A stretch of 54,705 nt of DNA from a virus (lineage: Duplodnaviria; Caudoviricetes), in the IMG/VR virus record IMGVR_UViG_3300037842_001004, positions 1 to 54,705 of that record; one strand, given 5' to 3'. Under the pieces are notes generated by a model. It had not been told where the DNA came from. It worked only from the letters and a program-made list of their open reading frames with translations, and did no database searches. This document shows, piece after piece, positions 1 through 54,705 of the stretch. How positions within the stretch are numbered: the first letter of the stretch is position 1; each line of letters starts with the position of its first letter. Position numbers and translations under genes: made by a program.

Positions 1-417
1 TCGTCGGCCATCGCCTACGGCGCCCGCTCACACATCCGCAACTCGGCCAGAGCTGACAAGCGGCCCGGCTCCGGTGCCCTGGTCCTGCGCGTCGACGTGG
101 TCGGCGACCTCTACCGGCGCGCCCCAGGCCGACCGGCCGAGCCGTTGCCGGTCGGCTGGGTCCTCCTGGGGGAGACGTGGTCTCCGACGTTGGACGATCC
201 GCGCCCGGCCGGTGATGGAATGGTTTGGGTCAGGGTCCCAGCTCCCGTCTACGAGCGCGGCCGGCTCGCGGACTTCATCTCAGAGGCCATCGAGGACACG
301 GCCGGGCGGGCGAGCGCGGCGGTCGTCTGGCGCGAACACGAGTTCAGTCCGACGGGTTGGCGCTTCGCCGATGAACGCCAACTCGGACGCGGCTTCAGGC
401 GGAGGCGAGGGCGTTGA
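1..417 (+). CDS. hypothetical protein, 5' truncated by the window edge
   Basis: Frame 1 is open from base 1 (SSAIAYGARSH...) to TGA at 415-417, which overlaps the next start (TTGA). Confidence 0.6.
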   Translation, partial: SSAIAYGARSHIRNSARADKRPGSGALVLRVDVVGDLYRRAPGRPAEPLPVGWVLLGETWSPTLDDPRPAGDGMVWVRVPAPVYERGRLADFISEAIEDTAGRASAAVVWREHEFSPTGWRFADERQLGRGFRRRRGR

Positions 418-1220
418 ACTACGAGATGTTGCGGGCGATCCGCAACCACCCCATCGAGCGTGGGCCGAAGGCGGTCCTATGGGCGCTCCTGTCGTTCAGC
501 GACGAGGCGGGCGAGAGCTTTCCGAGCAAGGTCCAACTCGCACGAGCGTCCGGCATCAAGCGGACCGCCGTGACGACCGCGATCGCCACGCTCCAAACCG
601 AGGGACTCATCGTCGTCGACCAGAACCCCGGGGGCAGCTCGACCTACCTCCTGACGGTGCCCGGGGGGCGGCCGGCTACCGTGCAAAGGCGGCCGGCTAC
701 CGAGCAAAGGCGGCCGGTCACCGGCCGCCTCCCCCTCGCAGAAGCCACCCGGCCGGTGACCGGCCGGGTGGCGGCCGGTGGTCGGCCGGGGGGCGGCCGG
801 TCACCGGCCGACATGGAAGAGACCAAAGAAGTAACCAAGGAAGAACTACCCCCAAAGCCCCCCGGACTGGCCTATGCCGACCTGGAGCAGCTCGCGCTGA
901 GTTGCAAGCCACAACGCGGAGGTCGTGGCCCTGGTCTCAGCCTCACCGCCCCCGAGGCTCGGTTACTCCAGAAGTTGATGACCGATCACGGAGCACAGGC
1001 CGTTTCTGACGCCCTGGACCAGTGCGGCGGGATGGCTGCACCCCTGCGGGTTGTAGCCGAGGACCTGACGGGGAAGCGCGGGCAGGGTCGGAGTCGGGGC
1101 CGAGGTGGGCAGACGGCCAACTTCGACACGCCCGAGCAGCGGGGCGAGGGTTGGAACCAGAACACGACGCGGAAGAAGAAGGTCGACGGTTGGAGCCGCG
1201 CGATTGGAGACGGAGCATGA
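414..1220 (+). CDS. phage replication initiator with N-terminal winged HTH (HTH_36-like)
   Basis: N-terminus KAVLWALLSFSDEAGESFPSKVQLARASGIKRTAVTTAIATLQTEGLI fits the replication-protein wHTH pattern. Central repeat tract present. ATGA-coupled to a DnaC-like gene. Confidence 0.8.
   Translation: MNYEMLRAIRNHPIERGPKAVLWALLSFSDEAGESFPSKVQLARASGIKRTAVTTAIATLQTEGLIVVDQNPGGSSTYLLTVPGGRPATVQRRPATEQRRPVTGRLPLAEATRPVTGRVAAGGRPGGGRSPADMEETKEVTKEELPPKPPGLAYADLEQLALSCKPQRGGRGPGLSLTAPEARLLQKLMTDHGAQAVSDALDQCGGMAAPLRVVAEDLTGKRGQGRSRGRGGQTANFDTPEQRGEGWNQNTTRKKKVDGWSRAIGDGA
667..856. repeat. iteron-like repeats and palindromes followed by an A-rich tract; putative replication origin
   Basis: 21-bp direct repeats GGCGGCCGGCTACCG(T/A)GCAAA at 667 and 688. 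Palindromes CGGCCGGTSACCGGCCG near 711, 750 and 794. A-rich tract 811-856. Confidence 0.65.
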
Positions 1221-2134
1221 AGCGAGTAGCGGGAGATCGGGGGTTCCTCGAACAGTTCGAGGATTGGGTCGCGTCGACGAAGAAGGGCCAGCCGGTCACG
1301 GATGCCGCGGCGCTCCAGATCCGCCGCGGCAAGGACGCTCTCTCTGCGAGCGTCAGCCAGTGCCCCCATTGTGCCGATGGTTGGGCCACCTGGGTCGGAG
1401 ACGGGAGTAACCCCGGTGAGGTCGAGGGCTACAGCTATAGCGGCCGGTGCCAGAGTTGCGGCTCGCTGCAGATCCAGGCCGATTTGCTCAACGGCGCCGA
1501 ATTGCCACTTGAGCCGTGGGGGGCGACGTTCGAGACGTTCGAGCTGGATAGGCCGGGCGACGACATCGTCGCCAAACAACGCCGACGCCACGCGTTCGAG
1601 GCTGCAAAGCGGTTCGTTCGAGAAGTCATCGAGGCCGGCGACGACTGGCCCGACGTTAAAGGGGTTGGCTTTGGGGGGATGCCCGGTCGCGGCAAGACCC
1701 ATTTACTCGCCGCGATCGGCTTCCAACTCGCGCTCGAATTGGGCGTGAAGGGCAGGCGGATAGGCGTGCGATACGTCGACTTCGGTGACCTGATGCGCGA
1801 GGCCAAGGGGGCGCTCGACGAGAAGGGCACGTCGACCACCAAGATCATCCAGCGCGCCGCCCAGGTGCCGATCCTCCTGCTCGACGAGCTTGGCACCGGC
1901 CGGGCGACCGACTGGGAGCAAGACGTCGCAGAGGAGATTCTTCGGCACCGGTACAAGTCCAAGCTCCCGATCTGCTTCGCGACCAACTCCCACCTGGGAG
2001 AGGCTGCGAAAGGCGACACGACGGCCCTGGTCGGCCGCATCGGTGCCCAGGCGTACTCCAGGCTCAAGTCGCTCGTGCAACCGCCGGCAACGCTCGTAGG
2101 GGCGGACCAGCGGGACGTGGAGTCACGGAATTAG
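1217..2134 (+). CDS. DnaC/IstB-like AAA+ helicase loader
   Basis: Zn motifs CPHC and CQSC, Walker A GMPGRGKT, Walker B LLLDELG, then RY...PICFATN and YSRL. ATG at 1217 overlaps the initiator stop. Confidence 0.9.
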   Translation: MKRVAGDRGFLEQFEDWVASTKKGQPVTDAAALQIRRGKDALSASVSQCPHCADGWATWVGDGSNPGEVEGYSYSGRCQSCGSLQIQADLLNGAELPLEPWGATFETFELDRPGDDIVAKQRRRHAFEAAKRFVREVIEAGDDWPDVKGVGFGGMPGRGKTHLLAAIGFQLALELGVKGRRIGVRYVDFGDLMREAKGALDEKGTSTTKIIQRAAQVPILLLDELGTGRATDWEQDVAEEILRHRYKSKLPICFATNSHLGEAAKGDTTALVGRIGAQAYSRLKSLVQPPATLVGADQRDVESRN

Positions 2135-2138
2135 AGGG

Positions 2139-2167
2139 TTGACGGCGTAGGCGCGCGCGCCTACGCT
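2139..2167 (+). promoter_or_regulatory. sigma70-like promoter with palindromic operator
   Basis: TTGACG-17nt-TACGCT. Perfect 22-bp palindrome GCGTAGGCGCGCGCGCCTACGC at 2145-2166. Confidence 0.7.
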
Positions 2168-2189
2168 CCATGCACAAGGTAGGGGTGAG

Positions 2190-2426
2190 ATGGACACAGG
2201 TGAAGCGGGCGCCATGGCGGCGCTCCTGAAGGCTAGAGGTGCGGCCGCAACAGCATCCGACGAAGTGACCGTCCGGGTGGTGGTGACGGCGGCCGATGGC
2301 GAGTACGACGTCGAGACCGGCGAGTTGGTGATCCGGCCCGTCGGTGACTCGTTCGAGCGGACCGTGACGATCTGGGGCGCCCTCCCGGCGGTGGCCGATC
2401 ACATTCTCAGGGAGTTGAACGGATGA
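2190..2426 (+). CDS. hypothetical protein
   Basis: Follows the promoter and a G-rich RBS; stop overlaps the next ATG. Confidence 0.65.
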   Translation: MDTGEAGAMAALLKARGAAATASDEVTVRVVVTAADGEYDVETGELVIRPVGDSFERTVTIWGALPAVADHILRELNG

Positions 2427-3037
2427 ACAGCTTCGACAAGCTGCGCGAAGAGGCCAACCTCCGGGCAGGCGGCGGCCCGCTTGCGACGCGGGACGCGAGC
2501 CGGGCCAACCGCGGGAAGGGCCTGGAGGACGCGCTCGAAGCGATGCACGACATCTACGCCGCCCAGGGGCGCGCCGTCGTCAAAAAGCAGTTCCCAAAGG
2601 TCATCAAGCGCGGCCGCGGAGCTGGCGCGAAGGCGGGGCAGGCGCTGCACGCGGCCTCTCCCCTGGCGGTCGACTTCATGGGCGCGCTTGAGGGTGGCCG
2701 TGCCGTCGCCGTCGAGGCGAAGGAGTGCTCGGACGGCCGGATGAAGATCGGCCGCGTGACGGACGGTCAACGCGACTTCATGCGCGAGTGGATGGGCGCC
2801 GGCTTCCTGGTCGTGTCGCTCCTGGTGCCCGAGGGGCGCGGACACAAGCGCCGCGTCTACGCCGTCACCTTCGCCCGCTATTTGGCGGCGTGGGATGCCC
2901 GGGTCCCGGCTCCCGGGAGGCGCCGTCCGCCCGGCCGTGGTTCGTTCGGGCCAGCGTGGTTCCAGGCGAATCGGACGTGTCATTGCCCGCCGGGCGGCCT
3001 GGACGGCGTCGACTGGCTCTCGGCGGTGGCCGCATGA
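2423..3037 (+). CDS. RecU-like Holliday junction resolvase (PD-(D/E)xK)
   Basis: ANRGKGLEDALE...VDFMGALEGGRAVAVEAKE matches RecU motifs NRGxxxE, DY/F and (F/V)EAK. Confidence 0.85.
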   Translation: MNSFDKLREEANLRAGGGPLATRDASRANRGKGLEDALEAMHDIYAAQGRAVVKKQFPKVIKRGRGAGAKAGQALHAASPLAVDFMGALEGGRAVAVEAKECSDGRMKIGRVTDGQRDFMREWMGAGFLVVSLLVPEGRGHKRRVYAVTFARYLAAWDARVPAPGRRRPPGRGSFGPAWFQANRTCHCPPGGLDGVDWLSAVAA

Positions 3038-3285
3038 TCGCGGTCTACGTCCGAGAGCGCCGGCCCAACCCGTCGCCCTGGTACCTCTGTCTGAGCGCGG
3101 CGGATGTCCGCACGTTCCTCGCGACGCGCGGGTGGTCCGACCCGCCCGAGCGCATCGGGACGAGGGTGTTCGAGGCCGTCCAGACTCAGTGCCGCCGCTT
3201 CGCCTATCCCGAGGACCGCACGCTCGCCTTCGAGGCGAAGCCGTCGGGCACGGCCGCGTGGTGGCAGGAAAACCGCGATGCGTGA
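3034..3285 (+). CDS. hypothetical protein
   Basis: ATGA-coupled ORF MIAVYVRERRP... Confidence 0.6.
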   Translation: MIAVYVRERRPNPSPWYLCLSAADVRTFLATRGWSDPPERIGTRVFEAVQTQCRRFAYPEDRTLAFEAKPSGTAAWWQENRDA

Positions 3286-4090
3286 GGCCCCGACACAGCC
3301 GATGCCCGAGGCGGAGGCGGAGGCGGACCGGTTCCGGTGCCTGCCGTACGGGTGCGAGATGTCCGGTCACGCGTGCGCCGACCGCCACACCCAGGCGAAC
3401 GCTGACCGGTCCGCGTGGACCGGCGGCCAGAAGACGCGAGCCGGCATGGTCAACGTGACCGTCGCCAACTGCGTCGGGTGTGCGGCGGGCGGGCAACGTG
3501 CGGCCGCCCTGGTGAAGGTCGAGCGCACGGCGCACCCCTGGTGCCTGAATTGCGAGCGCGGCCCGCGCCAGCCGAAAGCTGCGCCGGAGCTGCGCGACTA
3601 CTGCAAGCAATGTTGCAACAACGCGCGCAACAAGTTGAAGCGGCGCGGCGTCGAGGTCTCGGCCGCGGCCATCCGCGGCGTCTTCGACGGGGACCTGGAT
3701 CCGACACCGCCGGCCGAGTTCTGCGCCCGCTGTGGACGCAATGAGGGCCTGCGGCCTGGGAGGTACCGCCAGGAGCTGCGCGACCTCTGCGACCCGTGCA
3801 TCGACAACGCCCGAGTTTCCATCGGCAAGACGCGCCGACAGGGGCACTCGGAACCAGCTACGGCCGCGGAGATTCTCGCGTGGCTGGCGGAACGCCCGAA
3901 GGAGGACACCGTGCCCGCACCGGACATCGACGACGACGAGCTAGACCTGAGCGACACGTCGATCGGCCTCAACATCGAGAACGCCGGCCGCCGGATCGCC
4001 AAGGTCGACGAGCAGATCGCGCGACTGCAAAACGAGCGGGCCGATTTGCTATCGCTTCTCGCGGCCAACCTCGCGGAGTGGACGGCGTGA
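3278..4090 (+). CDS. Cys-rich (multi zinc-finger) protein with C-terminal coiled coil
   Basis: Several CxxC pairs (CVGC, CLNC, CKQC, CARC, CDPC) and a heptad tail. Confidence 0.65.
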   Translation: MREAPTQPMPEAEAEADRFRCLPYGCEMSGHACADRHTQANADRSAWTGGQKTRAGMVNVTVANCVGCAAGGQRAAALVKVERTAHPWCLNCERGPRQPKAAPELRDYCKQCCNNARNKLKRRGVEVSAAAIRGVFDGDLDPTPPAEFCARCGRNEGLRPGRYRQELRDLCDPCIDNARVSIGKTRRQGHSEPATAAEILAWLAERPKEDTVPAPDIDDDELDLSDTSIGLNIENAGRRIAKVDEQIARLQNERADLLSLLAANLAEWTA

Positions 4091-4542
4091 GCGGCCTGTC
4101 AGCTTCAGAGTGGGAACGGCGTTGGGCCGCGTACCGCCTCTACCAGGAGGCGCAGGCGGTACGCGACGAGGAGGCGGCGGTCCGGCGCAAGGCCGCGACG
4201 GCCCGCCGCGAGGCCGTCAACGCGGTGCGCCGGGAGGCCGTGAAGGAGAGGGGGCGCCGGCAAGATAAAGCCCAACGCCGGGACGATGCCCTACGCGCCG
4301 GGCTCGCGCTGTTGACGGGTCGGCACCGACGCCGAGCCGAGGCGGTCTTCCGGGCCGTCGAGGCCGAGCGCGAGCTTGAGGCGGACCGGCACGACGATCG
4401 AAGCATGGACGACCGGGGCCTGCCCGCCGGAGTCCTCGCCTTGGACCGGCAGACGCTCAAGGCCCGTCGCGACCTTGAGACCGAGTTCCGCCGCGCGCAC
4501 GACCCTGCTCGCGGCGTCTGGTACGCGGGGTGCGGACCGTGA
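4087..4542 (+). CDS. hypothetical helical protein
   Basis: GTGA-coupled at both ends. Confidence 0.55.
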   Translation: MSGLSASEWERRWAAYRLYQEAQAVRDEEAAVRRKAATARREAVNAVRREAVKERGRRQDKAQRRDDALRAGLALLTGRHRRRAEAVFRAVEAERELEADRHDDRSMDDRGLPAGVLALDRQTLKARRDLETEFRRAHDPARGVWYAGCGP

Positions 4543-4901
4543 GCTACCGCGTTCCCAACGAGGTCGAGCGCGGTGTGCCGGGCGCGGCCGAACTCGCCCG
4601 GTCGCGCGCGGAGCTTGCCGCGGTGTGGTCCACCGTCGCGGATTCAATCCGCGAGATGGAGAGGGCCGAAGCCGCGCGGGAGAAGGCGCGATTCGAGGCG
4701 ATGATTGAGAAGGGCCGTGCGACCGTGGCCGCACGCTTGGCGAAGGCGGCCCAGGAGCGCCACGACCGCGGCTACCTGGACACCCACCGCGTCACCCCAA
4801 CCGCCGGCCTCGACGAGGCGTTCGCGGAGCACGACCGTGCCGACGCGACGCCGTTGTGGCTGTCGGCGGTCGGTGACCTCGACCTGGAGTGGGTCTCGTG
4901 A
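4539..4901 (+). CDS. hypothetical protein
   Basis: GTGA-coupled at both ends. Confidence 0.55.
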   Translation: MSYRVPNEVERGVPGAAELARSRAELAAVWSTVADSIREMERAEAAREKARFEAMIEKGRATVAARLAKAAQERHDRGYLDTHRVTPTAGLDEAFAEHDRADATPLWLSAVGDLDLEWVS

Positions 4902-5341
4902 TCCCGCTGACCGCCGGCATAGCGAAGTTCGCGGGCGTCTGGGTGACGGCCCTCGTGCTCTGCGCGGAGACGTCCGGCCTGGAGACGGAGACGCGAGCGG
5001 TCGGGCAGGTCGTGCTCAACCGGGTCGCGCACCGCAGCTACCCCGACACGATCGTCGGGGTCGTCCTGCAGCGCCGGCAATTCGCGACGCCGGGCCAGTG
5101 CGGCCGCGGCTGGATCCGGGCGGCTCACGTCCGAACGGCGGAGAGAATGCACGCGCGCCCAGAGCGACGGCTCCCGAGTTGGCGGTTCGTCACGCGCGAC
5201 GTGCTCGGGTTTATGACGCCGGCGGCGTGGGCGCGCCACGGCCGCAAGTGGAGGCGCCGCGGCTGGGAAGTCGCCGGCGTATCGAAGATGCCAGACAGGC
5301 GCAGGGCGCATGTGTTCCTGCGGGAAGTGAGGAAGAAGTGA
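4898..5341 (+). CDS. SleB/CwlJ-like cell wall hydrolase (Hydrolase_2)
   Basis: LVLCAE...AVGQVVLNRV...YPDTIVGVVLQRRQF is the SleB signature. Hydrophobic N-terminus. Confidence 0.85.
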   Translation: MIPLTAGIAKFAGVWVTALVLCAETSGLETETRAVGQVVLNRVAHRSYPDTIVGVVLQRRQFATPGQCGRGWIRAAHVRTAERMHARPERRLPSWRFVTRDVLGFMTPAAWARHGRKWRRRGWEVAGVSKMPDRRRAHVFLREVRKK

Positions 5342-5745
5342 GCGAGAGCCACGAGAAGTTGAGGGTCGTACTCCGAATGGCCGGGCAAATGGCCGGGGGG
5401 CACGACGACGCGGGCGACGGCGTAGGGGTGGCGTGCGGGCTCCTGCGTGCGGTCATCGCAGAGTGGGACGCGCAACAGGCGACGGACGCCGACCACCACT
5501 GGGAGTCGCCGACCTCGACACGCAGGACCCGACGGGCCGAGGCCGCGGGCTCGCGGAGGGCGGAACGGCTGCGGGCGATGAGGACCGCGCTGGACCGGGC
5601 GGGGTATGCGCTCGACGCCTCCCGCCAGTACACGCCGCCGGGCAGGAAGGCGGGGGTACGGAGCATGCCGTGGGCCATCGAGGCGCTCGACAGCCTGCGC
5701 GAAGCCGTCGAGGCCCTGTCGCACGAAGTGATGGTCCGACCATGA
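5338..5745 (+). CDS. hypothetical protein
   Basis: GTGA/ATGA-coupled ORF VSESHEKLRVV... Confidence 0.55.
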   Translation: MSESHEKLRVVLRMAGQMAGGHDDAGDGVGVACGLLRAVIAEWDAQQATDADHHWESPTSTRRTRRAEAAGSRRAERLRAMRTALDRAGYALDASRQYTPPGRKAGVRSMPWAIEALDSLREAVEALSHEVMVRP

Positions 5746-6470
5746 GCGTCCAGGTCGGCCGGATCTACCGGCACAAGTCGAGCGGGCGCCTGTGCGCCGT
5801 ACGAGGGGCGTCGGAGTTCGGCGTCCATCTCCGCAACGTGTTGACGGGTGTCAACTCGTCCCCGCGTTGGGGGACGTTCCAAGACAGCTACGAACTGGTC
5901 CCCGAGGTGGAGCCTGTGCAGGAAGAGATGTTTGCCGCTCCAGTGGTCGCCGCGCCGACCCCAACGGAGCCAGAGGCCCAGCCGCCCGGGTTCTTCCTGG
6001 TGCTCGGAGGCATCGCAGATCGAGGGACGATCGCTGACGCCCGGGACGTCCTGAACAACGAGATGCTCACCGGCACCTCGTGCCCCTGCTGCGAGCAGAG
6101 GGTGATGCTGTACCGGCGCCGGATCCCGTTGGTAGCGGTCCGGTTCGTGGTCTGGTTGCTGAAGTCTCACGACACCGGCGTTGAGTGGGCCAACGTGAGG
6201 GACTGCCCGGTCCGAGGCGGCGACTACGGCAAGATCAAGCACTGGGGACTCACCGAGTTGAAGCCGAACGACGACGACCCGAAGAAGCGGACGTCCGGCC
6301 TGTGGCGGCTCACGGAGCGAGGCCGAAGGTTCGCGGAGAACGCGGTCGAGCTTCCGACCCACCGCTACGTCTACAACGACCGTTGTTACGGAAGCAGCGA
6401 GACCACCACCAACATCACCGACGCGCTGAAGACGGGCGGATTCGACTACCAGGAACTGATGGATGCCTGA
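5742..6470 (+). CDS. phage protein with CPCC motif and wHTH-like C-terminus
   Basis: CPCC...GGDYGKIKHWGL...SGLWRLTERGRRF; coupled start. Confidence 0.65.
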   Translation: MSVQVGRIYRHKSSGRLCAVRGASEFGVHLRNVLTGVNSSPRWGTFQDSYELVPEVEPVQEEMFAAPVVAAPTPTEPEAQPPGFFLVLGGIADRGTIADARDVLNNEMLTGTSCPCCEQRVMLYRRRIPLVAVRFVVWLLKSHDTGVEWANVRDCPVRGGDYGKIKHWGLTELKPNDDDPKKRTSGLWRLTERGRRFAENAVELPTHRYVYNDRCYGSSETTTNITDALKTGGFDYQELMDA

Positions 6471-7224
6471 CGACGGGCACGCGTCCTACAACCTCACAGG
6501 GGGGAGCAACGGGTGGGGGACGCCGCGCGTGCTCCTGCGCGAGGTGTTGGCCGCCCTCGGCCACCGGCCGGGCCACGGCTTCGCCCTGGTCGACCTGGAC
6601 CTCGCCGCCGCGAGCAACACGACGGTGGGCAAGTCCTGGTACGGCCTCGACCACCCCGATCCGGCACGGCGAGACGCGCTCACTTCGAGCTGGCGACACC
6701 CAGGCGTGCGATACCTGAACATGCCCTACGGCCGCATGTGCCGCACCTGCCCGGACAGCGTGTGGAAGGGCAAGCGCGAACGCGAGCGGCTCGGCCTGAC
6801 CCTGGCGCAGCTCTGCCCGACGCTCCGGCACGAGAGCGTCGATATGGGCGACTGGATGGGGCTCTGCACGATGGCGGGCGCAGATCCGGCGTCTGGCCCC
6901 CTGGTGGCGTTCCCCGCAGCGCGCACGTCCGAGAAGTGGTTCCAGTCGACCCTGTTCGGCTCGGAGCGCAACTCGGATGGTCGGAGGATCTTCGAGCCGG
7001 ACCGCGCGGGACCGGCGCGAGCGGTCTACGTCGACGGCCGCGTCCGCTTCCTCGACCCTGAGACGCTCGTCCAGGCCCCCGGGGGAAGCCCGGTAGGCAA
7101 CGTGTTTCTGGAGTGGCTCCCGCCGGCGTCTGAGACGGGCCGTTGGGTCCTCCAGACCGGCACCATCCGCAACGACGGCTCGGGCGCCAACGTGCCCGCG
7201 CCAGTCTGGAGAGAAGACCGATGA
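6463..7224 (+). CDS. phage-type DNA N6-adenine methyltransferase (Dam-like)
   Basis: WGTP...DLAA...DAL...W...YLNMPYG (NPPY variant)...PAARTSEKWFQ...GRVRF. Confidence 0.8.
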   Translation: MPDDGHASYNLTGGSNGWGTPRVLLREVLAALGHRPGHGFALVDLDLAAASNTTVGKSWYGLDHPDPARRDALTSSWRHPGVRYLNMPYGRMCRTCPDSVWKGKRERERLGLTLAQLCPTLRHESVDMGDWMGLCTMAGADPASGPLVAFPAARTSEKWFQSTLFGSERNSDGRRIFEPDRAGPARAVYVDGRVRFLDPETLVQAPGGSPVGNVFLEWLPPASETGRWVLQTGTIRNDGSGANVPAPVWREDR

Positions 7225-7721
7225 CCGAGCTTGAGCTAGACACGACGCAAGCCGCTGTGAGGGTGGCGATCGCCATCATCAAGAGCGTCGAGCCGCTGCT
7301 TGCGCAACTCGACCGCGAGGTGGGCCGACACGACGCCCTCGGGCCGGTACTCGACCCGACCGGATGGCGGAGGAAACAGGACGACGTCCGGCGCCTGAAG
7401 GATGTGCAATACGCGCTTCGCCCTGTGCGTAGGCTGATGGCCGACTGGCCGGAGTTCGAGGTCGAGGTCGACCCGGCGATGGCGATGCTCGCAGCGAGCC
7501 AGGAGTGCGCCGCCGTCGCGATGAACTTCGCCCAGGTGCAGGCCGAGGCCGGCGACATGGATCGGGTCGGACGGGGCGAGCCGGCCGCGAAGCCGGGCGA
7601 CGCCGGTTGCGCCCGTTGTGGACTCCCTCGCCGGGACCTCTCCGATCCGGTGTGCCTTTCGTGCGGGATGGACGGCTACGGCGGGCCAGGGTCGGGGCCG
7701 GGCGGCAGGATGCCCGGTTGA
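7221..7721 (+). CDS. hypothetical protein with C-terminal Zn ribbon
   Basis: ATGA-coupled; CARC...CLSC. Confidence 0.6.
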   Translation: MTELELDTTQAAVRVAIAIIKSVEPLLAQLDREVGRHDALGPVLDPTGWRRKQDDVRRLKDVQYALRPVRRLMADWPEFEVEVDPAMAMLAASQECAAVAMNFAQVQAEAGDMDRVGRGEPAAKPGDAGCARCGLPRRDLSDPVCLSCGMDGYGGPGSGPGGRMPG

Positions 7722-8170
7722 GCCGTCGACCCCCCCCGACCGTGGTCAACGCGGTGATCCTGCTCGCCGCGGACGCGCACAACGTCAGCTACAACGCGTT
7801 GTTGGCCCGAGCCCGGCCGCACAGGGTCTCGATGGCCCGCGCGCTGGTCTGGATGCTGTTGCGCAAGCACTACGGGACGAGTTGGCCGGAGCTGGCGAGG
7901 ATCCTCCGCCGGTCGGACCACACGTCACCGTTGCGCGCGGTCGCGAAGGAGTTGTTGCGGCAGGCCAAAGACCCCGAGAGGGCCGCCCTGGCCGCCTCCA
8001 TCTGGACGCGGGCCTACGCCCCGGAATCGGCGGAGAGGTCGCTCAGGGAGCGCACGTTGGCCGCCCTGGCGCCGCTCGGAGCGGTCAGCGGCGTGACGCT
8101 CCGGCCGGTCGGGGCGACAAGGGTGCATGTGAGTTTCACAATGGAGCTGCCAGAGGCGGCGGAGGTCTGA
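7718..8170 (+). CDS. DnaA C-terminal (domain IV)-like HTH DNA-binding protein
   Basis: LLARARPHRVSMARALVWMLLRKHYGTSWPELARILRRSDHTSPLRAV parallels Bac_DnaA_C (R..AMYL...SLP.IG..F..RDHTTV..A). Confidence 0.8.
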   Translation: MSRRPPPTVVNAVILLAADAHNVSYNALLARARPHRVSMARALVWMLLRKHYGTSWPELARILRRSDHTSPLRAVAKELLRQAKDPERAALAASIWTRAYAPESAERSLRERTLAALAPLGAVSGVTLRPVGATRVHVSFTMELPEAAEV

Positions 8171-8172
8171 GC

Positions 8173-8451
8173 GTGGCGAAGTGCGACATCCTGGTTGAGT
8201 TGGCGATGGAGGGGCCGGGTGACATCCCGATGGAGGTCACGATCCGCATCACGGACACCGGGGAAGCCACGCGCGTCCACGGCCCGCCCGACTCCTGGGA
8301 TCCGGGCGAGGAACCCGCATGGGAGTTCGTGAGCATCGAGGACGCCGACACAGGTGACGATCTACTCACCGGCGCGGACGAGGACTGGTTGGAGTCGCTC
8401 CGGGCGCCGGACGGCCGCCTCGACACGGAGGTCATCGAGGCGCTGGAGTGA
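8173..8451 (+). CDS. acidic hypothetical protein
   Basis: GGAGG RBS before GTG; contains GPPDSWDPGE, a motif seen in small phage proteins. Confidence 0.6.
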   Translation: MAKCDILVELAMEGPGDIPMEVTIRITDTGEATRVHGPPDSWDPGEEPAWEFVSIEDADTGDDLLTGADEDWLESLRAPDGRLDTEVIEALE

Positions 8452-8861
8452 GCCGACGGAAGAAGAAGTCGGAGCCGACTCATGGGGGGGATGTTCACCT
8501 GCACCGCATCGAGCGCGTGGAGGAGTGGCGACACCGGGCGGCTACTGAGCCCATCTCCGCGCGTGTATGGTGGTCGGGCGAAGCGCCTGGAGATCGTGTG
8601 GATGGTTCGTTCGACCTACAGCTCGCAAGGGACATCGGCGGGCCGCTGGTGGGGGCGTTGTTGTTGTGGGTGTGGAGCCGAGTTCGTGGCCTCGTGAAGC
8701 GGCTCAAGCTCGTGATGGATGACTCGGCCAGCGCCGCGGCGGTCGACAAGGCACTCAGCAAAATAGATGAGCGGGTCGCAGCGTTGGAGGCCCGGGATGG
8801 TCCGGTCGGCCCCGCCGCTACGCCAATGGGCACCACGAAGCAAGCCGAGGGGGACCCATGA
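8448..8861 (+). CDS. membrane protein (single TM plus coiled coil)
   Basis: IGGPLVGALLLWVWS hydrophobic segment; coupled ends. Confidence 0.55.
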   Translation: MSRRKKKSEPTHGGDVHLHRIERVEEWRHRAATEPISARVWWSGEAPGDRVDGSFDLQLARDIGGPLVGALLLWVWSRVRGLVKRLKLVMDDSASAAAVDKALSKIDERVAALEARDGPVGPAATPMGTTKQAEGDP

Positions 8862-9298
8862 AGCGACCAGTTCACGTTCTGGTAGTCGAGGATGACGCAA
8901 CAGGGGTGCTCCGCCGGATCATCGAGAAGTGCGACGTGCCCTCCGAGGTCACCACGGTATCGAGCGCGGAGGAGGGGATCGTCCTGCTTCCGACCGTTGA
9001 CGCGGTAGTGACCGACCATCGCCTCGCGGGCGTCATGACGGGCGACCAACTCCGCGCAGCCGCCGAGGCTCGACAGGTCCCCGTCCTCCTCGTGTCGAGT
9101 TGCGATGTGCTCAGTCACACCGGGGCTTCGGTGGTCGTGTCGAAGGACCGGAGGTTGCGCCCGGCCATCCGTGAGTTCATGCGCCAATTCCAGGGGTTGC
9201 GCCGGTTCAGGGTGCGCGTCCGGCGCGCGCTGAACACCAAGGTCAGCGCCGCGGGAAGCGCGATCCTGATGACCGCGATCCTGACACTCGTCATGTAG
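8858..9298 (+). CDS. response-regulator receiver domain protein with C-terminal hydrophobic tail
   Basis: VLVVEDD...DAVVTD(phosphoacceptor)...MTG...VPVLLVSS...VSK. Confidence 0.8.
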   Translation: MKRPVHVLVVEDDATGVLRRIIEKCDVPSEVTTVSSAEEGIVLLPTVDAVVTDHRLAGVMTGDQLRAAAEARQVPVLLVSSCDVLSHTGASVVVSKDRRLRPAIREFMRQFQGLRRFRVRVRRALNTKVSAAGSAILMTAILTLVM

Positions 9299-9519
9299 CA
9301 GGGGTGTGCGCGTGTGAGGCCACACGGAGCGCCGCGGTGAAGGTCAAGCCGACCGCGTAGCCGCCCGTGGGCGAGACCGCATAGCTGTGCTACATTGCAG
9401 GGGTACGCCGGGTCTCGAAGGGGTCCGACGCACCGGAGCATCCAGGGCGACGGGCCGCTAAGTCCGCGGAAGGGCTAAAGAAACTGAGCGATACCCCCCG
9501 GGACCCTCTCGACCCCCCG

Positions 9520-10230
9520 GTGCCTAAAGAGGCCGACCGGACGCCCTTCGCGATCCTCGATTTGAGGTCCAAGGGGTGGGGCGTCAAGCGCGTGGCAAAG
9601 GAGCTGGGCGCCGGGCCGTCGAGGGTGCGGAGGGTCGACCAGGACGTCGAGGTCCGCGACCGATGGCGCGCCTACCAGCACGCGACGAACGAATGGGAGA
9701 AGAGGAAACGGGACAGAGACATAGTCGATACGGTCATCGAGCACGCGTGCATCACGACCGCCGCGGCCGCGCACGGCGTGAGCCGGGTCACGGTTTACAA
9801 GGCCATCCAACGCACGAACGCGATGGTCGAGGTCCGTGTCCTCGTCACGATGCAGCGCACGCTCGCGGAGCTGGCAGCGGGAAAGCACGCCGTCGACGCG
9901 GTCAACCAACTCGCGGCCATCGTCTCGAACGCCGGTGAGGCGCCCGTTGGTCGAGCCCGAGCCGCGGAGACGCTCCGAAAGTTCCTCGCGGAGCCCACGG
10001 GGGGCGGCGCGCGTCACACAACGAACTTCGCCGCGGCAGAGCGTGGCGGGGTTGCGGTCGCCGGCGACAACGCGGAGGCATCAGCGATGTCCGTGGATCT
10101 GCCGACGCCGCCGCACGAGAGGTCGATGCCCCTGGCGCTGGTTCACAGCGTGAGTAGGGCAATCATCGAAGCCGAGAACGCCGGCGCCATGCCGCCGGTT
10201 CTGGAGGTAAAGGGTGATGACTTTGAGTGA
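9520..10230 (+). CDS. probable terminase small subunit / HTH protein
   Basis: Two HTH-like segments (GVKRVAKELG; TAAAAHGVSRVTVYK) and a helical AVNQLAAI...RARAAETL region. First gene after a 220-bp intergenic gap upstream of TerL. Confidence 0.55.
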   Translation: MPKEADRTPFAILDLRSKGWGVKRVAKELGAGPSRVRRVDQDVEVRDRWRAYQHATNEWEKRKRDRDIVDTVIEHACITTAAAAHGVSRVTVYKAIQRTNAMVEVRVLVTMQRTLAELAAGKHAVDAVNQLAAIVSNAGEAPVGRARAAETLRKFLAEPTGGGARHTTNFAAAERGGVAVAGDNAEASAMSVDLPTPPHERSMPLALVHSVSRAIIEAENAGAMPPVLEVKGDDFE

Positions 10231-10567
10231 GACGATGGAAGCCCGCGCTCGTGATCTGCTGGCAGACGAAGGGGTGCGCGCACACTGGGCGATCCCGGTC
10301 GACCTGGACGACGTGGTCGTGGCCGTCCTGGCTCGATGCGAGCAGGGGCGCAGCCGACCCGCGGCCGAGCGTTACCTGGGGCCGGCGCCGCCCGGGTTCC
10401 GCGTGGTCGCCCACAAGATGCCCGAGGACGCCGGATGGGCTCGCCTGTCCTGGTGGCTCGTTTGGTACGAGAAGACCGTCGTGCGTGTGGTCGGCCGCGC
10501 ATTCGCTGGGGCAGGCGGTGTCACCTTGATCGAGCCCGCCGGCCCGTTTGGCGCTGCCACGGGGTGA
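10214..10567 (+). CDS. hypothetical protein
   Basis: Overlapping, coupled ORF. Confidence 0.5.
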   Translation: MMTLSETMEARARDLLADEGVRAHWAIPVDLDDVVVAVLARCEQGRSRPAAERYLGPAPPGFRVVAHKMPEDAGWARLSWWLVWYEKTVVRVVGRAFAGAGGVTLIEPAGPFGAATG

Positions 10568-10764
10568 GAGCGAGGGATGCCGAGCGGGAGGCGATGCGTC
10601 GAGCAATGCGCGCCGGACTCGGCACCCCTTCGCGGACGGTCCGCGTCACCCCCGAGGGGTCGCGGCTAGAGGTCGAGTGGACGGTGGGCTTCGGTCCTCG
10701 GGTGGGCAGCTTCGAGCTGGTGATGTTCGCAACGGCGCCGCGAGGGCGGTGCGAGGGATGCTAG
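10564..10764 (+). CDS. hypothetical protein
   Basis: GTGA-coupled short ORF. Confidence 0.45.
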   Translation: MRARDAEREAMRRAMRAGLGTPSRTVRVTPEGSRLEVEWTVGFGPRVGSFELVMFATAPRGRCEGC

Positions 10765-10977
10765 ATGGGGTCGCGAGACAGTACGTGGACGATGCGCTTC
10801 GACGCGCTTCACCTGAGAGTGAATCGGCTGGCAGGCGAGGACCTCTACACGGTCGTCGCCACGCAAGCCCTCCCTACTGAGGAGGGCGCCCCCCCGGCCG
10901 TCCACATCGGCGCACTCTCCGCCGACGAGTTGGGTGACCTGGGCGAACGGCTCCTGAGCATCGCGAGGTCGGCGTGA
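10765..10977 (+). CDS. hypothetical protein
   Basis: ATG directly after the previous stop. Confidence 0.5.
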   Translation: MGSRDSTWTMRFDALHLRVNRLAGEDLYTVVATQALPTEEGAPPAVHIGALSADELGDLGERLLSIARSA

Positions 10978-10984
10978 CCGCCGA

Positions 10985-11680
10985 ATGAGGTTCAGCACCC
11001 TACGAGCAGTCGTCGCGGACCCTGTCGGGCCTGCGAGCCAGGACTTCGCATTGGAGTTCTACGGCTCCGTCGGCGGGCGTCTGCTCGCGCTCCTGGGGCC
11101 GCGCATCGCGGATCCGTCCGGCACCCTGGAGGCCAAGACGCGCGAGTTGGTCTCGATGGCCGAGCTGCGCGCCATGCCGCACGCGACCCTTGGCTACGCG
11201 ATGTCCGAGTGGCTTCACGAGCACGGCTTCCCGACGCTCACGGATGACGCGTACATCCTCGGCCTGGAGCCGTGGCGCCTCGCGCGGGCCGTGAAGTGGC
11301 ACGACGCGATCCACGTCGTCCTGGGGACGGGAGCCTACGGCCCGAGCGACGAGATGCTCACGATGGGCGCCGCGCTCGCCAGCCGGAGGGTGCCCCCGCC
11401 CTACTTCACGGCGATCGCCGCGCTCCTGCCCGTCCTGGCGATGGGGTCGCGGACGTACCGCCGGGCCGTGCCGATGCTCTGGAAGGGCGCGGTGAGCATG
11501 CGTCGAGCTGGGTTCACCGGTCCGACGGCCGACTGGGTCGGCTTCGACTGGGAGGGCCACCTCGACACGGCGCTCCTCGACGTGCGGCAGATGTTCGGCG
11601 TTCCGAAGTGGGGGGTTGACCCGAGTCGCGTCGAGGTCGAGAAACATAAAGCGATGCGCTCGCGCCTGGACGACGACTGA
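10985..11680 (+). CDS. Coq4-like protein
   Basis: ELRAMPHATLGYAMSEWLHEHGF...HDAIHVVLG...DE (HDxxH...E metal motif)...FDWE..LD..L.DVRQMFGV. Confidence 0.8.
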   Translation: MRFSTLRAVVADPVGPASQDFALEFYGSVGGRLLALLGPRIADPSGTLEAKTRELVSMAELRAMPHATLGYAMSEWLHEHGFPTLTDDAYILGLEPWRLARAVKWHDAIHVVLGTGAYGPSDEMLTMGAALASRRVPPPYFTAIAALLPVLAMGSRTYRRAVPMLWKGAVSMRRAGFTGPTADWVGFDWEGHLDTALLDVRQMFGVPKWGVDPSRVEVEKHKAMRSRLDDD

Positions 11681-12069
11681 TGCACGACTGGCGAGAATGC
11701 GAGAACTGCAACCTGATGGGGGATAGCCCGTTGTTGCGGAACCTCCTGTCGGCCTCGACCGCGATTGCGGAAGGCGAGAAGGCCGCGCTGCGCGTCAACC
11801 AGCCGATGACGTACGACGCGGTGGTCCTCTGGACCCTGGCTCACGGGCTCTCGATGATGGCCCATTGGGGCCGCGATACAGCGCCCAACAAGATGCGCGG
11901 CGCCCTGCTCAACGTCGTCGTCTCCCGCGAGGAAGACGACGAGGGAGCCGGGCCGCCCGAGTGGCTCACAGCCCGACTGTGGAGCAAGGCGGAGTCGATG
12001 CGCCGGGCTACGGGCGTTCCGCCGGCCGGGGCGCTCGAACTACTTCCAACGGTTGGGGGGAGACATTGA
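11680..12069 (+). CDS. hypothetical protein
   Basis: TGATG-coupled ORF. Confidence 0.55.
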   Translation: MHDWRECENCNLMGDSPLLRNLLSASTAIAEGEKAALRVNQPMTYDAVVLWTLAHGLSMMAHWGRDTAPNKMRGALLNVVVSREEDDEGAGPPEWLTARLWSKAESMRRATGVPPAGALELLPTVGGRH

Positions 12070-12107
12070 CCGAGTCGCCCGCCTAAGCTCGCCGTTGGAG
12101 GGACGTC

Positions 12108-12401
12108 ATGCCTGATAGTTTGCTTACTGAACTCCTCAATTTCGGGGCTTTGGGTCTTTTTGCCGCGTTCCTCGTGTGGCAGCACCTGTCCATGCAAAAG
12201 CGTCTCGACGCGCTGGTCGGGGGATTCCAGGCCCAACTCAAAGAGATCGAGCTGGGCTACGATAAGCGGATCGAGGTCATGCGCCAGCGGTATGACGTCG
12301 TGATTGAGGGTCATAGCGAGAGGGCTCGGGAAGAGAAGGCGGCGCTTGATCGGCAGAAGGAAGAGTTGCAAAAACAGCTCCTAGAGACTCTTAGTGGGTA
12401 G
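12108..12401 (+). CDS. holin-like membrane protein (N-terminal TM plus coiled coil)
   Basis: LLNFGALGLFAAFLVW then a charged coiled coil (BhlA-like layout); GGAGG RBS. Confidence 0.5.
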   Translation: MPDSLLTELLNFGALGLFAAFLVWQHLSMQKRLDALVGGFQAQLKEIELGYDKRIEVMRQRYDVVIEGHSERAREEKAALDRQKEELQKQLLETLSG

Positions 12402-12408
12402 CGGTTGA

Positions 12409-12843
12409 ATGAGCGCGTCGAGGAAGGCCAAGCGGGCCGCCGAGAGGGCCGCCCTGAAGCTCGGTAAGGCCAGCGCGGCCGAAGAGGTGGTGAAGGCCAC
12501 GACCGGCCGCGTCGCCTACGAGGTCGCCGTCTGCGTCCTGACCGAGGGGTCACCGGAGCGCCAGCGCGGGGAGAAGATCCTCGGCAACATGCGCCACCTG
12601 GAGGTCGCCACCCTGGCGCCGGCCATGCGCGCAGCTCGCATCGCCATCCGCGCCGAGATGGACGGCCGCAAGATGTCGCGCGCCGAGGTCAACCAGTGGC
12701 TCGACGACCGGTGCAACGCGAACGACGAGGTGAAGGGCGCCCGGCGGACGTACATTGAGTTGGACGCAGAGTTGCGCGGCTTGTTGCGTGGTGCGCTGCC
12801 GCGCCTCCTGGCCGCCGTAAAGGGCGAGGGCACCGATGGATGA
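12409..12843 (+). CDS. hypothetical protein
   Basis: Clean ORF within the gene train. Confidence 0.6.
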   Translation: MSASRKAKRAAERAALKLGKASAAEEVVKATTGRVAYEVAVCVLTEGSPERQRGEKILGNMRHLEVATLAPAMRAARIAIRAEMDGRKMSRAEVNQWLDDRCNANDEVKGARRTYIELDAELRGLLRGALPRLLAAVKGEGTDG

Positions 12844-13075
12844 CGACGTTTTTAGCTCGACGGGGGAGGGACACGACACGACGCCGGCCCCACCATTCCC
12901 GGCCGAGCCGAGCACTTGCGACCACGGCGTCGAGTGGCGCGGCCCGGACTGGCCGTGCGGGCGTTGCGCTGCCGCCCTGAACCCGCCGAGTGAGCCCCGC
13001 ATCCCGATGTGGGTCGGCATGCTCGCGGCGGCCGTGGTGGGCTTCCTGGCGGGCTACGTCGCGGGGGCGTCGTGA
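12836..13075 (+). CDS. small membrane protein
   Basis: CDHG...CGRC and a C-terminal TM helix. Confidence 0.55.
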   Translation: MDDDVFSSTGEGHDTTPAPPFPAEPSTCDHGVEWRGPDWPCGRCAAALNPPSEPRIPMWVGMLAAAVVGFLAGYVAGAS

Positions 13076-13094
13076 CGACCCACCTGCGGGCCTG

Positions 13095-15242
13095 ATGAGG
13101 CGCCGGCTCCTCTCTACAGCCCTCGGGGCGCTCCTCGCCCTGGTGACCGCCCAGGCCCTACCGCATGTTCAGGCCGCCGAGGCGAGGGTCACCGTCCAGC
13201 GCCAACTGAAACGGGCCAAGCGCCAGCTCAGGCGGCGCCGCGTCGACCTCTCGACCGTCCACACGAAGAGGCTCACCCCGAAGCGGCTGGCTGCAGCCGC
13301 GGCCGCCTTGGCCGAGCAGGGCCTGCCCGAGGACCCCGAGGAACTCCGGGCGTGGGTCCGGGCCAACCATCACGAACTGGGGCGCGGCTCCCTGGCGTAT
13401 TGGATGCGCTACGAGCTGGGGATGGAGGTCGGGCCGCACCACCTGGAGTGGTCCGAGTTGCTGACGGAGCACTCGCACCTCGCGCTCCTGGCGGCTCGCG
13501 GGCACGGCAAGTCGGCGTTCTGGTCCTACGCCTACCCGCTGTGGCGCTCCTGGCGGGATCCCAACGTCCAGGGGTTGCTCATCAGCAACACCGAGGACCA
13601 AGTCGCCAAGCTCATGCGGATCGTCAAGAACGGTCGGAGCTTCGTCGACGAGGGCGGGCACGTTTGGAACATGCCGCCGGCGTCGACCCTGCCGGCGCTC
13701 AAGGACCTCATCCCCGACACCTGGGAGCGGTCGTGGACCACCGAGCGGATCACGTTCCTGAACGGCTCCGAGTTCCGCGCAGAGACGTTCGGGACCTCGT
13801 TTCGAGGCGAGCACGTCACCTGGATCATCGTCGACGACCCTCTACGGGAGAACTCGCAGTACAGCGCCACCGAGCGCGCCAAGGCGAAGGACTTCCTGTT
13901 CCGCACGGTCACGAAGATGTTGTTGCCGGCGCGGTTCGCGCAGATCGCGGTCATCGGCACGCCGATGCACGGCGACGACCTCCACGCCGAGCTTGCCCGA
14001 CTGAGCGCCTGGGGCGCCCGTAGGGGGCGTCTGCGCGGGGACTGGTACCAACGGCCCTATCCGGGCCACTGGGTCGATAAGGACGGCGAGCACTACTACC
14101 TCTGGCCGCGTCTGCGCGGTCCCGAGTGGCACGACCGGGAGCGCGAGTCGAACGGGCTCGCGTACGCCCAGGAAATCGAATTGCGCCCGGCCTCCGACGA
14201 GGTCTCGCTGTTCCCGATCGACCTCTTCTCCAGGCGGGAGGAGACGCTCGACGCGAACTTCTGTTCGCAGCCGGACCGGGCCGACATCATCGCCAACGGC
14301 TGGTCGGTCTACATGGGGGTCGACATCGCGATTAGCGCGGAGGTCGGCGCGGACTACTTCGTGATCGTCGTCCTGGCGGTCGACGACAACGGCAACCGCT
14401 GGCTGATCGATATGCCGCGCTTCAAGGGCATGCCCTACGAGGCGCAGCTCTCGGAGATAACCGCGGCCGCGCGCCGCTACGGCGCCGACCTGATCTTCAT
14501 CGAGTCGAACCAGTTGCAGATCGTCTACAGCCAGAAGCTGCGCGTGAGCACGGACCTACCGGTGCGGCCGTTCAAGACGGGGGTCGAGAAGCACTCGCTG
14601 CGCAAGGGTGTTCCGAGCCTCCGGCCGCTCATCGAGAACGGGAAGCTGCGCCTGCCGCACGGCAACGCGCACGGCGAGGAAATCACCCGAACGCTGATGG
14701 GTGAACTGAACGATTTTGGGTTCGTCGACGGCAAGGTCCAGGGCATCGGCAACCACGACGATACGGTCATGGCGCTGTGGATCTGCGACCAAGCGATCCG
14801 GGCGGGGGCAGAGTGGGGATTCATCGACTCGCTCGCCGGCGACGGGCTCGACGCTCACATGGGGACCGACTCGAAGCGGGTGGCGGCGAAGGCTGTGGTC
14901 GAGGGCGAGGACGCAACGGGCGTGCTCGCGGGGATGGTCGAGACGGACCGGCGCGCGGAGTTGGCGAGACTCTACGGCGAGAACAGCCCCGTATCGCCCA
15001 GGGTGAACCCGGACGCGGTGCGCTGGCGCCACGCTGCAGCGATCCACCCCGAGGGCCTGGAAGGCGCCCAGGACGCCGGCGCGACCCTGCCAGGGTCGAG
15101 GTCGGAGCACATCAGGGCATGGAACGCGTTGTCGAAGGAGAGGCCGAACCCGGTCGAGTGTGACCGGTCATTCGGTGAGCTGGCGAACGATTGGGGGCTC
15201 GACCTCGTCCTGGCACTCCTTCGCGACTTGCTCGACCTGTAG
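13095..15242 (+). CDS. terminase large subunit
   Basis: Walker A AARGHGKS, Walker B WIIVDD, coupling motif IGTP, RNase H nuclease YMGVDIA...HDDTVMAL. Start codon uncertain. Confidence 0.95.
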   Translation: MRRRLLSTALGALLALVTAQALPHVQAAEARVTVQRQLKRAKRQLRRRRVDLSTVHTKRLTPKRLAAAAAALAEQGLPEDPEELRAWVRANHHELGRGSLAYWMRYELGMEVGPHHLEWSELLTEHSHLALLAARGHGKSAFWSYAYPLWRSWRDPNVQGLLISNTEDQVAKLMRIVKNGRSFVDEGGHVWNMPPASTLPALKDLIPDTWERSWTTERITFLNGSEFRAETFGTSFRGEHVTWIIVDDPLRENSQYSATERAKAKDFLFRTVTKMLLPARFAQIAVIGTPMHGDDLHAELARLSAWGARRGRLRGDWYQRPYPGHWVDKDGEHYYLWPRLRGPEWHDRERESNGLAYAQEIELRPASDEVSLFPIDLFSRREETLDANFCSQPDRADIIANGWSVYMGVDIAISAEVGADYFVIVVLAVDDNGNRWLIDMPRFKGMPYEAQLSEITAAARRYGADLIFIESNQLQIVYSQKLRVSTDLPVRPFKTGVEKHSLRKGVPSLRPLIENGKLRLPHGNAHGEEITRTLMGELNDFGFVDGKVQGIGNHDDTVMALWICDQAIRAGAEWGFIDSLAGDGLDAHMGTDSKRVAAKAVVEGEDATGVLAGMVETDRRAELARLYGENSPVSPRVNPDAVRWRHAAAIHPEGLEGAQDAGATLPGSRSEHIRAWNALSKERPNPVECDRSFGELANDWGLDLVLALLRDLLDL

Positions 15243-15273
15243 CTTCCGGTCGTGCTCGGCCTGGGGTGGCTCA

Positions 15274-15798
15274 TTAGTTGGCTCCGTCACCGATGGCGCA
15301 GACGATGCCGTCGGCGTACGCGACTGCGCGGTCGACGGCGGTAGCGGTCACGCACCACTCGGGCGAGCCGCTGTCGAGGTTCAGGCCGATGCGGGCGCGC
15401 TCACGCAGGGTGCCCAGGTAGTAGCGCGACACGAACTGGAGGCTCTCCACGCCGCGGCTCGCGTCGTAGAACTCGACGAGCACGTCGCGGATGTTGGTGT
15501 CGCCGTTCCAAGTCTTCGGCGGCTGCTCGACCAGTCGATGCGTCAGGCAGTTGTTGAGCCCGTACCGCTCGCCGAAGCGAACGACTCGGACCGCGAACTC
15601 GCGGCCGCCGTCGAGCCCGCCCAGGACGCGCAAGAGCGGGCGCTCGGGCGGCACGACGGCCTCCGGCGCCTCGGGGTGCCGGTACGGCTCGTCGTACTCG
15701 GGCGGGGGGTCGGGGTCGTCGCAGCCAGCGCGCCGGTCGCGCTCGCGCTCGACGTGATCGTTGATCTGTCGGTCGGTCATCCCTCGTGGGTCTCGCAT
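15274..15798 (-). CDS. conserved-looking phage hypothetical protein
   Basis: FAVRVVRFGERYGLNNCLTH...LVEFYD...QFVSRYYLGTL...GLNLDSGSPEW; downstream of the leftward promoter. Confidence 0.7.
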   Translation of the reverse strand: MRDPRGMTDRQINDHVERERDRRAGCDDPDPPPEYDEPYRHPEAPEAVVPPERPLLRVLGGLDGGREFAVRVVRFGERYGLNNCLTHRLVEQPPKTWNGDTNIRDVLVEFYDASRGVESLQFVSRYYLGTLRERARIGLNLDSGSPEWCVTATAVDRAVAYADGIVCAIGDGAN

Positions 15799-15890
15799 CG
15801 TTTTGCTCAAGGTTTGCAGGTGCTCGTCCAACTTGCGGGCCTCGCCCACGTCCAGGCCAGACGTCAGGACCACCAGGGTCCGCGCGGCCG
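15799..15890 (-). repeat. copy 1 of a permuted inverted repeat (partner at 17911-17988)
   Basis: 15831-15890 is the reverse complement of 17929-17988 (1 mismatch in 60). 15799-15818 is the reverse complement of 17911-17930. Confidence 0.9.
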
Positions 15891-16064
15891 ATCCCTCGCC
15901 GTTCCGCACGACCGGCAGTTGCCGTCGTCGTTCCAATTGTGTTCGCACTTTGAGTTCTGCGGGCAATCCAGGCTGAAGCACTGGCCCCGGATCGTCGGGT
16001 TGTCACAGTGGACGCAATCGTCTTCCATCTCGTCCTCGCGCTCGAATTGTTCGTGGGTGGTCAT
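15864..16064 (-). CDS. small Cys-rich protein
   Basis: GGAGG RBS; CVHC, CFSLDC, CEH, CRSC. Confidence 0.55.
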   Translation of the reverse strand: MTTHEQFEREDEMEDDCVHCDNPTIRGQCFSLDCPQNSKCEHNWNDDGNCRSCGTARDRPRGPWWS

Positions 16065-16399
16065 CGTCAGTCCTCCGTCAAGTAGTCGTAGTAGCGGACG
16101 TCAGTCACGGGCGCAGTTCCTTTGGGTCGACGACCCCGGCCACCCGGGCCTGGAGCGCATCCTCGCGGGTCACCCCGGCGAGGAAGCAGGGGACAGAGCG
16201 GCCACCCACGCAGAGGAACCCGGCGAGATGCGGCAGACCTACGTCGAGTACGACCCCCTCGAACTGCACCTCGGCCACCCGTCGCCCCAGCGACCGTAGC
16301 GGGGAGATCCCTCACCGCGGGGGTGGGCCGGGTGGTCTACGATCAGGCCACGCTCCCGGGCCGCGGCGAGGGTGATCATGTTGTCGCGCATCGTGTCTC

Positions 16400-16666
16400 C
16401 TATCCGAACTCGTAGTAGCGGACGTCGTCGGGCAAGCTGCGCGGCTCTGGCGGGCAGAAGTAGGCGCGCTCTGCGCTCGCCTCCGCGGCGATGTCAGCGC
16501 CGGCCTCATCCCAGTCGTCCTGGCAGTCGAAGCAGCGCGGGTCGCCCCAGGCGCTGTCGTCACAGGGCGCGGAGCAATCCACGCACTCGGCGTCGGGCGC
16601 CTCGCCGTCGGGGCCAGGGTCAAAGCCCGGCTCCCACTCGGGGCTCTCATGGTCGCAGTAGCTCAC
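16400..16666 (-). CDS. small acidic Cys-containing protein
   Basis: AGGAGG RBS then GTG at 16666; first gene after the leftward promoter. Confidence 0.65.
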   Translation of the reverse strand: MSYCDHESPEWEPGFDPGPDGEAPDAECVDCSAPCDDSAWGDPRCFDCQDDWDEAGADIAAEASAERAYFCPPEPRSLPDDVRYYEFG

Positions 16667-16715
16667 TAGGGGACCTCCTTTTTCTGGCGCGGCAGCGGGG
16701 GGCGCCGGCACCCAC

Positions 16716-16744
16716 AAGGTAAGCACCGACGCCCACCCTGTCAA
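16716..16744 (-). promoter_or_regulatory. leftward sigma70-like promoter with operator
   Basis: On the - strand: TTGACA-gggtgggcgtcggtgct(17)-TACCTT. Confidence 0.75.
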
Positions 16745-16758
16745 TTAAATATTGTCGG

Positions 16759-16787
16759 TTGACACCGTATGCGGTCGTGCATACATT
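16759..16787 (+). promoter_or_regulatory. rightward sigma70-like promoter with operator (divergent pair)
   Basis: TTGACA-ccgtatgcggtcgtgca(17)-TACATT; AT-rich spacer between the two -35 boxes. Confidence 0.8.
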
Positions 16788-16830
16788 GGCTGTGCGGCGG
16801 CAATCTCCACTGGCCGCTCAGGAGGTTCTG

Positions 16831-17052
16831 ATGTTCGGAAATTCCGTCAACCAGATCGGCGCGGCAATCGCCGACAAAGACCGCTCGATCCGGCGCGCCT
16901 ATGCGATTCGGCTCGGGCTATCCTCTCACGCTCTCGGCCTCGGCCGAGAGGACGTCCAGGGCGTGGGCGCCTGGGACACCCGATGGGCTCGCGAAGCCTG
17001 GGATGCGGCGGAGGCCGACCGCGCCACCGGACACGAGGAGGCCACCCGATGA
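16831..17052 (+). CDS. hypothetical protein
   Basis: AGGAGG RBS, ATG at 16831. Confidence 0.65.
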   Translation: MFGNSVNQIGAAIADKDRSIRRAYAIRLGLSSHALGLGREDVQGVGAWDTRWAREAWDAAEADRATGHEEATR

Positions 17053-17377
17053 GCTTCTACGGGAGCAGAGACGCCCTGGCGCGAGCCGGGGCAGACGGCG
17101 CGACGTCGTGGGCAATCGGACCGGCTGGGCACTCGCGGACGGCTCGCATGCCGACGCACCCGGCCGAGGGGTCGACGCGACGGCGAACGCCATCGACGCG
17201 GCATGGAAGGAGTGGATCGCGAAGGCAACCGAGCTGCTCCGCAACTTCACGATCCGCGGTCGCGTCGCCGAGGACCACGTCCTCTTCGATGACGGCCACT
17301 TGGTCATCAACGGCAATACCAATGCGAGCCACGGTTACCTCTACGTGACGGCGTGGCTCCGAAACGAGGGGATCTAA
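17049..17377 (+). pseudogene. probably frameshifted small phage gene
   Basis: The coupled ATG (17049) and coupled TAA (17375-17377) are in different frames. The protein-like C-terminus (NASHGYLYVTAW) is in the stop frame. Confidence 0.45.
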
Positions 17378-17817
17378 TGGGCGATCTGACGCAAGGGGCG
17401 CCGGCTGCGGCTCCGGCGTTCAGGGTCCAGGGCGGCGACTTTACCCTGGACCGCGTGTGCGGGCTTCTGTGCTGCGCCTTCGAGGGCGGCTCCAACTACT
17501 GGTACCGCGACGCGAAAATCGACCGGTTGCCTGACGGCTACGTCCGCGCGGACTTCAAGGTCGGCGGGCGTCACGAGCAGGCCCTGGGCAGCTACTGGCA
17601 TTGGATCCAGGCTGTGCCGGTCCTGGGCGGCGAGGTCTCCTTCATCCACGAAGAGGACGAGCCTCGGGCGGTGCTCGGGCGAGAGCAACTCGCACGGGGC
17701 CTGGAGTTGTTGAAGGCGACGCGCCACTGGGCGGACTTCGTCGACGAGAACGACGACGCGGACACCGGCGACGCGTTCCTGCAGCTCTGCGTGTTCGGAG
17801 AGGTGGTGTACGGATGA
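17377..17817 (+). CDS. conserved-looking phage hypothetical protein
   Basis: AFEGGSNYW...ENDDADTGDAFLQLCVFGEVVYG, a recurrent small phage family pattern. Confidence 0.75.
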   Translation: MGDLTQGAPAAAPAFRVQGGDFTLDRVCGLLCCAFEGGSNYWYRDAKIDRLPDGYVRADFKVGGRHEQALGSYWHWIQAVPVLGGEVSFIHEEDEPRAVLGREQLARGLELLKATRHWADFVDENDDADTGDAFLQLCVFGEVVYG

Positions 17818-17839
17818 GGCAGAAACTGACGAACCCTGG

Positions 17840-17868
17840 TTGACATCAGGGGTGCGCGTGCGCATATT
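17840..17868 (+). promoter_or_regulatory. sigma70-like promoter with operator
   Basis: TTGACA-17nt-CATATT containing TGCG-cgtg-CGCA; leader CCCCACGG...GGAGGAAAAGAGATG shared with the 45235 copy. Confidence 0.75.
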
Positions 17869-17909
17869 GAAGGTGCTCCAATTCCCCACGGAGCACGGGA
17901 GGAAAAGAG

Positions 17910-18461
17910 ATGCAAACCTTGAGCAAAACGGCCGCGCGGACCCTGGTGGTCCCGACGTCTGGCCTGGACGTGGGCGAGGCCCGCAAGTCATGGGAGATCC
18001 CAGGCAACCGCGTCCGGGTCATGGAGGTCGACCTCGTCGACCACGGCGGACGCAACCACTCGACGCTCCGGGTCTTCGTGACCGACGGGCAGGTTGGGTA
18101 CACCCTCGGAAACCAGGCTTTGTCCAACATGTTCGGCGCGAGCGGCGGCAACAACTCCAACACCCTGCCCCCGTTCGTCCGGCGGGGGGGCGAGGCGGAG
18201 CTGGTGGCACAGGTGAACGCGGCGGTGGCTCGATCGTACCGCGACGCCAAGAGGGTGACGCTCCACCCGATCTTCGAGGACGTCGTCTGGGCGCAGCAGG
18301 ACTCGGTCAACCTCCGCGTCCCCAACCACGGGCCTGACCCCATGAGCGGGGACCTCGAAAGACGAGTGCTGGGCAACTACATGTCCGAAGCCGCGGTGCA
18401 GGATTTCGCTGAGCAGGAGGGCTACGTCGAGGACGAGGACGAGGACGAGGACGATGGCTAA
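17910..18461 (+). CDS. hypothetical protein
   Basis: GGAGG RBS; acidic tail; N-terminus encoded by repeat copy 2. Confidence 0.7.
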   Translation: MQTLSKTAARTLVVPTSGLDVGEARKSWEIPGNRVRVMEVDLVDHGGRNHSTLRVFVTDGQVGYTLGNQALSNMFGASGGNNSNTLPPFVRRGGEAELVAQVNAAVARSYRDAKRVTLHPIFEDVVWAQQDSVNLRVPNHGPDPMSGDLERRVLGNYMSEAAVQDFAEQEGYVEDEDEDEDDG

Positions 18462-18708
18462 CGTCGACTACACAAGCGAGAGCTGCGCCGCCCTGCTGTG
18501 GTGCAGCGAAGAGGAGGCCGAGGCCCTGGGCGGCAGCGTCGGGGGCTCCGGCGTCGAGCACGCGGGGGGCGGCGCGCACTACGCGATGGTCGGCCTGGGT
18601 TGGGACACGTCCGTGTCGGATGCGGCCAACTACGCGGTGATCGACCGGGCACGAGCAGCCGTCGAGCGGGAGTGCGCGCAGGCGGGCGTGAGCCTGCAGG
18701 AGACCTGA
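18454..18708 (+). CDS. hypothetical protein
   Basis: Overlapping start, clean ORF. Confidence 0.6.
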   Translation: MANVDYTSESCAALLWCSEEEAEALGGSVGGSGVEHAGGGAHYAMVGLGWDTSVSDAANYAVIDRARAAVERECAQAGVSLQET

Positions 18709-18858
18709 CGGTAGACACGTCCGGGCCAATGGGCCTACCCTGTGGGTCGCGCCGGGCACCTCCGCGGCGCGCCCCGGGAACTCCCTGGGGGCGTTGGGAG
18801 TGGGGATACTACTCAACGCCTCCAGGCCCGGAACTTTTCGCGTGATAGCATCCGCCAC

Positions 18859-21800
18859 ATGAGCGACCCCGACTTGCACAAGAGCAACCCGGTCGGGGGC
18901 CACCCGGTCACCGCCGGACCCGTAGCGGGAGCTGGCGACCCCTGGGGCTCGGCTCCCGGTGACGCGCAACTCTTCCCCGCCCTAGCTCCGTTGCCTGACG
19001 CGTACCGCGAGCAGGGACGGAGCATTCTTGCGTCTGGGTCCAGTCTGGCGCTGCGGGCCTACCGCGCCCTACTGGAGCGTGCCGGCGTCGACCGCAGCCG
19101 GGCGAACGTGGCGGTCGAGCTGGCCGCGGGCTACCTCGCGACCCTGGAGGCTCCAACGCGCCTGCGGAAGTCGGCGCTGCGGGACGAGGTGTGGGAGGTC
19201 ATCCCGGGCCGCTTCGCGCGATCCCTCCGCCGCCTCATGTTCAAGGGCGCGGGGCACAAGTACATCCGCCGCGTGCGGCGCAATGGCCGCTGGGTCTACT
19301 ACTACAACGTGACCGGCGGCGCCGGCCTGGGCCACGTCGACGAGATGCACCAGGGCGCCCGCTTCAAGCTCGACCAGGGTGGCAAGTCCGGGCACTACGA
19401 GGTCCTCGCGACGGAGGGCGGGTGGGTCACCATCCGGCACGACGAGAGCGGGCACGAGACCAAGATCCGCAAGACGGCGTTGCAGACGATGCTGCACCGG
19501 GAACACGCCGAGCTTCTGGAGGGTCACCGTGCCCGCACGAGGGCCGAGCTGGAGGCCGTGGGTACGCACGGGTCCACCAAGCAGCGAGAGCGCCTGGAGG
19601 CGTACTCCCGGCGCTACATGCACACCGCCGACCTGATGGATGACCCCGAGCTACGGTTGATGGTCTGGCCGAAGCCGGTGCTCGCGGATTCGCGGACCAC
19701 CTACGGCGCGCGCCTCCGGCCGGTCGGGTCAGCGACGGTGCCTCCGGGCTATACGGCCATCGACTCGCATGGCGATTTCAAGCACGGGACGGTGACCTAC
19801 GAGGCGCCGATCGAGGACCCGAAGCACTACGGCCTCGTCGAGATACCGAGCGCCCGCAGGCGCCTACAAGTCCTGGCCGCGGCCGTTGCCGACCTGAAGG
19901 AGTACGCCGCCGAGCACGTCGAGGAGGCGGCCGACGACCCGGGCTACTTCGAGCAGGTGGTCGGCCACTACATCGACAAGGCCGGCGTCCACATGGACCG
20001 GGCCGAGTTGGCGGCCGACGTCGAGGCGGCCCTGCGGGGCCTTCGCCCGGTCGTCCCCTACGCCGAGATGGCGAAGCCCTGGGAGACCGACGCCGACATC
20101 CTCGCGGAGCACGACATCCACACCTTCGCCGAGGTCGCCGCGGCCGGCGCCGAGAAGGTCGGCCAGCTCCTCGGAGACCCCGCGCGTGGGAAGCGGATCC
20201 ACGGCGACGCGACGATGCGCCTGGGTAGCAAAGACGCGCGGGCAATGGTCCTCGCAGACCACCCGAGCACGCACCCGGACTGGGTCCCTGACCTGTCGAA
20301 GGTCGACTTCTTCATCCTCAACTCCAGCGGCGGCAAAGACAGCGTCGCGATGCTCGCCAGGGCGATCGAGGTCGCGGACCGCCAGGGGTTCCCGCGCGAT
20401 CGGATGGTGGTGGTTCACGCCGACCTGGGGCGCGTCGAGTGGAGCGGCACGAAGGAACTCGCGGCGCAGCAGGCGGCCATGTACGGCGTGCGCTTCGAGG
20501 TGGTCCGGCGGGAGGGGCAAGACCTCCTGCAGCACATCGAGAACCGCTACTACCAACTCGCGGCCCGCATCGAGGACACGGAGGCCCTGTCGGCGCCCCC
20601 CGCCGCGGTGAGTCGCGTGACTCGTGTTGCGGGCCTTCCGCTCGCAGAGGTGGCTACCGCCGACCTTGTGCCCTTGGGCGGAAGGGGGGCGCGGCTGGTT
20701 GAGGCAGCGGCCGGGCGGATGCCGCCGGGAACCCGCCTGCGGACAGCCAACGATCACGAGCTGGTTTTCGAGGACGAGTCCGGCCGCCGTACGACGCTTA
20801 CCCGCATGAGGAATACGCCCACATGGACGGGGGAGGTGACGCGCGCGGTCCATTCCGAGCGCCTCGTGTCGGGGGATCCCTCGATCTCGGGCACTGAGAA
20901 CAGGCGACGGCAGAACAAACGGCGGGAGGTCACGACGGAGCACAAGACGGTTGCTTTCCTGCAGACCGCGCTGAGGGGCAAGCGTTCGGGGTCGCTGACC
21001 GATATGCTCGCGGCGGCCGTCTCTGCCGTCTCTGCCCAGGTGGTCGCCGCGCCTACCCCGCTCACTTGGGGGGACCTCTTCGCGCGCCTGCCCGAGCCGA
21101 AGAAGTCCGGCCGCAAGGCCGAGGTCGCCCGGTTCAAGGCTGAATGGGCGGCCGCCGTCGCGGAGATCGCCGCGAAGTTGCCCGAGCGGAACGTGACCTA
21201 CCCGCCCGGCTTCGAGGACAACCCGAAGCTCCGTCAGACGATGTCGCGCCAGATGCGGGCGGAGCAGATCCTCGCGAGCGCGCGCCGCAAGCAAGGCCAG
21301 AAGGAGCCCGGCGACCCGGTCGACTGGGGCATGCCGAACCCGTGGCCCGGCGACAAGCGGTACTGCACGAGCGAGCACAAGCGCGCGGTGATCGGCGTCC
21401 TGGTGACAAAGGCCGCGGAGAAGATGCACGGCCTTCCAGCTTGGCGCGCCGAGCGCGACGCGACGCGAGCGAAGCGCAAGGCCATCGCGAACGACCGCAT
21501 CAAGGTCGTCGCCAAGGCGAAGGGCCTGAAGGGCGCGCCTCGCGCGGCGGAGAAGGCTCGCATCACGGCGCAGCTCGCCGTGTCCATGCCCGACCCGCCC
21601 GAGCCGCCGGCGCCGCGGATCCTCAACATCATGGGCCTGCGCGCTCAGGAGTCCGAGGAGCGGGCAAAGAAGCCCGCGTTCTACGAAAACAAGGCGTCGT
21701 CGGGGGTGAAGCAGATCGACGACTGGCTCCCGGTCCAGGGATGGAGCGAGGAACAGGTCTGGGACCGCATCGCCCAGGAGGGCATGCCGAGCCACGACGC

Positions 21801-22509
21801 CTACCTACTCGACCCGAAGACGGGGCGGCCGACGGGAAAGGGCATGCGGCGCCTGTCGTGCGTCTTCTGCGTCTACGCCGACTCCCACGACCTCGTCGTC
21901 GCGGCCGTCCGCAACCCCGAGTTGTTCGCGAAGTACCTGGAGCTGGAGGAGCGGACCGGCTTCACCTTCCAGCAATCCAACTTCCCGAAGGGGTCGCCCC
22001 TGGGTCTCGCGGGCAAGCCGAAGAGTCTCCGGGCGGTCGCTGACGCCATCCGCGAGCACGGTGCGACAGAGAGCATCGTCCGCGAGATTTCCGCAGCTCT
22101 ACGGGACATCCAAGATGCGCGGTCGGCCGACCTCGGTCTGGTCCAGATTGGCGACCGGCGCGCAAGCCCTCATGCGCTCGCGAAGGCCGAGGGATCCCTG
22201 GGGGATCCTTCGTTGCACACGTTGGGGTCTGCGTTGCTCCACAACCTTCGCCAGCTCCGCGCCCACGGGAAGCGGCCGGAGTCCATCCAGTACGACTACC
22301 GGGCGAGCGGCGCCGTCGTGATGATCGACTGCGAGGGGGGCGCGTACTTCGTCGGTGCGCTGTCGTACCCGGACGCGTACGGCGGGAGCACGGCCGCAGC
22401 GGCCGCGGCCCGGTTCGCCGGCATCGGGTACGAGGAGCACGGCTCGCCGGACTCGCAGGGGTCGACCAGCGTTCCGGCGCGGGCCGAGCGGGCCAGGAGC
22501 GCACGATGA
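18859..22509 (+). CDS. giant cargo protein 1: shared leader + DarA C-terminal-like domain + PAPS-reductase-like domain with insertions
   Basis: FKGAGHKYIRRVRRNGRWVYYY leader (~19243-19600). YGARLRPVGSATVPPGY...HGTVTYEAP...YGL (DarA_C pattern, ~19699-19845). SSGGKDS, HADLG.VEW, RYCTSEHK, GLRAQES..R, WLPV..W, RLSCVFC. Confidence 0.8.
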   Translation: MSDPDLHKSNPVGGHPVTAGPVAGAGDPWGSAPGDAQLFPALAPLPDAYREQGRSILASGSSLALRAYRALLERAGVDRSRANVAVELAAGYLATLEAPTRLRKSALRDEVWEVIPGRFARSLRRLMFKGAGHKYIRRVRRNGRWVYYYNVTGGAGLGHVDEMHQGARFKLDQGGKSGHYEVLATEGGWVTIRHDESGHETKIRKTALQTMLHREHAELLEGHRARTRAELEAVGTHGSTKQRERLEAYSRRYMHTADLMDDPELRLMVWPKPVLADSRTTYGARLRPVGSATVPPGYTAIDSHGDFKHGTVTYEAPIEDPKHYGLVEIPSARRRLQVLAAAVADLKEYAAEHVEEAADDPGYFEQVVGHYIDKAGVHMDRAELAADVEAALRGLRPVVPYAEMAKPWETDADILAEHDIHTFAEVAAAGAEKVGQLLGDPARGKRIHGDATMRLGSKDARAMVLADHPSTHPDWVPDLSKVDFFILNSSGGKDSVAMLARAIEVADRQGFPRDRMVVVHADLGRVEWSGTKELAAQQAAMYGVRFEVVRREGQDLLQHIENRYYQLAARIEDTEALSAPPAAVSRVTRVAGLPLAEVATADLVPLGGRGARLVEAAAGRMPPGTRLRTANDHELVFEDESGRRTTLTRMRNTPTWTGEVTRAVHSERLVSGDPSISGTENRRRQNKRREVTTEHKTVAFLQTALRGKRSGSLTDMLAAAVSAVSAQVVAAPTPLTWGDLFARLPEPKKSGRKAEVARFKAEWAAAVAEIAAKLPERNVTYPPGFEDNPKLRQTMSRQMRAEQILASARRKQGQKEPGDPVDWGMPNPWPGDKRYCTSEHKRAVIGVLVTKAAEKMHGLPAWRAERDATRAKRKAIANDRIKVVAKAKGLKGAPRAAEKARITAQLAVSMPDPPEPPAPRILNIMGLRAQESEERAKKPAFYENKASSGVKQIDDWLPVQGWSEEQVWDRIAQEGMPSHDAYLLDPKTGRPTGKGMRRLSCVFCVYADSHDLVVAAVRNPELFAKYLELEERTGFTFQQSNFPKGSPLGLAGKPKSLRAVADAIREHGATESIVREISAALRDIQDARSADLGLVQIGDRRASPHALAKAEGSLGDPSLHTLGSALLHNLRQLRAHGKRPESIQYDYRASGAVVMIDCEGGAYFVGALSYPDAYGGSTAAAAAARFAGIGYEEHGSPDSQGSTSVPARAERARSAR

Positions 22510-25500
22510 CCAGGGGACGGCGCGCCCGCGCACGGCAACGACACCTTCGAGAGGCCGAGTGGGTCAAGATCCCGGGCTCGATAGGGTCCGACCTCTTCGA
22601 CCGCCTGGAGAAGGGCGGCGCCCACAAGTACGTGCGACGCGTCCGCCGCGGCCGGCGCTGGGTCTACTACTACGACGTCACGGGCGGCCACGGCATCGGG
22701 CACCACGAAGAGATGCACGCCGGGGCCAAGTTCCGGCTCAAGAGCCGGGGCCACGCGGGCCACTACGAGGTGCTCGAAGTCAACGGTGACGAGGTCGTCA
22801 TCGAGCACGACGAGAGCGGCCACAAGGTCCGCATGAGTAAGGCCGCGCTGGAGAAGATGTTGCTGCGCGAGCACGCGAAGCTCGTCGACTCGCACAAGGC
22901 GCGCACCAGGGCGGAGATGGCCGAGGTCGCGAGGTTCGGGTCCAAGCGCCAGAAGCGCGCGATGCGCGAGTACGTTCGGCGCTACGGGCACACGAGGCCC
23001 CTGCAGACCAACCTTCACGAGCAATACGGGGAGCAGGGCGCGCCGAAGAAGGGCGAGAAGGGGCACGCCGAGCTGAGCCCCGAGAGGCGCGACGCCCTCG
23101 TCCAGGCGGACGCCATCCTCGACCGCGCCCGGCAGGTTTGGGAGGACCCCGACCAGGGTTGGCATGTGGCCTACGCCGCACAGGTCGCACTCGGCGTAGC
23201 CGTGACCGAGGACTGGTTGTCGGAGGACAGCCTTGGGGGCGAAGCCGAACTCGACCCCGAGGACCTCCCGCACCTGCTCGGAGCGAGCCACCTGTCCCCG
23301 CAGGACGCCGCCGAAGCGATCGTGCTCGCGGTCGACGTCAACGAGCGCGTCCCGCGCCCCCTCATGCGGGAGATGCTCGCGGACACGATCGCGCCGGTCG
23401 GCAAGATGCGGCTCGTGAACGTCCCGAAGGCCGAGGCGTTGGAGTTCGTCCAGCAACATCACTCCGAGATGCCCGAGCCGAACCCCCGCGGCCTCATCTA
23501 CGCGATCGGGATCCGCGACGGAGAGCGCCTCGTAGCGGTCGCCACGGCGAGCCACCCGAGCGGGCGATGGGGCTCCGGGCGGACGGACATCCGCAATATC
23601 GTCGAGTTGACGCGGATCGCCTCCGACGGCACCGGCCGCAAGGGCGCAAGCTCGAAGCTCGCAGCGCGGGTGATCGACTTGCTCGACAAGAGCAAGCGGG
23701 GCAACCCGGACGAGCCCGGCCTGTTCGTCACCTACTCGCTCCTGAGCGAGGCTGGCACCACGTACAAGGCGCTGCGCGAGAAGGGTCTGAGGCCCGTCTC
23801 GCTTCGAGAGGGAAAAGAGGGCGGCGGCGGCGGCGCCCGCAAGGGGAACAAACTGGGCTACGCCGCGCCCGACAAAATCCGATGGGAGGCCGGCGACGCG
23901 GCCGGGCCGGCTGACTGGAGCCTGCTCGACCTCGCTGTCGGAGGTGACAAGCACGCCGAGGCGATGGCCGAGCAGGCCAAGCGCGAAGCCGAGCGCCTGG
24001 GGAAGGACCGCGCCGCCGCGAAGGCCGACCTCGCCGCGGCGCTCGCCACGGAAGGGCGGGAGGGAGCCGACGCGACGATGGCGGCAGCGGCTCGCGTCCG
24101 CGCGACCGGCGGGAGCCCCGAGAGCCTGCCAGGGTGGGAGCGGTTCGCCACGCACAGCCCCTGGGGACCCCGTGAGCCCGTCGTCGAGGCGGGCCGGCGT
24201 TACGGCACGGTGCGAGCCGCCGGCGTCGGCGCCGGGCACTCCTGGTACGTCTGGGACGCCAAAGAGAAGAAGGTCGTCGACCACGCGCCCGGGTCCGCCC
24301 ACGCCGCCGACGCCGCCGAGGCCCGAGCCAGCGCCGCGAAGTGGAACGACGCCGCCGGGCGTGGCGCGACCCCGCACGAAGAGGACGCCGCGGAGATGGG
24401 CGCGAAGTGGCGGGCGAAGGCCGTCGGCCTGGAGGACGGGCAGGGTCCCGGGCAACTGGGGAATTGGATCCGGTCGATGCGCGACAACGTGCGCATGCAG
24501 CCGGGCGTCGACATCAGCCAGCACGAGCACACCCGCAGCCGTGCCGCCCTGGCGGCGCTCATCACCGAGCGCACCCGCCGGAAGGACCAGCGATCCATCG
24601 CGAGGCGCGCCGCCCTGGCGAAGAAGCGCGAGAGGTCGCGCGCAGCGCACAACGCGGCCCGACCGCAGGAGGACAAGACCAGGAAGGCCGCAGAGTACGC
24701 CGAGCGGGCCGCGAAGGTCCGGCAGCAACCGCGGGCGCACGACCCCGGCTTTTCGCACTCCCGGTACTTCGCGTCCGGCTCGAACCGGCCCGGGGAGATC
24801 CGGGGGCTCGCAGACGCGGGGCACAACATCGGCGTCGCGATCGACAAGCTCAACGAGGCCGCGGTCGTCGAGATTCAGGGGCTCAAGGGCGAGCAGGTGA
24901 AGGTGTTCGTCGACTCCGGCGCGTTCAGCGAGGTGTTCGTCAACTTCCCGGGGAAGTCCGGCAAGTTGCCCGACCCGGACCGCCCGGTCGGGATCCACAC
25001 CGTCGCGCCGATTTCGGACGAGGTCTGGGCCGAGCGCATCGAGAAGATGGGGCGCCTGACGACGCTCACATGGGACAGGGGGGAGGGGCAGCTCTACCTC
25101 GTCGCGCCCGACAAGGTCGGCGACCAGGACGAGACCCTCCGGCGCCTGGAGAAGTTCGCCGACGATGTCCGTGGGTGGGAGGCCGCGAGCGCAACGGTGC
25201 TCGTGCCCGTCCAGAAGGGCTCGCGGCGGATGGCGGATATGTGGAAGCGGCAGATGGAGATTCTCGGGCCGGGGGATTGGGTCGCCGCGATCCCGATGAA
25301 GAAGGACGCGACGAGCGCCGAGGACCTCCGCGTCTTCCTCACCTCCGCCGACCCGAAGCCGACCCGGCTCCACCTCCTCGGCCTGGGTCTGAACAGCGAC
25401 GCCTATCCGGCGGTCAAGGCCGTACTCGACGAGGTCGGCCCGGAGATTGAGGTCAGCCTGGACAGCAACCGCAAGCGCGCGATCGTCGGGCACTACCAGC

Positions 25501-27293
25501 GCAAGGGCGAGAAGGGGCCGCCGAAGAAGGGGACCGCCGCGTTGCGCGACGCCGAGGCCAAGCTCAAGGGCCGCGCGTTCGAGGACCACGCGGACCCCGA
25601 CATGGCGACGATGTGGTCGGAGGACCGGGAGACCAGGATCGGGGAGTACACGACGCAGAAGTGGCGCAAAGCCATCGCGAAGGAGCACTCCCTGCCCGAC
25701 CGCGCCCTATTCGTCAGCGACCCGGCCGCCTGGATGGGGAAGCCCGCGGACGGAGGTCCGGTCAAGGGGCCTGACGGGTTGTTCCGAGAGGGGCCTGACG
25801 GGCACCCGGTCGAGACCTACGCGGAGCAGCACCCGAGCATCGACGCCGCCCTGCGCGACCAGTACGAGGAATGGTTCACGACCGGCGGCGGGAACACCTA
25901 CTACCGCCAGCGGCGGCAGAACCGAGAGATGATCAAGGACGAGGTCGACCCCCGGGCGCACCGCGACGCGAAGACCAGGGCGAGAGAGGTGAGAGTGGCG
26001 AAGGCCAAGGCCGCAGCGAAGCCCACCAGGAGGCTCGGCGTCTACGGGTGGAGCGACGCAACGAAGGCCGACTCGGCGGGGCTCCACCTCGACCAGGAGA
26101 CGGGTCGCGTGCATCACATCGACTGGGCGCCGAAGCGGATGTCGGCTGATGATGTCGAGGAGTTCAACGCGGCGCCCCGAGCAAAGGCCGCGGCCATGAA
26201 CCGCGTGCTCGAAGCCTACGACGCGGGGACGCGCGAGTTCGGGGACGGTAGCGGCCGCTACGCCGTCGTCATCCCCGACGCGTCAGAGCCTGGACGCTGG
26301 CGCTACAGCGAGTACGACAAGAGCGGGTTTGCCTCGCACCGGACGTTCGACACGCCGCACGAGGCCGCGGCTGCAGCGGCCGACGAGGGGTTCACCGAGG
26401 CCGCGCCCGGGACCCTCGACCAACTCGCCGTGACCGACGAATGGGCCGAGGGGACGCGCGCCGCTCGCGTGATGCAGATCGCGAACTCCGCCGGGGGCCA
26501 CGGCGCGTCCGCGGTGCTCGGTCACTTCGCGCGTAACGGCCGGTCTGCCGCCGCGCTCGCCGCCATCGAGGCCGCGGTGCCCGAGCTGCGCGCGGGGCGC
26601 GTGCCTGCCGCCCTGTTGCCTGCGGCGGCCGAGGCCATCAGCGGACGGCAGCCCGCCAACGAGCACCGGCAACGCTCATTCGTCGACGACGACGGGAAGA
26701 CGCATCACGTCAGCCCATCGGACGAGCAGATCGGCCTGATGGCGCAACGCGCCCACGGCACGCTCAACCCGCTTGTCGAGCGGTGGGTGGTGCTCAACGA
26801 GAAGGGATCGAAGACGAAGGTGCTCGACGCCTACGACGCGCTCCCGCCCGTCGAGAAGGCCGCGCTCGCCTTCCAGGTCGAGGACCTCGTCGGGGGCGAC
26901 GGCTACATCACCGCGTACCGGACGCTCAACCGCGGCGACGACCCGAAGCAGATGGGCGGCGCGTCGGTCTCGACGAACCCGAAGTGGAAGGACAAGGACA
27001 ACGCTCACGCGTTCCGCGTCCACCACAGCGACATCCTGCTCACGCACGAGCAACACGAGAGCGGCGCCGGCGCCAACGCCGTCGGCTCCGCCCTGGGCCG
27101 AAGCAAGGGGTTCGGGGGGTACGGGAGCGAACAGGAGGTGATCCTCAAGCGCACCGCCCAGGTCGAGCACCTGGGGCTCGCGAAGCCGCCACCGGCCCCC
27201 GCCCTCCTCCCGAACGATAGGAACGCGTCGACCAAGCCGACCAGCTCCGCGGTGCAACAGAGCCTCGGAGGCGAGGACTGGCTTGCAAGGTGA
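22506..27293 (+). CDS. giant cargo protein 2: shared leader + Mom/XF1762-like GNAT + TGT/DpdA-like + ADP-ribosyltransferase-like
   Basis: LEKGGAHKYVRR leader (~22611-22965). EALEFVQQHH...VELTRIASDG...ASSKL...VTYSLLSEAGTTYKA...KIRWE (~23406-23888). VFVDSGAFS...APDKVGD...PVQKG...LHLLGLG...SLDS (~24763-25480). AYR...SVSTN...EQEVIL (~26905-27150). Confidence 0.75.
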   Translation: MTRGRRARARQRHLREAEWVKIPGSIGSDLFDRLEKGGAHKYVRRVRRGRRWVYYYDVTGGHGIGHHEEMHAGAKFRLKSRGHAGHYEVLEVNGDEVVIEHDESGHKVRMSKAALEKMLLREHAKLVDSHKARTRAEMAEVARFGSKRQKRAMREYVRRYGHTRPLQTNLHEQYGEQGAPKKGEKGHAELSPERRDALVQADAILDRARQVWEDPDQGWHVAYAAQVALGVAVTEDWLSEDSLGGEAELDPEDLPHLLGASHLSPQDAAEAIVLAVDVNERVPRPLMREMLADTIAPVGKMRLVNVPKAEALEFVQQHHSEMPEPNPRGLIYAIGIRDGERLVAVATASHPSGRWGSGRTDIRNIVELTRIASDGTGRKGASSKLAARVIDLLDKSKRGNPDEPGLFVTYSLLSEAGTTYKALREKGLRPVSLREGKEGGGGGARKGNKLGYAAPDKIRWEAGDAAGPADWSLLDLAVGGDKHAEAMAEQAKREAERLGKDRAAAKADLAAALATEGREGADATMAAAARVRATGGSPESLPGWERFATHSPWGPREPVVEAGRRYGTVRAAGVGAGHSWYVWDAKEKKVVDHAPGSAHAADAAEARASAAKWNDAAGRGATPHEEDAAEMGAKWRAKAVGLEDGQGPGQLGNWIRSMRDNVRMQPGVDISQHEHTRSRAALAALITERTRRKDQRSIARRAALAKKRERSRAAHNAARPQEDKTRKAAEYAERAAKVRQQPRAHDPGFSHSRYFASGSNRPGEIRGLADAGHNIGVAIDKLNEAAVVEIQGLKGEQVKVFVDSGAFSEVFVNFPGKSGKLPDPDRPVGIHTVAPISDEVWAERIEKMGRLTTLTWDRGEGQLYLVAPDKVGDQDETLRRLEKFADDVRGWEAASATVLVPVQKGSRRMADMWKRQMEILGPGDWVAAIPMKKDATSAEDLRVFLTSADPKPTRLHLLGLGLNSDAYPAVKAVLDEVGPEIEVSLDSNRKRAIVGHYQRKGEKGPPKKGTAALRDAEAKLKGRAFEDHADPDMATMWSEDRETRIGEYTTQKWRKAIAKEHSLPDRALFVSDPAAWMGKPADGGPVKGPDGLFREGPDGHPVETYAEQHPSIDAALRDQYEEWFTTGGGNTYYRQRRQNREMIKDEVDPRAHRDAKTRAREVRVAKAKAAAKPTRRLGVYGWSDATKADSAGLHLDQETGRVHHIDWAPKRMSADDVEEFNAAPRAKAAAMNRVLEAYDAGTREFGDGSGRYAVVIPDASEPGRWRYSEYDKSGFASHRTFDTPHEAAAAAADEGFTEAAPGTLDQLAVTDEWAEGTRAARVMQIANSAGGHGASAVLGHFARNGRSAAALAAIEAAVPELRAGRVPAALLPAAAEAISGRQPANEHRQRSFVDDDGKTHHVSPSDEQIGLMAQRAHGTLNPLVERWVVLNEKGSKTKVLDAYDALPPVEKAALAFQVEDLVGGDGYITAYRTLNRGDDPKQMGGASVSTNPKWKDKDNAHAFRVHHSDILLTHEQHESGAGANAVGSALGRSKGFGGYGSEQEVILKRTAQVEHLGLAKPPPAPALLPNDRNASTKPTSSAVQQSLGGEDWLAR

Positions 27294-27642
27294 ACCCCCG
27301 GATTGCGGAGTGGGCGATGGGCTTCCCGAAAGACTGGTTGAAATCGTGAGTTGCAACGAGTGCGGGAACCCCCTGGACAGCGACGACGAATGCGAGGACT
27401 GCGCGGTGGTGGTCGAGGCCGCCACCGCCGAGGCCGGGGATGCTTGGCGGTATGCTGCGAGTCTCGGGTACGACGCGGCGACGGTCGCCGAGTTGGTCGC
27501 GGCGGAAGGTCTGACGGTCGAGGTCATCGAGGATGGCGACGCGCCGACCTGGGAGGTCAAGGACGGCGTCGAGTTGGTCGGCCTGGGCCAGACCCTCATG
27601 GGCGCCAGCGTGGCGGCCTTGCGCAACCGCAGGGTTCTGTAG
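27283..27642 (+). CDS. small acidic Zn-finger protein
   Basis: CNEC...CEDC; start uncertain. Confidence 0.5.
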   Translation: MQGEPPDCGVGDGLPERLVEIVSCNECGNPLDSDDECEDCAVVVEAATAEAGDAWRYAASLGYDAATVAELVAAEGLTVEVIEDGDAPTWEVKDGVELVGLGQTLMGASVAALRNRRVL

Positions 27643-27689
27643 GACGACACACGGGGGCCGCTCGCGTATCCTAGCGGCGCTGATGACGG

Positions 27690-27725
27690 AGCATGGACAG
27701 CATGGACAGCATGGACAGCATGGAC
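27690..27725 (+). repeat. 9-bp tandem repeat (AGCATGGAC)x4
   Basis: Read directly; encodes MDSMDSMDSMD. Confidence 0.9.
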
Positions 27726-30700
27726 GCTCGATCGAGCCGAGCGCGCGGACGGGCAGGGTCCGTGCGAGACCGGGGCGATAAGGCGCGCGAGCGGCTTCTC
27801 AAGTCCGGCGAGCGAGCCGGTCACAAGTACCTGTACCGGGTCAAACACGGCCGCGGCTGGCGCTACGTCTACAAGGATGATGTGGCGCACCACGCCCGAC
27901 CCATCTCGGACCGCGAGCGTTGGCGCCGCGACAGGTCACCGAAGGCGGACCAGGAGACGGCGCACAGGGTCGCGGCGCACGGTATTGTGCCGCACGCCGG
28001 CGTGCTGCGAGACGACGAGGTCCACGGCGCGTCGAGGGTCCTGGGCGGACACCGGGTCGACGAGAGCCGACTCAACTCAGCCGGTGTGCCGATCAAGGTC
28101 CCGAACCACAATCCGCACGACGAGTGGAACCGACATCGAGAGATTCTCGCCGCCCGGATCGGCGTTGTGGGCGACAGCATCGCCCACAACGAGAGTCGGC
28201 TCTCGACCTGGACGAACGGCACGGGCGAGGGCGTCACCTCCGCGGCCGAGCTGGTCGAGTTGGCGGGTGCGGCTGAGAGCGGGTTCAAGGACGTGATGCA
28301 CGCCGCCTGCGGCGCCGTCGCCGGTGCGACGACCTTCTACGGCGAGAAGAAGGACAAGGACGGGAAGGTCACGGGCGACTACGCCATCAAGGGCGCGAAG
28401 CGTCTAGGCGAGAAGGTCGAGGCGTGGGCGAAGGACGACGTCGAGCAGGGCCGGATGAGCAACATCGAGGGCGCACGCCTCCGTGTGCTCCGCAACGAAG
28501 TCAGCGACTGCTTGCGCGGCTCGATCCTCGTCGACCACCCGGAGCAGATCGGCCACGCCGTCGCGGCGCTTCGCGAGCACGCGAGGGCCGTTGGAGCTGA
28601 CATTACGGTCGAGAACAAGTGGGGCAACGAACACAAGGGCGCCTATCTGGCGGTGCATGCCCGGATGCTCATGCCGTCCCCAAAGGGGATGATCCGAACC
28701 GAGGTGCAGATCCACCCGAAGGCGCTCATCGAGCCCAAGGAGGAGATGCACAAGGTCTACGACGTGACGCGCAAGCCGGGCTTCGACAAGGCGAAGGACA
28801 AGGACGCCTACAACGCGAGCAGCAAACTCGTTTGGACGGCCGGCATGCGTCGACTGAACGAGGACCGCGGGCACGGGCAACTGACGGACCAAACGTCGCC
28901 GCATGCCTCACCCGAGGTTCACGAAGAGGCCGCACGGGCGCACGAGGGCGTAGCCAGGATGCACGAGGTCCGTGGCGCCCAGGCGGTCGGGGTGGCACGG
29001 GGTGGCGAGAAGGCAACGGACAGGCACGCGCGCTTCGCGAACGCCGCCCGATCGATGGCCCGAGCGCACCGCGTCCAAGCCTCCGCGAAGCGCGGTATCC
29101 GTCCGTTGGACGTCGGGGAGACTCACCAGCACCTCAGTTCGGACGAGCACGACAAACTCGCAGGGCTTCACGAGATGTCGGCCGTCGAGGACGAGCACGG
29201 TGCCTGGGGCATGAAGCACGGCGTGGACCGCGAGGTGGCCCTGAACCGCGCCGCTGTGTCCCGCCTCACAGCCGTCGGCCATCAGCAGGCAGCCCGGAAT
29301 GTTCGCATTGCCGCGATGGCCCGGCCGCTCCTGAAGGCCGAGGACCTTGAGAAGGGTCGGATGCGCGGGGGTAAGTACCTCAAGAAGCGTTGGACCGGCT
29401 CCCGTTGGGCCTACACCTACCCGGACGACGTCCACCCGGGGAAGCAGCGTCGCGCCATCATGGAGGACTTGGAGCACCACGTCCGACACGGCCACCTGCA
29501 CTCCGAGACGATCGCCGACCACGGGACCCGCCTCGGGGAGCTGGACAAGAAGGTCCGCGTCCGAGCGGCCGTCCGAGCTGGCGCCGATGCGTCCGAACTG
29601 GCTGCGATGAGTTGGGACGACCGCGAGGCGGCGATCGCCGCGAAGGTCGGTGAGCGCCCCTGGCGACGGAGCGCGGGGAAGGGGAAGACCGGGCGCGTGG
29701 GGTCGCAGGACCCGATGACCGGCACCTCGCTCGGGCAGTCCAGGGCGAACAAGGCACGGGCGAAGGCGGCCCACGTCGGCTCTGTCGGCGCTCAGGCCAA
29801 CCCACCGCGGCTGCACCCGGCCGCGACGGCATCGCGTGCGCAACAACTCGCGACGCACTCGGCCGCGGTCCACATCGAGACGCACCGGAACCCGCCCGAG
29901 GGCGGCGACCGGTACTCGGCCGTGCGGACCAAGTTGCACCAGGAGGCCATCAGCGCCCACACCGAGGGGAAAACGAAGGGGCACGACCGGCCGCACGCGA
30001 TCGTGATGATGGGCGGGCCAGGGTCCGGCAAGGGGACCGTCCTCAAGAAGATCATGGGGAAGGGTGCGATGGACAACTACGTCCACGTCGACCCCGACGA
30101 GATGAAGCAGCGCGTGCCCGAGTACCAGATCGCGCGTGCCCGGAACGCCAAGGACGCGGCGTCGGTGGGTCACGAAGAGTCGTCGCACATGGCGGTGAAG
30201 CTCCACCAGCACGCCGTCGCAGCTCGACACAACATCCTGCTCGACGGCACCGGGAAGAACGCGAAGAAGCACATCGCGAAGATCAAGGCCCTGAAGGCGG
30301 CCGGCTACCACGTCACCGTCATCAGCCCGCACATCGGGGTCGAGGAGGGCGTGGCGCGCGTCTCCCAACGTGCGGACCGGTCTGGTCGCTTCGTCCCGAC
30401 CGACGTCGTGCGCGGGGCGTACGGCAAGATCCCGGGCAACTTCCACGACGTGGCCGCGCACGCCGACGACGCGATGTTGATCGACAACCACAACGGCCCG
30501 CGCGTCATGTGGCACAAAGACGAAGACGGCGAGCACGTCAGCCACGCCGACCACTACTCCCGCTTCCGCGAGGACGCGGCGGAGTCGAGGAAGGGGCAGG
30601 GGAAGGACGCACGCGAGGCGACGGCCGCGGCGTCGGCCGCGTCTGCCGACTCCGACCAGGGCCACCTGCAGGCCCACCTTCGTCACCGTCGCCTGTCGAG

Positions 30701-31244
30701 CGCGGCGACGTCCGCCGGCAACGAGGGCCTCGCCGCGCAACACAAGGCCGCAAGCCGAGCCCACCTGGAGGCCGCGCAATCACCCACGGCGGAGGGCCGC
30801 ACCCGCGCAGCGTCCGTCGCTGCGCTACACGAGCACGCCACGACCCACCCGGGGCACGACCAGAGCATCGAGTGGCACCACAAGCAGGCCGGGTTGGTAC
30901 ATCGGGCCGTGATGGCCGGCGCAGGGCATCGCGTCACGCCGGATATGCGAGAGGCCGGGAAGCACTCGCCAACGTCCCCGACAAAGCCAGATCCAGCCGA
31001 GGCACACGAGCAGGCGGCCGCGGGCCACGATCGCGTGGCCGCCGGGCACGAGCACGCCACCGGGCAGCGTCACGCGGACGCCCAGGGGAACACCGTTCCG
31101 CCCGACGCGCACAAGGCGGCGGCGAAGGCCCACCGGTCGGCAGCGCAGGCCCACCGCGACGGCCGCGGGGACGCGCAGGCGTTGACCTACAAGGCCGACG
31201 ACGCATCAACCCGAGCCCATGGCTGGAACACACGAGGCGCTTGA
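27693..31244 (+). CDS. giant cargo protein 3: two short leaders, RelA/SpoT-like nucleotidyltransferase + zeta-toxin kinase + His/Ala repeats
   Basis: LLKSG...HKYLYRVK...WRYVY. IKGAKRLGEK...SDCLRGSI...YLAVH...TEVQIH...HKVYD (~28385-28770). LEKG...KYLKKRWTGSRWAYTY. MGGPGSGKG...VDPDEMK...HEESS...NILLDGT...GRFVP (~29994-30510). Confidence 0.85.
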   Translation: MDSMDSMDSMDARSSRARGRAGSVRDRGDKARERLLKSGERAGHKYLYRVKHGRGWRYVYKDDVAHHARPISDRERWRRDRSPKADQETAHRVAAHGIVPHAGVLRDDEVHGASRVLGGHRVDESRLNSAGVPIKVPNHNPHDEWNRHREILAARIGVVGDSIAHNESRLSTWTNGTGEGVTSAAELVELAGAAESGFKDVMHAACGAVAGATTFYGEKKDKDGKVTGDYAIKGAKRLGEKVEAWAKDDVEQGRMSNIEGARLRVLRNEVSDCLRGSILVDHPEQIGHAVAALREHARAVGADITVENKWGNEHKGAYLAVHARMLMPSPKGMIRTEVQIHPKALIEPKEEMHKVYDVTRKPGFDKAKDKDAYNASSKLVWTAGMRRLNEDRGHGQLTDQTSPHASPEVHEEAARAHEGVARMHEVRGAQAVGVARGGEKATDRHARFANAARSMARAHRVQASAKRGIRPLDVGETHQHLSSDEHDKLAGLHEMSAVEDEHGAWGMKHGVDREVALNRAAVSRLTAVGHQQAARNVRIAAMARPLLKAEDLEKGRMRGGKYLKKRWTGSRWAYTYPDDVHPGKQRRAIMEDLEHHVRHGHLHSETIADHGTRLGELDKKVRVRAAVRAGADASELAAMSWDDREAAIAAKVGERPWRRSAGKGKTGRVGSQDPMTGTSLGQSRANKARAKAAHVGSVGAQANPPRLHPAATASRAQQLATHSAAVHIETHRNPPEGGDRYSAVRTKLHQEAISAHTEGKTKGHDRPHAIVMMGGPGSGKGTVLKKIMGKGAMDNYVHVDPDEMKQRVPEYQIARARNAKDAASVGHEESSHMAVKLHQHAVAARHNILLDGTGKNAKKHIAKIKALKAAGYHVTVISPHIGVEEGVARVSQRADRSGRFVPTDVVRGAYGKIPGNFHDVAAHADDAMLIDNHNGPRVMWHKDEDGEHVSHADHYSRFREDAAESRKGQGKDAREATAAASAASADSDQGHLQAHLRHRRLSSAATSAGNEGLAAQHKAASRAHLEAAQSPTAEGRTRAASVAALHEHATTHPGHDQSIEWHHKQAGLVHRAVMAGAGHRVTPDMREAGKHSPTSPTKPDPAEAHEQAAAGHDRVAAGHEHATGQRHADAQGNTVPPDAHKAAAKAHRSAAQAHRDGRGDAQALTYKADDASTRAHGWNTRGA

Positions 31245-31269
31245 CTCTGTAGGCGGCCTCGCCTACATT
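31241..31269 (+). promoter_or_regulatory. sigma70-like promoter with operator
   Basis: TTGACT-17nt-TACATT with GTAGGCG-gcct-CGCCTAC; overlaps the stop of the toxin gene. Confidence 0.8.
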
Positions 31270-31308
31270 GGTAGTGCGACCTCAAGCGTCGCAGAGGAGG
31301 AGGGCCAC

Positions 31309-31497
31309 ATGGCTAAGAAGCACGCCGGCATACCGCTATCTGAGATGATCGCGCGCGCCAACAAGTTCGGCGAGGCGGGGAAGCCCGCGCTGGACTACGA
31401 TCCAGACGAGCCGAAGACGTACGAACGCGAGGCGTTCGTTCCAAACCACCGGGAAGCAGAGGACGACCACCTCGGCGACGACCCCGTCGACGAGTGA
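31309..31497 (+). CDS. small acidic protein, candidate antitoxin/immunity
   Basis: Own promoter and GAGGAGG RBS; directly after the zeta/RelA-like gene. Confidence 0.6.
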   Translation: MAKKHAGIPLSEMIARANKFGEAGKPALDYDPDEPKTYEREAFVPNHREAEDDHLGDDPVDE

Positions 31498-31537
31498 CCG
31501 TTCCGTCCGCGCGATGCTACTCGGCCGCCAGCAAGGG

Positions 31538-31565
31538 TTGGCAGGTGGGCGTCCGTGCTTACCTT
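31538..31565 (+). promoter_or_regulatory. sigma70-like promoter with operator (weaker -35)
   Basis: TTGGCA-ggtgggcgtccgtgct(16)-TACCTT, nearly identical to the 16744 leftward promoter. Confidence 0.6.
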
Positions 31566-31595
31566 TAGGGTGCAACAGAGGAGAGGAGCCACACG

Positions 31596-31835
31596 ATGGC
31601 TGAAGAGTTTGAGTTCTACATGCGCCTCAACGGCGAGCCTGTCGCCGTCAAGGACCGAACGGTCTACACGTTCCACGGACAGACCGGCGCGCTAAACCCG
31701 TCCAGTGTGCCGGCCCACATGGTCGAGCAGGACTGCATTCGCATCACGGCGGCGAAGGCCACGGAGTTGAAGGTGCAACTCCTGGCGAATGTGAAGGAGC
31801 GGTTCGCATCGGAGGCCCGGCGCAAGAACGGCTGA
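31596..31835 (+). CDS. small protein, candidate immunity protein
   Basis: Own promoter and AGGAG RBS; beta-rich N-terminus plus RITAAKATEL helix. Confidence 0.65.
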   Translation: MAEEFEFYMRLNGEPVAVKDRTVYTFHGQTGALNPSSVPAHMVEQDCIRITAAKATELKVQLLANVKERFASEARRKNG

Positions 31836-31869
31836 GACCGTCCCGCCGCGCGGTGCTAGACTCGGCCGC

Positions 31870-34800
31870 GTGAACCCCGACCGAGCCAACCGAGCCCGCT
31901 TGCGCAAGTCGTTGGCGGGCATCGGTGCATCAGCAGCGCACGTCGCAAACGTGGCGAGGCTTCGCCAGCATCCGATGGGTCCGCCGCCAGGGCGCAACCG
32001 CAAGCGTTGGCCCTACCAGGGCACCGTCGACTTCCAAGGTCTGTCCGTTCGGGTCGAGAACGCCGCCGGCGACTTCCGCCGCGGTGTGTCGGACGACGGG
32101 ACGCCGTGGAAGACCAAGATGCGGGTCCACTACGGCGAGTTCGTCGGGACCCGCGGGACGGACGGCGACCCGGTCGACTGTTTCATCGGGCCACGCCGCT
32201 ACGCCCCGTTCGCCTACGTCGTCCACGCCCGAGACCGCCGCACCGACACCTACGACGAGTGCAAGGTGATGCTCGGGTTCTCGACCAGGGCCGAGGCCCT
32301 GGCGATGTACCGCGCGCACTACGACGGGACCGGCTGGGTCGACGGCGTCCGCAAGCTCGCGGTCGGCGAGCTGCGCGCGTGGCTCAGGGACCCCCGCAAC
32401 CGCGGCCGCAAGATCGGCGGCGGCCAAGAGCTGCGCAAGGCGATCCCGTTGCCGGCCGACCTCGGCCGGGCGCTCTGGGATGCCCAGGAGGGCGACCTCA
32501 CCAAAGGCAAGGCGCACAAGTACATCCGACGCGTCCGCAGGAACGGCCGGTGGGTCTACTTCTACAAGGTCACCGGCGGAGCTGGGCTCGGCCACCACGA
32601 CGAAATGCACGTCGGCGCCAAGTTCCGAATGCCGCTGACCTACTCGTCCAACCCAGAGAACCCGGTCGCGGGGCACTGGGAGGTCATCGGCGAGACCAAG
32701 GACGGGAAGATCCGGGTTCGTCACGACGAGTCCGGGGCCGAGCGGACGACGACCCGCGAGCAATTCTCGGAGGCCCTACGCGAGCATCACCGGGAGAGCA
32801 TCCGCGACGTCGGCCAGCGCGCGCACGAGGAGCACGTCGCAGCGTCGCTATACGGCTCGACGCGCCAACGAGAGCGCGCCGCGGAGCGCGTCCGCGAGCG
32901 GTTCCGGCAGTTCCCAGAGATGCAGCGGCTGCTATTCATCGCGCCGCCGGCGAAAGAGCCGAAGTGGCGCCCAAAGGGCCACCGGGAGCACGAGCACCTG
33001 AAGGCCGCCTTCCGCCTCTGCGAGAAGTACATCGACAACCCCCGCGGCCAGCTCGGACCCGCCGACACCGAAGCATGGAAGCCCGACGACAACGCCCGCC
33101 GGGCCGCGCGGCTGGCGCTCAAGGCCCTGGAGTTCTACGGGCACGACTTCGCGACCGCGACGCGCCTCTCGAAGCGAGCCGAGGCCCTGGGTATCGGTTC
33201 GTCGAAAGCCTTCGTCGAGCGGCTCCAGGCCATCGCCGCGGGCGACCCCAGCCTCAACCGGACGGGGCGCTACTACGACGTCAGCGCCTACGCCATGCGC
33301 GCCCTCTTCGCGTTCGAGCACGCCAAGGGTGAGCTGGCGATCGACCGCAAAGAGGACCTGAAGGGGAACGTCGCTCTCTACCTCGACACGCTCAGGCACG
33401 AGGCCCGGCGCAACTACATCAAGGGCCACGGGAACCGCGGGGGCATGGAGGCCCTGCGCGACATCCTCGGCCAGATCCGCACGAAGCGCGGGGTCAAGGC
33501 GTTCGAGGACATCCTGGCTTTCACGTCCAGCGCCAAGAGCGGTCCTGGACGTCGCGTGCGCCTCGCCCACGACGTCCTCGACCACGCCATCGCGACCGCA
33601 CAGGGGCGTCTGAAGTCGGCCGACAGGGAGATGGAGCGCCTGGGGCGCAGCGACCTGACCTCGACGTCGGGCCGCGCGACGCCGACCCTGGACGCCGCCA
33701 TCGAGAGCGACATCCAGGCCGTGCGCATCGCGAGCGGCTCGCTCACCGGCGCTCACCAGGAGTTCGGCCACGTCCTCGTGAGCGCCGACCGTCGCGTCCA
33801 CACCGAGAACTGGGAGTCGCGCGTACCTGACCACCGATTCTCCCAACTCCACCCGTCGAACTCGATGGTCCAACGCGCGTTCCGCGAGCGGTTCGGCGCC
33901 TCCGTCCACATCGAGGACGCCGTCTTCGACACGTTCAACTCACCACCGAGAGGACCGACGCCCAAATCCATGGAGAAGCGGTTCAAGTCCCTGGAGAAGG
34001 CGGCGTGGGGCATCCACGGCATGGGCGAGGGCGCGGCCGAGTGGGCGACCAACGCCGACAAGGCCGCCGCGGCAGAGGTGCGGATGGCGTCGGAGATGTC
34101 CACCGAGATGCGGGCCGACGCGCTGCGCAGCGTCTGGACGGCCCTGGAGGATATGGAGAAGTCGACCGGGCCTATCGACCTCTCCGGCCTACCCATTGTC
34201 ATCAGCGACCGCTTCGTGGGCACCGGGGCCGCGGCGCACTACAACGGGACGCACACGGCCGCCGAGTTGGGTGCCGACAAGCTCGTCAACGTCGACGTCG
34301 AGCCGAAGAACCGCGACTACCACAACGAGAACGCCGTCCGCGTGAAGCCGCACATCGCGCTCGGACTCAGGGCGGACAAGTCCCTCGGGCACGAGTTGGC
34401 GCACTACATCGAGAACCGGCTCACCATCCGCCCTGGCGGGCAAGATGCCGTTCACGACGCGCTGGCAAGCGCGGGGTTCGAGTGGGCGCACGCGAACGAC
34501 CCGTTCTTCTTCGAGCCAGAGAACCGGGAGTCCTGGGCGAAGGAGAAGCACGACCCGGGGATGCCGAAGGCGATCCTTGGGATGCTCCGTCGCGCGAAGC
34601 ACGTCGGAGGGCTCGTGTCGGAGGCTCAAGACGCCGGGTTCGCGGGCGGCGGGAAGTACCTGTCGACAATCGTCGCTCGCATCCTTCACTGGCGGGCGAA
34701 GGCCGACAAGCCAGCGTACCACGGCGACGGTAGCGCCGAGATAGCGAGCCTCGCAGACGGGATGCTCGCCAAGCTGCGCAAGCTCCCCGGCGGCCGCGAG

Positions 34801-35184
34801 GTCATCGATCTGCAGGAGGCCATCCAGAGCACCGGTGCCTACCAGCGGTTCGAGGAGATGGACAAAGAAGACAACCGAGGAAACCGGGGCATCATCGACG
34901 AGCTGTTCGGCCGCAAAGACGCGGCGTCGAGGCGCTACTGGGAGTCGGGGACGGAGATGACGGCGCGCGCCGTCGAGCAGTACCTCTACGAGGCCGGCGC
35001 GGCGCGAGGCGAGGTCAACACGACCCTGACGCACCCGCACTACAGCGGCGAGCCCGTGTTAGAGAGGTCGTCGGCCTACTTCGATCCGCACGAGTTCAAC
35101 AAGAAGATCGCCCCAAAGGTCAAGGCGCTCCTGGCGTCGATGGGCGAGCACATGACAAAGGCGTTGCTAGGGGGTGAGCGTTGA
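31870..35184 (+). CDS. giant cargo protein 4: inorganic pyrophosphatase-like + shared leader + HExxH/LPD1-like domain
   Basis: VRVENAAG...HYG...GTDGDPVDCFIG...YDECKVMLGF (polyvalent-protein InPase pattern). LTKGKAHKYIRR leader (~32503-32890). LGHELAHYIE at ~34384. RYWESGTEMTARAVEQYL (LPD1 pattern). Confidence 0.85.
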   Translation: MNPDRANRARLRKSLAGIGASAAHVANVARLRQHPMGPPPGRNRKRWPYQGTVDFQGLSVRVENAAGDFRRGVSDDGTPWKTKMRVHYGEFVGTRGTDGDPVDCFIGPRRYAPFAYVVHARDRRTDTYDECKVMLGFSTRAEALAMYRAHYDGTGWVDGVRKLAVGELRAWLRDPRNRGRKIGGGQELRKAIPLPADLGRALWDAQEGDLTKGKAHKYIRRVRRNGRWVYFYKVTGGAGLGHHDEMHVGAKFRMPLTYSSNPENPVAGHWEVIGETKDGKIRVRHDESGAERTTTREQFSEALREHHRESIRDVGQRAHEEHVAASLYGSTRQRERAAERVRERFRQFPEMQRLLFIAPPAKEPKWRPKGHREHEHLKAAFRLCEKYIDNPRGQLGPADTEAWKPDDNARRAARLALKALEFYGHDFATATRLSKRAEALGIGSSKAFVERLQAIAAGDPSLNRTGRYYDVSAYAMRALFAFEHAKGELAIDRKEDLKGNVALYLDTLRHEARRNYIKGHGNRGGMEALRDILGQIRTKRGVKAFEDILAFTSSAKSGPGRRVRLAHDVLDHAIATAQGRLKSADREMERLGRSDLTSTSGRATPTLDAAIESDIQAVRIASGSLTGAHQEFGHVLVSADRRVHTENWESRVPDHRFSQLHPSNSMVQRAFRERFGASVHIEDAVFDTFNSPPRGPTPKSMEKRFKSLEKAAWGIHGMGEGAAEWATNADKAAAAEVRMASEMSTEMRADALRSVWTALEDMEKSTGPIDLSGLPIVISDRFVGTGAAAHYNGTHTAAELGADKLVNVDVEPKNRDYHNENAVRVKPHIALGLRADKSLGHELAHYIENRLTIRPGGQDAVHDALASAGFEWAHANDPFFFEPENRESWAKEKHDPGMPKAILGMLRRAKHVGGLVSEAQDAGFAGGGKYLSTIVARILHWRAKADKPAYHGDGSAEIASLADGMLAKLRKLPGGREVIDLQEAIQSTGAYQRFEEMDKEDNRGNRGIIDELFGRKDAASRRYWESGTEMTARAVEQYLYEAGAARGEVNTTLTHPHYSGEPVLERSSAYFDPHEFNKKIAPKVKALLASMGEHMTKALLGGER

Positions 35185-36926
35185 GCGTCTTTACCGACAT
35201 GTTCGAGCTGGCGGGAGACGCCATCGAGGGCGCCGCCGACGGCCTCGTGAAGGCCCGGCGCGCCCGGCGCGGCCTCACGGAGACAGAGACAGCGGTCACC
35301 CAGGAGCGCGGCAAGGGCCGCGCGGGCATCGTCACCGACCCCGACTTCGAACTGAAGAACCGCGGCGGGTACGGCAAGGGTGACTTCGCAGAGCGCCCGA
35401 GCGGCCAGACCTGGGACACACTACGCCGCGTCGCTGCAGCCCCCCCGGTGGTCGCGCTCCACAACGTCCAGAAAGACGGCATCGCGGAGTTCTGCAACCC
35501 GCAGGACAACCCGCGGCTTCCGGGGTTCGGCGTCCGCATGCGGGACAAGGGCGCCCGCTACACGCCGTCGAAGGCTGAGGCGAAGGAACTCCACCGGTCG
35601 TCGCGCTTCATGCAGCATTGCGGCCACCTGAACGACATCGGGGAGCTGACGACGAGGACCGACTTCGAGGGGCTCGTCCGGCATTGCATGCCCGACTCCC
35701 TCCGCTTCGACCAATTCTGCATGCAGGTTGAACCGAAGCTCGGTTGGCAACCCGGCGCGATGACTCAGAAGTTCGTACCGCACCGCCTGCACTGGATCCC
35801 GGGCCACACGATCCGCCTCGCGATGCCGCCGACCGACGGCACCCCGTTGAAGGGCTCCGACCTCAAGACCCACCGGTACGTCCAGGTCGACCGCCACGAC
35901 GAGGTGCTCGCCAAGTTCGCGCCGCAGCAACTCATGTTCGGCGTGCTCAACCCGCACCCCGACATCGAGAACGCCGGCTACGGTTGGTCCGACCTGGAGA
36001 AGCTCACGGACGTGTTGACGGCGTGGCTCTACGGCTACGCGTACAACCGGAACTACTTCAAGCAGGGCGCCAACGTGAAGGGCATCTTGCACTTCGACGA
36101 GGAGCCGCCGCGCGGCCAACAACGCCGGTTCGAGCGGTACTTTCACGCGCTCATCACTGGGGTGGGCAACGCGCACAAGGTGCCGATCGCCTGGGGCGGC
36201 AAAGCGAGCTGGTTGAGCCTGGGCCAGAACAACCGCGATATGGAGTTCAACGAGTGGATGAACTTCCTCACGAAGCTCCTATGCGCGATCGCCGGCGTTG
36301 ATCCGGCTGAGATTCACTTCGTGTTCGGCAACACGGGCCAGTCAAGCGCGATGGGGAGCGCCAGCGTCGACGAGAAGATCACCCAGAGCCGCGCGCGCTG
36401 GCTCCGCCCGAGGGTCCGCGCGCTGTTCAAGTGGCTGAACCACTACGTGATCTGGCCCATGAACCCGGACGTCGAAATCTTCGCGACCGGGATCGACATG
36501 GAGAGCGCCGACGCGGAGCACAAGCGGTACATGGACCTCGCTGAGAAGACGCATTACATCGACGAGGTCCGCGCCATGATGGGCGACGGGCCGCTCGAAG
36601 CCGTGCCCGAGGATATGCAGAAGAACCCCGGCAAGGTGATCCTCAACCAGACGTGGCAGCAGGCGACGCAGAGCATGGACGGCATGGAAGAGGGCGGCGG
36701 CGGCGAGGAGGGCGGCGAGGAAGGCGGGGGGGGCGAGGGCGCACCCGAGGACGGCGACGACAAGGCCGCCGAGGACCGTCTGATGGGCGGCGTTGACGAC
36801 GAGGGGGGTGACAGCGGCGGCGGTGGTGGGGATGATGGTGGTGAGCAGGCCGAGGGCCTGTACGATGCGAGCATGATCAAGTCCGGCTCGGCTCGTGATA
36901 GAGTCCGAGCCACTTTGGAACTCTGA
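35181..36926 (+). CDS. portal protein
   Basis: DSLRFDQ...TIR...YVQV...YGWSDLE...YNRNYFKQGANVKGIL...DMEFNEW...GVDPAEI...IDEVRAMMG. Confidence 0.9.
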   Translation: MSVFTDMFELAGDAIEGAADGLVKARRARRGLTETETAVTQERGKGRAGIVTDPDFELKNRGGYGKGDFAERPSGQTWDTLRRVAAAPPVVALHNVQKDGIAEFCNPQDNPRLPGFGVRMRDKGARYTPSKAEAKELHRSSRFMQHCGHLNDIGELTTRTDFEGLVRHCMPDSLRFDQFCMQVEPKLGWQPGAMTQKFVPHRLHWIPGHTIRLAMPPTDGTPLKGSDLKTHRYVQVDRHDEVLAKFAPQQLMFGVLNPHPDIENAGYGWSDLEKLTDVLTAWLYGYAYNRNYFKQGANVKGILHFDEEPPRGQQRRFERYFHALITGVGNAHKVPIAWGGKASWLSLGQNNRDMEFNEWMNFLTKLLCAIAGVDPAEIHFVFGNTGQSSAMGSASVDEKITQSRARWLRPRVRALFKWLNHYVIWPMNPDVEIFATGIDMESADAEHKRYMDLAEKTHYIDEVRAMMGDGPLEAVPEDMQKNPGKVILNQTWQQATQSMDGMEEGGGGEEGGEEGGGGEGAPEDGDDKAAEDRLMGGVDDEGGDSGGGGGDDGGEQAEGLYDASMIKSGSARDRVRATLEL

Positions 36927-36948
36927 CCCCGACCGGGAGAGACTCAAC

Positions 36949-37395
36949 ATGAAGCACGGACGCGACGCATCGCCCTCCGACCTCTTCGCCGGCGGCGGCC
37001 CTGGCCTCGGCGACAAGAACTGGCACACCGAGCAGTTCGACATCGACGTCCCCGTCGACGAGACCATCTACGGCTACCTCAAGGTGCCGTATTCGGGCTT
37101 CATCAAGCGGGTCGAGATGACGCGAGCGGTGGCCGGTGACACGGGCGCCAAGCTCGACGCCCGCGTCATCCTGAACGGGACCACGATCCAGGCGGCCGAT
37201 ATGACCATCGCCAACGCCGACGCCGTGACCGTGGCACCCGTGGCCGTGCTCGACACCGACCACGCGCGCTACGACGCGACAGAGGCGGCGATTGCCGTCC
37301 AGTCCGGCGACCTGATCCAGGTCGAGGTCAAGGACGTCGAGACCGCCGCCGACTCCGGCAAGGGCCTGACCGTCCTCCTGACCATCCTCCGCTAG
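36949..37395 (+). CDS. virion structural protein (beta-rich, head-associated)
   Basis: Beta-rich composition, GGGAG RBS, follows the portal. Confidence 0.55.
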   Translation: MKHGRDASPSDLFAGGGPGLGDKNWHTEQFDIDVPVDETIYGYLKVPYSGFIKRVEMTRAVAGDTGAKLDARVILNGTTIQAADMTIANADAVTVAPVAVLDTDHARYDATEAAIAVQSGDLIQVEVKDVETAADSGKGLTVLLTILR

Positions 37396-37416
37396 ACCCT
37401 CTCGGAGGAGGCCCCC

Positions 37417-37824
37417 GTGGCGCTCACCGCATCGTTTGCCGTCGACTTCGCTGTGTTCGCGCAGCAGTACGGCACGGCCACGACTGCGGCCGCCGAACGC
37501 GGCGCCACGGTGGCGCGCCTGTTGAAGCAGACCGTCAGCGTCCTGACCCGTTCGTCGTCTCACCCTCAGCTCGAAGTCGCCGCGGGTGAGACGGTCCAGG
37601 TGAACCTCGGGAGCATGGGCTCACCGAAGTTCATCTTGGTCGAGAGCGACCTCGTCATCAATCTGAGGACCAGCGCCGTCGACGGTGAAGCCTGGGCGCT
37701 GACGCCGCTCGGCACCGGGCTTCCGGCGATCGCGCTGTTGACAGTGCCTGTTGCCGGCGTCTGGCTGCACAACGCCGGCGCCGCGGCTGCAACGGTCAGC
37801 GTTCACGCGCTCGGCACGGAGTAG
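37417..37824 (+). CDS. virion structural protein (beta-rich)
   Basis: GGAGG RBS; hydrophobic beta pattern. Confidence 0.55.
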   Translation: MALTASFAVDFAVFAQQYGTATTAAAERGATVARLLKQTVSVLTRSSSHPQLEVAAGETVQVNLGSMGSPKFILVESDLVINLRTSAVDGEAWALTPLGTGLPAIALLTVPVAGVWLHNAGAAAATVSVHALGTE

Positions 37825-37829
37825 CCCCG

Positions 37830-39092
37830 GTGCGCGTCGATGTCGACGCTGAGCCGGGCGAACTGACAGCGAGGATCGGCGAGTGGGTCCCCGCCATCCT
37901 GGCGAAGGCGGACGCCGACCCGGAGTTCGTCAAGGCCGTCAGCGACGCCCTGGCACCCCACGGCGGGACGGGCGAGCCCTGGCCCTGGCCGCTGGGCCAC
38001 GAACTCGAACACGAGGTCACAGAGGCCGTCAGGCGCCGCTACGGGTTGCTACTCGACCGGCTCGCCGCGGAACCCATGTTCAAGCCCGAAGGCGACGCCC
38101 TGGTGAAGGCCGCCGCGAGGGCGTGGATCACCGCGGACCGGCTCCACCGTCTGCGCGACATCGTCTCATCGGAGCACGCGGCACTCGCGGTCGAGCTGTT
38201 CGGTCCCGGGGTCCTGAGCGCGAGCCAACTCGCCCAGCTCCGGCAGGCCGGGATCCTCACGGACGCCGACGTCGCGCGCGGCCGCCGCGACGGTCTGCGG
38301 ACCGGGCTCGGTGATGCACACTTGCTCGGCGCGGTCATCGCGGCCGACCCTGGCAGGGGGCGCACGCTCACCCTGGCTGAAGCGCGGTCCCGCGCACGCC
38401 GACTCGCCCCGACCACGATGCGCGACCGGCAAGCGGCCGTCGCTCGCCTTCGCGGCGGGCAACAGATCGTCGGCCTGGGGAACCGGGTGGCGGACGACCT
38501 CACGACGATCGCGATCGTCAACGACGACGAGCGCGCCCAGCGGTACCGGGCGAGGGTCTCGGAGGCGGTCGCGCAACAGGCGGAGGAGGGCTTCGACGCT
38601 GGCGAGCTTCGCCAACGTATCGCTCAGGCCCTGGAGGGCGACTACGCGCGCGACATCAACCGGATAGTCATCACGGAGACCCACGCGGCCATCCAGGGTG
38701 GCGTCGCGGCCGGCTTGCTCGACCGCTACGGTGACGAGGTCGACTGCGCGGTGGTGCCGGCCCCCGGTGCTTGTCCCGTCTGCCACAGGCTCTACACCGG
38801 CCCCGACGGGCCTATCGTCTGGCGCGCGGGCCTATTGCCCCCGTCGACGGTGAACTTCCAGCGCAAGGCGGCCGCCCGGGTCGCCTGCATTCCGCCGGCG
38901 CACCCCCATTGCCGTTGCGAGCTTGTCTACGTTCCGGCCGGGTGGAGGGTCAGTGAGGAGGGGCAGGTGTTGCCCCCGCTGAAGAAGTCCGAGGTCCCCG
39001 ACGTGGACGTCGACCCCGTGGTCGACGATCATGGGGACCAACACGCGCACCCGTTCACCTGGGGCCGTCACTTCGGAGATGACAGATGTTGA
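37830..39092 (+). CDS. head morphogenesis (MuF / SPP1 gp7-like) protein
   Basis: RIVITE...ACPVC..LY...PPAHPHCRC. Confidence 0.85.
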   Translation: MRVDVDAEPGELTARIGEWVPAILAKADADPEFVKAVSDALAPHGGTGEPWPWPLGHELEHEVTEAVRRRYGLLLDRLAAEPMFKPEGDALVKAAARAWITADRLHRLRDIVSSEHAALAVELFGPGVLSASQLAQLRQAGILTDADVARGRRDGLRTGLGDAHLLGAVIAADPGRGRTLTLAEARSRARRLAPTTMRDRQAAVARLRGGQQIVGLGNRVADDLTTIAIVNDDERAQRYRARVSEAVAQQAEEGFDAGELRQRIAQALEGDYARDINRIVITETHAAIQGGVAAGLLDRYGDEVDCAVVPAPGACPVCHRLYTGPDGPIVWRAGLLPPSTVNFQRKAAARVACIPPAHPHCRCELVYVPAGWRVSEEGQVLPPLKKSEVPDVDVDPVVDDHGDQHAHPFTWGRHFGDDRC

Positions 39093-42000
39093 GTTGGGGA
39101 ACCGCACTAGATGGTCGCCAGGGCGTGGTTTTCACGCTCCACACGAACGATATGGCGAAGGGCTTCGACGGCGGCCCGGTCCGCATGGTCGAGTTGCCGA
39201 CCCTGATCGGGGTGCTGCTTTCGAACAGTCTCGAACTGCGCCTGGAGAAGGGCGCCGGCCACAAGTACATGCGCAAGGTCTGGACGGGTAGCCGTTGGCG
39301 CTACTTCTACAGCGTCTCCGGCGGAGCTGGGCTCGGGCATCACGACGAGTTCCACGAGGGCGCGAAGTTCAAGCTCGCGCACGGCGGGAAGGCCGGTCAC
39401 TTCGAGGTCACCGGGAAGACCGACGACGGCAAGCTCAAGATCAAGCACGACGAGAGCGGGCACGAGGAGCACCTCCACCCCGACGCCCTGAAGGAGATGC
39501 TCCACCGGGAGCACGCCGACGCGCTCGACGGCCACACGAAGAAGATCGCCCAGGACCTGAAGGACGTTGCGAAGCACGGCTCCGACAAGCAGAAGGCCCG
39601 ACTGCAGGCGGAGGCCGGCAAGTACGGCCACACGGAGCACTTGACCGACGCTGGCAAGGCCAAGGCCAAGGCCGGCGCTGGCGCTGGCGGCGAGGCCGAG
39701 GGCGGCGGCAAGGGCGACAAAGACAAAGAGGCGGCCGCCCGGAAGAAGGAGCAAGTCGCCGCGGTCTGGGGCGACAAGTCCGGGCGTGATGCCGCCGACA
39801 GGGAGGCCAAGGCCGCGGCGAAGACGCGGAGCGGGAAGGGCATTCCCGCGCATACCAACGAGCACGGCGACCACGACAAGGACAAGGTGGGGGAGGCGAC
39901 GAAGGACTGGTCGGCCAGCGATCACGACGACGCCGCGGCCCACCACGACAAGGCCGCCCGAGAGTCCGACGAGAAGTCGGGGCTCGAAGGCGAGGACTAC
40001 GACAAGCACCAGAAGGACTACAACGCGCACCTCGACGCGGCCGGCCAACACGAGGACGCCGCCGAAGCGAAGCACGCCGACGCGCTCGAAGCCGACGATG
40101 CGTCGAAGGGGAAGGTCCGCGAGGTCGCCAAGGTGATGAACGAGGGCGCGGCCCGCATCCAGGGGATCGCCGCCAAGGGGTTCGACCGGGAGCGAGAGGT
40201 TGGCGACCACGCCGTCTACCGCTCGAAGGACGGTGCAATCAGTTTCACGGCGAAGAAGGACGCGAGCCCGAGCGACGTCGCACACGCGTTCGTTGACGAG
40301 ATGGTCCGTCGGCAGTTGGAAACGACGGCCGGCGATCACAAGATGACCGACGGCGAGCAGAAGACGGCCCGCGCCGTCCTGCGCCGCACGCTCGACGTCT
40401 CGAAGATCGTCGGGGCGCTCGGCCCGATCGGGCACGCCAAGCCCGAAGCCAAGCCTAAATCCCCCCTGGCGGCCAAGGCCGCGGCCGAGGACGCGCACGC
40501 CACGAAGGAGAGCGCGCGCCATGAGGCGAAGGCGAAGGAGCACCAGACAGCCGCCGACGACCTCGACCGGGGCGTCGAGTCGCGCGGGATCCATCAGGTG
40601 GCAGCGACGCAGCACCGAGGGGCCGCCGCCGCGCACGAGAGACTGAGCGACTCGGCCGATTCGCGGTCACGTATCGCAGACGGTCACAGCGAGCAGGCCG
40701 GCGCCCACGACGCGAAGGCCGACGAGAAGAAGGAGCGCGAGACCGGGCCGGGCCGGGGCAAAAAGGGGACGTTCGGGGACGAGAAGAAGCCCGGGAAGGG
40801 GATGTCCGCGGACGAGTTCGCTGACAATGTCTCGGACATCGGAACCAGTAGCGCGGAGCGCGCCGCGAAGGCGAAGGGCCGGGCGGCCGGCAAGGCGGAC
40901 GCCAAGGTTGCAGTCGCGGCCGCAAAGCAGAAGTCCGGTGACGAGTCGACCGCGGCCGTCGCAACGGACAAAACCGAGTTCGGCCAGGGGAAGCGCGAGG
41001 ACAATGCGACCCGCGAGGCGGCCTCGAACCACCACGGCCAGGAGGGCAACAAGCACCTCAAAGCTGCGAAGGCGGCAGACGCGGCCGGGGATCACGACCT
41101 CCGCGATGCGCACGTCGCAGCGGGCAAGGCGCACGTCCTGGCGCGCAAGAGCGGCGGGTACCACCGGGCGATGGCCGACGCGGCGACGAAGGCAATCTCG
41201 GATGCCCAGGCCCGCGCGCTGAAGCCGGACGCCGACGAGAAGAAGGAGCGGGAGACCGGCCCAGGCAAGGGCAAGAAGGGCACGTTCGGGGACGACGACG
41301 CCGGCCAGAGCCCCGCGCACGCCAAGTGGGAGGCCCAATACCGGAAGTACAAGGAAGGCTCCGGCAGCTACCCGAAGAGTCGCGGCCGGGCCGGCGTCGA
41401 CAAGGCCGCGATGGACGCGATCACGGCGAAGGTGGACGCCGAGCACGACGAGACTCGACGCCAGGAGTCGACCGGCAAGGCCGAGGGCCACAACGCCGAG
41501 GTCGAGCGGCACGAGAAGGCGGCGAGCTTCCACAGGGATGCCGCAAAGAAGGAACTCGGATTCAACGCCGCCACCGCCCACAAGGACGCGGAGGGGGCTC
41601 ACGACACGGCAGCGCATCACCACCGCGGCGCCAGCGAAAGCTGGAAGGCGCACGCGATGGGTCAGCCCGGTCGAGGCGCCCCGGCCAGGAGCACGACGGC
41701 GGCGACGGAGAGCGCGCGGGCCGACAAGGCGAGCGAGAGGAGCCGGCGACTGGCGAAGCCCGAGCCCGAGCCAAAGGCGGCAGCTCCTGCAGCGAAGCCC
41801 GAGGCCGCACCCGGCGAGATGCCAACAAGCGTCGGGGATATGAAGGCCGAGCACATCGCCCAGCTCCGCGGGACCGGAGATTGGACCAAGGGCGGCGTCA
41901 ACCGGACGAACAAAGACGGCTCAAACAGCGACACCCAGGGCGAGGTCGGCCACGGCATGAACGTCTTCAAGGAACAGGGGGCTTTTTTGATCGGCCATGA

Positions 42001-43039
42001 GGCAAGCGGCCTCGTCATCGGGAAGAACTTCCGCAGCGCGGCCGAGGCGAAGACCGCCGCGATGATGTTGCACCACGCCGCGGGCGAGGGCGGCATTCAC
42101 GACGACGCGAGGAGGGCCGCGGAACAGCTCGGCCCCCACGCGGCCGCGCTCGGGGCTCACCAGAAGGACGGAACGCTCGAAGAGGGCATGCGGCAGGCCC
42201 GCGAGGCGAAGAAGACCGCTAACTCCAATGCGGCCGCGAAGAAGGGCCTGGACAAGATCGCCAGCCTCGGGAGCCACCAACCCGAGAAGGTCACGCACTC
42301 CACAAGCGACGAGGCCCACGCGAAGGCCAAGGGCTCGAAGCGGGCCTCGTCGTTCGCTGCGTCCCCGTCGGAGTATCGCCCAGGCATGAGCCAGTATCTG
42401 GTGAAGGACGGCCGGGCGGTCTCGACCGACGGCAAGCGCGCGGCGAGTATCCCCGTCGCGGGCCACGACGACGGCCACTACGCGAGCCACAACCCGTCCG
42501 CACTGTACGACCGCCACGGCGGCGCGAAGCAGGGCGAGCGGTCCGACATCACGAAGGACGGGGACAAGTCGTTCTTTCACGACCCGCTCACCAGCGCCGT
42601 TCACGATTTCGTCGATCCGGCCACCTACCCGCACAAGGCGAGCCTTGACGCGTCGCAACTGAGGACAGCCCTGGACGGATCGAAGTTCCTCGCCAAAGGC
42701 GCGGAACACCGCGTGTCCCTGGAGAGCAAAGACGGCGCGATGACGATGCACGTCACAGGCAACGCCGACCACCCGACGCACGCGGGCCAGAAGGTCAGCG
42801 TGCCCCTGGGTGAGCACGAGGGACCCGACTTCGCGATGGACGTCCAACACAAGTTCCTGAGCGACGCCATGAAGGGCGCGAAGGGGACCGTGCAGCTCGG
42901 ACTGAAGGCGGGCCGCAAGGGCGGGCGCAAGTCCACGACCGACACGAAGCAGGGCAAGGGGAAGCAACCCGACACGGGGATCCTGCACGTCGCGCGGTCC
43001 GACGGTGAGAACCACGCCATCGCGTCGTTCAGGGACTGA
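39086..43039 (+). CDS. giant cargo protein 5: shared leader + His/Ala repeats + DNA polymerase III beta-clamp-like C-terminus
   Basis: LEKGAGHKYMRK leader (~39248-39640). VKDGRAVSTDGKRA...YP...MDVQHKFLSDAMK...HAIASFR (~42394-43036). True start may be the ATG at 39152. Confidence 0.75.
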   Translation: MLSWGTALDGRQGVVFTLHTNDMAKGFDGGPVRMVELPTLIGVLLSNSLELRLEKGAGHKYMRKVWTGSRWRYFYSVSGGAGLGHHDEFHEGAKFKLAHGGKAGHFEVTGKTDDGKLKIKHDESGHEEHLHPDALKEMLHREHADALDGHTKKIAQDLKDVAKHGSDKQKARLQAEAGKYGHTEHLTDAGKAKAKAGAGAGGEAEGGGKGDKDKEAAARKKEQVAAVWGDKSGRDAADREAKAAAKTRSGKGIPAHTNEHGDHDKDKVGEATKDWSASDHDDAAAHHDKAARESDEKSGLEGEDYDKHQKDYNAHLDAAGQHEDAAEAKHADALEADDASKGKVREVAKVMNEGAARIQGIAAKGFDREREVGDHAVYRSKDGAISFTAKKDASPSDVAHAFVDEMVRRQLETTAGDHKMTDGEQKTARAVLRRTLDVSKIVGALGPIGHAKPEAKPKSPLAAKAAAEDAHATKESARHEAKAKEHQTAADDLDRGVESRGIHQVAATQHRGAAAAHERLSDSADSRSRIADGHSEQAGAHDAKADEKKERETGPGRGKKGTFGDEKKPGKGMSADEFADNVSDIGTSSAERAAKAKGRAAGKADAKVAVAAAKQKSGDESTAAVATDKTEFGQGKREDNATREAASNHHGQEGNKHLKAAKAADAAGDHDLRDAHVAAGKAHVLARKSGGYHRAMADAATKAISDAQARALKPDADEKKERETGPGKGKKGTFGDDDAGQSPAHAKWEAQYRKYKEGSGSYPKSRGRAGVDKAAMDAITAKVDAEHDETRRQESTGKAEGHNAEVERHEKAASFHRDAAKKELGFNAATAHKDAEGAHDTAAHHHRGASESWKAHAMGQPGRGAPARSTTAATESARADKASERSRRLAKPEPEPKAAAPAAKPEAAPGEMPTSVGDMKAEHIAQLRGTGDWTKGGVNRTNKDGSNSDTQGEVGHGMNVFKEQGAFLIGHEASGLVIGKNFRSAAEAKTAAMMLHHAAGEGGIHDDARRAAEQLGPHAAALGAHQKDGTLEEGMRQAREAKKTANSNAAAKKGLDKIASLGSHQPEKVTHSTSDEAHAKAKGSKRASSFAASPSEYRPGMSQYLVKDGRAVSTDGKRAASIPVAGHDDGHYASHNPSALYDRHGGAKQGERSDITKDGDKSFFHDPLTSAVHDFVDPATYPHKASLDASQLRTALDGSKFLAKGAEHRVSLESKDGAMTMHVTGNADHPTHAGQKVSVPLGEHEGPDFAMDVQHKFLSDAMKGAKGTVQLGLKAGRKGGRKSTTDTKQGKGKQPDTGILHVARSDGENHAIASFRD

Positions 43040-43260
43040 TGGCCGACGTCTCCCCGGTGCGCTGTTCGCATTGCGGCTCCGTCCTGGCGAGGCCCGACGG
43101 CGGGAAGGTGAAGCTGCGCCTCCGGCTGATCGCGTTCAACGCCGCGGGCGAGGCGACGGCTCCATGCCCGCGGTGCAAGAAGGACACGAAGCTTCCGGTG
43201 ACCCTCGGGCACCGGCACCGGCCGCTACCAGCGGCGCCGGCGATGACACTCAGGGGTTAG
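43039..43260 (+). CDS. zinc-ribbon protein (Mu Com-like)
   Basis: VRCSHCGSVLA...CPRCKK; TGATG-coupled. Confidence 0.65.
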   Translation: MADVSPVRCSHCGSVLARPDGGKVKLRLRLIAFNAAGEATAPCPRCKKDTKLPVTLGHRHRPLPAAPAMTLRG

Positions 43261-43263
43261 ACC

Positions 43264-43689
43264 GTGGGCAAGCAACTCGCGGGGGCGTCGACCCTGCTCA
43301 TGGTGTCGCTCATCAGCTTCGCGGAGGTCCGCATCCGGTCCGCCGCGAGCCAGGGGACGGCCAGCGCGGCCAGCGCCCAGGTGGACGCACAGAAGGCCGC
43401 CGCGTCCCTGTCGGCTGCAGCTCCCGCGACGAACGCCTGCATCGAGCAAGTCCAGCGCCTGACGGTCCGCATCGACCTCGCAGAGCGCATGCTCTGGGAC
43501 ACGCGAGGGACGGTCTCCCGGCTCCGGTCCTCCGTCCTGGTGCGCCGCAACAGCCCCGAGTTCACCGCGCGCTTGTACGACCCCCCGAAGTCCCTGGAGG
43601 ACATCGCAGGACCTCAGACGAAGCTCGCCGACCTCCCGGCGCCTGCGCGACTGGATCTGCCGCGCATCGAGATGCCTAACACCCTGTAA
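43264..43689 (+). CDS. membrane-anchored coiled-coil protein
   Basis: N-terminal hydrophobic helix, then coiled coil. Confidence 0.55.
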   Translation: MGKQLAGASTLLMVSLISFAEVRIRSAASQGTASAASAQVDAQKAAASLSAAAPATNACIEQVQRLTVRIDLAERMLWDTRGTVSRLRSSVLVRRNSPEFTARLYDPPKSLEDIAGPQTKLADLPAPARLDLPRIEMPNTL

Positions 43690-43722
43690 ACACAGGGGAA
43701 TCACGATAGTGACAATACTGGG

Positions 43723-43751
43723 TTGACGCGGTAGGCGAGCGCGCTTACTGT
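43723..43751 (+). promoter_or_regulatory. sigma70-like promoter with operator
   Basis: TTGACG-17nt-TACTGT with GTAGGCG-agcg-CGCTTAC. Confidence 0.75.
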
Positions 43752-43874
43752 CTAGTTGTCCCGGGGAGCCGGGGCCAGTCTTTGGCGGGCCTTCCGGCTC
43801 GCTGGCGGCCGGCGCGCCCTGGCTGCGCGTCGGACGCAAGTTCGAGATCCCCACGGCCGCAGAAGGTCCCCACC

Positions 43875-44003
43875 ATGACGCGTCTCATTGCCGCCTTGAT
43901 TCTCGCCAGCGCTGCGCTCTGCAGCGGGGCGGCGGGCCGGGAGCCGGCCTTCGAGGAGTCCTGCGAGCCTTCGAGTGCCTTGCTACTGTCCCCGGAGTCC
44001 TAA
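43875..44003 (+). CDS. tiny secreted or membrane peptide
   Basis: MTRLIAALILASAALC; GAAGG RBS. Confidence 0.4.
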   Translation: MTRLIAALILASAALCSGAAGREPAFEESCEPSSALLLSPES

Positions 44004-44004
44004 G

Positions 44005-44211
44005 ATGAAAGTCTTTCCCGCCGCTGACGCGGTCCCTGCCGTCGCCGAGGCCAGCGGACACGCCGCCAAAATCGCGGCCTACATCGCTGACGCCCGCTGC
44101 GTTCTGGACGACGGGCGCGTTGTTGCCCCGCGCCTCTGCGTGGCTCTCTCCGCGCTCTACTTCCCCAGCTTTCCCGTCGCCCTCCATGAGGGCGGCTACA
44201 TCGAGGCTTGA
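44005..44211 (+). CDS. hypothetical protein
   Basis: ATG one base after the previous stop. Confidence 0.5.
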   Translation: MKVFPAADAVPAVAEASGHAAKIAAYIADARCVLDDGRVVAPRLCVALSALYFPSFPVALHEGGYIEA

Positions 44212-44212
44212 G

Positions 44213-44452
44213 ATGGAACATCAGACGCTCGATTTCGCGGAGGCGCTCGTCGCCGGCCCGGGGTCCTTCCCGGGGCCGTTCAAGGCTCGGGCGCTGGGCG
44301 ATTGGGTCCGCGCAGAGGGCATCGCTGACGCGCTCTGCGCGGCGGGTTTCCGCGTCCTGGTCGACCGATTCGGTACCGGCAACGGCTGGCACACCGGCCA
44401 CGTCGCCGGCTGCGGCGTCAACCATATCGAGGTGACACACGCCCCACGCTGA
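44213..44452 (+). CDS. hypothetical protein
   Basis: GAGG RBS, ATG one base after the previous stop. Confidence 0.55.
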   Translation: MEHQTLDFAEALVAGPGSFPGPFKARALGDWVRAEGIADALCAAGFRVLVDRFGTGNGWHTGHVAGCGVNHIEVTHAPR

Positions 44453-44469
44453 TCGGAGTGAAGTCAACA

Positions 44470-44629
44470 GCTCGACGCCCCCGGAATGCGGGTCCACGCG
44501 GACCTCCGGGGTGTGTAGGCGCTGGAAGGAACCGCGAGGTCGGCACACACCCGGCCGGACGGGGATTGCCGGTGTCGCCCGGAGGTGGGTGGTTCAAGTC
44601 CTCCCACCCGTTTTCCCGGGGCGTCGAGC
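44470..44629 (+). ncRNA. candidate structured ncRNA with a tRNA T-arm-like loop
   Basis: Intergenic. 12-bp terminal stem (44470-44481/44618-44629), 8-bp inner stem (44509-44516/44545-44552), ACC-GCGA-GGT GNRA hairpin, GGTGG-TTCAAGT-CCTCC. Confidence 0.5.
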
Positions 44630-44661
44630 CTAGAAAAACAGACATCTCATGGAGTGCTTGA

Positions 44662-44964
44662 ATGTCCAACATTGACTACCACGCCGCGCTTGACGCCGGC
44701 CTCAAGGCCAAGGTGCCTGCGGCCCGGCCTTACGGTTGCGGCCGCGTCTACGTCTGCGTCCTGGGGCGCCACGTCCCCGGCATCCGAGCCGCGTGCAAGC
44801 GCGCTGGGGTGCTGTTCCTGGCGGATGCGTACGGGACGACCGGAAACGCGATCTACATCGGCTACGACAACTGCTCGGGCCGTGAACTGGCGCGCGGTAC
44901 CGCCGTCGCTGAAGCCCTGAATGCCGCCGGCATCGACTGTTACGCCGACGCGGTTGGAGACTGA
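44662..44964 (+). CDS. hypothetical protein
   Basis: GGAG RBS; GCGRVYV...YIGYDN...YAD. Confidence 0.7.
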   Translation: MSNIDYHAALDAGLKAKVPAARPYGCGRVYVCVLGRHVPGIRAACKRAGVLFLADAYGTTGNAIYIGYDNCSGRELARGTAVAEALNAAGIDCYADAVGD

Positions 44965-44966
44965 AA

Positions 44967-45179
44967 ATGGCCCGCCCGAACCCCCACGACACGGACCGCG
45001 CTATCAGCCTCGCCTACGGGCGCGGCTCCCACGCCGACCTCGACGACTTCGAGGACGCCCACGGCTGCGACTTGAGCGACATCCTCGACGGCCTCATCAC
45101 CGACGCGGATGTCAGCGGCGAGTCTGGGTTGGAGCGTCGGCTCACCCTGGCCTACGACCACTTGACGGGCGCCTCCTGA
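44967..45179 (+). CDS. small acidic protein
   Basis: GGAG RBS, clean ORF. Confidence 0.6.
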   Translation: MARPNPHDTDRAISLAYGRGSHADLDDFEDAHGCDLSDILDGLITDADVSGESGLERRLTLAYDHLTGAS

Positions 45180-45216
45180 GCGCCCCTTGCGCGTGCTCAT
45201 CTACTCGCCGAACGAA

Positions 45217-45263
45217 GAAAACGACCAACGAGGGTTGACATTCAGTGTGCGCGTGCGCATATT
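45217..45263 (+). promoter_or_regulatory. sigma70-like promoter with operator and conserved upstream element
   Basis: GAAAACGACCAACGAGGG-TTGACA-17nt-CATATT; upstream element identical at 47635. Confidence 0.8.
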
Positions 45264-45324
45264 AGAGGTGCGGCGCCGGTCGGTGCCCACGGCCCAAATC
45301 CCCACGGGCCACGGAGGAAAAGAG

Positions 45325-45702
45325 ATGTTCCACGAAAGCCGAATCCACGACATCAAGGCGCACCCCGACGCGCTTGAGGCGTGCCGCGAGGTGCTCCGAC
45401 TGACGTGGTGCCTGTGCTCCGGCTTCCTCATCGAGGACCCCGAGCTACCGCGTCCGGTGCTGCTCCTGAACGACAGCATCACGCCGGACTACGACCGCTA
45501 CTGCGAGTACGCGCTCCTGGTGCCGGCCGGCACCGGCTGGCTGCAGGTCGAGTCAATCACCTTGAACGCTGGCGAAGGGCTCACGCCTGAGCAACTGCTC
45601 GACTCCGTGCGAGCGTCCGCGACCAGCGACGAGGCGCTCGACTCCGAGTGCTCCCCGCGGACGCTCGCCGCCCACCCCGACCCCTGCTGTCACTGTTCCT
45701 AA
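45325..45702 (+). CDS. hypothetical protein
   Basis: GGAGG RBS; LLLNDS...EYA...QVESIT. Confidence 0.7.
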   Translation: MFHESRIHDIKAHPDALEACREVLRLTWCLCSGFLIEDPELPRPVLLLNDSITPDYDRYCEYALLVPAGTGWLQVESITLNAGEGLTPEQLLDSVRASATSDEALDSECSPRTLAAHPDPCCHCS

Positions 45703-45713
45703 AGGAGGACACC

Positions 45714-46178
45714 GTGAACCTGACCATTGCCACCGTGCGCGCCTTCTACCGCGACGATGAGGCCCTGTTGGCGATCGGCGCGGTCCTGGCCGCACGACTG
45801 CTCGCCTCTGAGGCCCGAGAGGCGGTCGACGCCTACATTGAGCCGCTCCTGGCGGACTTCGACTTCCGCGTCGACAACGAGTGCGACCGTGGGAGTCCCC
45901 GAGATGGCACGCCCATCACGAAGTCGAGCGACCTGCTCCTCACCGACCAGGACTGCGCGGCCTACTACGCGGCCTGCGACGCGGCCCACGCCGAGCACGG
46001 TCACGACCTGGAGCCCGGCTACTGCCCAGCTCTCATCGCTGAGAGCGCAGTCATCGACGCGGAGAACGCGCTCATCAAGCTAGCGTCCGACCGCTACGGG
46101 GTCGACTTCACCCGGCTCTACAAACTGGAGAGTCGAGCCGCGCTGCTCAAGCTGCTGACGGAAGGATGCGCACGATGA
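45714..46178 (+). CDS. hypothetical protein
   Basis: AGGAGG RBS; GYCPALIAE motif. Confidence 0.7.
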   Translation: MNLTIATVRAFYRDDEALLAIGAVLAARLLASEAREAVDAYIEPLLADFDFRVDNECDRGSPRDGTPITKSSDLLLTDQDCAAYYAACDAAHAEHGHDLEPGYCPALIAESAVIDAENALIKLASDRYGVDFTRLYKLESRAALLKLLTEGCAR

Positions 46179-46202
46179 CCGACACATGGAAGGAGTTCTC
46201 CG

Positions 46203-46634
46203 ATGGATGATCTACGCAAGCTCTGGGCCGCGGGCCGGCTCGTCTACAATGAGACCCGGGACCGCAGCTACGACGAGTCGAACGCGGCTCACACGGCGCA
46301 CGGCGTCGAGCTGCTCGCCTGGGCGGCCACCGTCGACACGGCGCGTGCGCCGCAGAGCCTGGAAGAGGCGGTCCGCGTCGCCTTCGCGAAGGTGGTCACC
46401 GCGTGCAAGGCGACCGGCGCCAACCCGGGTTGGGAGGTCTTCTGCCAGCCGCCCGAGGCGGAAGGTTGGAAGGGGGCGGGCTCCTGGCGCGTTTGCTGGG
46501 AGAGCGGCCCGCACGACTGGGCCATCGGTGATTCGATGGGCGCGGGGGAGATCATCCCCGGCAACGTCTGCAGCGGCAGCGGCTGGTTCACGGAGCCCTA
46601 CTACGGCTTCGACCTCTGCTTCGTGACGGACTGA
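46203..46634 (+). CDS. hypothetical protein
   Basis: AGGAG RBS; WRVCWESGPHDWA...EPYYGFDLCF. Confidence 0.7.
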   Translation: MDDLRKLWAAGRLVYNETRDRSYDESNAAHTAHGVELLAWAATVDTARAPQSLEEAVRVAFAKVVTACKATGANPGWEVFCQPPEAEGWKGAGSWRVCWESGPHDWAIGDSMGAGEIIPGNVCSGSGWFTEPYYGFDLCFVTD

Positions 46635-46638
46635 GACG

Positions 46639-47286
46639 ATGAAGGCGAAGCGAACCACCTGGACGTGCCCGAACGACTGCGGCGCGAGTGGGAAGCTCGC
46701 GCCGCAGCGGGCCAGGAAGGACGACACGCGGACGTACTGCATCCCGTGCTCCATGCGCACGGGTCGGCTCGTGCGGCGTTCCTGCCCGGCTCGTGAGGCC
46801 GCCGCCGAGCGCGCCAGGACGAAAGCGGCAAAGGCGAAGGCGGCGAAGGCGGCCCGCGAGGCGCTCCCCTGGATGGTGGGCGGCCTGGACATGCGCGTCG
46901 AGATTCGGCGCGTCCTGCGAGCGGCCGGGATCGACGACACGCCCGAGGGGTACTTCGCAGGCGCGGACGGAAAACGCGCTTGGCGGCGCACCAACCGACA
47001 CACCTACGCCACCGGCCACGCCTACGGGCATCGGGTGACGATGACGGTCGGCCTCTGCACCGCGGCCGCGGCCGTGTCGGTCATCCTTCACGAGGTCGCG
47101 CACAACGTCGCTGGCTGTCACCACATGCACGACCGGGAGTGGCAACGGACCTACGCATGGCTCGCGCGCAAGGCGTACGGGCTGAGCATCTCGTCGGATT
47201 GGGGGACGACCGCCAGCGCGACGATCACCAGCGCGGTCACCCGCGCACTGAAGTCCGAGCACCAGCGGCTCGACGTGAGGGGTTGA
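46639..47286 (+). CDS. Zn-finger + SprT-like HExxH metallopeptidase
   Basis: CPNDC...CIPC; ILHEVAH...HDREW. Confidence 0.7.
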   Translation: MKAKRTTWTCPNDCGASGKLAPQRARKDDTRTYCIPCSMRTGRLVRRSCPAREAAAERARTKAAKAKAAKAAREALPWMVGGLDMRVEIRRVLRAAGIDDTPEGYFAGADGKRAWRRTNRHTYATGHAYGHRVTMTVGLCTAAAAVSVILHEVAHNVAGCHHMHDREWQRTYAWLARKAYGLSISSDWGTTASATITSAVTRALKSEHQRLDVRG

Positions 47287-47287
47287 G

Positions 47288-47656
47288 ATGAGCAAATTCA
47301 CAGGGGGTGAAGTGGCACGCGGCCATCGCCCGCAACCTGGGACAGGTGGTCCCGTTCCGGTCCCTGGACTGGCTGCGGGAGCTGGCGGGGTGCGGGCGGT
47401 GAAGCTTACCCCTGCCCAGGCGCAAACCCTGCGACGCATCGGCCGCAACCGGCGAGCGTGGGACGAGGACTCCGACGGGGCGATCGTCGGAGTCTTCGGG
47501 CGCCGCCTCGACGTGGTCAACCGGCTCGCGGACGCGGACCTCGTGACCGTCCAGTACAGGGGGCGCAGCTACCACTTCCCGTACGTGGCTTGGCTCACGC
47601 CGCGCGGCCGCGAGCTGTGCGAGGCGGATCGACCGAAAACGACCAACGAGGGTTGA
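47288..47656 (+). CDS. small winged-helix-like protein
   Basis: KLTPAQAQTL...NRLADADLV...LTPRGRE; start may be the GTG near 47399. Confidence 0.55.
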   Translation: MSKFTGGEVARGHRPQPGTGGPVPVPGLAAGAGGVRAVKLTPAQAQTLRRIGRNRRAWDEDSDGAIVGVFGRRLDVVNRLADADLVTVQYRGRSYHFPYVAWLTPRGRELCEADRPKTTNEG

Positions 47657-47681
47657 CACTCGGTATGCGCGTGCGCATAGT
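47635..47681 (+). promoter_or_regulatory. sigma70-like promoter with operator and conserved upstream element
   Basis: TTGACA(47653)-17nt-CATAGT with GTATGCG-cgtg-CGCATAG. Confidence 0.8.
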
Positions 47682-47741
47682 CTAGTTGGTGGCGCCGTTG
47701 GGTGCCCCGGTCCTCTCCCCACGGACCATAGGAGGTGTCTA

Positions 47742-47966
47742 GTGTCCCGTTCCCCCTACTACGACTACGCGCGAGACCCCGACCTCGCGGCGGCCTACCA
47801 CGCCGGCTACGCGGCCTACGACGCCTACGTGTCGTCGGCGGACAACCCGCACCCCGCGGGCTCCGACGAGTCGGCGGCCTGGGCCGCCGGTCACGATGAC
47901 TGCGCGGCCGAGGACAACGGCCCGGAGACGTCGCTCAACTTCCCCATCGCTGGAGTCATCCGATGA
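47742..47966 (+). CDS. small Rmf/CrpP-like protein
   Basis: AYHAGYAAY...NPHPAGS...AWAAGHDD; AGGAGG RBS. Confidence 0.5.
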   Translation: MSRSPYYDYARDPDLAAAYHAGYAAYDAYVSSADNPHPAGSDESAAWAAGHDDCAAEDNGPETSLNFPIAGVIR

Positions 47967-48244
47967 CTGACGGATACGACGCGGCCGCGGAGGCGGCCTA
48001 CCTGGACAAGCTCGCAGGCGAGCCTGAGCCACCGTTCCCCTGCGAGTGTTGCGGCGCCCCTGGCGGCTGCTCACGACCGGCCACCATCGCTGAGTGCGAG
48101 CTGGCCGAGGAACAGGGGCGAGACGCCTACCACACCGGCGGAGACCGGTCGGACTGTCCATACGTGCTCGGCGAGACGCGCCGCGCTTGGTTCAACGCAT
48201 TTAACGAAGAAGGGATCGCCGACCACGGCGAGGACTGGGAATGA
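47963..48244 (+). CDS. Rmf/CrpP-like domain protein
   Basis: EQGRDAYHTG..RSDCPY....RRAWFNAF resembles Rmf GYxAGxxGxxxxxCPY....RxxWLxGW. Confidence 0.55.
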   Translation: MTDGYDAAAEAAYLDKLAGEPEPPFPCECCGAPGGCSRPATIAECELAEEQGRDAYHTGGDRSDCPYVLGETRRAWFNAFNEEGIADHGEDWE

Positions 48245-48702
48245 GCAACCACGACGAAATTCTAACCGCCGCGCGGGTGTACCTGCTGAAGGACTCGCCG
48301 CGGCGCGTTCGAGCCCTGCTCTCGCAGGCCACGTTCGACCTCTGGCACGGGCCGCACCCGGCCGAGGACGCCGAGGACGACCCGAACCCCGAGACGCGCT
48401 ACCCCGGCTTCTCGTCGGCCTGCGACGAGTTGAGCGACTGGTTCGCTGACGCCCCGAGCACGGTCTATGTCTTCGAGGACTGCGGCAACGTCAGCGAGAC
48501 CAAGCCCGAGGACACGCCTGAATGCTGGGAGTGTGAGGGGGCCGGCGTCGCGCCGACCGCGACCGACGAAGACGGCGACATCGCCGACCCGGACGAGAGC
48601 TGCAACACCTGCAGCGGCCGCGGATGGGTCGAGGGCGAGTCCTACTACGAATTCGATGCCCGTGACGCCCTGGGCGGCAAGCTGGCGGAGTACCTACGAT
48701 GA
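48241..48702 (+). CDS. acidic protein with DnaJ-type zinc finger
   Basis: CWECEGAG...CNTCSGRG. Confidence 0.7.
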   Translation: MSNHDEILTAARVYLLKDSPRRVRALLSQATFDLWHGPHPAEDAEDDPNPETRYPGFSSACDELSDWFADAPSTVYVFEDCGNVSETKPEDTPECWECEGAGVAPTATDEDGDIADPDESCNTCSGRGWVEGESYYEFDARDALGGKLAEYLR

Positions 48703-49085
48703 CGATGAAACTGGTCAATCACCTGGAGCCGATCCACGGGTTCGAGACCGCCGAGGCGCTCGCGGACCCGGGCGCGCTCATCCGCCGCTTCAACGTGCTC
48801 ACCTGCGCTGGGGCCTGGGAGACGTTCACGACGGCGGACGTCGAGGTCTGGTCAGACGGGGACGTCTACCAGCGGTACGCCGCCGGCCGGCGCATCGCCG
48901 TTCTGGAGTGCATCGAGCACGAGGAGAAGCCGGCGACGCACGCGGTCGACGAGTACGTCACCGACGACGCCCCGCGAGAGGGCGTGATCATCACGGTGGG
49001 GGACTGGGACTCCTTCGCAGACGTCCGCCGCTACAAAGTCCAACAGACCAGCGGCGGTGCCGTCTGGTGGAACATGAGGAGCTAG
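48699..49085 (+). CDS. hypothetical protein
   Basis: ATGA-coupled. Confidence 0.6.
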   Translation: MTMKLVNHLEPIHGFETAEALADPGALIRRFNVLTCAGAWETFTTADVEVWSDGDVYQRYAAGRRIAVLECIEHEEKPATHAVDEYVTDDAPREGVIITVGDWDSFADVRRYKVQQTSGGAVWWNMRS

Positions 49086-49087
49086 CA

Positions 49088-49528
49088 ATGCGCGAGTACG
49101 ACAACGAGAAGACGAGCGGGGCGGAATTGGTGCCCGGCGAGAAGGTCACGATCTACACGACCGGCGGAGGCGGGTTCGGGTGGAAAAAGATCGAGGGCCG
49201 TCACAGTGCGGTCGACCGGCGCCCGGACGACATGGGTTGGCGCCCTGGTGCGGTCTCTGGCTACGACTACATCCCCAAAGGCGGACGCCGCGTGCGCGGG
49301 ATCATGACGTACTACAGCCCGACCATACTGGTCGCTCGCGGTTGGGGCCTGCCCGAGCTGCGCGGCAACTTCAGCCGGCCGGTGGTCAACGCCGAGGGGA
49401 CGTGCGCCACCTCGACCGGGCGGCACATGAGCTGCTCGCCCGGGTGGGCAGCGGAGTTGGCCGAGGACACGGACGGCGTGAGCTTTGCCCTGGAAGTGCG
49501 ACCCCACTGGAAGGAGGCGGCGGCGTGA
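49088..49528 (+). CDS. hypothetical protein
   Basis: GAGGAG RBS, ATG at 49088. Confidence 0.65.
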   Translation: MREYDNEKTSGAELVPGEKVTIYTTGGGGFGWKKIEGRHSAVDRRPDDMGWRPGAVSGYDYIPKGGRRVRGIMTYYSPTILVARGWGLPELRGNFSRPVVNAEGTCATSTGRHMSCSPGWAAELAEDTDGVSFALEVRPHWKEAAA

Positions 49529-49746
49529 AGTTGACCGACGAAACGCTGATGGCCGCGTGCCTGGGGTACGCCCAGGACTACACGGCCGACTGGCCCGGCC
49601 GGTACTCGGTGCGGGTCACATCTCGCACCGAGCTTGAGGACGGGCGCACAGAGGTGATCCTCGACACCCGCAAGCCCTTCACCGGCGCCGGCAGCCTGAC
49701 GGCGATCGGCGTCGATCTCACCCTGGTCTTTGGAGCGACCCCATGA
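49525..49746 (+). CDS. hypothetical protein
   Basis: GGAGG RBS, GTGA-coupled. Confidence 0.55.
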   Translation: MKLTDETLMAACLGYAQDYTADWPGRYSVRVTSRTELEDGRTEVILDTRKPFTGAGSLTAIGVDLTLVFGATP

Positions 49747-49862
49747 ACCTTTTCACCTTCCCGCCTCACCGAGGAGGGCAAACCGGATTGACAGGCGAGC
49801 GGCTCCGGCCGTAGCCTTGGCCGCACAGACGCGATAGCGACACCAACCGTGGCCTATATGAG

Positions 49863-49895
49863 AGGCGCCCTGGGGGAAACCCCGCGGCGCCTTTT
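49863..49895 (+). terminator. intrinsic terminator-like hairpin
   Basis: AGGCGCC...GGGG-AAA-CCCC...GGCGCCT followed by TTT. Confidence 0.5.
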
Positions 49896-49918
49896 CTGCG
49901 TTTTGGCCCTGGAGTTTT

Positions 49919-50743
49919 GTGAGCCAACCGGTCCCCGCCCTCGAAGTCATCCACGATTGGATGCCGGTCGAGATCATCGAGAAGGCTGACGCGCCCGATG
50001 GGCAACGTCTGCGCTTCCGCGGGATTATGTCGACCGAGCACGAGGACCTCCAAGGCGACACGGTCGACCAGGGCGGCATGGACTACGCCCCCCTCCTGGC
50101 GCGCGGCTGGCTCAACGACAACCACAGCAAGACGACCGGTGACGAGCTGGGCCTCATCACGAAGGCCGAGCCGGTGACCATCGACAAGGTCCGCGCCACG
50201 GCCGTCGAGGGCGTCCTCTTCGACACCCCGCAGAACCGGAAGATCGCCGCGAACGCGCGATCGATGCGGCGCCTGGGGCGCGGCTACGGCTTCAGCGTCG
50301 AGGGCAAGATCCTTCAGCGGTCCGGTCCGCGCGGGAAGCGGGTGGCCCGGTCCATCGTCTCGCAGCTCGCCCTGACCCGCTGCCCGGTGAACACCCAGAC
50401 GAAGATGGAACTGCTCCACAAGTCGCTCGACACCCTGCAGAAGGCCATGACGGTCGGCTACGGGCTCGCGACTCCCGGTGCGACCGTCGCGTCTCTGGCC
50501 CCCGTGGTGCCCTTCGACCTCGAAGGCGACAACGAGGACCACGTCCAGTTCTTCAACGGAGCGCCGTTCGACTGGGACACGTTCCGCAAGACCTGGGACA
50601 CCGGGGCAGCACGCGACGCCGCGGGCGCACGCCCCGGTAACCGGACCCTGACGAAGGCTCAAGCCGCGATGCACGCGCTGCGCCGCCGTCCCGACCTGAA
50701 CATTCACCAGCTCCGCGCGCTGCTTCTGCAGGCGCAGGCTTAG
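49919..50743 (+). CDS. prohead (maturation) protease, HK97/Herelleviridae-like
   Basis: FRGIMSTEHEDLQGD...GWLNDNH...GFSVEG...ALTRCPVN. Confidence 0.9.
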   Translation: MSQPVPALEVIHDWMPVEIIEKADAPDGQRLRFRGIMSTEHEDLQGDTVDQGGMDYAPLLARGWLNDNHSKTTGDELGLITKAEPVTIDKVRATAVEGVLFDTPQNRKIAANARSMRRLGRGYGFSVEGKILQRSGPRGKRVARSIVSQLALTRCPVNTQTKMELLHKSLDTLQKAMTVGYGLATPGATVASLAPVVPFDLEGDNEDHVQFFNGAPFDWDTFRKTWDTGAARDAAGARPGNRTLTKAQAAMHALRRRPDLNIHQLRALLLQAQA

Positions 50744-50752
50744 GAGGATTCG

Positions 50753-51550
50753 ATGTCCGCGCTTCCGTACCTGACGAAGATGGCAAAGGGCGGCGACGCC
50801 GAGGCGCTCGACGCGTTGCGCAAGATGCGTGACGACGGCGACGACGACGCGGCCGACGCGCTCAACAGCATGGGTGACGGCAACGGCGCCCAACCGGACA
50901 TGCCCCTCGGCAAGTCCAGCCAGGGCGAGATGTTCGACCTTGAGGCTCTGGAGAAGGCCCTCGACGACATCGAGCCGTTCAGCGACGTCGAGAACGCGCC
51001 CGCGGCGACCGTCGACGACATCCGCAACGACATCAGCGGCCGCCCCGAGGTCGAGGCCGCGGCCGCGGTCGACGCCGGCGACTTCGTGAAGTCCCTCGCG
51101 TCGGGCATCGAGTCCGCGTTGGAGCGCAACGGCGACGTCGCAGCCTGGGCCGCCCAGGCGGCCGAGGCTGTCGCCCAGGGCTTCGGCGCGCAGGGTGACT
51201 TGCTGAAGTCGGTCACCGACTCCAACGACCGCCTGTCGAAGTCGATCGACGCGCTGAAGGAGACCCTCTCGGGCCTCGGCGCCGGCACGGTCGGCGCGAC
51301 CGACACGGTCCAGGCCGCGGCCCTCGCCAAGAGCTTCGCCGGCCCCTCCGACGAGCCCGTCCCGCAGCCCGGTCCGAGCGGCCGGTCCGTGGGCGAGGAG
51401 GCGCAGGAGTTGCGCAAGTCGCTCCGCGATCGGCGCGAGGGCCTCGACCCGAGCGAACGGCCGATGTTGGGCAAGATCAACAACGCGCTCGACGCGTTGA
51501 CGCACATGGACCTCAACCCCGCACGAAAGTTGCTCGCCGCGAACGGCTAG
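50753..51550 (+). CDS. capsid scaffold protein
   Basis: Acidic, helical, between protease and capsid; repeated LxK[S/A] (LGKS, LEKA, FVKS, LLKS, LSKS, LAKS, LRKS). Confidence 0.75.
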   Translation: MSALPYLTKMAKGGDAEALDALRKMRDDGDDDAADALNSMGDGNGAQPDMPLGKSSQGEMFDLEALEKALDDIEPFSDVENAPAATVDDIRNDISGRPEVEAAAAVDAGDFVKSLASGIESALERNGDVAAWAAQAAEAVAQGFGAQGDLLKSVTDSNDRLSKSIDALKETLSGLGAGTVGATDTVQAAALAKSFAGPSDEPVPQPGPSGRSVGEEAQELRKSLRDRREGLDPSERPMLGKINNALDALTHMDLNPARKLLAANG

Positions 51551-51604
51551 TCAGCAAGCGAACAGATCACCGCCCACGGGCGCGAACGAAAAGGAGCGAA
51601 CATC

Positions 51605-53119
51605 ATGTTCGACGGAATCGGAGACGGAGCCTTCGCCGGCGGCGGTGACGTGGGGGGAGTCCTCGCGGAACTGCTCGGTTTTCAGGGGGTCGGCGACCTC
51701 CTGAAGGCGATGTCAGTCGGGGACGTGTTCCCCGCGGCCCCGGGTGACCTCACCCCGGGCAAGCTCATGGCGACCGTGCCCCAGGACCTGGACGACGTGT
51801 TGCACAACACGGCGTTCAACTCGAAGCACATCCTGGGCTTCAACAAGGTCTCCAAGGGCAAGGCGTGGAGCACCGTCCACCAGTTCGTGCGGCACCACTC
51901 GCCCGGCTCGGCCGGACGGCGGTTCCTGTTCCACCGGGAGGGCGGATTGCCGCCCGAGTCGGACAGCACGTTCTCGCTGGAGCAACTCAAGATGCGCTAC
52001 CTGGGGTCGGTCCGCCGACTCCCGATCCAGGCGCGCCTCGTCAAGAACATCGTTCCTGGCGGAGCCGTAAAAAAGCAGAATGCGGACGGCTCGCTCGAAC
52101 TGCTCGAAGCAGCCGAGTTCGCGATGTTCTACGGCGACAACTCGATCAACCCCTACGCGTTCGACGGCCTCAAGCCGATCATGGAGCGTGAGGGACTGGT
52201 GCTCGACGCCGCCGGACAGACCCCGACCGAGGCCCTGATCGACGAGGCGATGGAGATCGCCTGCGAGAAGCCGAATTGGGGTCACCCGACCGACCTCTTC
52301 TGCTCCCCGCGGATGCACAAGACGTTGCGCCAGCTCTACGCCGGCCGCATGCGCTCGATGCTCGGTGACCGGTTCCACCCCAACTACCGCCTCTCGGAGA
52401 TGGGCTTCGACCACAACAACGAGGGCGAGAACGTCAACATCATCAAGCACCCGCTGGTGATCGAGGAGTCTCCGAAGGCGTCCCCTCTGGGTGAGGGTCC
52501 CGACGCGAGTCGGCGTCCCGTGTCTCCGATCATCGTGGCGCAGCCCGCGCCAAACGTGGACACGACCTCGAAGTTCGGCGTCGGCGCCGGCCGTCCCATC
52601 GGGGACGTGAAGTATCAGGTCGCGGCCATCAACGAGGCGGGCGTCTCCGCCCCGGTGGCGACCAACACGATCGCGACCGAGGCCGGCAAGGACATCCGCC
52701 TCACCGTCAAGGACGGCGCGGTCCCGAACAGCCTGCAGTCGGCCACCGGCTTCCTGCTCTACCGGACCGAGGCCGGCGTCACCACCGCATCGGAGGCGAC
52801 GCTCATCAAGGAGCTAGGCGCTCCGGCCAACGGCGCGAACCTCGTCATCATCGACCTCAACGAGGACCTCCCGGGGACCTCGGAGATGTTCATCGTGACG
52901 AACCGGAAGGAGAGCATCGAGATGATGCAACTCCTGCCGATGTTCAACTTCCCCCTGGGGAACCTGGACACCTCGTTCCGCTGGGCGCTGCTCCTGTTCG
53001 TCGCCCTCAAGATCGGCACCCCGCGGCAGCACGTCTTGATCAAGAATGTGAAGCCCGAGTCCGGCCTGGAGAAGATCGTGGTCCCGGGTGACCAGAGCGC
53101 CCCGCAGCTCCACATCTAG
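51605..53119 (+). CDS. major capsid protein (SPO1/Herelleviridae-like)
   Basis: LLKAMS...QDLD...AWSTVHQF...EGGLP...EFAMFYGD...FDGL...WGHPTDLF...YQVAAINEAGVSAP...LPG...QLLPM. Confidence 0.9.
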   Translation: MFDGIGDGAFAGGGDVGGVLAELLGFQGVGDLLKAMSVGDVFPAAPGDLTPGKLMATVPQDLDDVLHNTAFNSKHILGFNKVSKGKAWSTVHQFVRHHSPGSAGRRFLFHREGGLPPESDSTFSLEQLKMRYLGSVRRLPIQARLVKNIVPGGAVKKQNADGSLELLEAAEFAMFYGDNSINPYAFDGLKPIMEREGLVLDAAGQTPTEALIDEAMEIACEKPNWGHPTDLFCSPRMHKTLRQLYAGRMRSMLGDRFHPNYRLSEMGFDHNNEGENVNIIKHPLVIEESPKASPLGEGPDASRRPVSPIIVAQPAPNVDTTSKFGVGAGRPIGDVKYQVAAINEAGVSAPVATNTIATEAGKDIRLTVKDGAVPNSLQSATGFLLYRTEAGVTTASEATLIKELGAPANGANLVIIDLNEDLPGTSEMFIVTNRKESIEMMQLLPMFNFPLGNLDTSFRWALLLFVALKIGTPRQHVLIKNVKPESGLEKIVVPGDQSAPQLHI

Positions 53120-53178
53120 CCGCCCACCTGACGCCAGCGCGCCCCGGCTCCCGGGGCGCACCCTGAGAGGAGGCCACC

Positions 53179-53538
53179 GTGGCCGACCACCGCGTGCGGT
53201 CCCCACAGGCCGCCAACAACCTCCCCGAGGACCGTGTCTATCGCGCCCTCGGAAGGTGCTTCGACGTCGACGAGGACGGGGTCATCTCCGGCCTCACGGC
53301 GGACGAGGCGAAGCGGATCATCGCCGGCGGTAGCTTCCGGGCTATCGGTCGCGCGAAGCCGCCCAAGGCGGCACCCGAGCCGCCTCCCCCTGAGCCAGCG
53401 CCAGCACCCGAGCCAGCGCCCGAGCCCGAGCCTGAGCCAGCGCCAGAGCCCGAGCCCGAGCCTGAACCAGCCCCCGAGGCGAAGGCCCCGGAGGCTCCGA
53501 AGCGCCGGCGGCGAAAGAAGCCGCCGGCCAAGCCGTAG
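53179..53538 (+). CDS. small virion protein with Pro/Glu linker
   Basis: GGAGG RBS; (PE)n tract and basic tail, typical of a gene after the capsid gene. Confidence 0.7.
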   Translation: MADHRVRSPQAANNLPEDRVYRALGRCFDVDEDGVISGLTADEAKRIIAGGSFRAIGRAKPPKAAPEPPPPEPAPAPEPAPEPEPEPAPEPEPEPEPAPEAKAPEAPKRRRRKKPPAKP

Positions 53539-53548
53539 GGGGTAGACC

Positions 53549-54049
53549 GTGGCAGTCTCAGCAGCACAGGCGCTCAACCGAATCAGCCGTCGTCAACAGC
53601 GAAGCGACGCCGACGGCGCGCTTGCGCGAGCCCTCTCGCGCGGCTCGGACGCGCTCGTCACGGGCGTCCACCAACTCCGGCCGACCTATCGAATCTCGGA
53701 CGTGTTCGACAACACGACCGACGAAGAGAACGCGTGGCTGAACCCCCGGGAGGCCGTCGCGGCCGTCGACGCGAGCGAGGCGGCGACGGTCGCCTCACGG
53801 CTCGAATGGGCCGGCGCCGTGCGTCTCTTCTGGAAGAACGCCGTCGGGGGCTCGCGCACGTCGATCGACGTACAACCGTGGGTCCTGGTCGGTGACGGCG
53901 TGTACGCGAAGTTGGGGACAGCGATCACGATCGCCCCCCTGACGGAGGCCCGCATCGAGGGGACCAGCTACCGCACGGTGAAGCTCCAGGTGACGGCGTT
54001 GACCGGCGGAGTCGGCAACGTGGACATCTACGCCGGCGGCGAGGTCTAG
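53549..54049 (+). CDS. virion structural protein
   Basis: Beta-rich ORF in the structural gene train. Confidence 0.6.
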   Translation: MAVSAAQALNRISRRQQRSDADGALARALSRGSDALVTGVHQLRPTYRISDVFDNTTDEENAWLNPREAVAAVDASEAATVASRLEWAGAVRLFWKNAVGGSRTSIDVQPWVLVGDGVYAKLGTAITIAPLTEARIEGTSYRTVKLQVTALTGGVGNVDIYAGGEV

Positions 54050-54056
54050 GCCGCGC

Positions 54057-54530
54057 GTGTTCTCCTCCCTGAACCACTCGGCGTCCGGCATCGACACCGT
54101 CGCGAGCTTCCCCCTGACGCCGACCAACGGGCGGACGGTCCTACACAGCGGCGCCGATATGACGTTCACCTGGAACGGCTCGCGCTGGCTCGCGACGTCC
54201 GGCAACGCTGAGGTGATCACCGCGGGCGGGGGGCTCGCAGCCCGTGACGCCGCGGTAGTGGTCGCCGGTATCGCGGTGCCCTGCGACGTCGACGTCCACG
54301 GGCACGCGGACGGCATCTGCGCCCTGGTGGAGGCCGGCAACGCCGTTCTGGTCAACGGGGGTGACGTCGACGGCTTCGCCGGCCTCGTAGACGGCGGTAC
54401 AGTCTTCGTGGGCGCCTCCGCGGGGGCGGTGAGCCAGACCCGGCCCGTCGGGAAGTCCCGCATCCCGCTCGGGCGCGCACGCAGCGCCACCCGGGTCAAC
54501 GTCTACCTCGACGAGCCGACGGTGATCTAG
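54057..54530 (+). CDS. virion structural/decoration protein
   Basis: Gly/Val-rich; FAGLVDGGTVFVG...GAVSQTRP...LGRA pattern of head-decoration-like proteins. Confidence 0.55.
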   Translation: MFSSLNHSASGIDTVASFPLTPTNGRTVLHSGADMTFTWNGSRWLATSGNAEVITAGGGLAARDAAVVVAGIAVPCDVDVHGHADGICALVEAGNAVLVNGGDVDGFAGLVDGGTVFVGASAGAVSQTRPVGKSRIPLGRARSATRVNVYLDEPTVI

Positions 54531-54705
54531 ATGGCCCTCCCGCCCACAGAGATTGATCCAGAGAGCACCGTCGAGAAGCCGATTTGGCGGGTGCCGAATC
54601 TGCTCGCCGCGGCGACGCTGATGATCGCCGGCGCCAAGCGGCTCGAAATCATCCAGGCCCGCCGGCTCCGCTGGGTTCGCCTGGATATGACCTCCTACAA
54701 GCCCG
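54531..54705 (+). CDS. hypothetical protein, 3' truncated
   Basis: ATG directly after the previous stop; open to the window end. Confidence 0.45.
   Translation, partial: MALPPTEIDPESTVEKPIWRVPNLLAAATLMIAGAKRLEIIQARRLRWVRLDMTSYKP

Follow-up and report, generated by a model that had tools for sequence, protein, structure and literature searches.

The capsid-targeting signal of phage T4, found on its internal proteins and on Alt, consists of some 10 residues at the N-terminus, which are cleaved off. The Dar system of phage P1 (PMC12810830, PMC5512222) loads anti-restriction proteins into the head via dedicated carriers (DarA/Hdf carriers; DarB, Ulx and DdrA/B as cargo), and by the first of these accounts the carrier domains touch capsid and DNA. 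MuF proteins (SPP1 gp7, Mu F) are head-module proteins that carry variable C-terminal effectors into the virion, and MuF-toxin fusions are located in the packaging module (Jamet et al. 2017, PMC5576092). Phage polyvalent proteins, as surveyed by Iyer, Burroughs, Anand, de Souza and Aravind (2017, J Bacteriol; PMC5512222), are giants joining disparate enzyme domains (InPase, LPD1, ddrB-ParB, methylase-helicase, 2H, zeta and others). Their genes are found with the late or virion set, frequently beside MuF or fused to it, and the proteins are predicted to enter the virion and be injected.

We analysed a viral contig, IMGVR_UViG_3300037842_001004, whose completeness was rated 40% and whose full 54,705 nucleotides are called the window here. 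It carries, in order on the + strand, the large terminase gene, four giant genes, the portal gene, a MuF-like gene, a fifth giant gene, the prohead protease gene and the major capsid protein gene (Table 1). The portal was 28-30% identical to SPO1-like portals. An earlier note on this DNA had placed four giants between TerL and portal and the fifth after MuF; both placements held, with the qualification that the MuF-like protein, P0006, itself had no direct match to a MuF family. Searches with P0006 gave no direct Pfam or PHROG match, and none to Phage_Mu_F (PF04233) at E<=1. Homologues tied to it by phmmer with E values from 5.5e-21 (L003) to 1.3e-19 scored 26.0 bits (L003, E 1.6e-5), 17.1 bits (L008) and 17.7 bits (L011) with PF04233, for which the cutoff is 29.6, and a C..C...HP.CRC end is conserved.

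Table 1. Head-module genes and copies of the shared domain in the window
Feature	Position	Strand	Remarks
Large terminase TerL	12990..15242	+	phrog_38, E 3.8e-61
Giant gene 1 (P0001, 1255 aa from GTG 18742)	18742..22509	+	shared domain, PAPS-reductase cargo
Shared domain copy 1 (P0001 aa 148-305)	19183..19656	+	A1 HMM 256 bits; record search 262 bits
Giant gene 2 (P0002, 1595 aa)	22506..27293	+	N-terminal shared domain; cargo without library name
Shared domain copy 2 (P0002 aa 15-173)	22548..23024	+	modelled copy; A1 HMM 252 bits
Giant gene 3 (P0003, 1183 aa)	27693..31244	+	zeta-toxin-like kinase cargo; helix + hairpin part only, twice
Hairpin core a (P0003 aa 33-66)	27789..27890	+	deep HMM 21.7 bits, profile positions 21-51 only; A1 16.1 bits
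Helix + hairpin core b (P0003 aa 541-604)	29313..29504	+	deep HMM 14.9 bits; A1 17.2 bits
Giant gene 4 (P0004, 1104 aa)	31870..35184	+	InPase, shared domain, HExxH region, LPD1-like end
Shared domain copy 3 (P0004 aa 187-355)	32428..32934	+	internal, straight after InPase; A1 HMM 251 bits
Portal protein	35181..36926	+	phrog_2662, E 2.3e-22, plus four more portal PHROGs
MuF-like minor head protein (P0006, 420 aa)	37830..39092	+	homologues below threshold on Phage_Mu_F
Giant gene 5 (P0005, 1317 aa)	39086..43039	+	shared domain, long charged low-complexity middle, unnamed C-terminal domain
Shared domain copy 4 (P0005 aa 30-193)	39173..39664	+	A1 HMM 263 bits; record search 269.5 bits
Head maturation (prohead) protease	49919..50743	+	phrog_1028, E 9.9e-22
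Major capsid protein	51605..53119	+	phrog_752, E 1.7e-56

A search of the record with the A1 profile found exactly six places, four of them at 256-270 bits and two weak (29310-29420, 17.2 bits, E 1.2e-4; 27798-27875, 16.1 bits, E 2.5e-4). Together with BLASTP this bore out the earlier claim of one domain in four of the giants and of its short core twice in P0003. Pairwise BLASTP of the long copies (n=4) gave 37-53% identity over 144-216 aa, with E values of 8e-28 to 1e-41 (5e-25 for P0002/P0004), and core b of P0003 matched P0005 at E 7.6e-5. Outside the domain, and the P0003 hairpin cores apart, no HSP had an E value below 0.9, in agreement with the view that the five proteins are otherwise unrelated. 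The hairpin pattern KY..[RK]..[WYF].[YF].[YF] occurred in all six frames at six sites only (19258, 22626, 32518, 39263, 27825 and 29373), and shuffling the three + strand frame translations 200 times left a mean of 0.0 matches; the motif coordinates first reported lie 12-24 nt upstream of these sites, close to where the K-G motif begins. Its HKY residues begin at aa 172 of P0001, 40 of P0002, 216 of P0004, 59 of P0005, and 44 and 560 of P0003. The two P0003 cores comprise the helix and the HKY..R..W.Y.Y beta-hairpin without the barrel described below. The domain is N-terminal in P0002 and P0005 and lies behind the InPase domain in P0004; in P0001 it starts at aa 148 from the GTG at 18742 that we called as the start, or at about aa 109 from the ATG at 18859 originally proposed. 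Its length, put at about 115 aa from the motif, is actually about 150-160 aa (the profile has 164 positions), and the helix seen upstream of all four long copies is conserved and belongs to the domain, with the family form E-[IL]-P-x-W-[LM]-G-x-x-L.

AlphaFold modelled the P0002 copy (159 aa) with a pLDDT of 91.8 and a pTM of 0.79, predicting an N-terminal helix, a beta-hairpin, an SH3/Tudor-like barrel and a helical tail in that order; by this model the shared sequence is an autonomously folded domain of about 150 aa. The hairpin is basic and aromatic (HKYIRRV..G..RYxY). About 16 positions were more than 90% conserved in 245 copies from loci of 46-74% GC, among them K18, H22, K23, Y24, R27, R35, Y36, Y38, H68, H83, D84, E85 and H105. 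Judged from sequence, the polar set would suit a ligand-, metal- or DNA-binding site equally with a docking surface, and the overall pattern is seen more often at catalytic sites, or at sites that bind a ligand, a metal or nucleic acid, than on a plain docking surface. Foldseek found nothing in the PDB at E<=1e-3; its best matches had E values of 0.08-0.3 and query-normalised TM scores of 0.2-0.28 over about 40 of the 159 residues. In these, the central 40 or so residues superposed on the myosin N-terminal SH3-like domain and the SETDB1 and SMN Tudor domains with an rmsd of 1.6-2.8 A, whereas the hairpin, N-terminal helix and helical tail had no counterpart. The sole BFVD match at E<=1e-3 (E 5.2e-6) lay in a DdrB-like polyvalent protein, in a stretch without annotation, and is probably a member of the same family.

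The HMM search of phage and metagenome proteins that had been proposed as a check revealed a large family: among 1.84 billion representatives searched, 585 clusters matched at E<=1e-3, or 418 when the limit was set to E<=1e-10. The domain had not been recognised as a described family, and rightly, as Pfam, PHROGs, NCBIfam and the PDB gave no match to it; at E<=10 Pfam returned only DUF2244 (0.16) and DUF4213 (0.22), each in one of the four copies. It was absent from 50,697 GenBank phages (tblastn, two queries) and was matched three times among 185,579 species (one genome each), always on MAG contigs, two of which carry head genes. As far as profile and sequence searches define it, this is a real, large and so far undescribed family, set apart from the LPDs by Pfam models only, and it may be one of LPD1-40 that is absent from Pfam. 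Its carriers are one lineage of uncultured tailed phages.

Within 160 single-copy proteins from elsewhere, the domain started in the first 30 aa in 97, at aa 31-100 in 19, at aa 101-300 in 26 and beyond aa 300 in 18, and was C-terminal in none. Two to four copies per polypeptide, spaced 271-1816 aa apart, were present in 33 of the 193 family proteins other than those of this record. In P0004 and about ten relatives the domain directly follows InPase, and in six family proteins (P0058, P0039, P0137, P0164, P0087 and P0034) it follows a MuF-like N-terminus. InPase is fused to MuF in L002 and ahead of the domain in this record. Because of these internal and multiple copies, the name leader first given to the domain is too narrow. 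Where a module is a separate gene, the domain is at or near its N-terminus; where modules are fused together or onto MuF, it is at each boundary. We concluded that the domain marks the beginning of each effector module in polyvalent proteins.

The cargo names proposed from sequence alone fared unevenly in Pfam-type profile searches of the giant proteins. PAPS reductase (P0001, PAPS_reduct aa 963-1020, E 2.8e-8; phrog_424, E 9.8e-19), zeta (P0003, Zeta_toxin aa 760-943, E 4.6e-32) and pyrophosphatase (P0004, InPase aa 50-172, E 4.6e-34) were recovered, the HExxH of P0004 is present as GHELAH, and LPD1 (P0004 aa 1018-1093, 26.6 bits) fell just below its 27-bit cutoff. GNAT via Mom (E 0.027), DarA_C in P0001 (E 0.27) and beta-clamp via DNA_pol3_beta_3 (E 0.091) were sub-threshold only, and the segments read as TGT, ART and RelA-SpoT gave no match of that sort. 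P0002 and P0005 matched no Pfam, PHROG or NCBIfam family anywhere, and P0005 had no sequence relative in the PDB. Across the family, the cargo is of the variable kind typical of polyvalent proteins, as expected earlier: InPase, PAPS reductase, LPD1, 2H, ddrB-ParB, C5 methylase and helicase sets all occur. Cargo segments, those of P0002 included, reappear in different combinations.

The locus resembles the polyvalent systems in that P0004 joins disparate activities in one polypeptide (InPase, HExxH and the LPD1-like end), P0001 and P0003 carry PAPS_reduct and Zeta_toxin beside the shared domain or its core, and the setting is one of late or virion genes (TerL, portal, protease, capsid) linked to MuF through the MuF-like fusions of relatives. 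It differs in having a domain of about 150 aa at the head of modules that lies outside the Pfam LPD models and is not mentioned in the accessible sections of the survey (PMC5512222). As with MuF, variable effectors are tied to a head-module protein: the end of the P0006 gene overlaps the start of giant gene 5 by 7 nt, and the six relatives just named read MuF-like part, domain, cargo; here, however, the cargo is unfused to MuF and sits on separate genes starting with the domain. The T4 signal is likewise an N-terminal element common to unrelated proteins, one that directs them to the prohead, and both systems have a prohead protease; in contrast, the present element is a folded 150-aa domain, also internal and multi-copy. 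The P1 Dar proteins have no sequence relation to those with the shared domain: none of the five giants matched DarA_N at E<=0.01, and the fold search of the PDB with the domain gave nothing at E<=1e-3.

We examined the surroundings of the full domain in 38 loci, covering a minority of the 585 clusters, which represent a single phage lineage, were picked by narrow peptide patterns and include near-duplicates (L008-L011, L029/30, L031/32, L038/40, L043/44). At least one homologue of the window's head genes lay within 10 kb in 33 of them (portal in 26, MuF-like in 23, protease in 11, capsid in 9, TerL in 6), and two of the other five, L031 and L032, are neighbouring stretches of the L029 and L030 contigs, which have a portal gene. 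As in the window, the domain occupied the TerL-portal interval (L004, L006, L034, L041, L050) or the slot directly after the MuF-like gene (L001-L003, L008-L011, L029, L037, L039) or the portal. The expectation that hits would be confined to head modules was largely upheld in these loci. In the five loci having both TerL and portal, three of the eight ORFs of at least 300 aa between them lacked the domain. The range of locus GC, 46-74%, points to diverse hosts. Low-GC phages have small hairpin-only proteins with Lys-rich tails that adjoin TerL, portal or both (TerL-hairpin-portal in L016, hairpin-portal in L014, TerL-hairpin in L013).

We propose, tentatively and at somewhat below an even chance, that the domain is a reusable adaptor through which polyvalent effector modules are incorporated into the virion, and that it would help to get the giant-gene enzymes into the capsid. 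Each module would be anchored by it to some component inside the head while the prohead assembles, the best candidates for that component being the MuF-like protein, the portal or further copies of the domain itself; the enzymes in these modules (PAPS-reductase-like, zeta-kinase-like, pyrophosphatase, metallopeptidase-like and others) would be encapsidated and would exit with the DNA at infection. The packaging tag proposed in the earlier note is supported in part. We infer this binding, packaging and injection from computed properties, namely a real conserved domain with a family and a predicted fold, its N-terminal or module-start bias, the head-module context, the MuF-like fusions, the variable and reshuffled cargo, the rarity in cellular genomes and the hairpin-only proteins by TerL and portal; the prohead protease gene makes T4-like processing inside the head possible. 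Several observations count against an adaptor: one tag per polypeptide should suffice, whereas 33 of the 193 proteins have two to four copies; the domain follows a MuF-like part that should already give head placement, and follows InPase in P0004 and its relatives; some large TerL-portal ORFs lack it; and its conserved polar residues have a ligand-, metal- or catalytic-like pattern. One copy per module would be accounted for if the hairpin and barrel bound nucleic acid, so that each module rode on or stayed with phage DNA, was packaged together with it and, at entry, was already placed on it, which is where anti-restriction and takeover enzymes act. This can coexist with an adaptor role, and the conserved K18, K23, R26/R27 and R35 with Y24, Y36 and Y38 on the hairpin, the Lys-rich tails of the hairpin-only proteins, DNA and RNA barrels among the weak best folds (PWWP with ssDNA, Sac7d, integrase C-terminal, KOW-type Spt5; E 0.1-0.3) and the contact of P1 DarA-Hdf pairs with capsid and DNA (PMC12810830) are consistent with it. 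We nevertheless consider it unlikely, given that no DNA-binding family matched significantly in structure or sequence and that conserved His, Asp and Glu are atypical of DNA binders.

The recurrence of the domain at module starts in multi-copy proteins could also mean that it marks cut sites between modules of giant polyproteins, as a recognition element for the prohead protease, whose gene is in the record, or for a metallopeptidase, or by self-cleavage through H22, H68, H83, D84, E85 and H105, and that it persists at the starts of modules turned into separate genes. Zincin-like peptidases are predicted to process polyvalent proteins (Iyer et al., PMC5512222), but the linkers that precede 46 internal copies showed no conserved motif, the domain is unlike any peptidase fold or family, and in most members, which are single-module with the domain first, there is nothing to cut off; we regard this as quite improbable. 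Tudor/SH3-like barrels are common protein-binding modules (the matches here being weak), the polar cluster suits a specific ligand and the domain is retained even behind a fused MuF, all of which would fit a common targeting or regulatory unit that recognises a single host component or a metal and gathers the effectors at one place after injection, its gene position then meaning late expression only. That reading leaves the near-exclusive linkage to a single portal/MuF lineage across loci of such varied GC without a reason, and no host-like homologues were found beyond the three MAG contigs; we think it still more doubtful. The three pre-portal copies of the record cluster in the tree (SH-aLRT 92), consistent with duplication within the phage, and a stable structural unit that was copied with modules by duplication and recombination and itself does nothing specific might leave such a trace. 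This we hold very improbable, since the conserved positions across 245 copies and the module-start bias, with no C-terminal case, indicate selection on both sequence and position.

The earlier note had proposed that five giant genes of the head module (products P0001 to P0005) share one leader domain of about 115 residues, at six places, and are otherwise unrelated. In BLASTP comparisons P0001, P0002, P0004 and P0005 aligned with 37-53% identity over 144-216 residues (E 5e-25 to 1e-41) and the giants had no other sequence in common, confirming that the domain is real and that they are unrelated outside it. A profile built from these four copies matched exactly six places in the record, the same six, four at 256-270 bits and two weakly, at 16-17 bits, in P0003; a regular expression for the hairpin of the domain, run in six frames, returned these places again (0.0 expected in shuffled sequences). 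Thus all six copies were found, but the P0003 pair comprises helix plus hairpin only, without the barrel. The length proved to be about 150-160 residues rather than 115, and the upstream helix, which had been placed outside the domain, is present but belongs to it. The N-terminal leader position applied to P0002 and P0005 only; in P0001 the domain begins at residue 148 counted from the GTG at 18742 (about residue 109 from the ATG chosen earlier), and in P0004 it follows an InPase domain fused ahead of it.

The window (54,705 bases, about 69% G+C, rated a 40% complete viral contig) carries its head module on the + strand. P0006, the gene product preceding P0005, had no direct match in Pfam, PHROG or NCBIfam; its homologues on related contigs (E as low as 5.5e-21 with phmmer) share a C..C...HP.CRC end and gave 26.0 bits on Phage_Mu_F, just below the cutoff of 29.6, and we therefore label it MuF-like and not a proven member. 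Megablast of window positions 31870-39092 against GenBank phages gave no match. Two minus-strand ORFs with coding-like GC3 (15274-15981 and 16400-16744), lying between TerL and the giant genes, break the otherwise one-directional module. The first residues of P0003 form a tandem peptide, MDSMDSMDSMD (27693-27725), which makes its true start codon uncertain. A putative scaffold gene occupies 50753-51550.

Head-module genes of the window, predicted fold elements of the shared domain, and proteins on related loci matching the hairpin only
Feature	Position	Strand	Match or remark
TerL	12990-15242	+	phrog_38, E 3.8e-61
P0001 giant ORF	18742-22509	+	between TerL and portal
P0002 giant ORF	22506-27293	+	between TerL and portal
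P0003 giant ORF	27693-31244	+	between TerL and portal
P0004 giant ORF	31870-35184	+	between TerL and portal
Portal	35181-36926	+	E 2.3e-22
P0006, MuF-like, 420 aa	37830-39092	+	homologues just under Phage_Mu_F threshold
P0005 giant ORF	39086-43039	+	after P0006, 7-nt overlap with P0006 end
Prohead protease	49919-50743	+	phrog_1028, E 9.9e-22
Major capsid protein	51605-53119	+	phrog_752, E 1.7e-56
Helix	residues 10-17		AlphaFold
Beta-hairpin, HKYIRRV..RWVYYY motif	residues 30-41		AlphaFold
Five-stranded barrel region	residues 61-97		AlphaFold
Three to four helices	residues 98-158		AlphaFold
Hairpin-only protein	L013:9977-10375		order TerL-hairpin
Hairpin-only protein	L014:528-965		order hairpin-portal
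Hairpin-only protein	L016:9890-10345		order TerL-hairpin-portal

The suggestion that the family is undescribed was borne out across Pfam, PHROGs, NCBIfam, PDB, ESM Atlas and GenBank phages. Neither Pfam at E<=10 nor PHROGs or NCBIfam held a match; against PDB sequences the profile gave hits to low-complexity segments alone, all outside the domain; the ESM Atlas gave no usable match, and tblastn with two queries found none in 50,697 GenBank phage records. The one BFVD match at E<=1e-3 fell in an uncultured phage's 'DdrB-like domain-containing protein', in a part without annotation, and is most likely itself a family member. With one genome per species from 185,579 species there were three matches, all on MAG contigs; an earlier pattern, made from the four-copy alignment, had given 349 pattern matches and 0 relatives in the same genomes. 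We found no description of the domain in the literature searched. It is not mentioned in the portion of PMC5512222 compared here, and identity with one of the LPD1-40 domains of that paper that is absent from Pfam is possible. AlphaFold, given a 50-row alignment, predicted a confident fold (pLDDT 91.8, pTM 0.79). When this model was compared with PDB folds nothing was obtained at E<=1e-3; the best matches, SH3/Tudor-type barrels of about 40 residues (E 0.08-0.3), loosely name the predicted core fold and do not indicate a function.

Searched against 1.84 billion representative proteins, the shared-domain profile detected 585 clusters at E<=1e-3; 418 of them remained at E<=1e-10 and 102 at E<=1e-30. 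We examined 199 family proteins with about 245 copies. Single-copy proteins from elsewhere numbered 160: in 97 of them the domain started no later than residue 30, while 19 had its start at residues 31-100, 26 at 101-300 and 18 past residue 300, and none carried it at the C-terminus. In another 33 proteins there were two to four copies at spacings of 271-1816 residues, each copy thus standing at the head of a new module. Sixteen positions were kept in more than 90% of copies (K18, H22, K23, Y24, R27, R35, Y36, Y38, G55, G67, H68, H83, D84, E85, G87 and H105).

The modular arrangement with variable cargo put forward in the earlier note held up: cargo is diverse across the family, and segments of the P0002 and P0004 cargo are found again, differently combined, elsewhere in the family. 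The 110 relatives with recorded names and precomputed Pfam hits were unnamed or 'hypothetical' except for one labelled 2'-5' RNA ligase; among the cargo they carry are InPase, LPD1, ddrB-ParB, C5 methylase, helicase sets, 2H phosphoesterase, DUF3560 and ferritin. The names previously given to the window's own cargo fared unevenly. PAPS_reduct, Zeta_toxin and InPase scored above thresholds and LPD1 fell 0.4 bits short of its cutoff, but GNAT (as Mom, E 0.027), DarA_C (E 0.27) and beta-clamp (as DNA_pol3_beta_3, E 0.091) were sub-threshold hints, and the segments called TGT, ART and RelA-SpoT had no match of such kind. Sequence searches of the PDB gave only zeta/PezT and adenylate kinases for P0003, two chance-level rows for P0002 and no rows for P0005.

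Two viral-contig scans and a genome scan with narrow peptide patterns, not counting pieces of the window, yielded 45 related loci, of which 38 had the full-length domain; the loci, at 46-74% G+C, belong to one phage lineage, near-duplicates included. The expected head-module context was present in 33 of these 38: the flanks retrieved held at least one homologue of the window's head genes, most often of portal (26 loci) or the MuF-like gene (23), less often of protease (11), capsid (9) or TerL (6). Of the remaining five (L027, L031, L032, L033 and L036), L027 is mostly taken up by the giant gene, and L031 and L032 come from the same contigs as L029 and L030, adjacent to them, and those two loci have portal. 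The two slots of the window recurred, one from TerL to portal and the other directly after the MuF-like gene or portal. On the contig shared by L031 and L029 six domain-bearing genes lie in a row around portal; the N-terminal half of P0003 also has a homologue in the same slot there. Five loci had TerL and portal together; of the eight ORFs of at least 300 aa in the slot between the two genes, three lacked the domain.

A maximum-likelihood tree was built quickly from 49 copies, excluding six near-duplicate loci and any copy below 130 residues. It grouped the window's three pre-portal copies together (SH-aLRT 92) and placed the P0005 copy with the post-MuF copies of three other loci (L001, L037 and L039) in a clade of nine (SH-aLRT 93). 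These sequence groupings hint that the pre-portal slot may have been filled by within-phage duplication and the post-MuF slot by positional orthology. Slot specialisation of the copies was considered and set aside, the tree being poorly resolved (8 of 45 inner branches at >=95%).

In six family proteins an initial MuF-like region is followed by the shared domain and cargo, and in three of them InPase lies between. At L002 a MuF-like protein (7197-9371) has a C-terminal InPase fusion (E 3.1e-33) and the next gene starts with the shared domain. These fusions indicate that the window's gene pair, MuF-like followed by domain plus cargo, is one polypeptide in other phages. A GPRGGKW-type motif was seen in the L002 MuF-like/InPase linker; motifs of this type occurred in 11 of 201 family proteins but in none of the window's five. 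The strict pattern [WF]..(H/Q)PR..G.[FW] occurred in 0 of 201. The MuF-like gene of L007 (18415-20286) gave sub-threshold matches to Intein_splicing (E 1.1e-6), Hint_2 (E 1e-5) and PT-HINT (E 2.4e-5), and this sequence likeness suggests that an intein or Hint element is inserted in a head protein.

Besides P0003, weak matches to the hairpin only were obtained with small Lys-rich-tailed proteins of 132-155 aa in phages of 29-38% GC, where the hairpin reads HKYI.R..GRW.Y.Y; those of L013, L014 and L016 are encoded beside TerL, portal or both and had no PHROG match. This weakly suggests that the helix plus hairpin is a separable head-associated element. Upstream of the L016 head module, a 1040-aa protein (1704-4826) matched phrog_4291, 'RNA-dependent RNA polymerase' (E reported as 0).

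The positional bias, the confinement to head modules, the variable cargo and the MuF fusions, taken with the analogies of polyvalent proteins (giant multi-domain phage effectors), MuF fusions, the T4 targeting sequence and the P1 Dar system, lead us to infer binding, packaging and injection, and to propose tentatively, at not quite an even chance, that the shared domain is a virion-incorporation adaptor. On each effector module it would dock to an internal head component during assembly, most likely the MuF-like protein, portal or other copies of the domain; the docked enzymes would be encapsidated and would exit with the DNA, and may or may not be trimmed by the prohead protease. Co-folding of P0006 with the P0005 shared domain, both given as alignments and without controls, gave scores of 0.30 and 0.07, where the mark is 0.32, and speaks neither for binding nor against it. 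A stronger form of the proposal, possible but somewhat less probable, is a portable cargo-loading module that docks to the MuF-like protein, to portal or to itself and would be sufficient to load whatever protein is fused behind it into capsids throughout a lineage of uncultured phages, with the helix plus hairpin as its minimal address.

Four features speak against the plain packaging tag of the earlier note: copies recur along a single polypeptide, the domain persists even where MuF precedes it, it is internal in P0004, and it has a strongly conserved His/Asp/Glu/Lys/Arg/Tyr set which, judged by sequence, resembles a binding or catalytic site. We therefore retained other explanations. That it tethers the proteins to DNA is unlikely on present evidence, and would be compatible with an adaptor in any case; P1 DarA-Hdf is described as contacting both capsid and DNA (PMC12810830). 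A processing or boundary domain is a still less likely reading; no cleavage motif was seen upstream of 46 internal copies. A common role after injection ranks just below processing in probability, and an inherited spacer is very improbable.

Head packaging and injection of polyvalent proteins have been predicted since 2017, and the portion of that study consulted does not explain the capsid route of modules unfused to MuF or portal (PMC5512222). By position, repetition and gene context the shared domain is a concrete candidate for this missing capsid-loading link. Polyvalent head-module effectors are already known; what is new is a structured, repeated domain at the head of modules, defined and confidently folded, in 585 clusters and without an entry in Pfam, PHROGs, NCBIfam or PDB. 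If it is a loading adaptor, packaged effectors would be predictable from sequence across many uncultured phages, and it would provide a handle for putting chosen proteins into capsids; if it is also portable, virions could be armed in plug-and-play fashion with several injected enzymes at once. Should it instead serve DNA or metal binding or processing, it would still define the organisation of the giant proteins.

The C-terminal domain of P0005 (aa 1040-1317, window 42203-43036), the source of the 13-bit DNA_pol3_beta_3 hint, found only P0005 itself in a homologue search restricted to near lengths, and had one local relative, P0096 of L043 (E 1.7e-11), also behind the shared domain; its AlphaFold model, from a two-row alignment, was too poor for a fold search (pLDDT 43.7). 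Ahead of it, aa ~194-1039 (window 39665-42200) form a long low-complexity stretch rich in Ala, Lys, Asp, Glu, His and Gly, which had no family match and may represent a spacer or an internal-head region. It contains two occurrences of a segment of about 20 residues, DEKKERETGPG.GKKGTFGD, and AT skew reaches 0.50 at window positions 40001-42000.

Follow-up and report, generated by a model that had tools for sequence, protein, structure and literature searches.

We identified a lysine-centred tetrapeptide (a hydrophobic residue, any residue, Lys, and then Gly, Ala or Ser) that stands, far above chance, just ahead of the conserved leaders of five giant proteins encoded among the head genes of an uncultured phage. 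The motif is probably the cut site of the phage head protease, and the giants are therefore likely to enter the capsid and to be divided into pieces inside it. Judged by homology, the window (the whole stretch of 54,705 nucleotides that was analysed) is a head module with a Herelleviridae-like portal, an HK97-type (S78-like) protease, a scaffold and a capsid protein. The genes of all five giants (PV1 to PV5) occupy the region from the terminase (12990-15242) to the protease (49919), on either side of the portal and MuF-like genes.

18742..22509, + strand: PV1, 1255 aa as longest ORF; PAPS-reductase domain (Pfam PF01507, E 2.8e-8; phrog_424)
22506..27293, + strand: PV2, 1595 aa; no family match
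27693..31244, + strand: PV3, 1183 aa; Zeta-toxin/P-loop kinase domain (Pfam PF06414, E 4.6e-32)
31870..35184, + strand: PV4, putative polyvalent protein, 1104 aa; InPase at aa 50-172 (PF18823, E 4.6e-34)
35181..36926, + strand: portal, 581 aa (PF04860; phrog_2662/12)
37830..39092, + strand: MuF/gp7-like minor head protein, 420 aa; weak PHROG matches (E 0.004-0.02)
39086..43039, + strand: PV5, 1317 aa; no family match
49919..50743, + strand: prohead maturation protease, 274 aa (phrog_1028 "head maturation protease", E 9.9e-22)
50753..51550, + strand: scaffold, 265 aa, between the protease and MCP genes; weak phrog_673 match (E 0.49)
51605..53119, + strand: MCP (capsid protein), 504 aa, Herelleviridae type (phrog_752, E 1.7e-56)

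Named Pfam domains are sparse in the giants, with one each in PV1 and PV3 (both above 1100 aa) and none in PV2 and PV5, while the C-terminus of PV4 gave an LPD1 match (PF18796) of 26.6 bits, just below the 27-bit cut-off.

The lysine motif in head proteins

We counted [LFMIV]xK[SAG] in each protein against 5000 residue shuffles of the same protein. The scaffold contained 8 motifs against 0.98 expected, a count reached by none of the 5000 shuffles, and the protease (5 vs 0.72) and MuF-like protein (4 vs 0.44) were likewise enriched (P 0.0004 each), corresponding to a 7- to 9-fold excess across the three. Weaker enrichments were found in PV1 (8 vs 3.41, P 0.020) and PV4 (7 vs 3.38, P 0.045), and none of significance in PV2 (7 vs 5.19), PV3 (5 vs 3.85), PV5 (4 vs 6.49), the portal (2 vs 1.51), the MCP (2 vs 1.85) or TerL (1 vs 1.37). 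Thus, the enrichment by which the initial annotation had proposed to check its reading holds in the scaffold, in the protease and in the MuF-like protein, and did not appear in PV2, PV3, PV5, the portal or the MCP; in the capsid, portal and cargo proteins the signal is carried by the position of the motif and not by its density. The signal is also specific to Lys. It disappeared from the scaffold when Lys was replaced in the pattern by Arg (0 vs 0.98) or Glu (0 vs 1.33), the Arg pattern was weakly enriched in the protease (4 vs 1.38, P 0.04), and hydrophobic-x-Glu-small was enriched in neither protein (0 vs 1.33 in the scaffold and 0 vs 0.72 in the protease).

All of the tetrapeptides previously listed were present at their places. 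In the scaffold, 11 of 13 lysines are preceded by hydrophobic-x and 8 form full motifs, or the seven originally counted if MAKG is set aside; the protease carries ITKA80 in addition to the four sites already noted (IEKA20, LHKS166, LQKA173 and LTKA244). The predicted portal sites at both ends were confirmed as LVKA at aa 22 (nt 35244-35255) and MIKS at aa 565 of 581 (nt 36873-36884), and among 12 distinct portal homologues a site lay ahead of the conserved core in all 12 and within the last ~30 aa in eight. The N-terminal capsid site, LLKA at aa 32-35 (nt 51698-51709), falls in a stretch unaligned to SPO1, since the alignment of the MCP with SPO1 gp6.1 begins at aa 60 (BLASTP E 5e-32); 742 phage records matched the MCP, at below 60% identity. 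In the MuF-like protein, whose PHROG matches are to head-morphogenesis and minor-head families and which had no Pfam match, four of seven lysines belong to the motif. One of these, LKKS at aa 384 (nt 38979-38990), directly follows a conserved C-x-x-C...H-P-H-C-R-C region; homologues contain HPNCRC, again with a motif site after the domain, so that H-P-x-C-R-C, which we take to be the mark of MuF, is common to them and the window protein. The stop of this gene overlaps the start of PV5.

By transitive homology, the window protease appears to be a distant HK97-type (S78) prohead protease, of the same lineage as those of HK97 and the Herelleviridae. The HK97 gp4 protease belongs to MEROPS S78 (Pfam PF04586), and cleavage in HK97 and A511 takes place between a Lys and a small residue. 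The window protease had no Pfam match even at E<=5, and so falls below the Peptidase_S78 cut-off of 21 bits, and that of a relative (L040, 45% identical) reached 15.1 bits; the proteases of SPO1 (gp3.2), LP-064 and 812 pass it, at 23.7, 23.4 and 26.7 bits. The window protease aligned with SPO1 gp3.2 over aa 20-181 (BLASTP E 1e-15), three motif sites among them, and the window capsid, portal and protease are 26-30% identical to their SPO1 counterparts. H69 (in NDNH) and S126 (in GFSVEG), invariant in five protease homologues of 22-45% identity, are the predicted catalytic residues.

We found the same motif distribution in four related phages (L040-L043, with proteases 22-45% identical to that of the window over the alignment), which share the gene order protease, scaffold, MCP. 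Their scaffolds contain 8-10 motifs (0.84-1.52 expected), their proteases 4-8 (below 1 expected) and their capsid N-termini sites at aa 21-53, with L040 reading ELLK|SMSVG at the place of the window LLKA. The remaining ORFs of these loci were near expectation, the strongest being a 139-aa ORF with one motif against 0.03 (P 0.027). Among cultured phages, scaffolds were enriched in SPO1 (11 vs 1.33; protease 8 vs 1.61), Staphylococcus 812 (7 vs 1.32) and Thermus phage Cumys (6 vs 1.03), and not significantly in Listeria LP-064 (3 vs 1.55, P 0.22). Near their N-termini, the capsid proteins of the cultured phages contain ALNK|A, DVVK|S, DALK|S and AFAK|A. A511 Cps is cut at a Lys-Ser bond, and the Cps of the A511-like LP-064 reads ..DALK|SFTTG.., with Lys as residue 24. 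These comparisons in silico support the motif as a probable substrate signature shared across this protease lineage, borne by the scaffold, by the tail of the protease, by the N-terminus of the capsid protein and by both ends of the portal.

The leader cassette of the giant proteins

As the initial annotation had proposed, all six HKY..RWxYxY leaders of the five giants follow an [L/M]xK[G/S] tetrapeptide, which stands two to five residues ahead of H/G-K-Y. The leader is part of an unannotated module of ~150 residues with 720 cluster representatives, and a search of 50,697 phage records returned no match, so that no cultured phage has the module. In PV1, LRKS at aa 141 (nt 19162-19173) precedes a helix, then MFKG at aa 166 (19237-19248) and HKY at nt 19255, and the module ends at ~nt 19641 (core-module HMM match E 1.3e-50). 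PV2 bears an N-terminal cassette with LEKG at aa 34 (nt 22605-22616; module nt 22551-23009, HMM E 3.0e-47). PV3 has two short leaders consisting of the hairpin only, the first preceded by LLKS at aa 35 (nt 27795-27806) and the second by LLKA at aa 546 and LEKG at aa 552 (nt 29328-29357); for short hairpins of this kind the upstream site was present in five of five. PV4 contains LRKA at aa 188 (nt 32431-32442), a helix and LTKG at aa 210 (32497-32508), with the module extending to nt 32919, and PV5 contains MAKG at aa 23 (nt 39152-39163), a helix and LEKG at aa 53 (nt 39242-39253), within a module at nt 39188-39646 (HMM E 8.6e-54).

The leader site was present in 20 of 20 copies of a first homologue set. 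We additionally collected 198 copies (154 proteins) using an HMM built without the site, and hydrophobic-x-Lys-small stood just upstream of the leader in 197: 184 in register, against a chance rate of 0.45% per position, and 13 shifted by 1-8 residues, the one exception reading LMKH. In the 184, Lys is invariant at P1, with no Arg in any copy, and P3 is one of L, V, I, M and F; P2 is unconstrained, and the distance to HKY varies. P1' across the 198 copies was Gly in 134, Ala in 51 and Ser in 3, a preference for Gly where the window scaffold favours Ser; the P3, P1 and P1' classes are the same as in 44 scaffold sites. P values overstate the independence of these data, because the copies compared are relatives, and as LxKG is embedded in a conserved module its conservation could reflect common descent or a binding role. 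The set of viral loci is biased for the proximal site because its seed pattern contained KG..HKY; the first homologue set and the 720 representatives were not seeded in this way, and the profile of the latter includes the site columns.

A second site, 26-50 residues further upstream, was identified in 77 of 117 internal copies (10.7% expected), another 81 copies lying 16-50 residues from the protein start. This second site, which brackets a conserved helix (E-L-P-x-x-L-G-x-x-L-W) together with the first, is new here. It also alters how the leader is read, since the helix precedes the proximal site and would be cut off, and the conserved unit thus starts ahead of the leader.

Outside the leader cassettes, the motif occurs in cargo proteins at the level of chance (621 vs 576 expected, ratio 1.08). 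Of the sites put forward as cargo boundaries, LHKS45, LRKS11, LAKA1146 and MTKA1095 are therefore unsupported, whereas LRKS141 (PV1) and LRKA188 (PV4) stand, as the upstream edge of the bracketed helix. LHKS45 perhaps falls outside PV1 altogether, as the database gene call (P0008, 1172 aa) starts 83 codons after the longest ORF.

In an AlphaFold model of the PV5 module (pLDDT 82.7), LEKGAGH lies between helix and hairpin at pLDDT<50, and in a model of PV4 aa 156-350 both sites occupy linkers of pLDDT<50 that flank a confidently predicted helix. Structure searches with the module core yielded weak matches (Foldseek best E 0.24; VIA-align best Z 6.5, to a Tudor domain, rmsd 2.2 over 58 residues, followed by CarD at Z 5.5, with nothing at Z>=8), and by these the core is a candidate small Tudor/SH3-like beta-barrel. 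The full cassette reads, from the N-terminus, an optional upstream site, 8-12 residues, the amphipathic helix and 6-8 residues. It continues with L-x-K|G-A-G and, according to the models, with the basic/aromatic beta-hairpin (HKY..RWxYxY), the candidate Tudor/SH3-like barrel and two long helices.

A predicted processing pathway and its counterparts

The motif statistics, conservation and positions, with the homology of the protease and the predicted flexibility of the sites, suggest a pathway of packaging, cleavage and ejection in which the cassette may act as a targeting element. The protease most likely cuts after the Lys of hydrophobic-x-Lys where the next residue is Gly, Ala or Ser. Its substrates would include the scaffold, which would fall into pieces of 11-45 residues if cut at every site; the protease itself, at the N-terminus and in the C-terminal tail; the capsid protein, which would lose ~34 residues from its N-terminus; both portal ends; the MuF-like protein; and the five giant, putatively polyvalent cargo proteins, with one or two cassette copies each. 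The procapsid would take in the giants uncut, the protease would then cut at either side of the helix, a helix peptide of ~25-40 residues would be lost in the manner of a propeptide, and the freed enzyme pieces would stay trapped in the shell until ejection with the DNA. Most of these pieces would start GAGHKY, and the earlier reading of the giants as polyproteins is in this respect consistent with the motif statistics, conservation and linker position.

The T4 gp21 protease recognises L/I-x-Glu and belongs to a different family from the window protease, for which cleavage after Lys is predicted. The parallel with T4 lies in the use of the cut: a short N-terminal peptide brings the non-structural proteins IPI-III and Alt into the prohead, gp21 removes it at a simple motif, and the proteins then enter the host together with the DNA; that motif also abounds in the scaffold core and in the N-terminal part of the capsid protein, as described in the relevant parts of PMC9024508 and PMC10052503. 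The two sites around the helix of the window cassette fit an excised propeptide comparable to these capsid-targeting sequences, and in the 81 copies near a protein start the site is placed as would suit removal of a targeting peptide at its C-terminal edge. The T4 signal, however, comprises ~10 residues and is N-terminal only, whereas the window cassette comprises ~150 residues, would retain its hairpin and beta-barrel, and is found within polyproteins as well, where two sites bracket it. Thus, the window system may work like T4 targeting without being a member of it, its protease grouping with the SPO1/HK97 type.

In the giant phages phiKZ (gp175) and SPN3US (gp245), numerous proteins of the head and of the ejection apparatus are trimmed by a single protease, which recognises three residues, and their propeptides, with several sites each, are cleared; in the sections of PMC10052503 on these phages, the motif is small-x-Glu and the propeptides (20-254 residues) are N-terminal, with neither a shared cassette nor a multi-enzyme polyprotein as in the window. 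For HK97 and the Herelleviridae, which share the protease lineage, cargo polyproteins are not known.

The giants themselves invite comparison with the polyvalent proteins of phages and conjugative elements, giant multi-enzyme proteins encoded among head genes (Iyer et al. 2017, PMC5512222), whose domains in the window comprise the InPase and near-threshold LPD1 match of PV4 and the Zeta-toxin kinase of PV3. These are predicted to be packaged and injected. Their processing is ascribed to an MPTase domain of their own, a frequent though not obligatory component, and for a few of them to an assemblin-like peptidase fused at the C-terminus; unlike in the window, the portions of that account consulted name no cut-site motif or shared targeting cassette (PMC5512222). 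Phage P1 offers a further N-terminal capsid-targeting signal, in its 250-kDa anti-restriction protein DarB, of which the first 30 residues are enough to bring a reporter into the capsid; the relevant part of PMC9024508 reports no consensus among Dar proteins, no link to a protease site and no excision of the signal.

Alternative explanations of the motif

The sites in the scaffold, capsid and protease may be real while LxK[G/A] before HKY forms an uncut folded or binding surface, for example in contact with the portal, scaffold or DNA, the giants staying whole. We consider this unlikely. In its favour, the tetrapeptide sits within a module conserved on both sides, leader and scaffold differ in their preference at P1', cargo bodies are not enriched, and packaging without processing is known for certain giants, among them the virion RNA polymerase of N4, according to the section of PMC5512222 concerned. 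A fixed surface is nevertheless hard to reconcile with a site in a low-confidence linker in two models, with a motif retained where its spacing to HKY shifts, or with a free P2 beside a Lys never swapped for Arg, and it leaves the second site of the internal copies unexplained.

It is improbable that the giants are cut by their own metallopeptidase domains or a host protease, the likeness to the scaffold motif being coincidental. An MPTase domain has been proposed as a processing device of polyvalent proteins (PMC5512222, in the part concerning this domain), and PV4 carries HELAH at aa 841, so that self-processing is possible for that protein only. However, HExxH occurs outside the module in PV4 alone (HEEMH of PV2 falls inside it, and PV1, PV3 and PV5 have no candidate), and PV4 aa 744-943 gave no Pfam peptidase match. 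The residue classes shared by leader and scaffold sites instead favour cleavage by the head protease, as does the finding that, of 10 viral records above 50 kb that bear the leader, 9 encode a homologue of the window protease.

The invariant Lys could also serve covalent chemistry, as an isopeptide cross-link or modification, with no proteolysis. HK97-type capsids use Lys cross-links, and a Lys that does not tolerate Arg would suit epsilon-amino chemistry; yet 8-11 such lysines occur in scaffolds, which must leave the capsid, others lie in the N-terminal stretch where Herelleviridae capsid proteins are reported to be cut, and there is no conserved partner residue, rendering this explanation very improbable.

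Finally, chance recurrence of a loose four-residue pattern in 8 kb of protein, with 3-6 matches expected per giant and PV2, PV3 and PV5 not enriched, still stands for isolated cargo-body sites, but as a general explanation it is scarcely credible, and where the scaffold, the protease and the leaders are concerned it is refuted, by the shuffled scaffolds, by the register kept in 184 of 198 copies and by recurrence of the pattern in eight other phages, among them the four relatives, SPO1, Staphylococcus 812 and Thermus Cumys.

Head genes and giant proteins of the window

The window, a viral record of 54.7 kb and 69% G+C, has an estimated completeness of about 40% and carries its genes on the + strand. 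The features needed here are as follows.

12990-15242, + strand: large terminase (profile searches)
35181-36926, + strand: portal (profile searches)
49919-50743, + strand: head-maturation protease (phrog_1028, E 9.9e-22)
51605-53119, + strand: major capsid protein (phrog_752, E 1.7e-56)
+ strand: five giant cargo proteins, PV1 to PV5, found among the window genes in profile searches

In these searches PV1 showed a PAPS-reductase domain, PV3 a Zeta-toxin kinase, and PV4 an InPase together with an LPD1 match that, at 26.6 bits, falls slightly below the 27-bit cut-off; PV2 and PV5 had no match. Both InPase and LPD1 were defined as domains of phage polyvalent proteins. The capsid protein is matched by 742 phage records, all at <60% identity and mainly Herelleviridae of Staphylococcus, Bacillus, Enterococcus and Listeria, and no close relative of it was found in a search of viral contigs. 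In its matches to phage records the portal gives the same picture, and because the matches of both proteins are mostly to Herelleviridae, the label "Herelleviridae-type" used in the initial annotation holds for the head genes.

We additionally noted several features of individual genes. The longest open reading frame of the terminase has a 34-codon Cys/Arg-rich extension (12990-13091) ahead of its first Met codon at 13092, which is probably the true start. That of PV3 begins MDSMDSMDSMD, a three-residue tandem repeat (27693-27725), and its true start codon is uncertain. PV5 contains two near-identical stretches (..ADEKKERETGPG[R/K]GKKGTFGD..), about 160 residues apart (approximately 40700-41250), within its low-complexity, Lys/Ala/Glu-rich middle part, and between its start codon and the stop of the MuF-like minor head protein gene there is an overlap of 7 bases (39086-39092), which suggests coupled translation. 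Two relatives (L019 and L030) have the MuF-like domain joined to a long extension at its C-terminal side, with the motif IEKA at the junction in L019. The portal C-terminus (36700-36860) forms a Gly/Glu/Asp-rich tail directly ahead of MIKS565, and the gene 3' of the capsid protein (53179-53538) encodes a 119-residue protein whose end is basic and which consists mostly of a PEPEPAPEP repeat.

Lysine sites in a conserved module

The giant proteins hold six copies of a leader peptide (HKY..RWxYxY), and the tetrapeptide that had been reported ahead of each one is indeed there, each time 2-5 residues ahead of H/G-K-Y. PV5 residues 45-190, used as the query of a word-based search, retrieved 17 proteins, in which all 20 leader copies come after L/M-x-K-G/A. 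The leader lies in a conserved module of about 150 residues, and a profile of this module, searched against 1.84 billion cluster representatives, identified 720 proteins at E<=0.001 (605 at E<=1e-10), with lengths of up to 3608 residues and up to 4 matched stretches. We found no Pfam family for the module (nothing at E<=5), a single weak match in PHROGs at E<=1 (phrog_6659, function unknown, E 0.17), no usable match in the ESM Atlas and no match among 50,697 phage records.

The site itself took no part in the detection of leader copies, because the HMM used for this purpose was built only from HKY onwards. It recovered 198 full copies in 154 proteins; these copies are related, so P values are optimistic. 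Hydrophobic-x-K-[SAG] occurs in exact register in 184 of the 198, is shifted by 1-8 residues in 13, and is replaced by LMKH in one. In all 184 in-register copies the presumed P1 residue is Lys and never Arg, despite the Arg-rich nature of the proteins. P3 is L in 136, V in 23, I in 18, M in 6 and F in 4, P2 varies among ten or more residues, and P1' is G in 134, A in 51 and S in 3. The site is also present in five of five further short forms that retain only the hairpin, both PV3 leaders included. One set of viral loci was seeded with a KG..HKY pattern, and therefore provides nothing independent on this proximal site.

The conserved unit begins about 25 residues ahead of the Lys, with E-L-P-x-x-L-G-x-x-L-W, and a second hydrophobic-x-K-small motif lies 26-50 residues upstream of HKY in 77 of 117 internal copies (10.7% expected), with the highest excess at -40 to -33; in a first, smaller set it was found in 24 of 41. 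A further 81 copies open their proteins, HKY falling at residue 16-50, and the cassette of PV2 (the module with its Lys site or sites) is likewise N-terminal. The window holds three site pairs.

PV1: LRKS141 and MFKG166
PV4: LRKA188 and LTKG210
PV5: MAKG23 and LEKG53

In the AlphaFold prediction for the module (mean pLDDT 82.7), a helix (5-16) is followed by a hairpin (28-41), a beta-barrel (60-96) and a pair of long helices, and L-E-K-G-A-G-H is at pLDDT <50. For PV4 residues 156-350 (pLDDT 78.1), the cassette has two segments below 50, one per site, and these segments, L-R-K and L-T-K-G-K-A-H, flank a confident helix. The predicted barrel resembles Tudor/SH3-like domains with middling scores only (VIA-align, best Z 6.5), and Foldseek against the PDB returned nothing at E<=0.001 for the module.

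The motif and the protease lineage

The motif [LFMIV]xK[SAG] had been claimed to recur in the scaffold (50753-51550), protease, capsid protein and portal, and it was found at those positions. A count against 5000 shuffles of each protein showed an enrichment in three proteins: the scaffold has 8 motifs against 0.98 expected (a count reached in 0 of 5000 shuffles), the protease 5 against 0.72, and the MuF-like protein 4 against 0.44. The excess is marginal in PV1 and PV4 (P 0.02 and 0.045), and counts in PV2, PV3, PV5, portal, capsid protein and terminase were at shuffle expectation. In the scaffold, hydrophobic-x precedes 11 of the 13 lysines, no match is left once the Lys of the pattern is exchanged for Arg or Glu, and cutting at every site would leave pieces of 11-45 residues.

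The window protease aligns to SPO1 gp3.2 (E 1e-15), and three of its motifs coincide with SPO1 motifs (IEKA20 with ILKS15, LHKS166 with VVKS156, LQKA173 with LDKS167). The proteases of SPO1, Listeria LP-064 and Staphylococcus 812 pass the Pfam Peptidase_S78 model; that of the window is itself below it, and has no meaningful match among sequences of solved structures (E 0.26). His69 and Ser126 are conserved without exception across five homologues.

Motif counts (observed vs expected) and capsid N-terminal sites in cultured phages; a slash marks the putative cut
Phage; scaffold; protease; capsid N-terminus
SPO1; 11 vs 1.33; 8 vs 1.61; ALNK/A
Staphylococcus 812; 7 vs 1.32; 6 vs 1.60; DVVK/S
Thermus Cumys; 6 vs 1.03; 4 vs 0.99; AFAK/A
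Listeria LP-064; 3 vs 1.55 (n.s.); 4 vs 1.18; DALK/S

The portal N-terminus of SPO1 has two sites, and five downstream genes of this phage have 0-1 each. Four uncultured relatives, whose proteases are 22-45% identical to that of the window over the alignment, have 8-10 motifs in the scaffold (0.84-1.52 expected), 4-8 in the protease (<1 expected) and capsid sites at residues 21-53; their other reading frames are at about expectation, the strongest being one of 139 residues (1 vs 0.03, P 0.027). All 12 portal homologues have a site ahead of their conserved core, and 8 of the 12 have one in the last 30 or so residues. These sequence comparisons tie the motif to this lineage of proteases. The capsid proteins of HK97 and A511 are cut at Lys-Ser; a Lys-specific motif for Herelleviridae-type proteases was stated in no paper found by our literature search.

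In one uncultured relative (L041, record G002), the stretch after a motif lysine in the C-terminal tail of the protease (LRK/SMTAVAPTPNTAEGAGAAIQTESL) is almost the same as the predicted new N-terminus of the capsid protein (VLK/SITAVAPTPNTASGAGAAIQVESL), and the capsid N-arm may thus have a copy in this protease.

Proposed processing of the giant proteins

A homologue of the window protease is present in 9 of 10 leader-bearing viral records >50 kb, the tenth being a 61%-complete fragment. Taken jointly, we consider it likely that an S78-type protease cuts after Lys at the motif sites, that the giants would be polyproteins, that the bracketed helix would be an excised propeptide, and that the released pieces would mostly begin GAGHKY. 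A broader enrichment at all cargo domain boundaries was rejected, with 621 motifs outside cassettes in the 154 proteins against 576 expected. Since this density equals shuffle expectation, isolated cargo sites such as LAKA1146 and MTKA1095, which the initial annotation had taken as boundaries, cannot be called as such. In PV1, LHKS45 precedes the gene start given by the database itself.

Passages of Iyer et al. 2017 put forward in-built MPTase domains as the agents that split polyvalent proteins, and describe C-terminal assemblin-like peptidases as rare (PMC5512222); self-processing by built-in peptidases, in those passages, is the sole printed proposal that we found. HExxH occurs once in PV4 (HELAH, residues 841-845, 34390-34404) and in none of PV1, PV3 and PV5; it suggests a zincin-type metallopeptidase, and PV4 residues 744-943 around it have no Pfam match. 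Cleavage by the head protease would be a concrete, testable alternative to self-processing, with a defined protease, a four-residue site, and a 150-residue cassette lacking a Pfam or PHROG family. A link between polyvalent proteins and prohead-protease sites was made in no paper found by our search. Excerpts of two papers describe functional precedents of targeting peptides and of protease trimming in T4, phiKZ/SPN3US and P1 (PMC9024508, PMC10052503). Felix O1 was dropped as a comparison because its protease is of the S49 type and its capsid is not processed, according to an excerpt of PMC3185647. If cleavage by the head protease is true, the T4 logic of targeting and trimming would reach the HK97/Herelleviridae protease lineage, the proteins of the mature virion would be predictable from sequence for a whole clade of uncultured phages, and the cassette would be a candidate tag for capsid loading of proteins.

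More speculatively, and in our view rather improbably as a whole, the cassette might serve phage capsids as a portable device for loading and release. The amphipathic helix of about 30 residues between the two Lys sites would then be the true capsid-targeting signal, docking on scaffold, protease or shell before being excised; the HKY hairpin and Tudor-like barrel would remain on every released piece as a DNA- or portal-binding handle, with which the enzyme leaves with the genome. Were this so, phages of the clade could build an injected arsenal by placing the cassette between any enzymes, and foreign proteins could be loaded into capsids by means of these 150 residues.

Finally, a genome scan for the module identified two loci only. 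One of these (L053) lies in a 3.5-Mb chromosome of a metagenome-assembled genome labelled Myxococcales and is a possible prophage; the label is a weak hint to the host of module-bearing phages, and agrees with the 69% G+C.

Follow-up and report, generated by a model that had tools for sequence, protein, structure and literature searches.

A phage polyvalent protein that couples a Mom-like GNAT domain to a TGT/DpdA-like domain of a probable new subfamily

The 1,595-residue protein encoded at positions 22506..27293 (+ strand) of an uncultured, high-GC phage carries a Mom-like GNAT domain and, on the same polypeptide, a TGT/DpdA-like domain that appears to define a new DpdA/TGT subfamily. The best explanation of this protein, to which we give a probability of about 0.55, is that it is a polyvalent protein, probably capsid cargo, built around a two-enzyme DNA base-modification unit. 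The DNA analyzed is the whole 54,705-nt IMG/VR record IMGVR_UViG_3300037842_001004 (Duplodnaviria; Caudoviricetes; about 40% complete), which we refer to as the window. The original prediction for this gene was a probable virion protein with Mom-like acyltransferase, TGT/DpdA-like and ADP-ribosyltransferase (ART)-like domains; the first two are borne out below and the third fares much less well.

The reading frame proposed there is real: it is open for 1,595 codons, its ATG overlaps the stop codon of the upstream frame as ATGA, and a Shine-Dalgarno-like AGGAG lies 7 nt upstream of it. The gene is placed between those for TerL (12990-15242) and the portal protein (35181-36926), and the flanking giant multi-domain frames bear InPase, LPD1, Zeta-toxin and PAPS_reduct domains. 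The defining pattern of a polyvalent protein, several unrelated catalytic modules on one large polypeptide encoded beside virion genes, is thus present in the GNAT and TGT-like modules of these 1,595 amino acids. The N-terminal ~190 amino acids (22506..23105, + strand) form a "tag" module (HKYxRRV..GRWVYYY..GGxGxGH..HDESGH) that is repeated in giant frames of the same phage lineage, with four strong copies in the window (19141-19734, 22506-23105, 32380-33033 and 39176-39760), one weak copy (29280-29420), and six copies in each of two related IMG/VR records, G005 and G010. A second conserved module, aa 1185-1370 (26058..26615, + strand), recurs at the N-terminus of P0004 (45% identity, E 2e-33), a 1,010-aa protein that has both TGT-like and GNAT domains.

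Is the protein packaged? Its location in the virion is suggested by this context: the gene belongs to a run of giant-protein genes that separates terminase from portal, its neighbors bear InPase and LPD1 domains, the InPase part of one neighbor has PHROG relatives annotated as minor head or virion structural protein, and the tag module common to four to five of the giants suggests that they are handled in common. The competing reading is a late cytoplasmic enzyme that stays out of the capsid and whose gene lies among those of the head through co-regulation only. That would agree with a search of the 1,595-aa frame with structural-protein profiles, which gave no match, and with Mu Mom, the prototype of its GNAT, which acts on DNA inside the cell (PMC13219725). 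Given the genomic setting we hold a purely cytoplasmic enzyme to be the less probable of the two, as a minority view with real substance, and prefer capsid cargo.

The original prediction had placed a GNAT domain at ~23406-23888. The NCBIfam XF1762 model matches the window DNA at 23412-23885 with E 1.7e-11 and matches the protein over profile positions 3-142 of 143 (E 4.7e-10), with a score of 39.5 bits that is below its cut-off of 50; this defines the domain as aa 303-460 (23412..23885, + strand). The phrog_1384 profile ("Mom-like DNA modification protein") also matches it, at E 1.4e-8, and Pfam Mom does so at E 0.027 with 14.6 bits, under a 27.1-bit cut-off, so that the domain lies beneath both curated thresholds. 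In an alignment of nine rows R370 (23613-23615) is the counterpart of Mom R111 and S383 (23652-23654) that of Mom S124, two residues that are essential for Mom catalysis (PMC13219725); the arginine is kept in nine of nine rows and the serine in eight, with threonine in the other. The HTH-like insertion of Mom (~175-209), deletion of which abolishes Mu Mom activity (PMC13219725), is missing from the window's domain and from each of the six XF1762-like relatives aligned; of the aligned sequences, just Mu Mom and the Mom of G034, a near-complete phage record, have it. The profile matches and the aligned residues support a Mom-like GNAT domain here, as had been proposed, and by sequence it belongs with the dsDNA-modifying Mom lineage, not with the RimI-like lineage.

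The second enzymatic domain had been predicted as a DSGAFS TIM barrel at ~24763-25480 and can now be extended to a TGT/DpdA-superfamily (beta/alpha)8 barrel at aa ~745-1020 (24738..25565, + strand), identified from homologues, an AF2 model, structure search and hhalign, which is followed by a helical C-terminal extension at aa 1021-1140 (25566..25925, + strand). The extension is kept in part of the family; homologue matches reach query residues 338-398, and helices occupy model residues 293-395, mostly at pLDDT >85. Phmmer found 824 cluster representatives of the domain at E<=1e-3 and 155 at E<=1e-30. Across 60 of 60 aligned family members the following residues are invariant: D803 of the DSGAFS motif, a predicted catalytic-site residue (24912-24914, + strand); D869 of the APD motif, predicted to be base-binding (25110-25112, + strand); Q903 (25212-25214, + strand); G959 of HLLGLG; and D986 of the LDS motif, the predicted nucleophile (25461-25463, + strand). 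F807 is likewise family-invariant. The AF2 model is a (beta/alpha)8 barrel (pLDDT 89.6, pTM 0.86) in which the invariant residues map to the C-terminal ends of the barrel strands. Among 48,161 solved chains its top four matches are all of the TGT family: ArcTGT 1iq8 (Z 13.9), DpdA 7ui4 (13.8), TGT 3unt (13.2) and QTRT2 6fv5 (11.9), with generic TIM barrels at Z <=11.7, and the TGT-family values are only ~2 above unrelated TIM barrels. The best BFVD matches include viral proteins annotated as DpdA.

Aligned with a profile of eight phage DpdAs, the family profile gave an hhalign probability of 89.6% (not above 95%) and E 1.9e-6, pairing DSGAFS with DSGAFS, APDxVGD with LDxIGD, HLLGLG with VHGFG and LDS with CDSS. 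D803, D869 and D986 thus align in order with the phage DpdA motifs, and through these motifs they would correspond to Asp95, Asp130 and Asp256 in Salmonella numbering, residues that are essential or base-binding in DpdA, with roles as general acid/base, base-binding residue and nucleophile (PMC10164549). Where DpdA has His181 this family has an invariant glutamine, Gln903, and the motifs YFASGSN, VPxQKG and IPMKKDAT are peculiar to it. The Pfam DpdA (PF23859) and TGT (PF01702) models have no match in the window at E<=1, nor in the frame or fragments of it, and detect 0 of 60 family members at E<=0.1; tblastn with two members against 50,697 GenBank phage records also gave no match. The tRNA TGTs have a Cys-based zinc site; the 1,595-aa protein contains zero cysteines, so a site of that kind is impossible in it. 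The sequence and model evidence together support the assignment of aa ~745-1140 to a TGT/DpdA-like domain of an uncatalogued family that no Pfam model detects. In these analyses neither the GNAT nor the TGT-like domain turned out to have an unrelated fold or to lack catalytic Asp/Glu residues.

The barrel could act elsewhere than on phage DNA: it might attack the host by exchanging or excising a base in its tRNA or DNA, or it might put a deazaguanine-type base onto protein, as does the TGT-like Cap10 of CBASS, the GNAT then being an independent protein or small-molecule acyltransferase. The model matches tRNA TGTs and DpdA equally well, few genomes with this family have preQ0 genes (below), and the GNATs of polyvalent proteins have been read as protein-modifying (PMC5512222). 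Cap10 itself (9ntn, "Cap10-CdnD complex containing NDG modification") matches the model with Z 10.8, but that value is within the generic TIM-barrel range. Against targets other than phage DNA stand the alignment to DNA-acting phage DpdA, the Mom lineage of the GNAT, and the company the domain keeps: a scan of 27 multi-domain proteins (P0002 and 26 that have the TGT-like domain) found the DNA-acting modules C5 DNA methylase in four, ddrB-ParB in six and DUF6884 in three, along with PAPS_reduct in one. We therefore consider action on other targets unlikely and favor modification of phage DNA.

The pairing of the two domains recurs. Of 150 listed representatives, 9 have a GNAT and a TGT-like domain on a single polypeptide, and either of the two may come first. 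Among 47 other IMG/VR records with a TGT-like domain the two share one frame in five (G005 and G010 being near-identical) and are neighboring genes in two, and three (G028, G034 and G046) have a bona fide Mom gene 2.5-4.2 kb from the TGT-like gene. In G034 the gene order is TGT-like, queE-like radical SAM, queC, a 135-aa frame and Mom. Relatives also occur on large plasmids, within LPD1 proteins. The recurrence of this pairing in other phages points to an undescribed DNA-modification toolkit.

As the original prediction stated, preQ0 biosynthesis genes are absent from the window: QueC, QueD/PTPS, FolE and radical SAM genes were sought and none was found in the 54.7-kb record, which covers ~40% of its genome. 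QueC is present in 2 of the 47 TGT-like records, and in 2 of the 16 among them with a completeness of 90% or more, whereas a preQ0-pathway gene is annotated beside seven of the nine canonical phage DpdA genes fetched. G034 is the exception, with queC and a queE-like gene beside its TGT-like gene. The rarity of QueC in the TGT-like records relative to canonical DpdA means that the donor base may not be a 7-deazaguanine.

For the two-enzyme DNA base-modification unit we infer the following course. The TIM-barrel transglycosylase would take guanine out of DNA via a covalent Asp-deoxyribose intermediate and put another purine-like base in, with Asp803 the putative general acid/base, Asp869 and Gln903 base-binding and Asp986 the nucleophile, roles assigned by active-site homology. 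The most likely donor would be a 7-deazaguanine from the host preQ0/preQ1 pool. The XF1762/Mom-like GNAT would transfer an acyl or aminoacyl group to the exocyclic amine of a DNA base, either adenine N6, as Mom does, or an amine of the newly inserted base. Presumably the protein is produced together with the head proteins; it would modify phage DNA ahead of packaging or as packaging proceeds, and may also travel with the DNA, which would become refractory to host restriction. Action on incoming DNA ahead of gene expression, as originally suggested, is one option; the gene lies among head genes, so if late expression is assumed, modification of progeny DNA before packaging is equally allowed. 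Mu mom is expressed late. A bolder version, which we regard as a long shot and the least probable of the ideas considered here, is that the pair makes an undescribed DNA base installed by a capsid-carried enzyme in a phage that has no precursor pathway of its own; the candidate would be 7-aminomethyl-7-deazaguanine from the host preQ1 pool with its side-chain amine acylated or aminoacylated, perhaps from a charged tRNA as with Mom.

The C-terminal part of the protein, aa 1374-1566 (26625..27203, + strand), is an orphan domain that had been predicted to hold an R-S-E ART triad at ~26905-27150. The letters are indeed there, as Y-R1472 (26919-26921), S1487-V-S1489-T (26964-26972) and E1542-Q-E1544 (27129-27137), the last continuing V-I-L; they stand in ART order, and P0002, the only homologue (54-56% identity), keeps them. 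At 54% identity such conservation says little. When the protein was shuffled 2,000 times, a loose R..SxS/T..ExE pattern turned up in 1,703 of the shuffles; a strict pattern, written post hoc, has one match in the real protein and turned up in 8 of the 2,000. The C-terminal fragment had no match in Pfam (at E<=10 or E<=0.01), PHROG, NCBIfam or PADLOC, solved-structure sequences gave no support for an ART, the ART-PolyVal model PF18760 did not match at E<=0.1, hhalign to an ART-PolyVal domain gave a probability of 0.3%, and the AF2 model (pLDDT 39.5) was unusable. So the motif letters of the predicted triad stand, and neither profile, solved-structure sequence nor fold bears out the ART assignment. 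The spacing from the arginine to the serine motif is only 15 residues; in classical ART toxins it is longer. On the other hand, L022 and the BFVD match A0A6J5LU57 each join an ART-PolyVal domain to this TGT-like domain. T4 Alt is an injected ART that modifies host proteins, and an enzyme of that type at the C-terminus would be compatible with the DNA base-modification unit; we view it as a doubtful but not idle suggestion, and the domain may contribute a protein-directed activity.

How does the protein compare with known systems? With DpdA, the DNA guanine transglycosylase that puts 7-deazaguanine in place of guanine (gp03 of phage 9g and its relatives; in Salmonella Montevideo, PDB 7UI4), it shares the TIM barrel (Z 13.8), an identical DSGAFS and the Asp motifs in the same order with all three aspartates invariant, and the ParB-like genes beside the Rosebush, Rinkes and Mufasa8 DpdA genes recall the ddrB-ParB fusions above. 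It differs in being missed by the Pfam DpdA/TGT models, in its Gln for His181 and its own motifs, and in sitting inside giant multi-domain proteins, seldom with queC. Mu Mom, an enzyme of GNAT fold, takes glycine from Gly-tRNA(Gly) and attaches it to adenine N6 in dsDNA (PMC13219725). The window's GNAT resembles it in its core, its significant Mom-like profile matches and the R370/S383 pair, and bona fide Mom genes lie near relatives of the barrel, but it has no HTH-like insertion, scores under both cut-offs, and is one domain within 1,595 aa where Mom is a 241-aa enzyme. The polyvalent proteins of Iyer et al. (2017, PMC5512222) are also giant polypeptides with several unrelated enzymatic modules encoded beside head genes, and the InPase, LPD1, Zeta-toxin and PAPS_reduct domains of the neighbors and the plasmid LPD1 relatives fit that class, whereas the TGT-like family has no match to any Pfam LPD family (0 of 60 members, E<=0.1). 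The main text of that paper contains no TGT, TIM barrel, Mom or queuine, and its GNATs are only RimI-like. Finally, BREX-related capture (BRC) defence systems belong to host loci with PglZ, HerA and a STAND NTPase and not to a phage head region, but PMC12839542 (2026) describes a GNAT "occasionally fused with TGT" and suggests that GNAT and TGT serve a DNA-marking step; by description this is the same domain pairing as that found here.

The best reading of the protein encoded at 22506-27293 (+) is a polyvalent protein in which a member of a new DpdA-like subfamily is functionally coupled to a Mom-like GNAT. The original prediction gave it three domains: the Mom-like acyltransferase (GNAT) and the TGT/DpdA-like barrel stand, and the ART-like domain is not supported. 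The ORF is open for 1,595 codons in a window of 54,705 bases (69% G+C, an IMG/VR virus record that is ~40% complete). It starts at an ATG that shares ATGA with the stop of the preceding 1,255-aa ORF and has AGGAG 7 nt upstream, and its product contains no cysteine. Around it lie the genes for the large terminase (12990-15242), the 1,255-aa protein, which matches PAPS_reduct in part (18742-22509), a 1,183-aa protein that includes a Zeta-toxin kinase domain (27693-31244), an InPase and LPD1 protein of 1,104 aa (31870-35184), the portal (35181-36926), a matchless 1,317-aa protein (39086-43039) and the major capsid protein (51605-53119), which is the polyvalent-protein layout of Iyer et al. 2017 (PMC5512222). 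The polyvalent target protein is probably delivered in the capsid; its chemistry, donor base, timing and packaging are what we infer here.

The whole target protein matches nothing in Pfam, PHROGs or NCBIfam, and matches came from fragments only. PADLOC found no match on seven fragments, tblastn found none in GenBank phages for the whole protein, the barrel, the barrel-family member P0013 or the N-terminal tag module (below), and among solved-structure sequences there was no relevant match for the barrel, C-terminus, GNAT or profiles A1, A2 and A3. The GNAT fragment gave these signals: residues 290-480 match NCBIfam XF1762_fam over profile positions 3-142 of 143 (E 4.7e-10, 39.5 bits where the cut-off is 50), a six-frame search places this match at 23412-23885, and the fragment also matches phrog_1384 "Mom-like DNA modification protein" (E 1.4e-8) and, weakly, Pfam Mom (E 0.027). 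Mom moves glycine from Gly-tRNA(Gly) onto adenine N6 in dsDNA, and R111, S124 and an HTH-like insertion at ~175-209 are essential in it (PMC13219725). In an alignment of nine sequences (the target domain, Mu Mom, the Mom of related record G034 and six XF1762-like relatives), Mom R111 corresponds to target R370 and is Arg in all nine rows, and S124 corresponds to S383 and is Ser in eight rows and Thr in one. The target thus keeps the counterparts of both residues, which together with the two profile matches bears out a Mom-like acyltransferase domain, but unlike Mom it has no HTH-like insertion in this alignment, nor does any of the six XF1762-like sequences, so it is a Mom relative and not Mom proper.

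Is the second domain a TGT/DpdA-like barrel? A phmmer search of 1.84 billion cluster representatives with residues 740-1140 gave 824 homologues at E<=1e-3 (155 at E<=1e-30), some of them stand-alone proteins of ~230-470 aa and others domains within chains as long as 4,271 aa. Sixty sequences were aligned (the query and 59 mostly stand-alone members, hand-picked from 150 listed), and D803, A806, E809, W841, P868, D869, Q903, P930, H956, L958, G959 and D986 are invariant among them. At E<=0.1 none of the 60 is matched by Pfam DpdA, Pfam TGT or an LPD family, the window itself has no match to the first two models at E<=1, and the barrel-family profile finds nothing among solved-structure sequences at E<=10. 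AF2 on this alignment predicts a (beta/alpha)8 barrel with a helical extension (pLDDT 89.6, pTM 0.86) with the invariant residues placed at the C-terminal strand ends. A Foldseek search of the PDB returned TGT entries (E ~5e-5, TM about 0.35-0.37) mixed with sugar epimerases, a result that is ambiguous alone. An independent structural alignment against 48,161 chains ranked ArcTGT 1iq8 (Z 13.9), DpdA 7ui4 (13.8), TGT 3unt (13.2) and QTRT2 6fv5 (11.9) first, with unrelated barrels at Z <=11.7. The best BFVD match comes from an uncultured phage and is annotated "ART-PolyVal-like domain-containing protein" (E 1.6e-19), and the best 40 include phage proteins annotated as queuine tRNA-ribosyltransferase. 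Protein-atlas features ("T4 beta protein family", DpdA in 17% of one cluster, and DUF4765) are leads only.

Comparison of profiles by hhalign points the same way. The barrel-family profile aligned with phage 9g DpdA alone at a probability of 60% (E 8.5e-5), and with an alignment of eight phage DpdAs at 89.6% (E 1.9e-6, 143 columns), pairing the family's DSGAFS, APDxVGD, VPxQKG, HLLGLG and LDS with DSGAFS, LDxIGD, PCFHxGE, VHGFG and CDSS of the phage DpdAs, respectively. The general acid/base of Salmonella DpdA is Asp95 and its nucleophile Asp256 (the mutants D95A and D256A have no activity), while the base is bound by Asp130 and His181 and stacked on by Phe99 (PMC10164549). Through the motifs, target D803, F807, D869 and D986 are the counterparts of Asp95, Phe99, Asp130 and Asp256, whereas at the position of His181 the barrel family has an invariant Gln. 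The predicted TIM barrel, the TGT-family enzymes at the head of the structural ranking and the retained catalytic Asp residues uphold the assignment of this domain as TGT/DpdA-like.

Are the barrel and the GNAT regularly coupled? The GNAT HMM matches 9 of the 150 listed barrel representatives, which is 9 of the 36 that are longer than 600 aa, and the GNAT is N-terminal of the barrel in some proteins and C-terminal in others. We also surveyed 47 other IMG/VR records that carry the barrel, and the XF1762 model matches nine of them: in five the match shares its ORF with the barrel (G005 and G010, which are near-identical, and G035, G006 and G045), in two it is in a neighbouring gene (G009, G029), and the last two matches are distant or weak (G039, G036). 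With the Pfam Mom model, three further records (G028, G034, G046) show a full Mom gene, which lies at a distance of 2.5-4.2 kb from that of the barrel. In G034, which is 97% complete, the barrel gene, a queE-like radical SAM gene, queC (E 8e-30), a 135-aa ORF and full Mom (E 5e-31) form one 4.5-kb cluster (locus L040, 7956-12466); QueD and FolE had no match in this record. For BREX-related defence loci, PMC12839542 (2026) describes a GNAT as "occasionally fused with TGT".

The statement that the window holds no preQ0 biosynthesis genes held up, as profile searches of this ~40% complete record for QueC, PTPS, GTP cyclohydrolase I and radical SAM were empty. QueC is present in 2 of the 47 related records (2 of the 16 with a completeness of at least 90%) and was not found in G001, a complete relative with the same tag module, while a preQ0-pathway gene is annotated directly beside seven of nine canonical phage DpdA genes examined. 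The rarity of QueC counts against a canonical 7-deazaguanine role for the barrel. Most genomes with the barrel family lack their own preQ0 pathway, and the donor base could be host preQ0 or preQ1, or another base.

Other modules accompany this pair. The tag (residues 1-~190, 22506-23105) recurs near the portal gene in three further giant ORFs (19141-19734, 32380-33033 and 39176-39760), with one weak copy at 29280-29420, and there are six copies each in G005 and G010. It is rich in invariant His, Gly and Tyr (HKYxRRV, GRWVYYY, HDESGH), its position within proteins varies, and no relative was found in the PDB or GenBank phages; it may act as a common tag for capsid targeting or DNA binding. Residues 1185-1370 (26058-26615) share 45% identity with the N-terminus of P0004, a 1,010-aa protein that continues with a barrel and then a GNAT, and so by sequence comparison are a putative third module travelling with the barrel-GNAT pair.

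Residues 1374-1566, which had been read as an ART, have a single homologue in 5.8 billion proteins, the LPD1 protein P0002 (54-56% identity). There was none among proteins of 122-389 aa (those of 390-876 aa and >2,792 aa lay outside the search) and none in genome or metagenome contigs, and viral contigs gave short irrelevant matches only. The letters of the R-S-E triad are present and kept in P0002, but such a loose triad is common in shuffled sequences, no profile matches the domain (the ART-PolyVal model included), hhalign against the ART-PolyVal domain gives a probability of 0.3%, and the AF2 model from the two sequences is unusable (pLDDT 39.5). The ART reading has no support beyond motif letters and stays a lead. 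A bona fide ART-PolyVal does share a polypeptide with a TGT-like barrel in other phages (locus L022, 7380-7784, and BFVD A0A6J5LU57); the first motif of the L022 domain is YHGT, in which His takes the place of the target's Arg.

Four details of the neighbouring genes are recorded here. The PAPS_reduct match of the 18742-22509 protein covers the C-terminal third only (profile positions 105-172), the same partial match occurs in barrel-carrying relatives (protein P0031, loci L012 and L022), and the region may be a distinct PP-loop-derived DNA-modification module. The Zeta-toxin-type kinase is aa 760-943 of its 1,183-aa protein (E 4.6e-32), the rest of which has no profile match. Directly past the target stop a short open stretch in another frame (27293-27349) ends ...NPRIAEWAMGFPKDWLKS, which we take to resemble a conserved C5 DNA-methyltransferase motif; a C5 methylase is fused to the barrel in relatives, and the stretch could be a remnant or chance. 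Its stop is overlapped by the GTG of a 98-aa ORF (27346-27642), between the two giant ORFs, that opens with CxxC...CxxC (VSCNECG..DECEDC), a possible zinc ribbon.

Modifications of the 7-deazaguanine and Mom types are two of the principal ways in which phages hide DNA from restriction, and the 824 cluster representatives make up a large uncatalogued DpdA/TGT branch repeatedly tied to Mom-like GNATs by fusion and neighbourhood. If confirmed, this would be a new enzyme family, possibly with a new DNA base, and it would make it possible to test directly how incoming or progeny DNA is protected by polyvalent proteins. Enzymes of this kind are of practical use in making restriction-resistant DNA. 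In the literature searched we found no description of such a polyvalent protein with a DpdA-like domain, though supplements might list the domain under another name, and no mention of "XF1762"; none of the terms TGT, TIM barrel, Mom and queuine occurs in the main text of PMC5512222, external architecture tables aside.

A scan of 27 multi-domain proteins (26 barrel-family members and P0002) found InPase in 4, ddrB-ParB in 6, C5 DNA methylase in 4, DUF6884 in 3 and PAPS_reduct in 1; partners are similar in viral loci, and plasmid relatives of the barrel sit within LPD1 proteins. DUF6884 is fused to the barrel in L007, L011 and L038 and in proteins P0006, P0008 and P0080. L038 has a weak H2O2_YaaD match (E 8e-4), and P0008 and L011, both of 1,126 aa, combine DUF6884 with a Mom-like GNAT and the TGT-like barrel in one chain. 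Pfam's authors relate DUF6884 to YaaA (PF03883), the Pfam family to which DpdC is assigned, and DpdB is called ParB-like (PMC12839542 for both Dpd statements). Fusion of the barrel to DUF6884 and ParB inside phage and megaplasmid polyvalent proteins may thus place Dpd-like chemistry in single cargo polypeptides, the DUF6884 and ddrB-ParB fusions mirroring DpdA, DpdB and DpdC of the Dpd system within single chains.

What the first reader, a model, noticed from the sequence alone, without database searches (positions are those of the whole stretch)
27693..31244. Tandem toxin polyprotein: RelA/SpoT-like synthetase and zeta kinase, each with its own leader
Seen: leader-synthetase-His/Ala linker-LLKAEDLEKG-leader-zeta-His/Ala tail in one ORF, with recognisable catalytic motifs (SDCLR, YLAVH, TEVQIH; GGPGSGKG, DPD, HEESS, DGT). 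Established: toxic RelA/SpoT homologs make (p)ppApp/(p)ppGpp or pyrophosphorylate tRNA, and occur on MuF virion proteins; zeta toxins phosphorylate UDP-GlcNAc. Inference: two cargo genes fused and are separated again by proteolysis, giving two injected host-inhibiting enzymes.
Basis: partly seen in the sequence, partly recalled or inferred. Interest (0 to 1): 0.78.

Follow-up and report, generated by a model that had tools for sequence, protein, structure and literature searches.

The report
Two-enzyme phage cargo protein with leaders
A giant gene of an uncultivated phage joins two toxin-like enzymes, an alarmone synthetase and a zeta-type kinase, each behind the same short tag that this phage lineage puts in front of many large proteins encoded next to its head genes; it is a new variation on the known 'polyvalent' phage proteins.

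Summary
ORF 27693-31244 (+, 1183 aa) is real and is found in independent assemblies. Residues 760-943 are a zeta-toxin-family kinase (Pfam 4.6e-32). Residues ~170-400 are a diverged RelA/SpoT-type synthetase. It has no direct Pfam hit, but a profile of its 84 homologs matches the exported alarmone synthetase SaEAS (1.9e-18) and Tas1, and a pLDDT 92.8 model matches the same structures. The catalytic residues are present. Each enzyme follows a 'L-x-K-[G/S/A] ... KY..R....W.Y.Y' leader, which occurs six times in five giant genes around the portal. Relatives carry the synthetase cassette or the kinase cassette alone, so the ORF is a fusion. I found that L-x-K-[G/S/A] is strongly enriched in scaffold, protease, MuF-like and capsid-propeptide positions of five phages of this lineage. 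That makes it a candidate prohead-protease site and gives indirect support to the cleavage idea. The neighbours carry InPase and LPD1 domains, so this is a phage-type polyvalent protein (Iyer 2017). Its leader and cleavage-site organisation matches no Pfam model or cultured-phage record. Packaging, cleavage and both activities remain untested.

The parts
27693..31244 (+). Whole ORF, 1183 aa. A second ATG at 27702 gives the 1180 aa form called in other assemblies.
27795..27872 (+). Leader 1: L35-L-K-S38 candidate cleavage site followed by the KY hairpin motif GHKYLYRVKHGRGWRYVY (aa 43-60).
28200..28877 (+). RelA/SpoT-type (small alarmone synthetase-like) domain, aa 170-395. Conserved family residues: K233, D272, R275, N308, Y318, H322, E337, Q339, H341, H353, Y356.
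28878..29327 (+). His/Ala-rich tail of cassette 1 (aa 396-545), 49% identical to the tail of P0002.
29328..29357 (+). Junction LLKAEDLEKG (aa 546-555) with two L-x-K-[A/G] motifs. P0002 ends here. An SD-like GAGAAGGG followed by ATG 29362 lies in and just after it.
29358..29423 (+). Leader 2: RMRGGKYLKKRWTGSRWAYTYP (aa 556-577), the KY hairpin motif.
29970..30521 (+). Zeta-toxin-family P-loop kinase domain (aa 760-943). Walker A K780; D802 aligns with zeta D67; D851 with E116; T853 with T118.
30528..31241 (+). His/Ala-rich tail of cassette 2 (aa 946-1183).
18742..22509 (+). Leader-bearing giant gene A (1255 aa): KY module at aa ~151-300 and a PAPS-reductase-like domain at aa 960-1081.
22506..27293 (+). 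Leader-bearing giant gene B (1595 aa): KY module at aa 19-167, no other recognised domain.
31870..35184 (+). Leader-bearing giant gene D (1104 aa): InPase at aa 50-172, KY module from aa ~192, an HELAH motif, and LPD1 at the C-terminus.
39086..43039 (+). Leader-bearing giant gene E (1317 aa): KY module at aa 35-188.
35181..36926 (+). Portal protein.
   Evidence: PF04860, 6.9e-14
37830..39092 (+). MuF-like head morphogenesis protein. The window copy has only weak PHROG hits. Its positional counterpart in L002 (same place after the portal; homology between the two not tested directly) hits Phage_Mu_F at 3.1e-05, below the Pfam gathering cut-off.
49862..50743 (+). Head maturation protease.
   Evidence: phrog_1028, 1.2e-21
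50753..51550 (+). Probable scaffold, assigned by its position between protease and capsid gene. It holds six L-x-K-[S/A] motifs.
51605..53119 (+). Major capsid protein, with DLLK|A at aa 29-33 in the N-terminal propeptide region.

Best explanation
The ORF is a phage-type polyvalent protein made of two fused cargo cassettes. Each cassette has three parts: a short leader (L-x-K-[G/S/A], a few residues, then a basic/aromatic KY beta-hairpin), an enzyme, and a His/Ala-rich tail. Cassette 1 carries a RelA/SpoT-family pyrophosphokinase of the SaEAS/Tas1 kind. It most likely transfers pyrophosphate from ATP to adenine or guanine nucleotides, making (p)ppApp or (p)ppGpp. Cassette 2 carries a zeta-toxin-family kinase. 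It most likely phosphorylates a nucleotide sugar such as UDP-GlcNAc, or a related nucleotide such as NAD. The gene is one of five leader-bearing giant genes flanking the portal and MuF-like genes. I infer that the protein is loaded into the procapsid and cut by the phage's prohead protease after the Lys of L-x-K-[G/S/A], at aa 37 and at aa 548 and/or 554. I further infer that the two enzymes are ejected with the DNA and disturb host nucleotide pools and cell-wall precursor supply early in infection. Shown here: domain identities, catalytic residues, leader repeats, fusion relative to homologs, and motif enrichment in head proteins. Inferred: packaging, cleavage, ejection, substrates and effect on the host.
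For: Zeta_toxin PF06414 scores 4.6e-32 over aa 760-943. PezT (2.3e-05) and zeta (2.6e-05) align with the Walker Lys and with catalytic Asp67 conserved. For the synthetase, 84 homologs were found among 1.84 billion representatives, and 11 of those 84 hit PF04607. Their profile hits SaEAS 8vx3 at 1.9e-18, and Tas1 and RelP at 6.9e-06. The profile's invariant Asp aligns with the D121A position of the inactive SaEAS crystal mutant and equals D272 here. The AF2 model has pLDDT 92.8, and Foldseek returns SaEAS 2.7e-08, RelP, Tas1, CapRel and FaRel2. The leader occurs 6 times in 5 ORFs and nowhere else in six frames. In other records, 31 of 31 distinct KY motifs in 28 ORFs have L-x-K-[G/S/A] within 14 residues upstream. 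Cargo domains behind such leaders include ddrB-ParB (4 of 24 ORFs), LPD1 (3), InPase, PAPS_reduct and GNAT. On the fusion: P0002, P0003/L002 and P0004/L051 have the synthetase cassette alone, and zeta relatives have their own leader. For the protease site, window head proteins hold 14 motifs against 2.03 expected. The scaffold has 6 against 0.46, the protease 3 against 0.25 and the MuF-like protein 3 against 0.17, each reached by 0 of 500 shuffles. Other genes hold 5 against 3.57. The ORF at the scaffold position in G003, G005 and G004 has 9, 7 and 8 motifs against about 0.7 expected, reached by 0 of 200 shuffles. All 5 capsid proteins examined have the motif near the N-terminus: aa 28-32 from the predicted start in four, and residue 55 of the stop-to-stop frame in G001. 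The L-E-K-G-G loop has pLDDT below 50 in the leader model, so it is predicted flexible. A prohead protease is present. Precedent exists for protease-processed ejection proteins and targeting propeptides in SPN3US and T4 (passages read).
Against: The synthetase region itself has no Pfam hit, even at E up to 10. No virion proteome, cleavage product or activity exists for any member. C's own leaders share only the ~25-residue KY core with the ~150-aa module of genes A, B, D and E, so they may not behave alike. In head proteins the residue after Lys is A or S (7 each, never G), whereas most leaders have G. L-x-K-[S/A] could be a structural feature of helical scaffolds, because shuffles do not keep helical periodicity. 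The motif is invariant next to the KY hairpin across GC 0.47-0.75, which could equally mean it is part of a fold or binding site rather than a cut site. Gene A's leader has M-F-K-G, not L-x-K-G. Zeta E116 is Asp here, and the region around zeta E100 does not align cleanly. No antitoxin or immunity gene was recognised next to the ORF. The rest of the phage (about 60% by CheckV) is unseen.
Confidence: 0.55

Rival explanations
1. The protein is virion cargo but is not cut. It acts as one bifunctional chain, and L-x-K-G is simply part of the leader's fold or of a docking element for the portal, scaffold or DNA.
For: The motif 'KGAGHKY' is nearly invariant next to the hairpin in 31 of 31 leaders of other records, as expected of a structural or binding element. 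Iyer 2017 notes that N4 vRNAP and ArdC are delivered unprocessed (passages read). Multi-leader ORFs recur: L012, L036, L039, L042 and P0088.
Against: The same tripeptide class is enriched exactly where prohead proteases cut: the capsid N-terminus in 5 of 5 capsid proteins, the scaffold, and the protease C-terminal part. The loop is predicted flexible.
Confidence: 0.2
2. The two enzymes are separated by other means. One option is a zincin-like peptidase in a neighbouring polyvalent protein (gene D has HELAHYIE upstream of LPD1). Another is independent translation of the second cassette from the internal ATG at 29362, which follows an SD-like GAGAAGGG.
For: Iyer 2017 proposes MPTase domains as the processing device of polyvalent proteins. 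HExxHxIE motifs occur in gene D and in the 932-aa leader protein of L002. The junction DNA reads GAGAAGGGTCGGATG. P0002 starts directly at a KY motif.
Against: No Pfam or PDB sequence match supports a peptidase in gene D. The SD-like word is itself the codons of the conserved L-E-K-G. P0002 may be an N-terminally truncated gene call.
Confidence: 0.1
3. The protein is not packaged. It is an intracellular enzyme of the infection cycle, and the enzymes are not toxins as such. They could form a nucleotide-centred counter-defence or metabolic set together with the neighbouring InPase, for example by altering signalling nucleotides or NAD.
For: AvrRxo1, a zeta-family member, phosphorylates NAD rather than UDP-GlcNAc (listing and abstracts). 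Iyer 2017 suggests InPase and RelA/SpoT domains may act on conflict nucleotides. No immunity gene was found.
Against: [quoted passage not shown] Homologs of the synthetase domain are fused to portal (2), VgrG (1) and prohead protease (1) modules.
Confidence: 0.1
4. One or both domains are catalytically dead remnants that serve as bulk internal head protein.
For: The synthetase is strongly diverged (no Pfam hit). Zeta E116 is replaced by Asp.
Against: All 11 invariant or near-invariant columns of the 84-member synthetase family alignment are kept. The Walker A Lys, the catalytic Asp and the GT motif are kept in the kinase. GC3 is 0.87, with no frame disruptions.
Confidence: 0.04

Closest known systems
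Phage-type polyvalent proteins (Iyer, Burroughs, Anand, de Souza, Aravind 2017, PMC5512222; passages read)
   Same: Several unrelated effector domains lie in one giant polypeptide encoded among virion genes. RelA/SpoT, InPase, ddrB-ParB and LPD1 are listed there as phage-type domains. Zeta-like kinase is noted in conjugative-element polyvalent proteins and in MuF fusions. Processing into units is proposed there too.
   Different: There is no MPTase in this ORF. The cassettes are marked by a KY leader that matches no Pfam model and no record among 50,697 phage genomes. The candidate processing enzyme is the prohead protease. The paper holds the word 'zeta' once and does not describe RelA/SpoT and zeta together in the passages I saw. 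I did not read the whole paper or its supplements.
MuF polymorphic toxins with adenosine 3'-pyrophosphokinase (Apk2-type) domains of temperate phages (PMC5576092, PMC12226406: listing and abstracts only; PMC12691689: passages)
   Same: A RelA/SpoT-family toxin domain is attached to a head-associated delivery module of a phage.
   Different: The delivery module here is not MuF. The ORF has no PF04233 hit; a separate MuF-like gene lies at 37830-39092. No adjacent immunity gene was recognised, and a second enzyme is fused.
SaEAS (PDB 8VX3) and Tas1/Apk1 (PDB 6OX6) alarmone synthetases
   Same: They are the best profile and fold matches, and the catalytic Asp and the E-x-Q strand are shared.
   Different: Identity is about 20%. 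SaEAS is Sec-exported and Tas1 is a T6SS effector. Acceptor specificity cannot be read from the sequence.
Zeta/PezT toxins and AvrRxo1
   Same: It is a P-loop kinase of PF06414 with the Walker Lys, the Asp67 equivalent and the GT motif.
   Different: There is no epsilon/PezA-type antitoxin gene beside it. Asp stands in place of E116. The substrate is unknown (UDP-sugars or NAD in known members).
T4 internal proteins/Alt and SPN3US/phiKZ ejection proteins processed by the prohead protease (PMC10052503, passages read)
   Same: Head cargo carries propeptides that are removed at a short consensus motif. That motif also occurs in the capsid protein, the portal and the protease's own C-terminal part.
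   Different: The motif here would be L-x-K|[G/S/A], not the motifs of those phages. Here the cut would also separate two enzymes of one chain. Nothing has been shown experimentally.

Membership tests
RelA/SpoT homolog (RSH) synthetase superfamily | Direct match to Pfam PF04607 RelA_SpoT | tested here: not met
   There is no hit for aa 170-406 at E up to 10, nor for the whole ORF at E up to 0.1. 11 of the 84 homologs do hit, best 1e-06.
RelA/SpoT homolog (RSH) synthetase superfamily | Profile-level sequence relationship to solved RSH synthetases | tested here: met
   The profile of 84 homologs against PDB gives SaEAS 1.9e-18, Tas1 6.9e-06, RelP 6.9e-06 and 3l9d 6.1e-04.
RelA/SpoT homolog (RSH) synthetase superfamily | Small alarmone synthetase fold | tested here: met
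   The AF2 model has pLDDT 92.8. The top Foldseek matches are all RSH synthetases: 8vx3 at 2.7e-08 (TM 0.58/0.66), RelP, Tas1, RelQ, CapRel and FaRel2.
RelA/SpoT homolog (RSH) synthetase superfamily | Catalytic Asp (SaEAS D121) and the E-x-Q strand | tested here: met
   D272 is in the column aligned to the D121A position of 8vx3. E337 and Q339 align to EVQ of SaEAS.
RelA/SpoT homolog (RSH) synthetase superfamily | Pyrophosphate transfer from ATP; identity of the acceptor (nucleotide or tRNA) | not testable with these tools
   The closer similarity is to nucleotide-acting SaEAS and Tas1 rather than to the tRNA-acting CapRel and FaRel2. This is a hint only.
Zeta toxin family (PF06414) | Pfam score above the gathering cut-off over the full domain | tested here: met
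   111.5 bits against a cut-off of 22.3, covering profile positions 8-197 of 199.
Zeta toxin family (PF06414) | Walker A lysine and catalytic Asp (zeta K46, D67) | tested here: met
   K780 and D802 align to K46 and D67 of 1gvn. Their roles are described in PMC5923241.
Zeta toxin family (PF06414) | E116 and T118 of the E-G-T motif | tested here: inconclusive
   D851-G-T853 aligns to E116-G-T118, a conservative Glu to Asp change. That these residues matter in zeta is recalled, not taken from a call.
Zeta toxin family (PF06414) | Adjacent epsilon/PezA-type antitoxin (for membership of the TA system, not of the enzyme family) | tested here: inconclusive
   The flanking small ORFs 27283-27642 and 31309-31497 have no informative Pfam hit. 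No binding test was made.
Phage-type polyvalent proteins (Iyer 2017) | Two or more unrelated effector domains in one polypeptide | tested here: met
   RSH-type and zeta-type domains are in one 1183-aa ORF.
Phage-type polyvalent proteins (Iyer 2017) | Encoded among virion or late genes, with hallmark polyvalent domains nearby | tested here: met
   The gene lies between the terminase (12990-15239) and the portal (35181-36923). The neighbour has InPase and LPD1.
Phage-type polyvalent proteins (Iyer 2017) | Zincin-like MPTase domain (present in about 36% of members, so not obligatory) | tested here: not met
   The ORF has no HExxH and no Pfam hit. Gene D has HELAH, but this was not confirmed as a peptidase.
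MuF polymorphic toxins | N-terminal MuF (PF04233) domain fused to the toxin | tested here: not met
   The ORF has no PF04233 hit. The MuF-like protein is a separate gene.

The most novel reading that the evidence does not exclude
The leader (L-x-K|G plus the KY hairpin) is a portable load-and-release tag. A lineage of uncultivated phages with Herelleviridae-like capsid proteins puts it in front of arbitrary enzymes: alarmone synthetase, zeta kinase, pyrophosphatase, C5 methylase, ParB nuclease and acetyltransferase. The tag would get them into the procapsid, and the prohead protease would trim them there into free enzymes. Under this reading polyvalent proteins and arrays of single-cargo genes are interchangeable forms of one cassette system. 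The RSH-zeta ORF would be a caught-in-the-act fusion of two cassettes.
Probability: 0.35. Interest if true: 0.75.

Novelty: new variant of a known kind. Interest (0 to 1): 0.55.

Why it matters
If the model holds, it supplies a concrete, testable rule for two things: how large effector proteins are addressed to a phage head, and how they are released as separate enzymes. The rule is a roughly 25-residue tag and a three-residue protease motif. For polyvalent proteins this has so far been proposed only through embedded metallopeptidases. It would also add a case where a phage delivers an alarmone synthetase and a cell-wall-precursor kinase together, two activities otherwise known from toxin-antitoxin, type VI and exported toxins. 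Finally, it would define a cargo-cassette family in an uncultivated, high-GC phage lineage.

Tried and rejected
These steps found nothing or gave no usable answer.

- **Direct Pfam and PDB searches of the synthetase half:** no hit.
- **Loci related to the whole ORF or to P0002 in IMG/VR:** none.
- **tblastn of the ORF against 50,697 phage records:** 15 records matched, all on the zeta part only, covering 13-16% of the query.
- **KY module searches:** no match in the phage records. The word-indexed search for longer proteins returned only 2 proteins, one of them the window's own. The ESM Atlas gave no usable hit.
- **Fold of the KY module:** Foldseek gave nothing at E<=0.001, only Tudor/Agenet/SH3-like rows at E 0.05-0.3. 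VIA-align gave a best Z of 7.1 on a helical part and 6.7 for a Tudor-like barrel, within the range the tool calls common. I therefore claim no fold.
- **Complex prediction** of the KY module with the scaffold and the MuF-like protein: the verdict was 'no answer', score 0.00. This says nothing either way.
- **Peptidase in gene D:** not confirmed by Pfam or PDB sequence search.
- **Zeta half in the related records G001 and G002:** not found. Both records are incomplete.
- **Earlier findings of this scan:** nothing by place, sequence or words.
- **Microbacterium phage paper (PMC7302621):** the word 'zeta' there is a phage name, so it is not relevant.
- **Immunity role for the small flanking ORFs:** considered and left open. 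The small ORF after the synthetase gene in L002 shows no obvious likeness by eye to the one here; this was not tested by alignment.

Full report
**Setting.** The window is an IMG/VR virus record of 54,705 bases. CheckV estimates it as 40% complete, and its GC is 67-72%. Nearly all frames with high GC3 lie on the + strand. Recognisable genes include:
- a terminase at 12990-15239 and a portal at 35181-36923;
- a head maturation protease at 49862-50740 (phrog_1028, 1.2e-21);
- a major capsid protein at 51605-53116 (phrog_752, 1.7e-56).

The capsid protein matches 742 phage records, all below 60% identity. The 12 rows listed show 25-28% identity and are mostly SPO1/Twort-like phages of Firmicutes. 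So this is an uncultivated lineage.

**The observation.** ORF 27693..31244 (+) is open for 1183 codons with GC3 0.87. The same fused protein is on record from 5 contigs in the 1180 aa form and 6 contigs in the 1183 aa form, from Logan, ENA and JGI assemblies. The fusion is therefore not an assembly artefact.

**Zeta half.** Pfam Zeta_toxin (PF06414) matches aa 760-943 at 4.6e-32, 111.5 bits against a cut-off of 22.3. Against solved structures the domain finds PezT (2.3e-05) and zeta (2.6e-05). Four key positions align:
- K780 with the Walker lysine K46;
- D802 with Asp67;
- D851 with E116;
- T853 with T118.

Asp67 and the P-loop lysine are described as the catalytically important residues in PMC5923241 (passages). 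Known family members phosphorylate UDP-GlcNAc or UDP-MurNAc, or in AvrRxo1 NAD. The substrate here is therefore open.

**Synthetase half.** Pfam and direct PDB searches found nothing. A full phmmer pass of aa 170-406 over 1.84 billion representatives found 84 proteins at E<=1e-3, of which 14 were at <=1e-10. Of those 84, 11 match RelA_SpoT (PF04607). Other members are fused to Mu portal (2), VgrG (1), prohead protease S78 (1) and a virion RNA polymerase domain (1).

A profile of the 84 matches the exported alarmone synthetase SaEAS (8vx3, 1.9e-18), Tas1 (6.9e-06) and RelP (6.9e-06). In that alignment the family's invariant Asp faces the Ala of the D121A crystal mutant, which PMC12691689 reports as inactive. 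In the window this residue is D272. All 11 invariant or near-invariant columns are kept: K233, D272, R275, N308, Y318, H322, E337, Q339, H341, H353 and Y356.

An AlphaFold2 model built with this alignment has pLDDT 92.8. Its best Foldseek matches are SaEAS (2.7e-08), RelP, Tas1, RelQ, CapRel and FaRel2. I conclude that it is an RSH-type pyrophosphokinase. It is nearer to the nucleotide-acting SaEAS and Tas1 than to the tRNA-acting members, but the acceptor cannot be decided here.

**Leaders.** A pattern for K-Y-x-x-[KR]...W-x-Y-x-Y finds six sites in six frames of the window, all in five large + strand ORFs. These start at 18742, 22506, 27693 (two sites), 31870 and 39086. Genes A, B, D and E share a module of about 150 aa around the motif, 37-53% identical with E from 1e-25 to 1e-41. 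The two copies in the ORF under study share only the KY core. In gene D the module follows an InPase domain, so the leader need not be N-terminal.

A model of the long module has pLDDT 70.4 and shows these elements in order:
- a flexible L-E-K-G-G loop (pLDDT below 50);
- the KY hairpin;
- a small beta-barrel (pLDDT 84-92);
- helices.

The barrel has only weak Tudor/SH3-like matches, so I claim no fold.

The module was found at 39 loci on 27 IMG/VR contigs with locus GC 0.39-0.75. It was also found in 2 of the 185,579 species genomes scanned, one of them a Myxococcales MAG. It has no match in 50,697 phage records. In 28 non-redundant ORFs from those records, 31 of 31 distinct KY motifs have L-x-K-[G/S/A] within 14 residues upstream. 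Of 24 such ORFs scanned with Pfam, 12 had a hit at E<=1e-4:
- ddrB-ParB in 4 (one also with GNAT, one also with TMEM65);
- LPD1 in 3;
- one each of InPase, PAPS_reduct and DUF6884;
- plus C5 DNA methylase in L002.

ddrB-ParB and InPase are listed by Iyer et al. [quoted passage not shown] They also list RelA/SpoT as phage-type, and note zeta-like kinase in conjugative-element polyvalent proteins and in MuF fusions. The ORF is thus a polyvalent protein in their sense.

**Fusion.** Several relatives carry only one of the two cassettes.
- P0002 is 64% identical over the first half. It has three leaders, the synthetase and the His/Ala tail, and it ends at '...RIRAAKG', where the window continues into LLKAEDLEKG.
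- P0003, and its 92% identical copy in L002/L003, is a 560-562 aa gene with one leader, the synthetase and a tail. In L002 it lies in an array: a leader protein of 1860 aa, leader+C5 methylase, leader+synthetase, a leader protein of 932 aa, the portal, a MuF-like gene, and another leader protein. The window's zeta half found no match in these two incomplete records.
- P0004 in L051 is a 329-aa synthetase gene with a different leader.
- Eight relatives of the zeta half (30-46% identical) were retrieved. A KY leader lies just upstream of the kinase in P0087, P0090 and P0093. P0088 has one leader before the kinase and a second one later in the chain. P0089 has a longer-looped leader that I saw by eye. 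None has a synthetase.
- Among the 84 synthetase homologs, only the window's own protein has a zeta-type Walker A by pattern.

Several ORFs have two leaders (L012, L036, L039, L042, P0088), so multi-cassette chains recur.

**Cleavage.** I took L-x-K-[G/S/A] from the leaders and counted it in the other genes.

*Window.* The five head-assembly proteins hold 14 motifs against 2.03 expected from shuffles. Individually:
- scaffold 6 against 0.46, protease 3 against 0.25, MuF-like protein 3 against 0.17, each reached by 0 of 500 shuffles;
- portal 1 against 0.54 and capsid protein 1 against 0.61, neither enriched.

The 29 other non-giant genes hold 5 against 3.57. In the head group 14 of 25 L-x-K are followed by G, S or A, against a background of 0.266 (binomial p 0.0018). 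Seven control patterns gave 0-5.

*G001 (capsid protein 59% identical).* The MuF-like protein has 3 against 0.30, the ORF before the capsid gene 3 against 0.32, and the capsid protein 4 against 0.42. The 23 ORFs from 35115 to 59599 have none, against about 3.6 expected.

[quoted passage not shown] Genome-wide totals were 39 against 26.5, 51 against 26.5 and 25 against 11.6, using a crude ORF filter.

*Positions.* All five capsid proteins have the motif near the N-terminus, just before the conserved body. It starts at aa 28-32 from the predicted start in four of them, and at residue 55 of the stop-to-stop frame in G001. The protease has a conserved copy after its catalytic part in 4 of 5; G001 has I-A-K-S there. 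This is the pattern described for prohead-protease substrates in SPN3US and T4.

*In the ORF.* The only three copies are at aa 35-38 (before leader 1) and at aa 546-549 and 552-555 (the junction). None lies inside an enzyme domain.

*Caveats.* The class [G/S/A] was chosen after seeing the leaders. Head proteins use S or A and never G. Shuffles ignore helical periodicity. The phages are related, so the sites are not independent events. Nothing was cleaved in a tube.

**Mechanism and odds.**

| Claim | Probability |
|---|---|
| Domain identities | about 0.95 |
| Fusion of two cassettes | about 0.85 |
| Packaging into the head | about 0.7 |
| Cleavage at the junction by the prohead protease | about 0.5 |
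| The whole chain of inference | 0.55 |

Packaging rests on gene position, the polyvalent-protein hallmarks and the fusion partners of homologs. The rivals are an uncut bifunctional chain, processing by another route, a non-packaged intracellular role, and dead domains. For the second rival, gene D has HELAHYIE before LPD1 (unconfirmed), and the junction DNA reads GAGAAGGGTCGGATG, which could serve internal initiation.

**Novelty.** The category is known, and each domain has been reported separately in phage head-associated proteins. The following had no counterpart in what I searched: the pairing of the two enzymes in one chain, the KY leader cassette, and the candidate L-x-K|[G/S/A] maturation motif. 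That search covered the Pfam, PHROG and phage-record searches cited above, paper searches, and passages of PMC5512222. I did not see that paper's supplementary alignments of LPD1-40, which may contain the KY module under another name.

Noticed in passing
window 34400-35181 (gene D, C-terminal part); L002 11968-14766: Gene D has an HELAHYIE motif upstream of its LPD1 domain, and the 932-aa leader protein of L002 has HEYGHQIE. These may be zincin-like peptidases of the polyvalent-protein kind. Pfam and PDB sequence searches did not confirm it.
   Followed up: partly
window 22527-23105, 19159-19731, 32413-32979, 39158-39730: The long form of the leader module has invariant His/Asp/Glu residues in 9 of 9 aligned copies (alignment A2 numbering H33, H79, H94-D95-E96, H116). 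This suggests a metal site or a catalytic site, and the possibility of self-processing was not examined.
   Followed up: no
window 27693-27725: The ORF begins with a 9-base tandem repeat (ATGGACAGC, about 3.7 copies) that encodes MDSMDSMDSMD. This offers several in-frame start codons, and other assemblies call the 1180-aa form starting at 27702.
   Followed up: partly
window 27283-27642 and 31309-31497: Two small acidic ORFs flank the gene. The first is 119 aa with a CxxC...CxxC zinc-ribbon-like motif and GC3 0.82. The second is 62 aa behind a strong GAGGAGGAGGG Shine-Dalgarno sequence. Neither has an informative Pfam hit, and an immunity or chaperone role is untested.
   Followed up: partly
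window 29347-29364: The codons of L-E-K-G at the junction read GAGAAGGG and lie 4 bases before the in-frame ATG at 29362. This could allow separate translation of the kinase cassette.
   Followed up: no
proteins P0089-P0092, P0004; locus L051: Relatives use other short leader variants in the same position. One is 'L-x-K-G-G-P-[YF]-x-G-P-R-G-G-K-W-A-D-P-Q-H-T-I-P-W', which is also preceded by L-x-K-[G/A]. The other is 'N-R-P-G-L-x-L...R-W-x-R'. P0091 combines a zeta kinase and InPase in one chain.
   Followed up: partly
window 18742-22509: Leader-bearing gene A carries a PAPS-reductase-like domain (aa 960-1081; Pfam 2.8e-08, phrog_424 9.8e-19). The same pairing of leader and PAPS_reduct recurs in L033.
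   Followed up: partly
L074 (CP070713.1, Myxococcales MAG) and L073: The leader module was found in only two of the 185,579 species genomes scanned. One is a Myxococcales MAG, which is a weak hint at the host group of this high-GC phage lineage.
   Followed up: partly
G001 4422-5351 (within L005): A 310-aa ORF consists of little more than the leader module and holds four L-x-K-[G/A] motifs against 0.29 expected. The module can therefore exist without a cargo enzyme.
   Followed up: no
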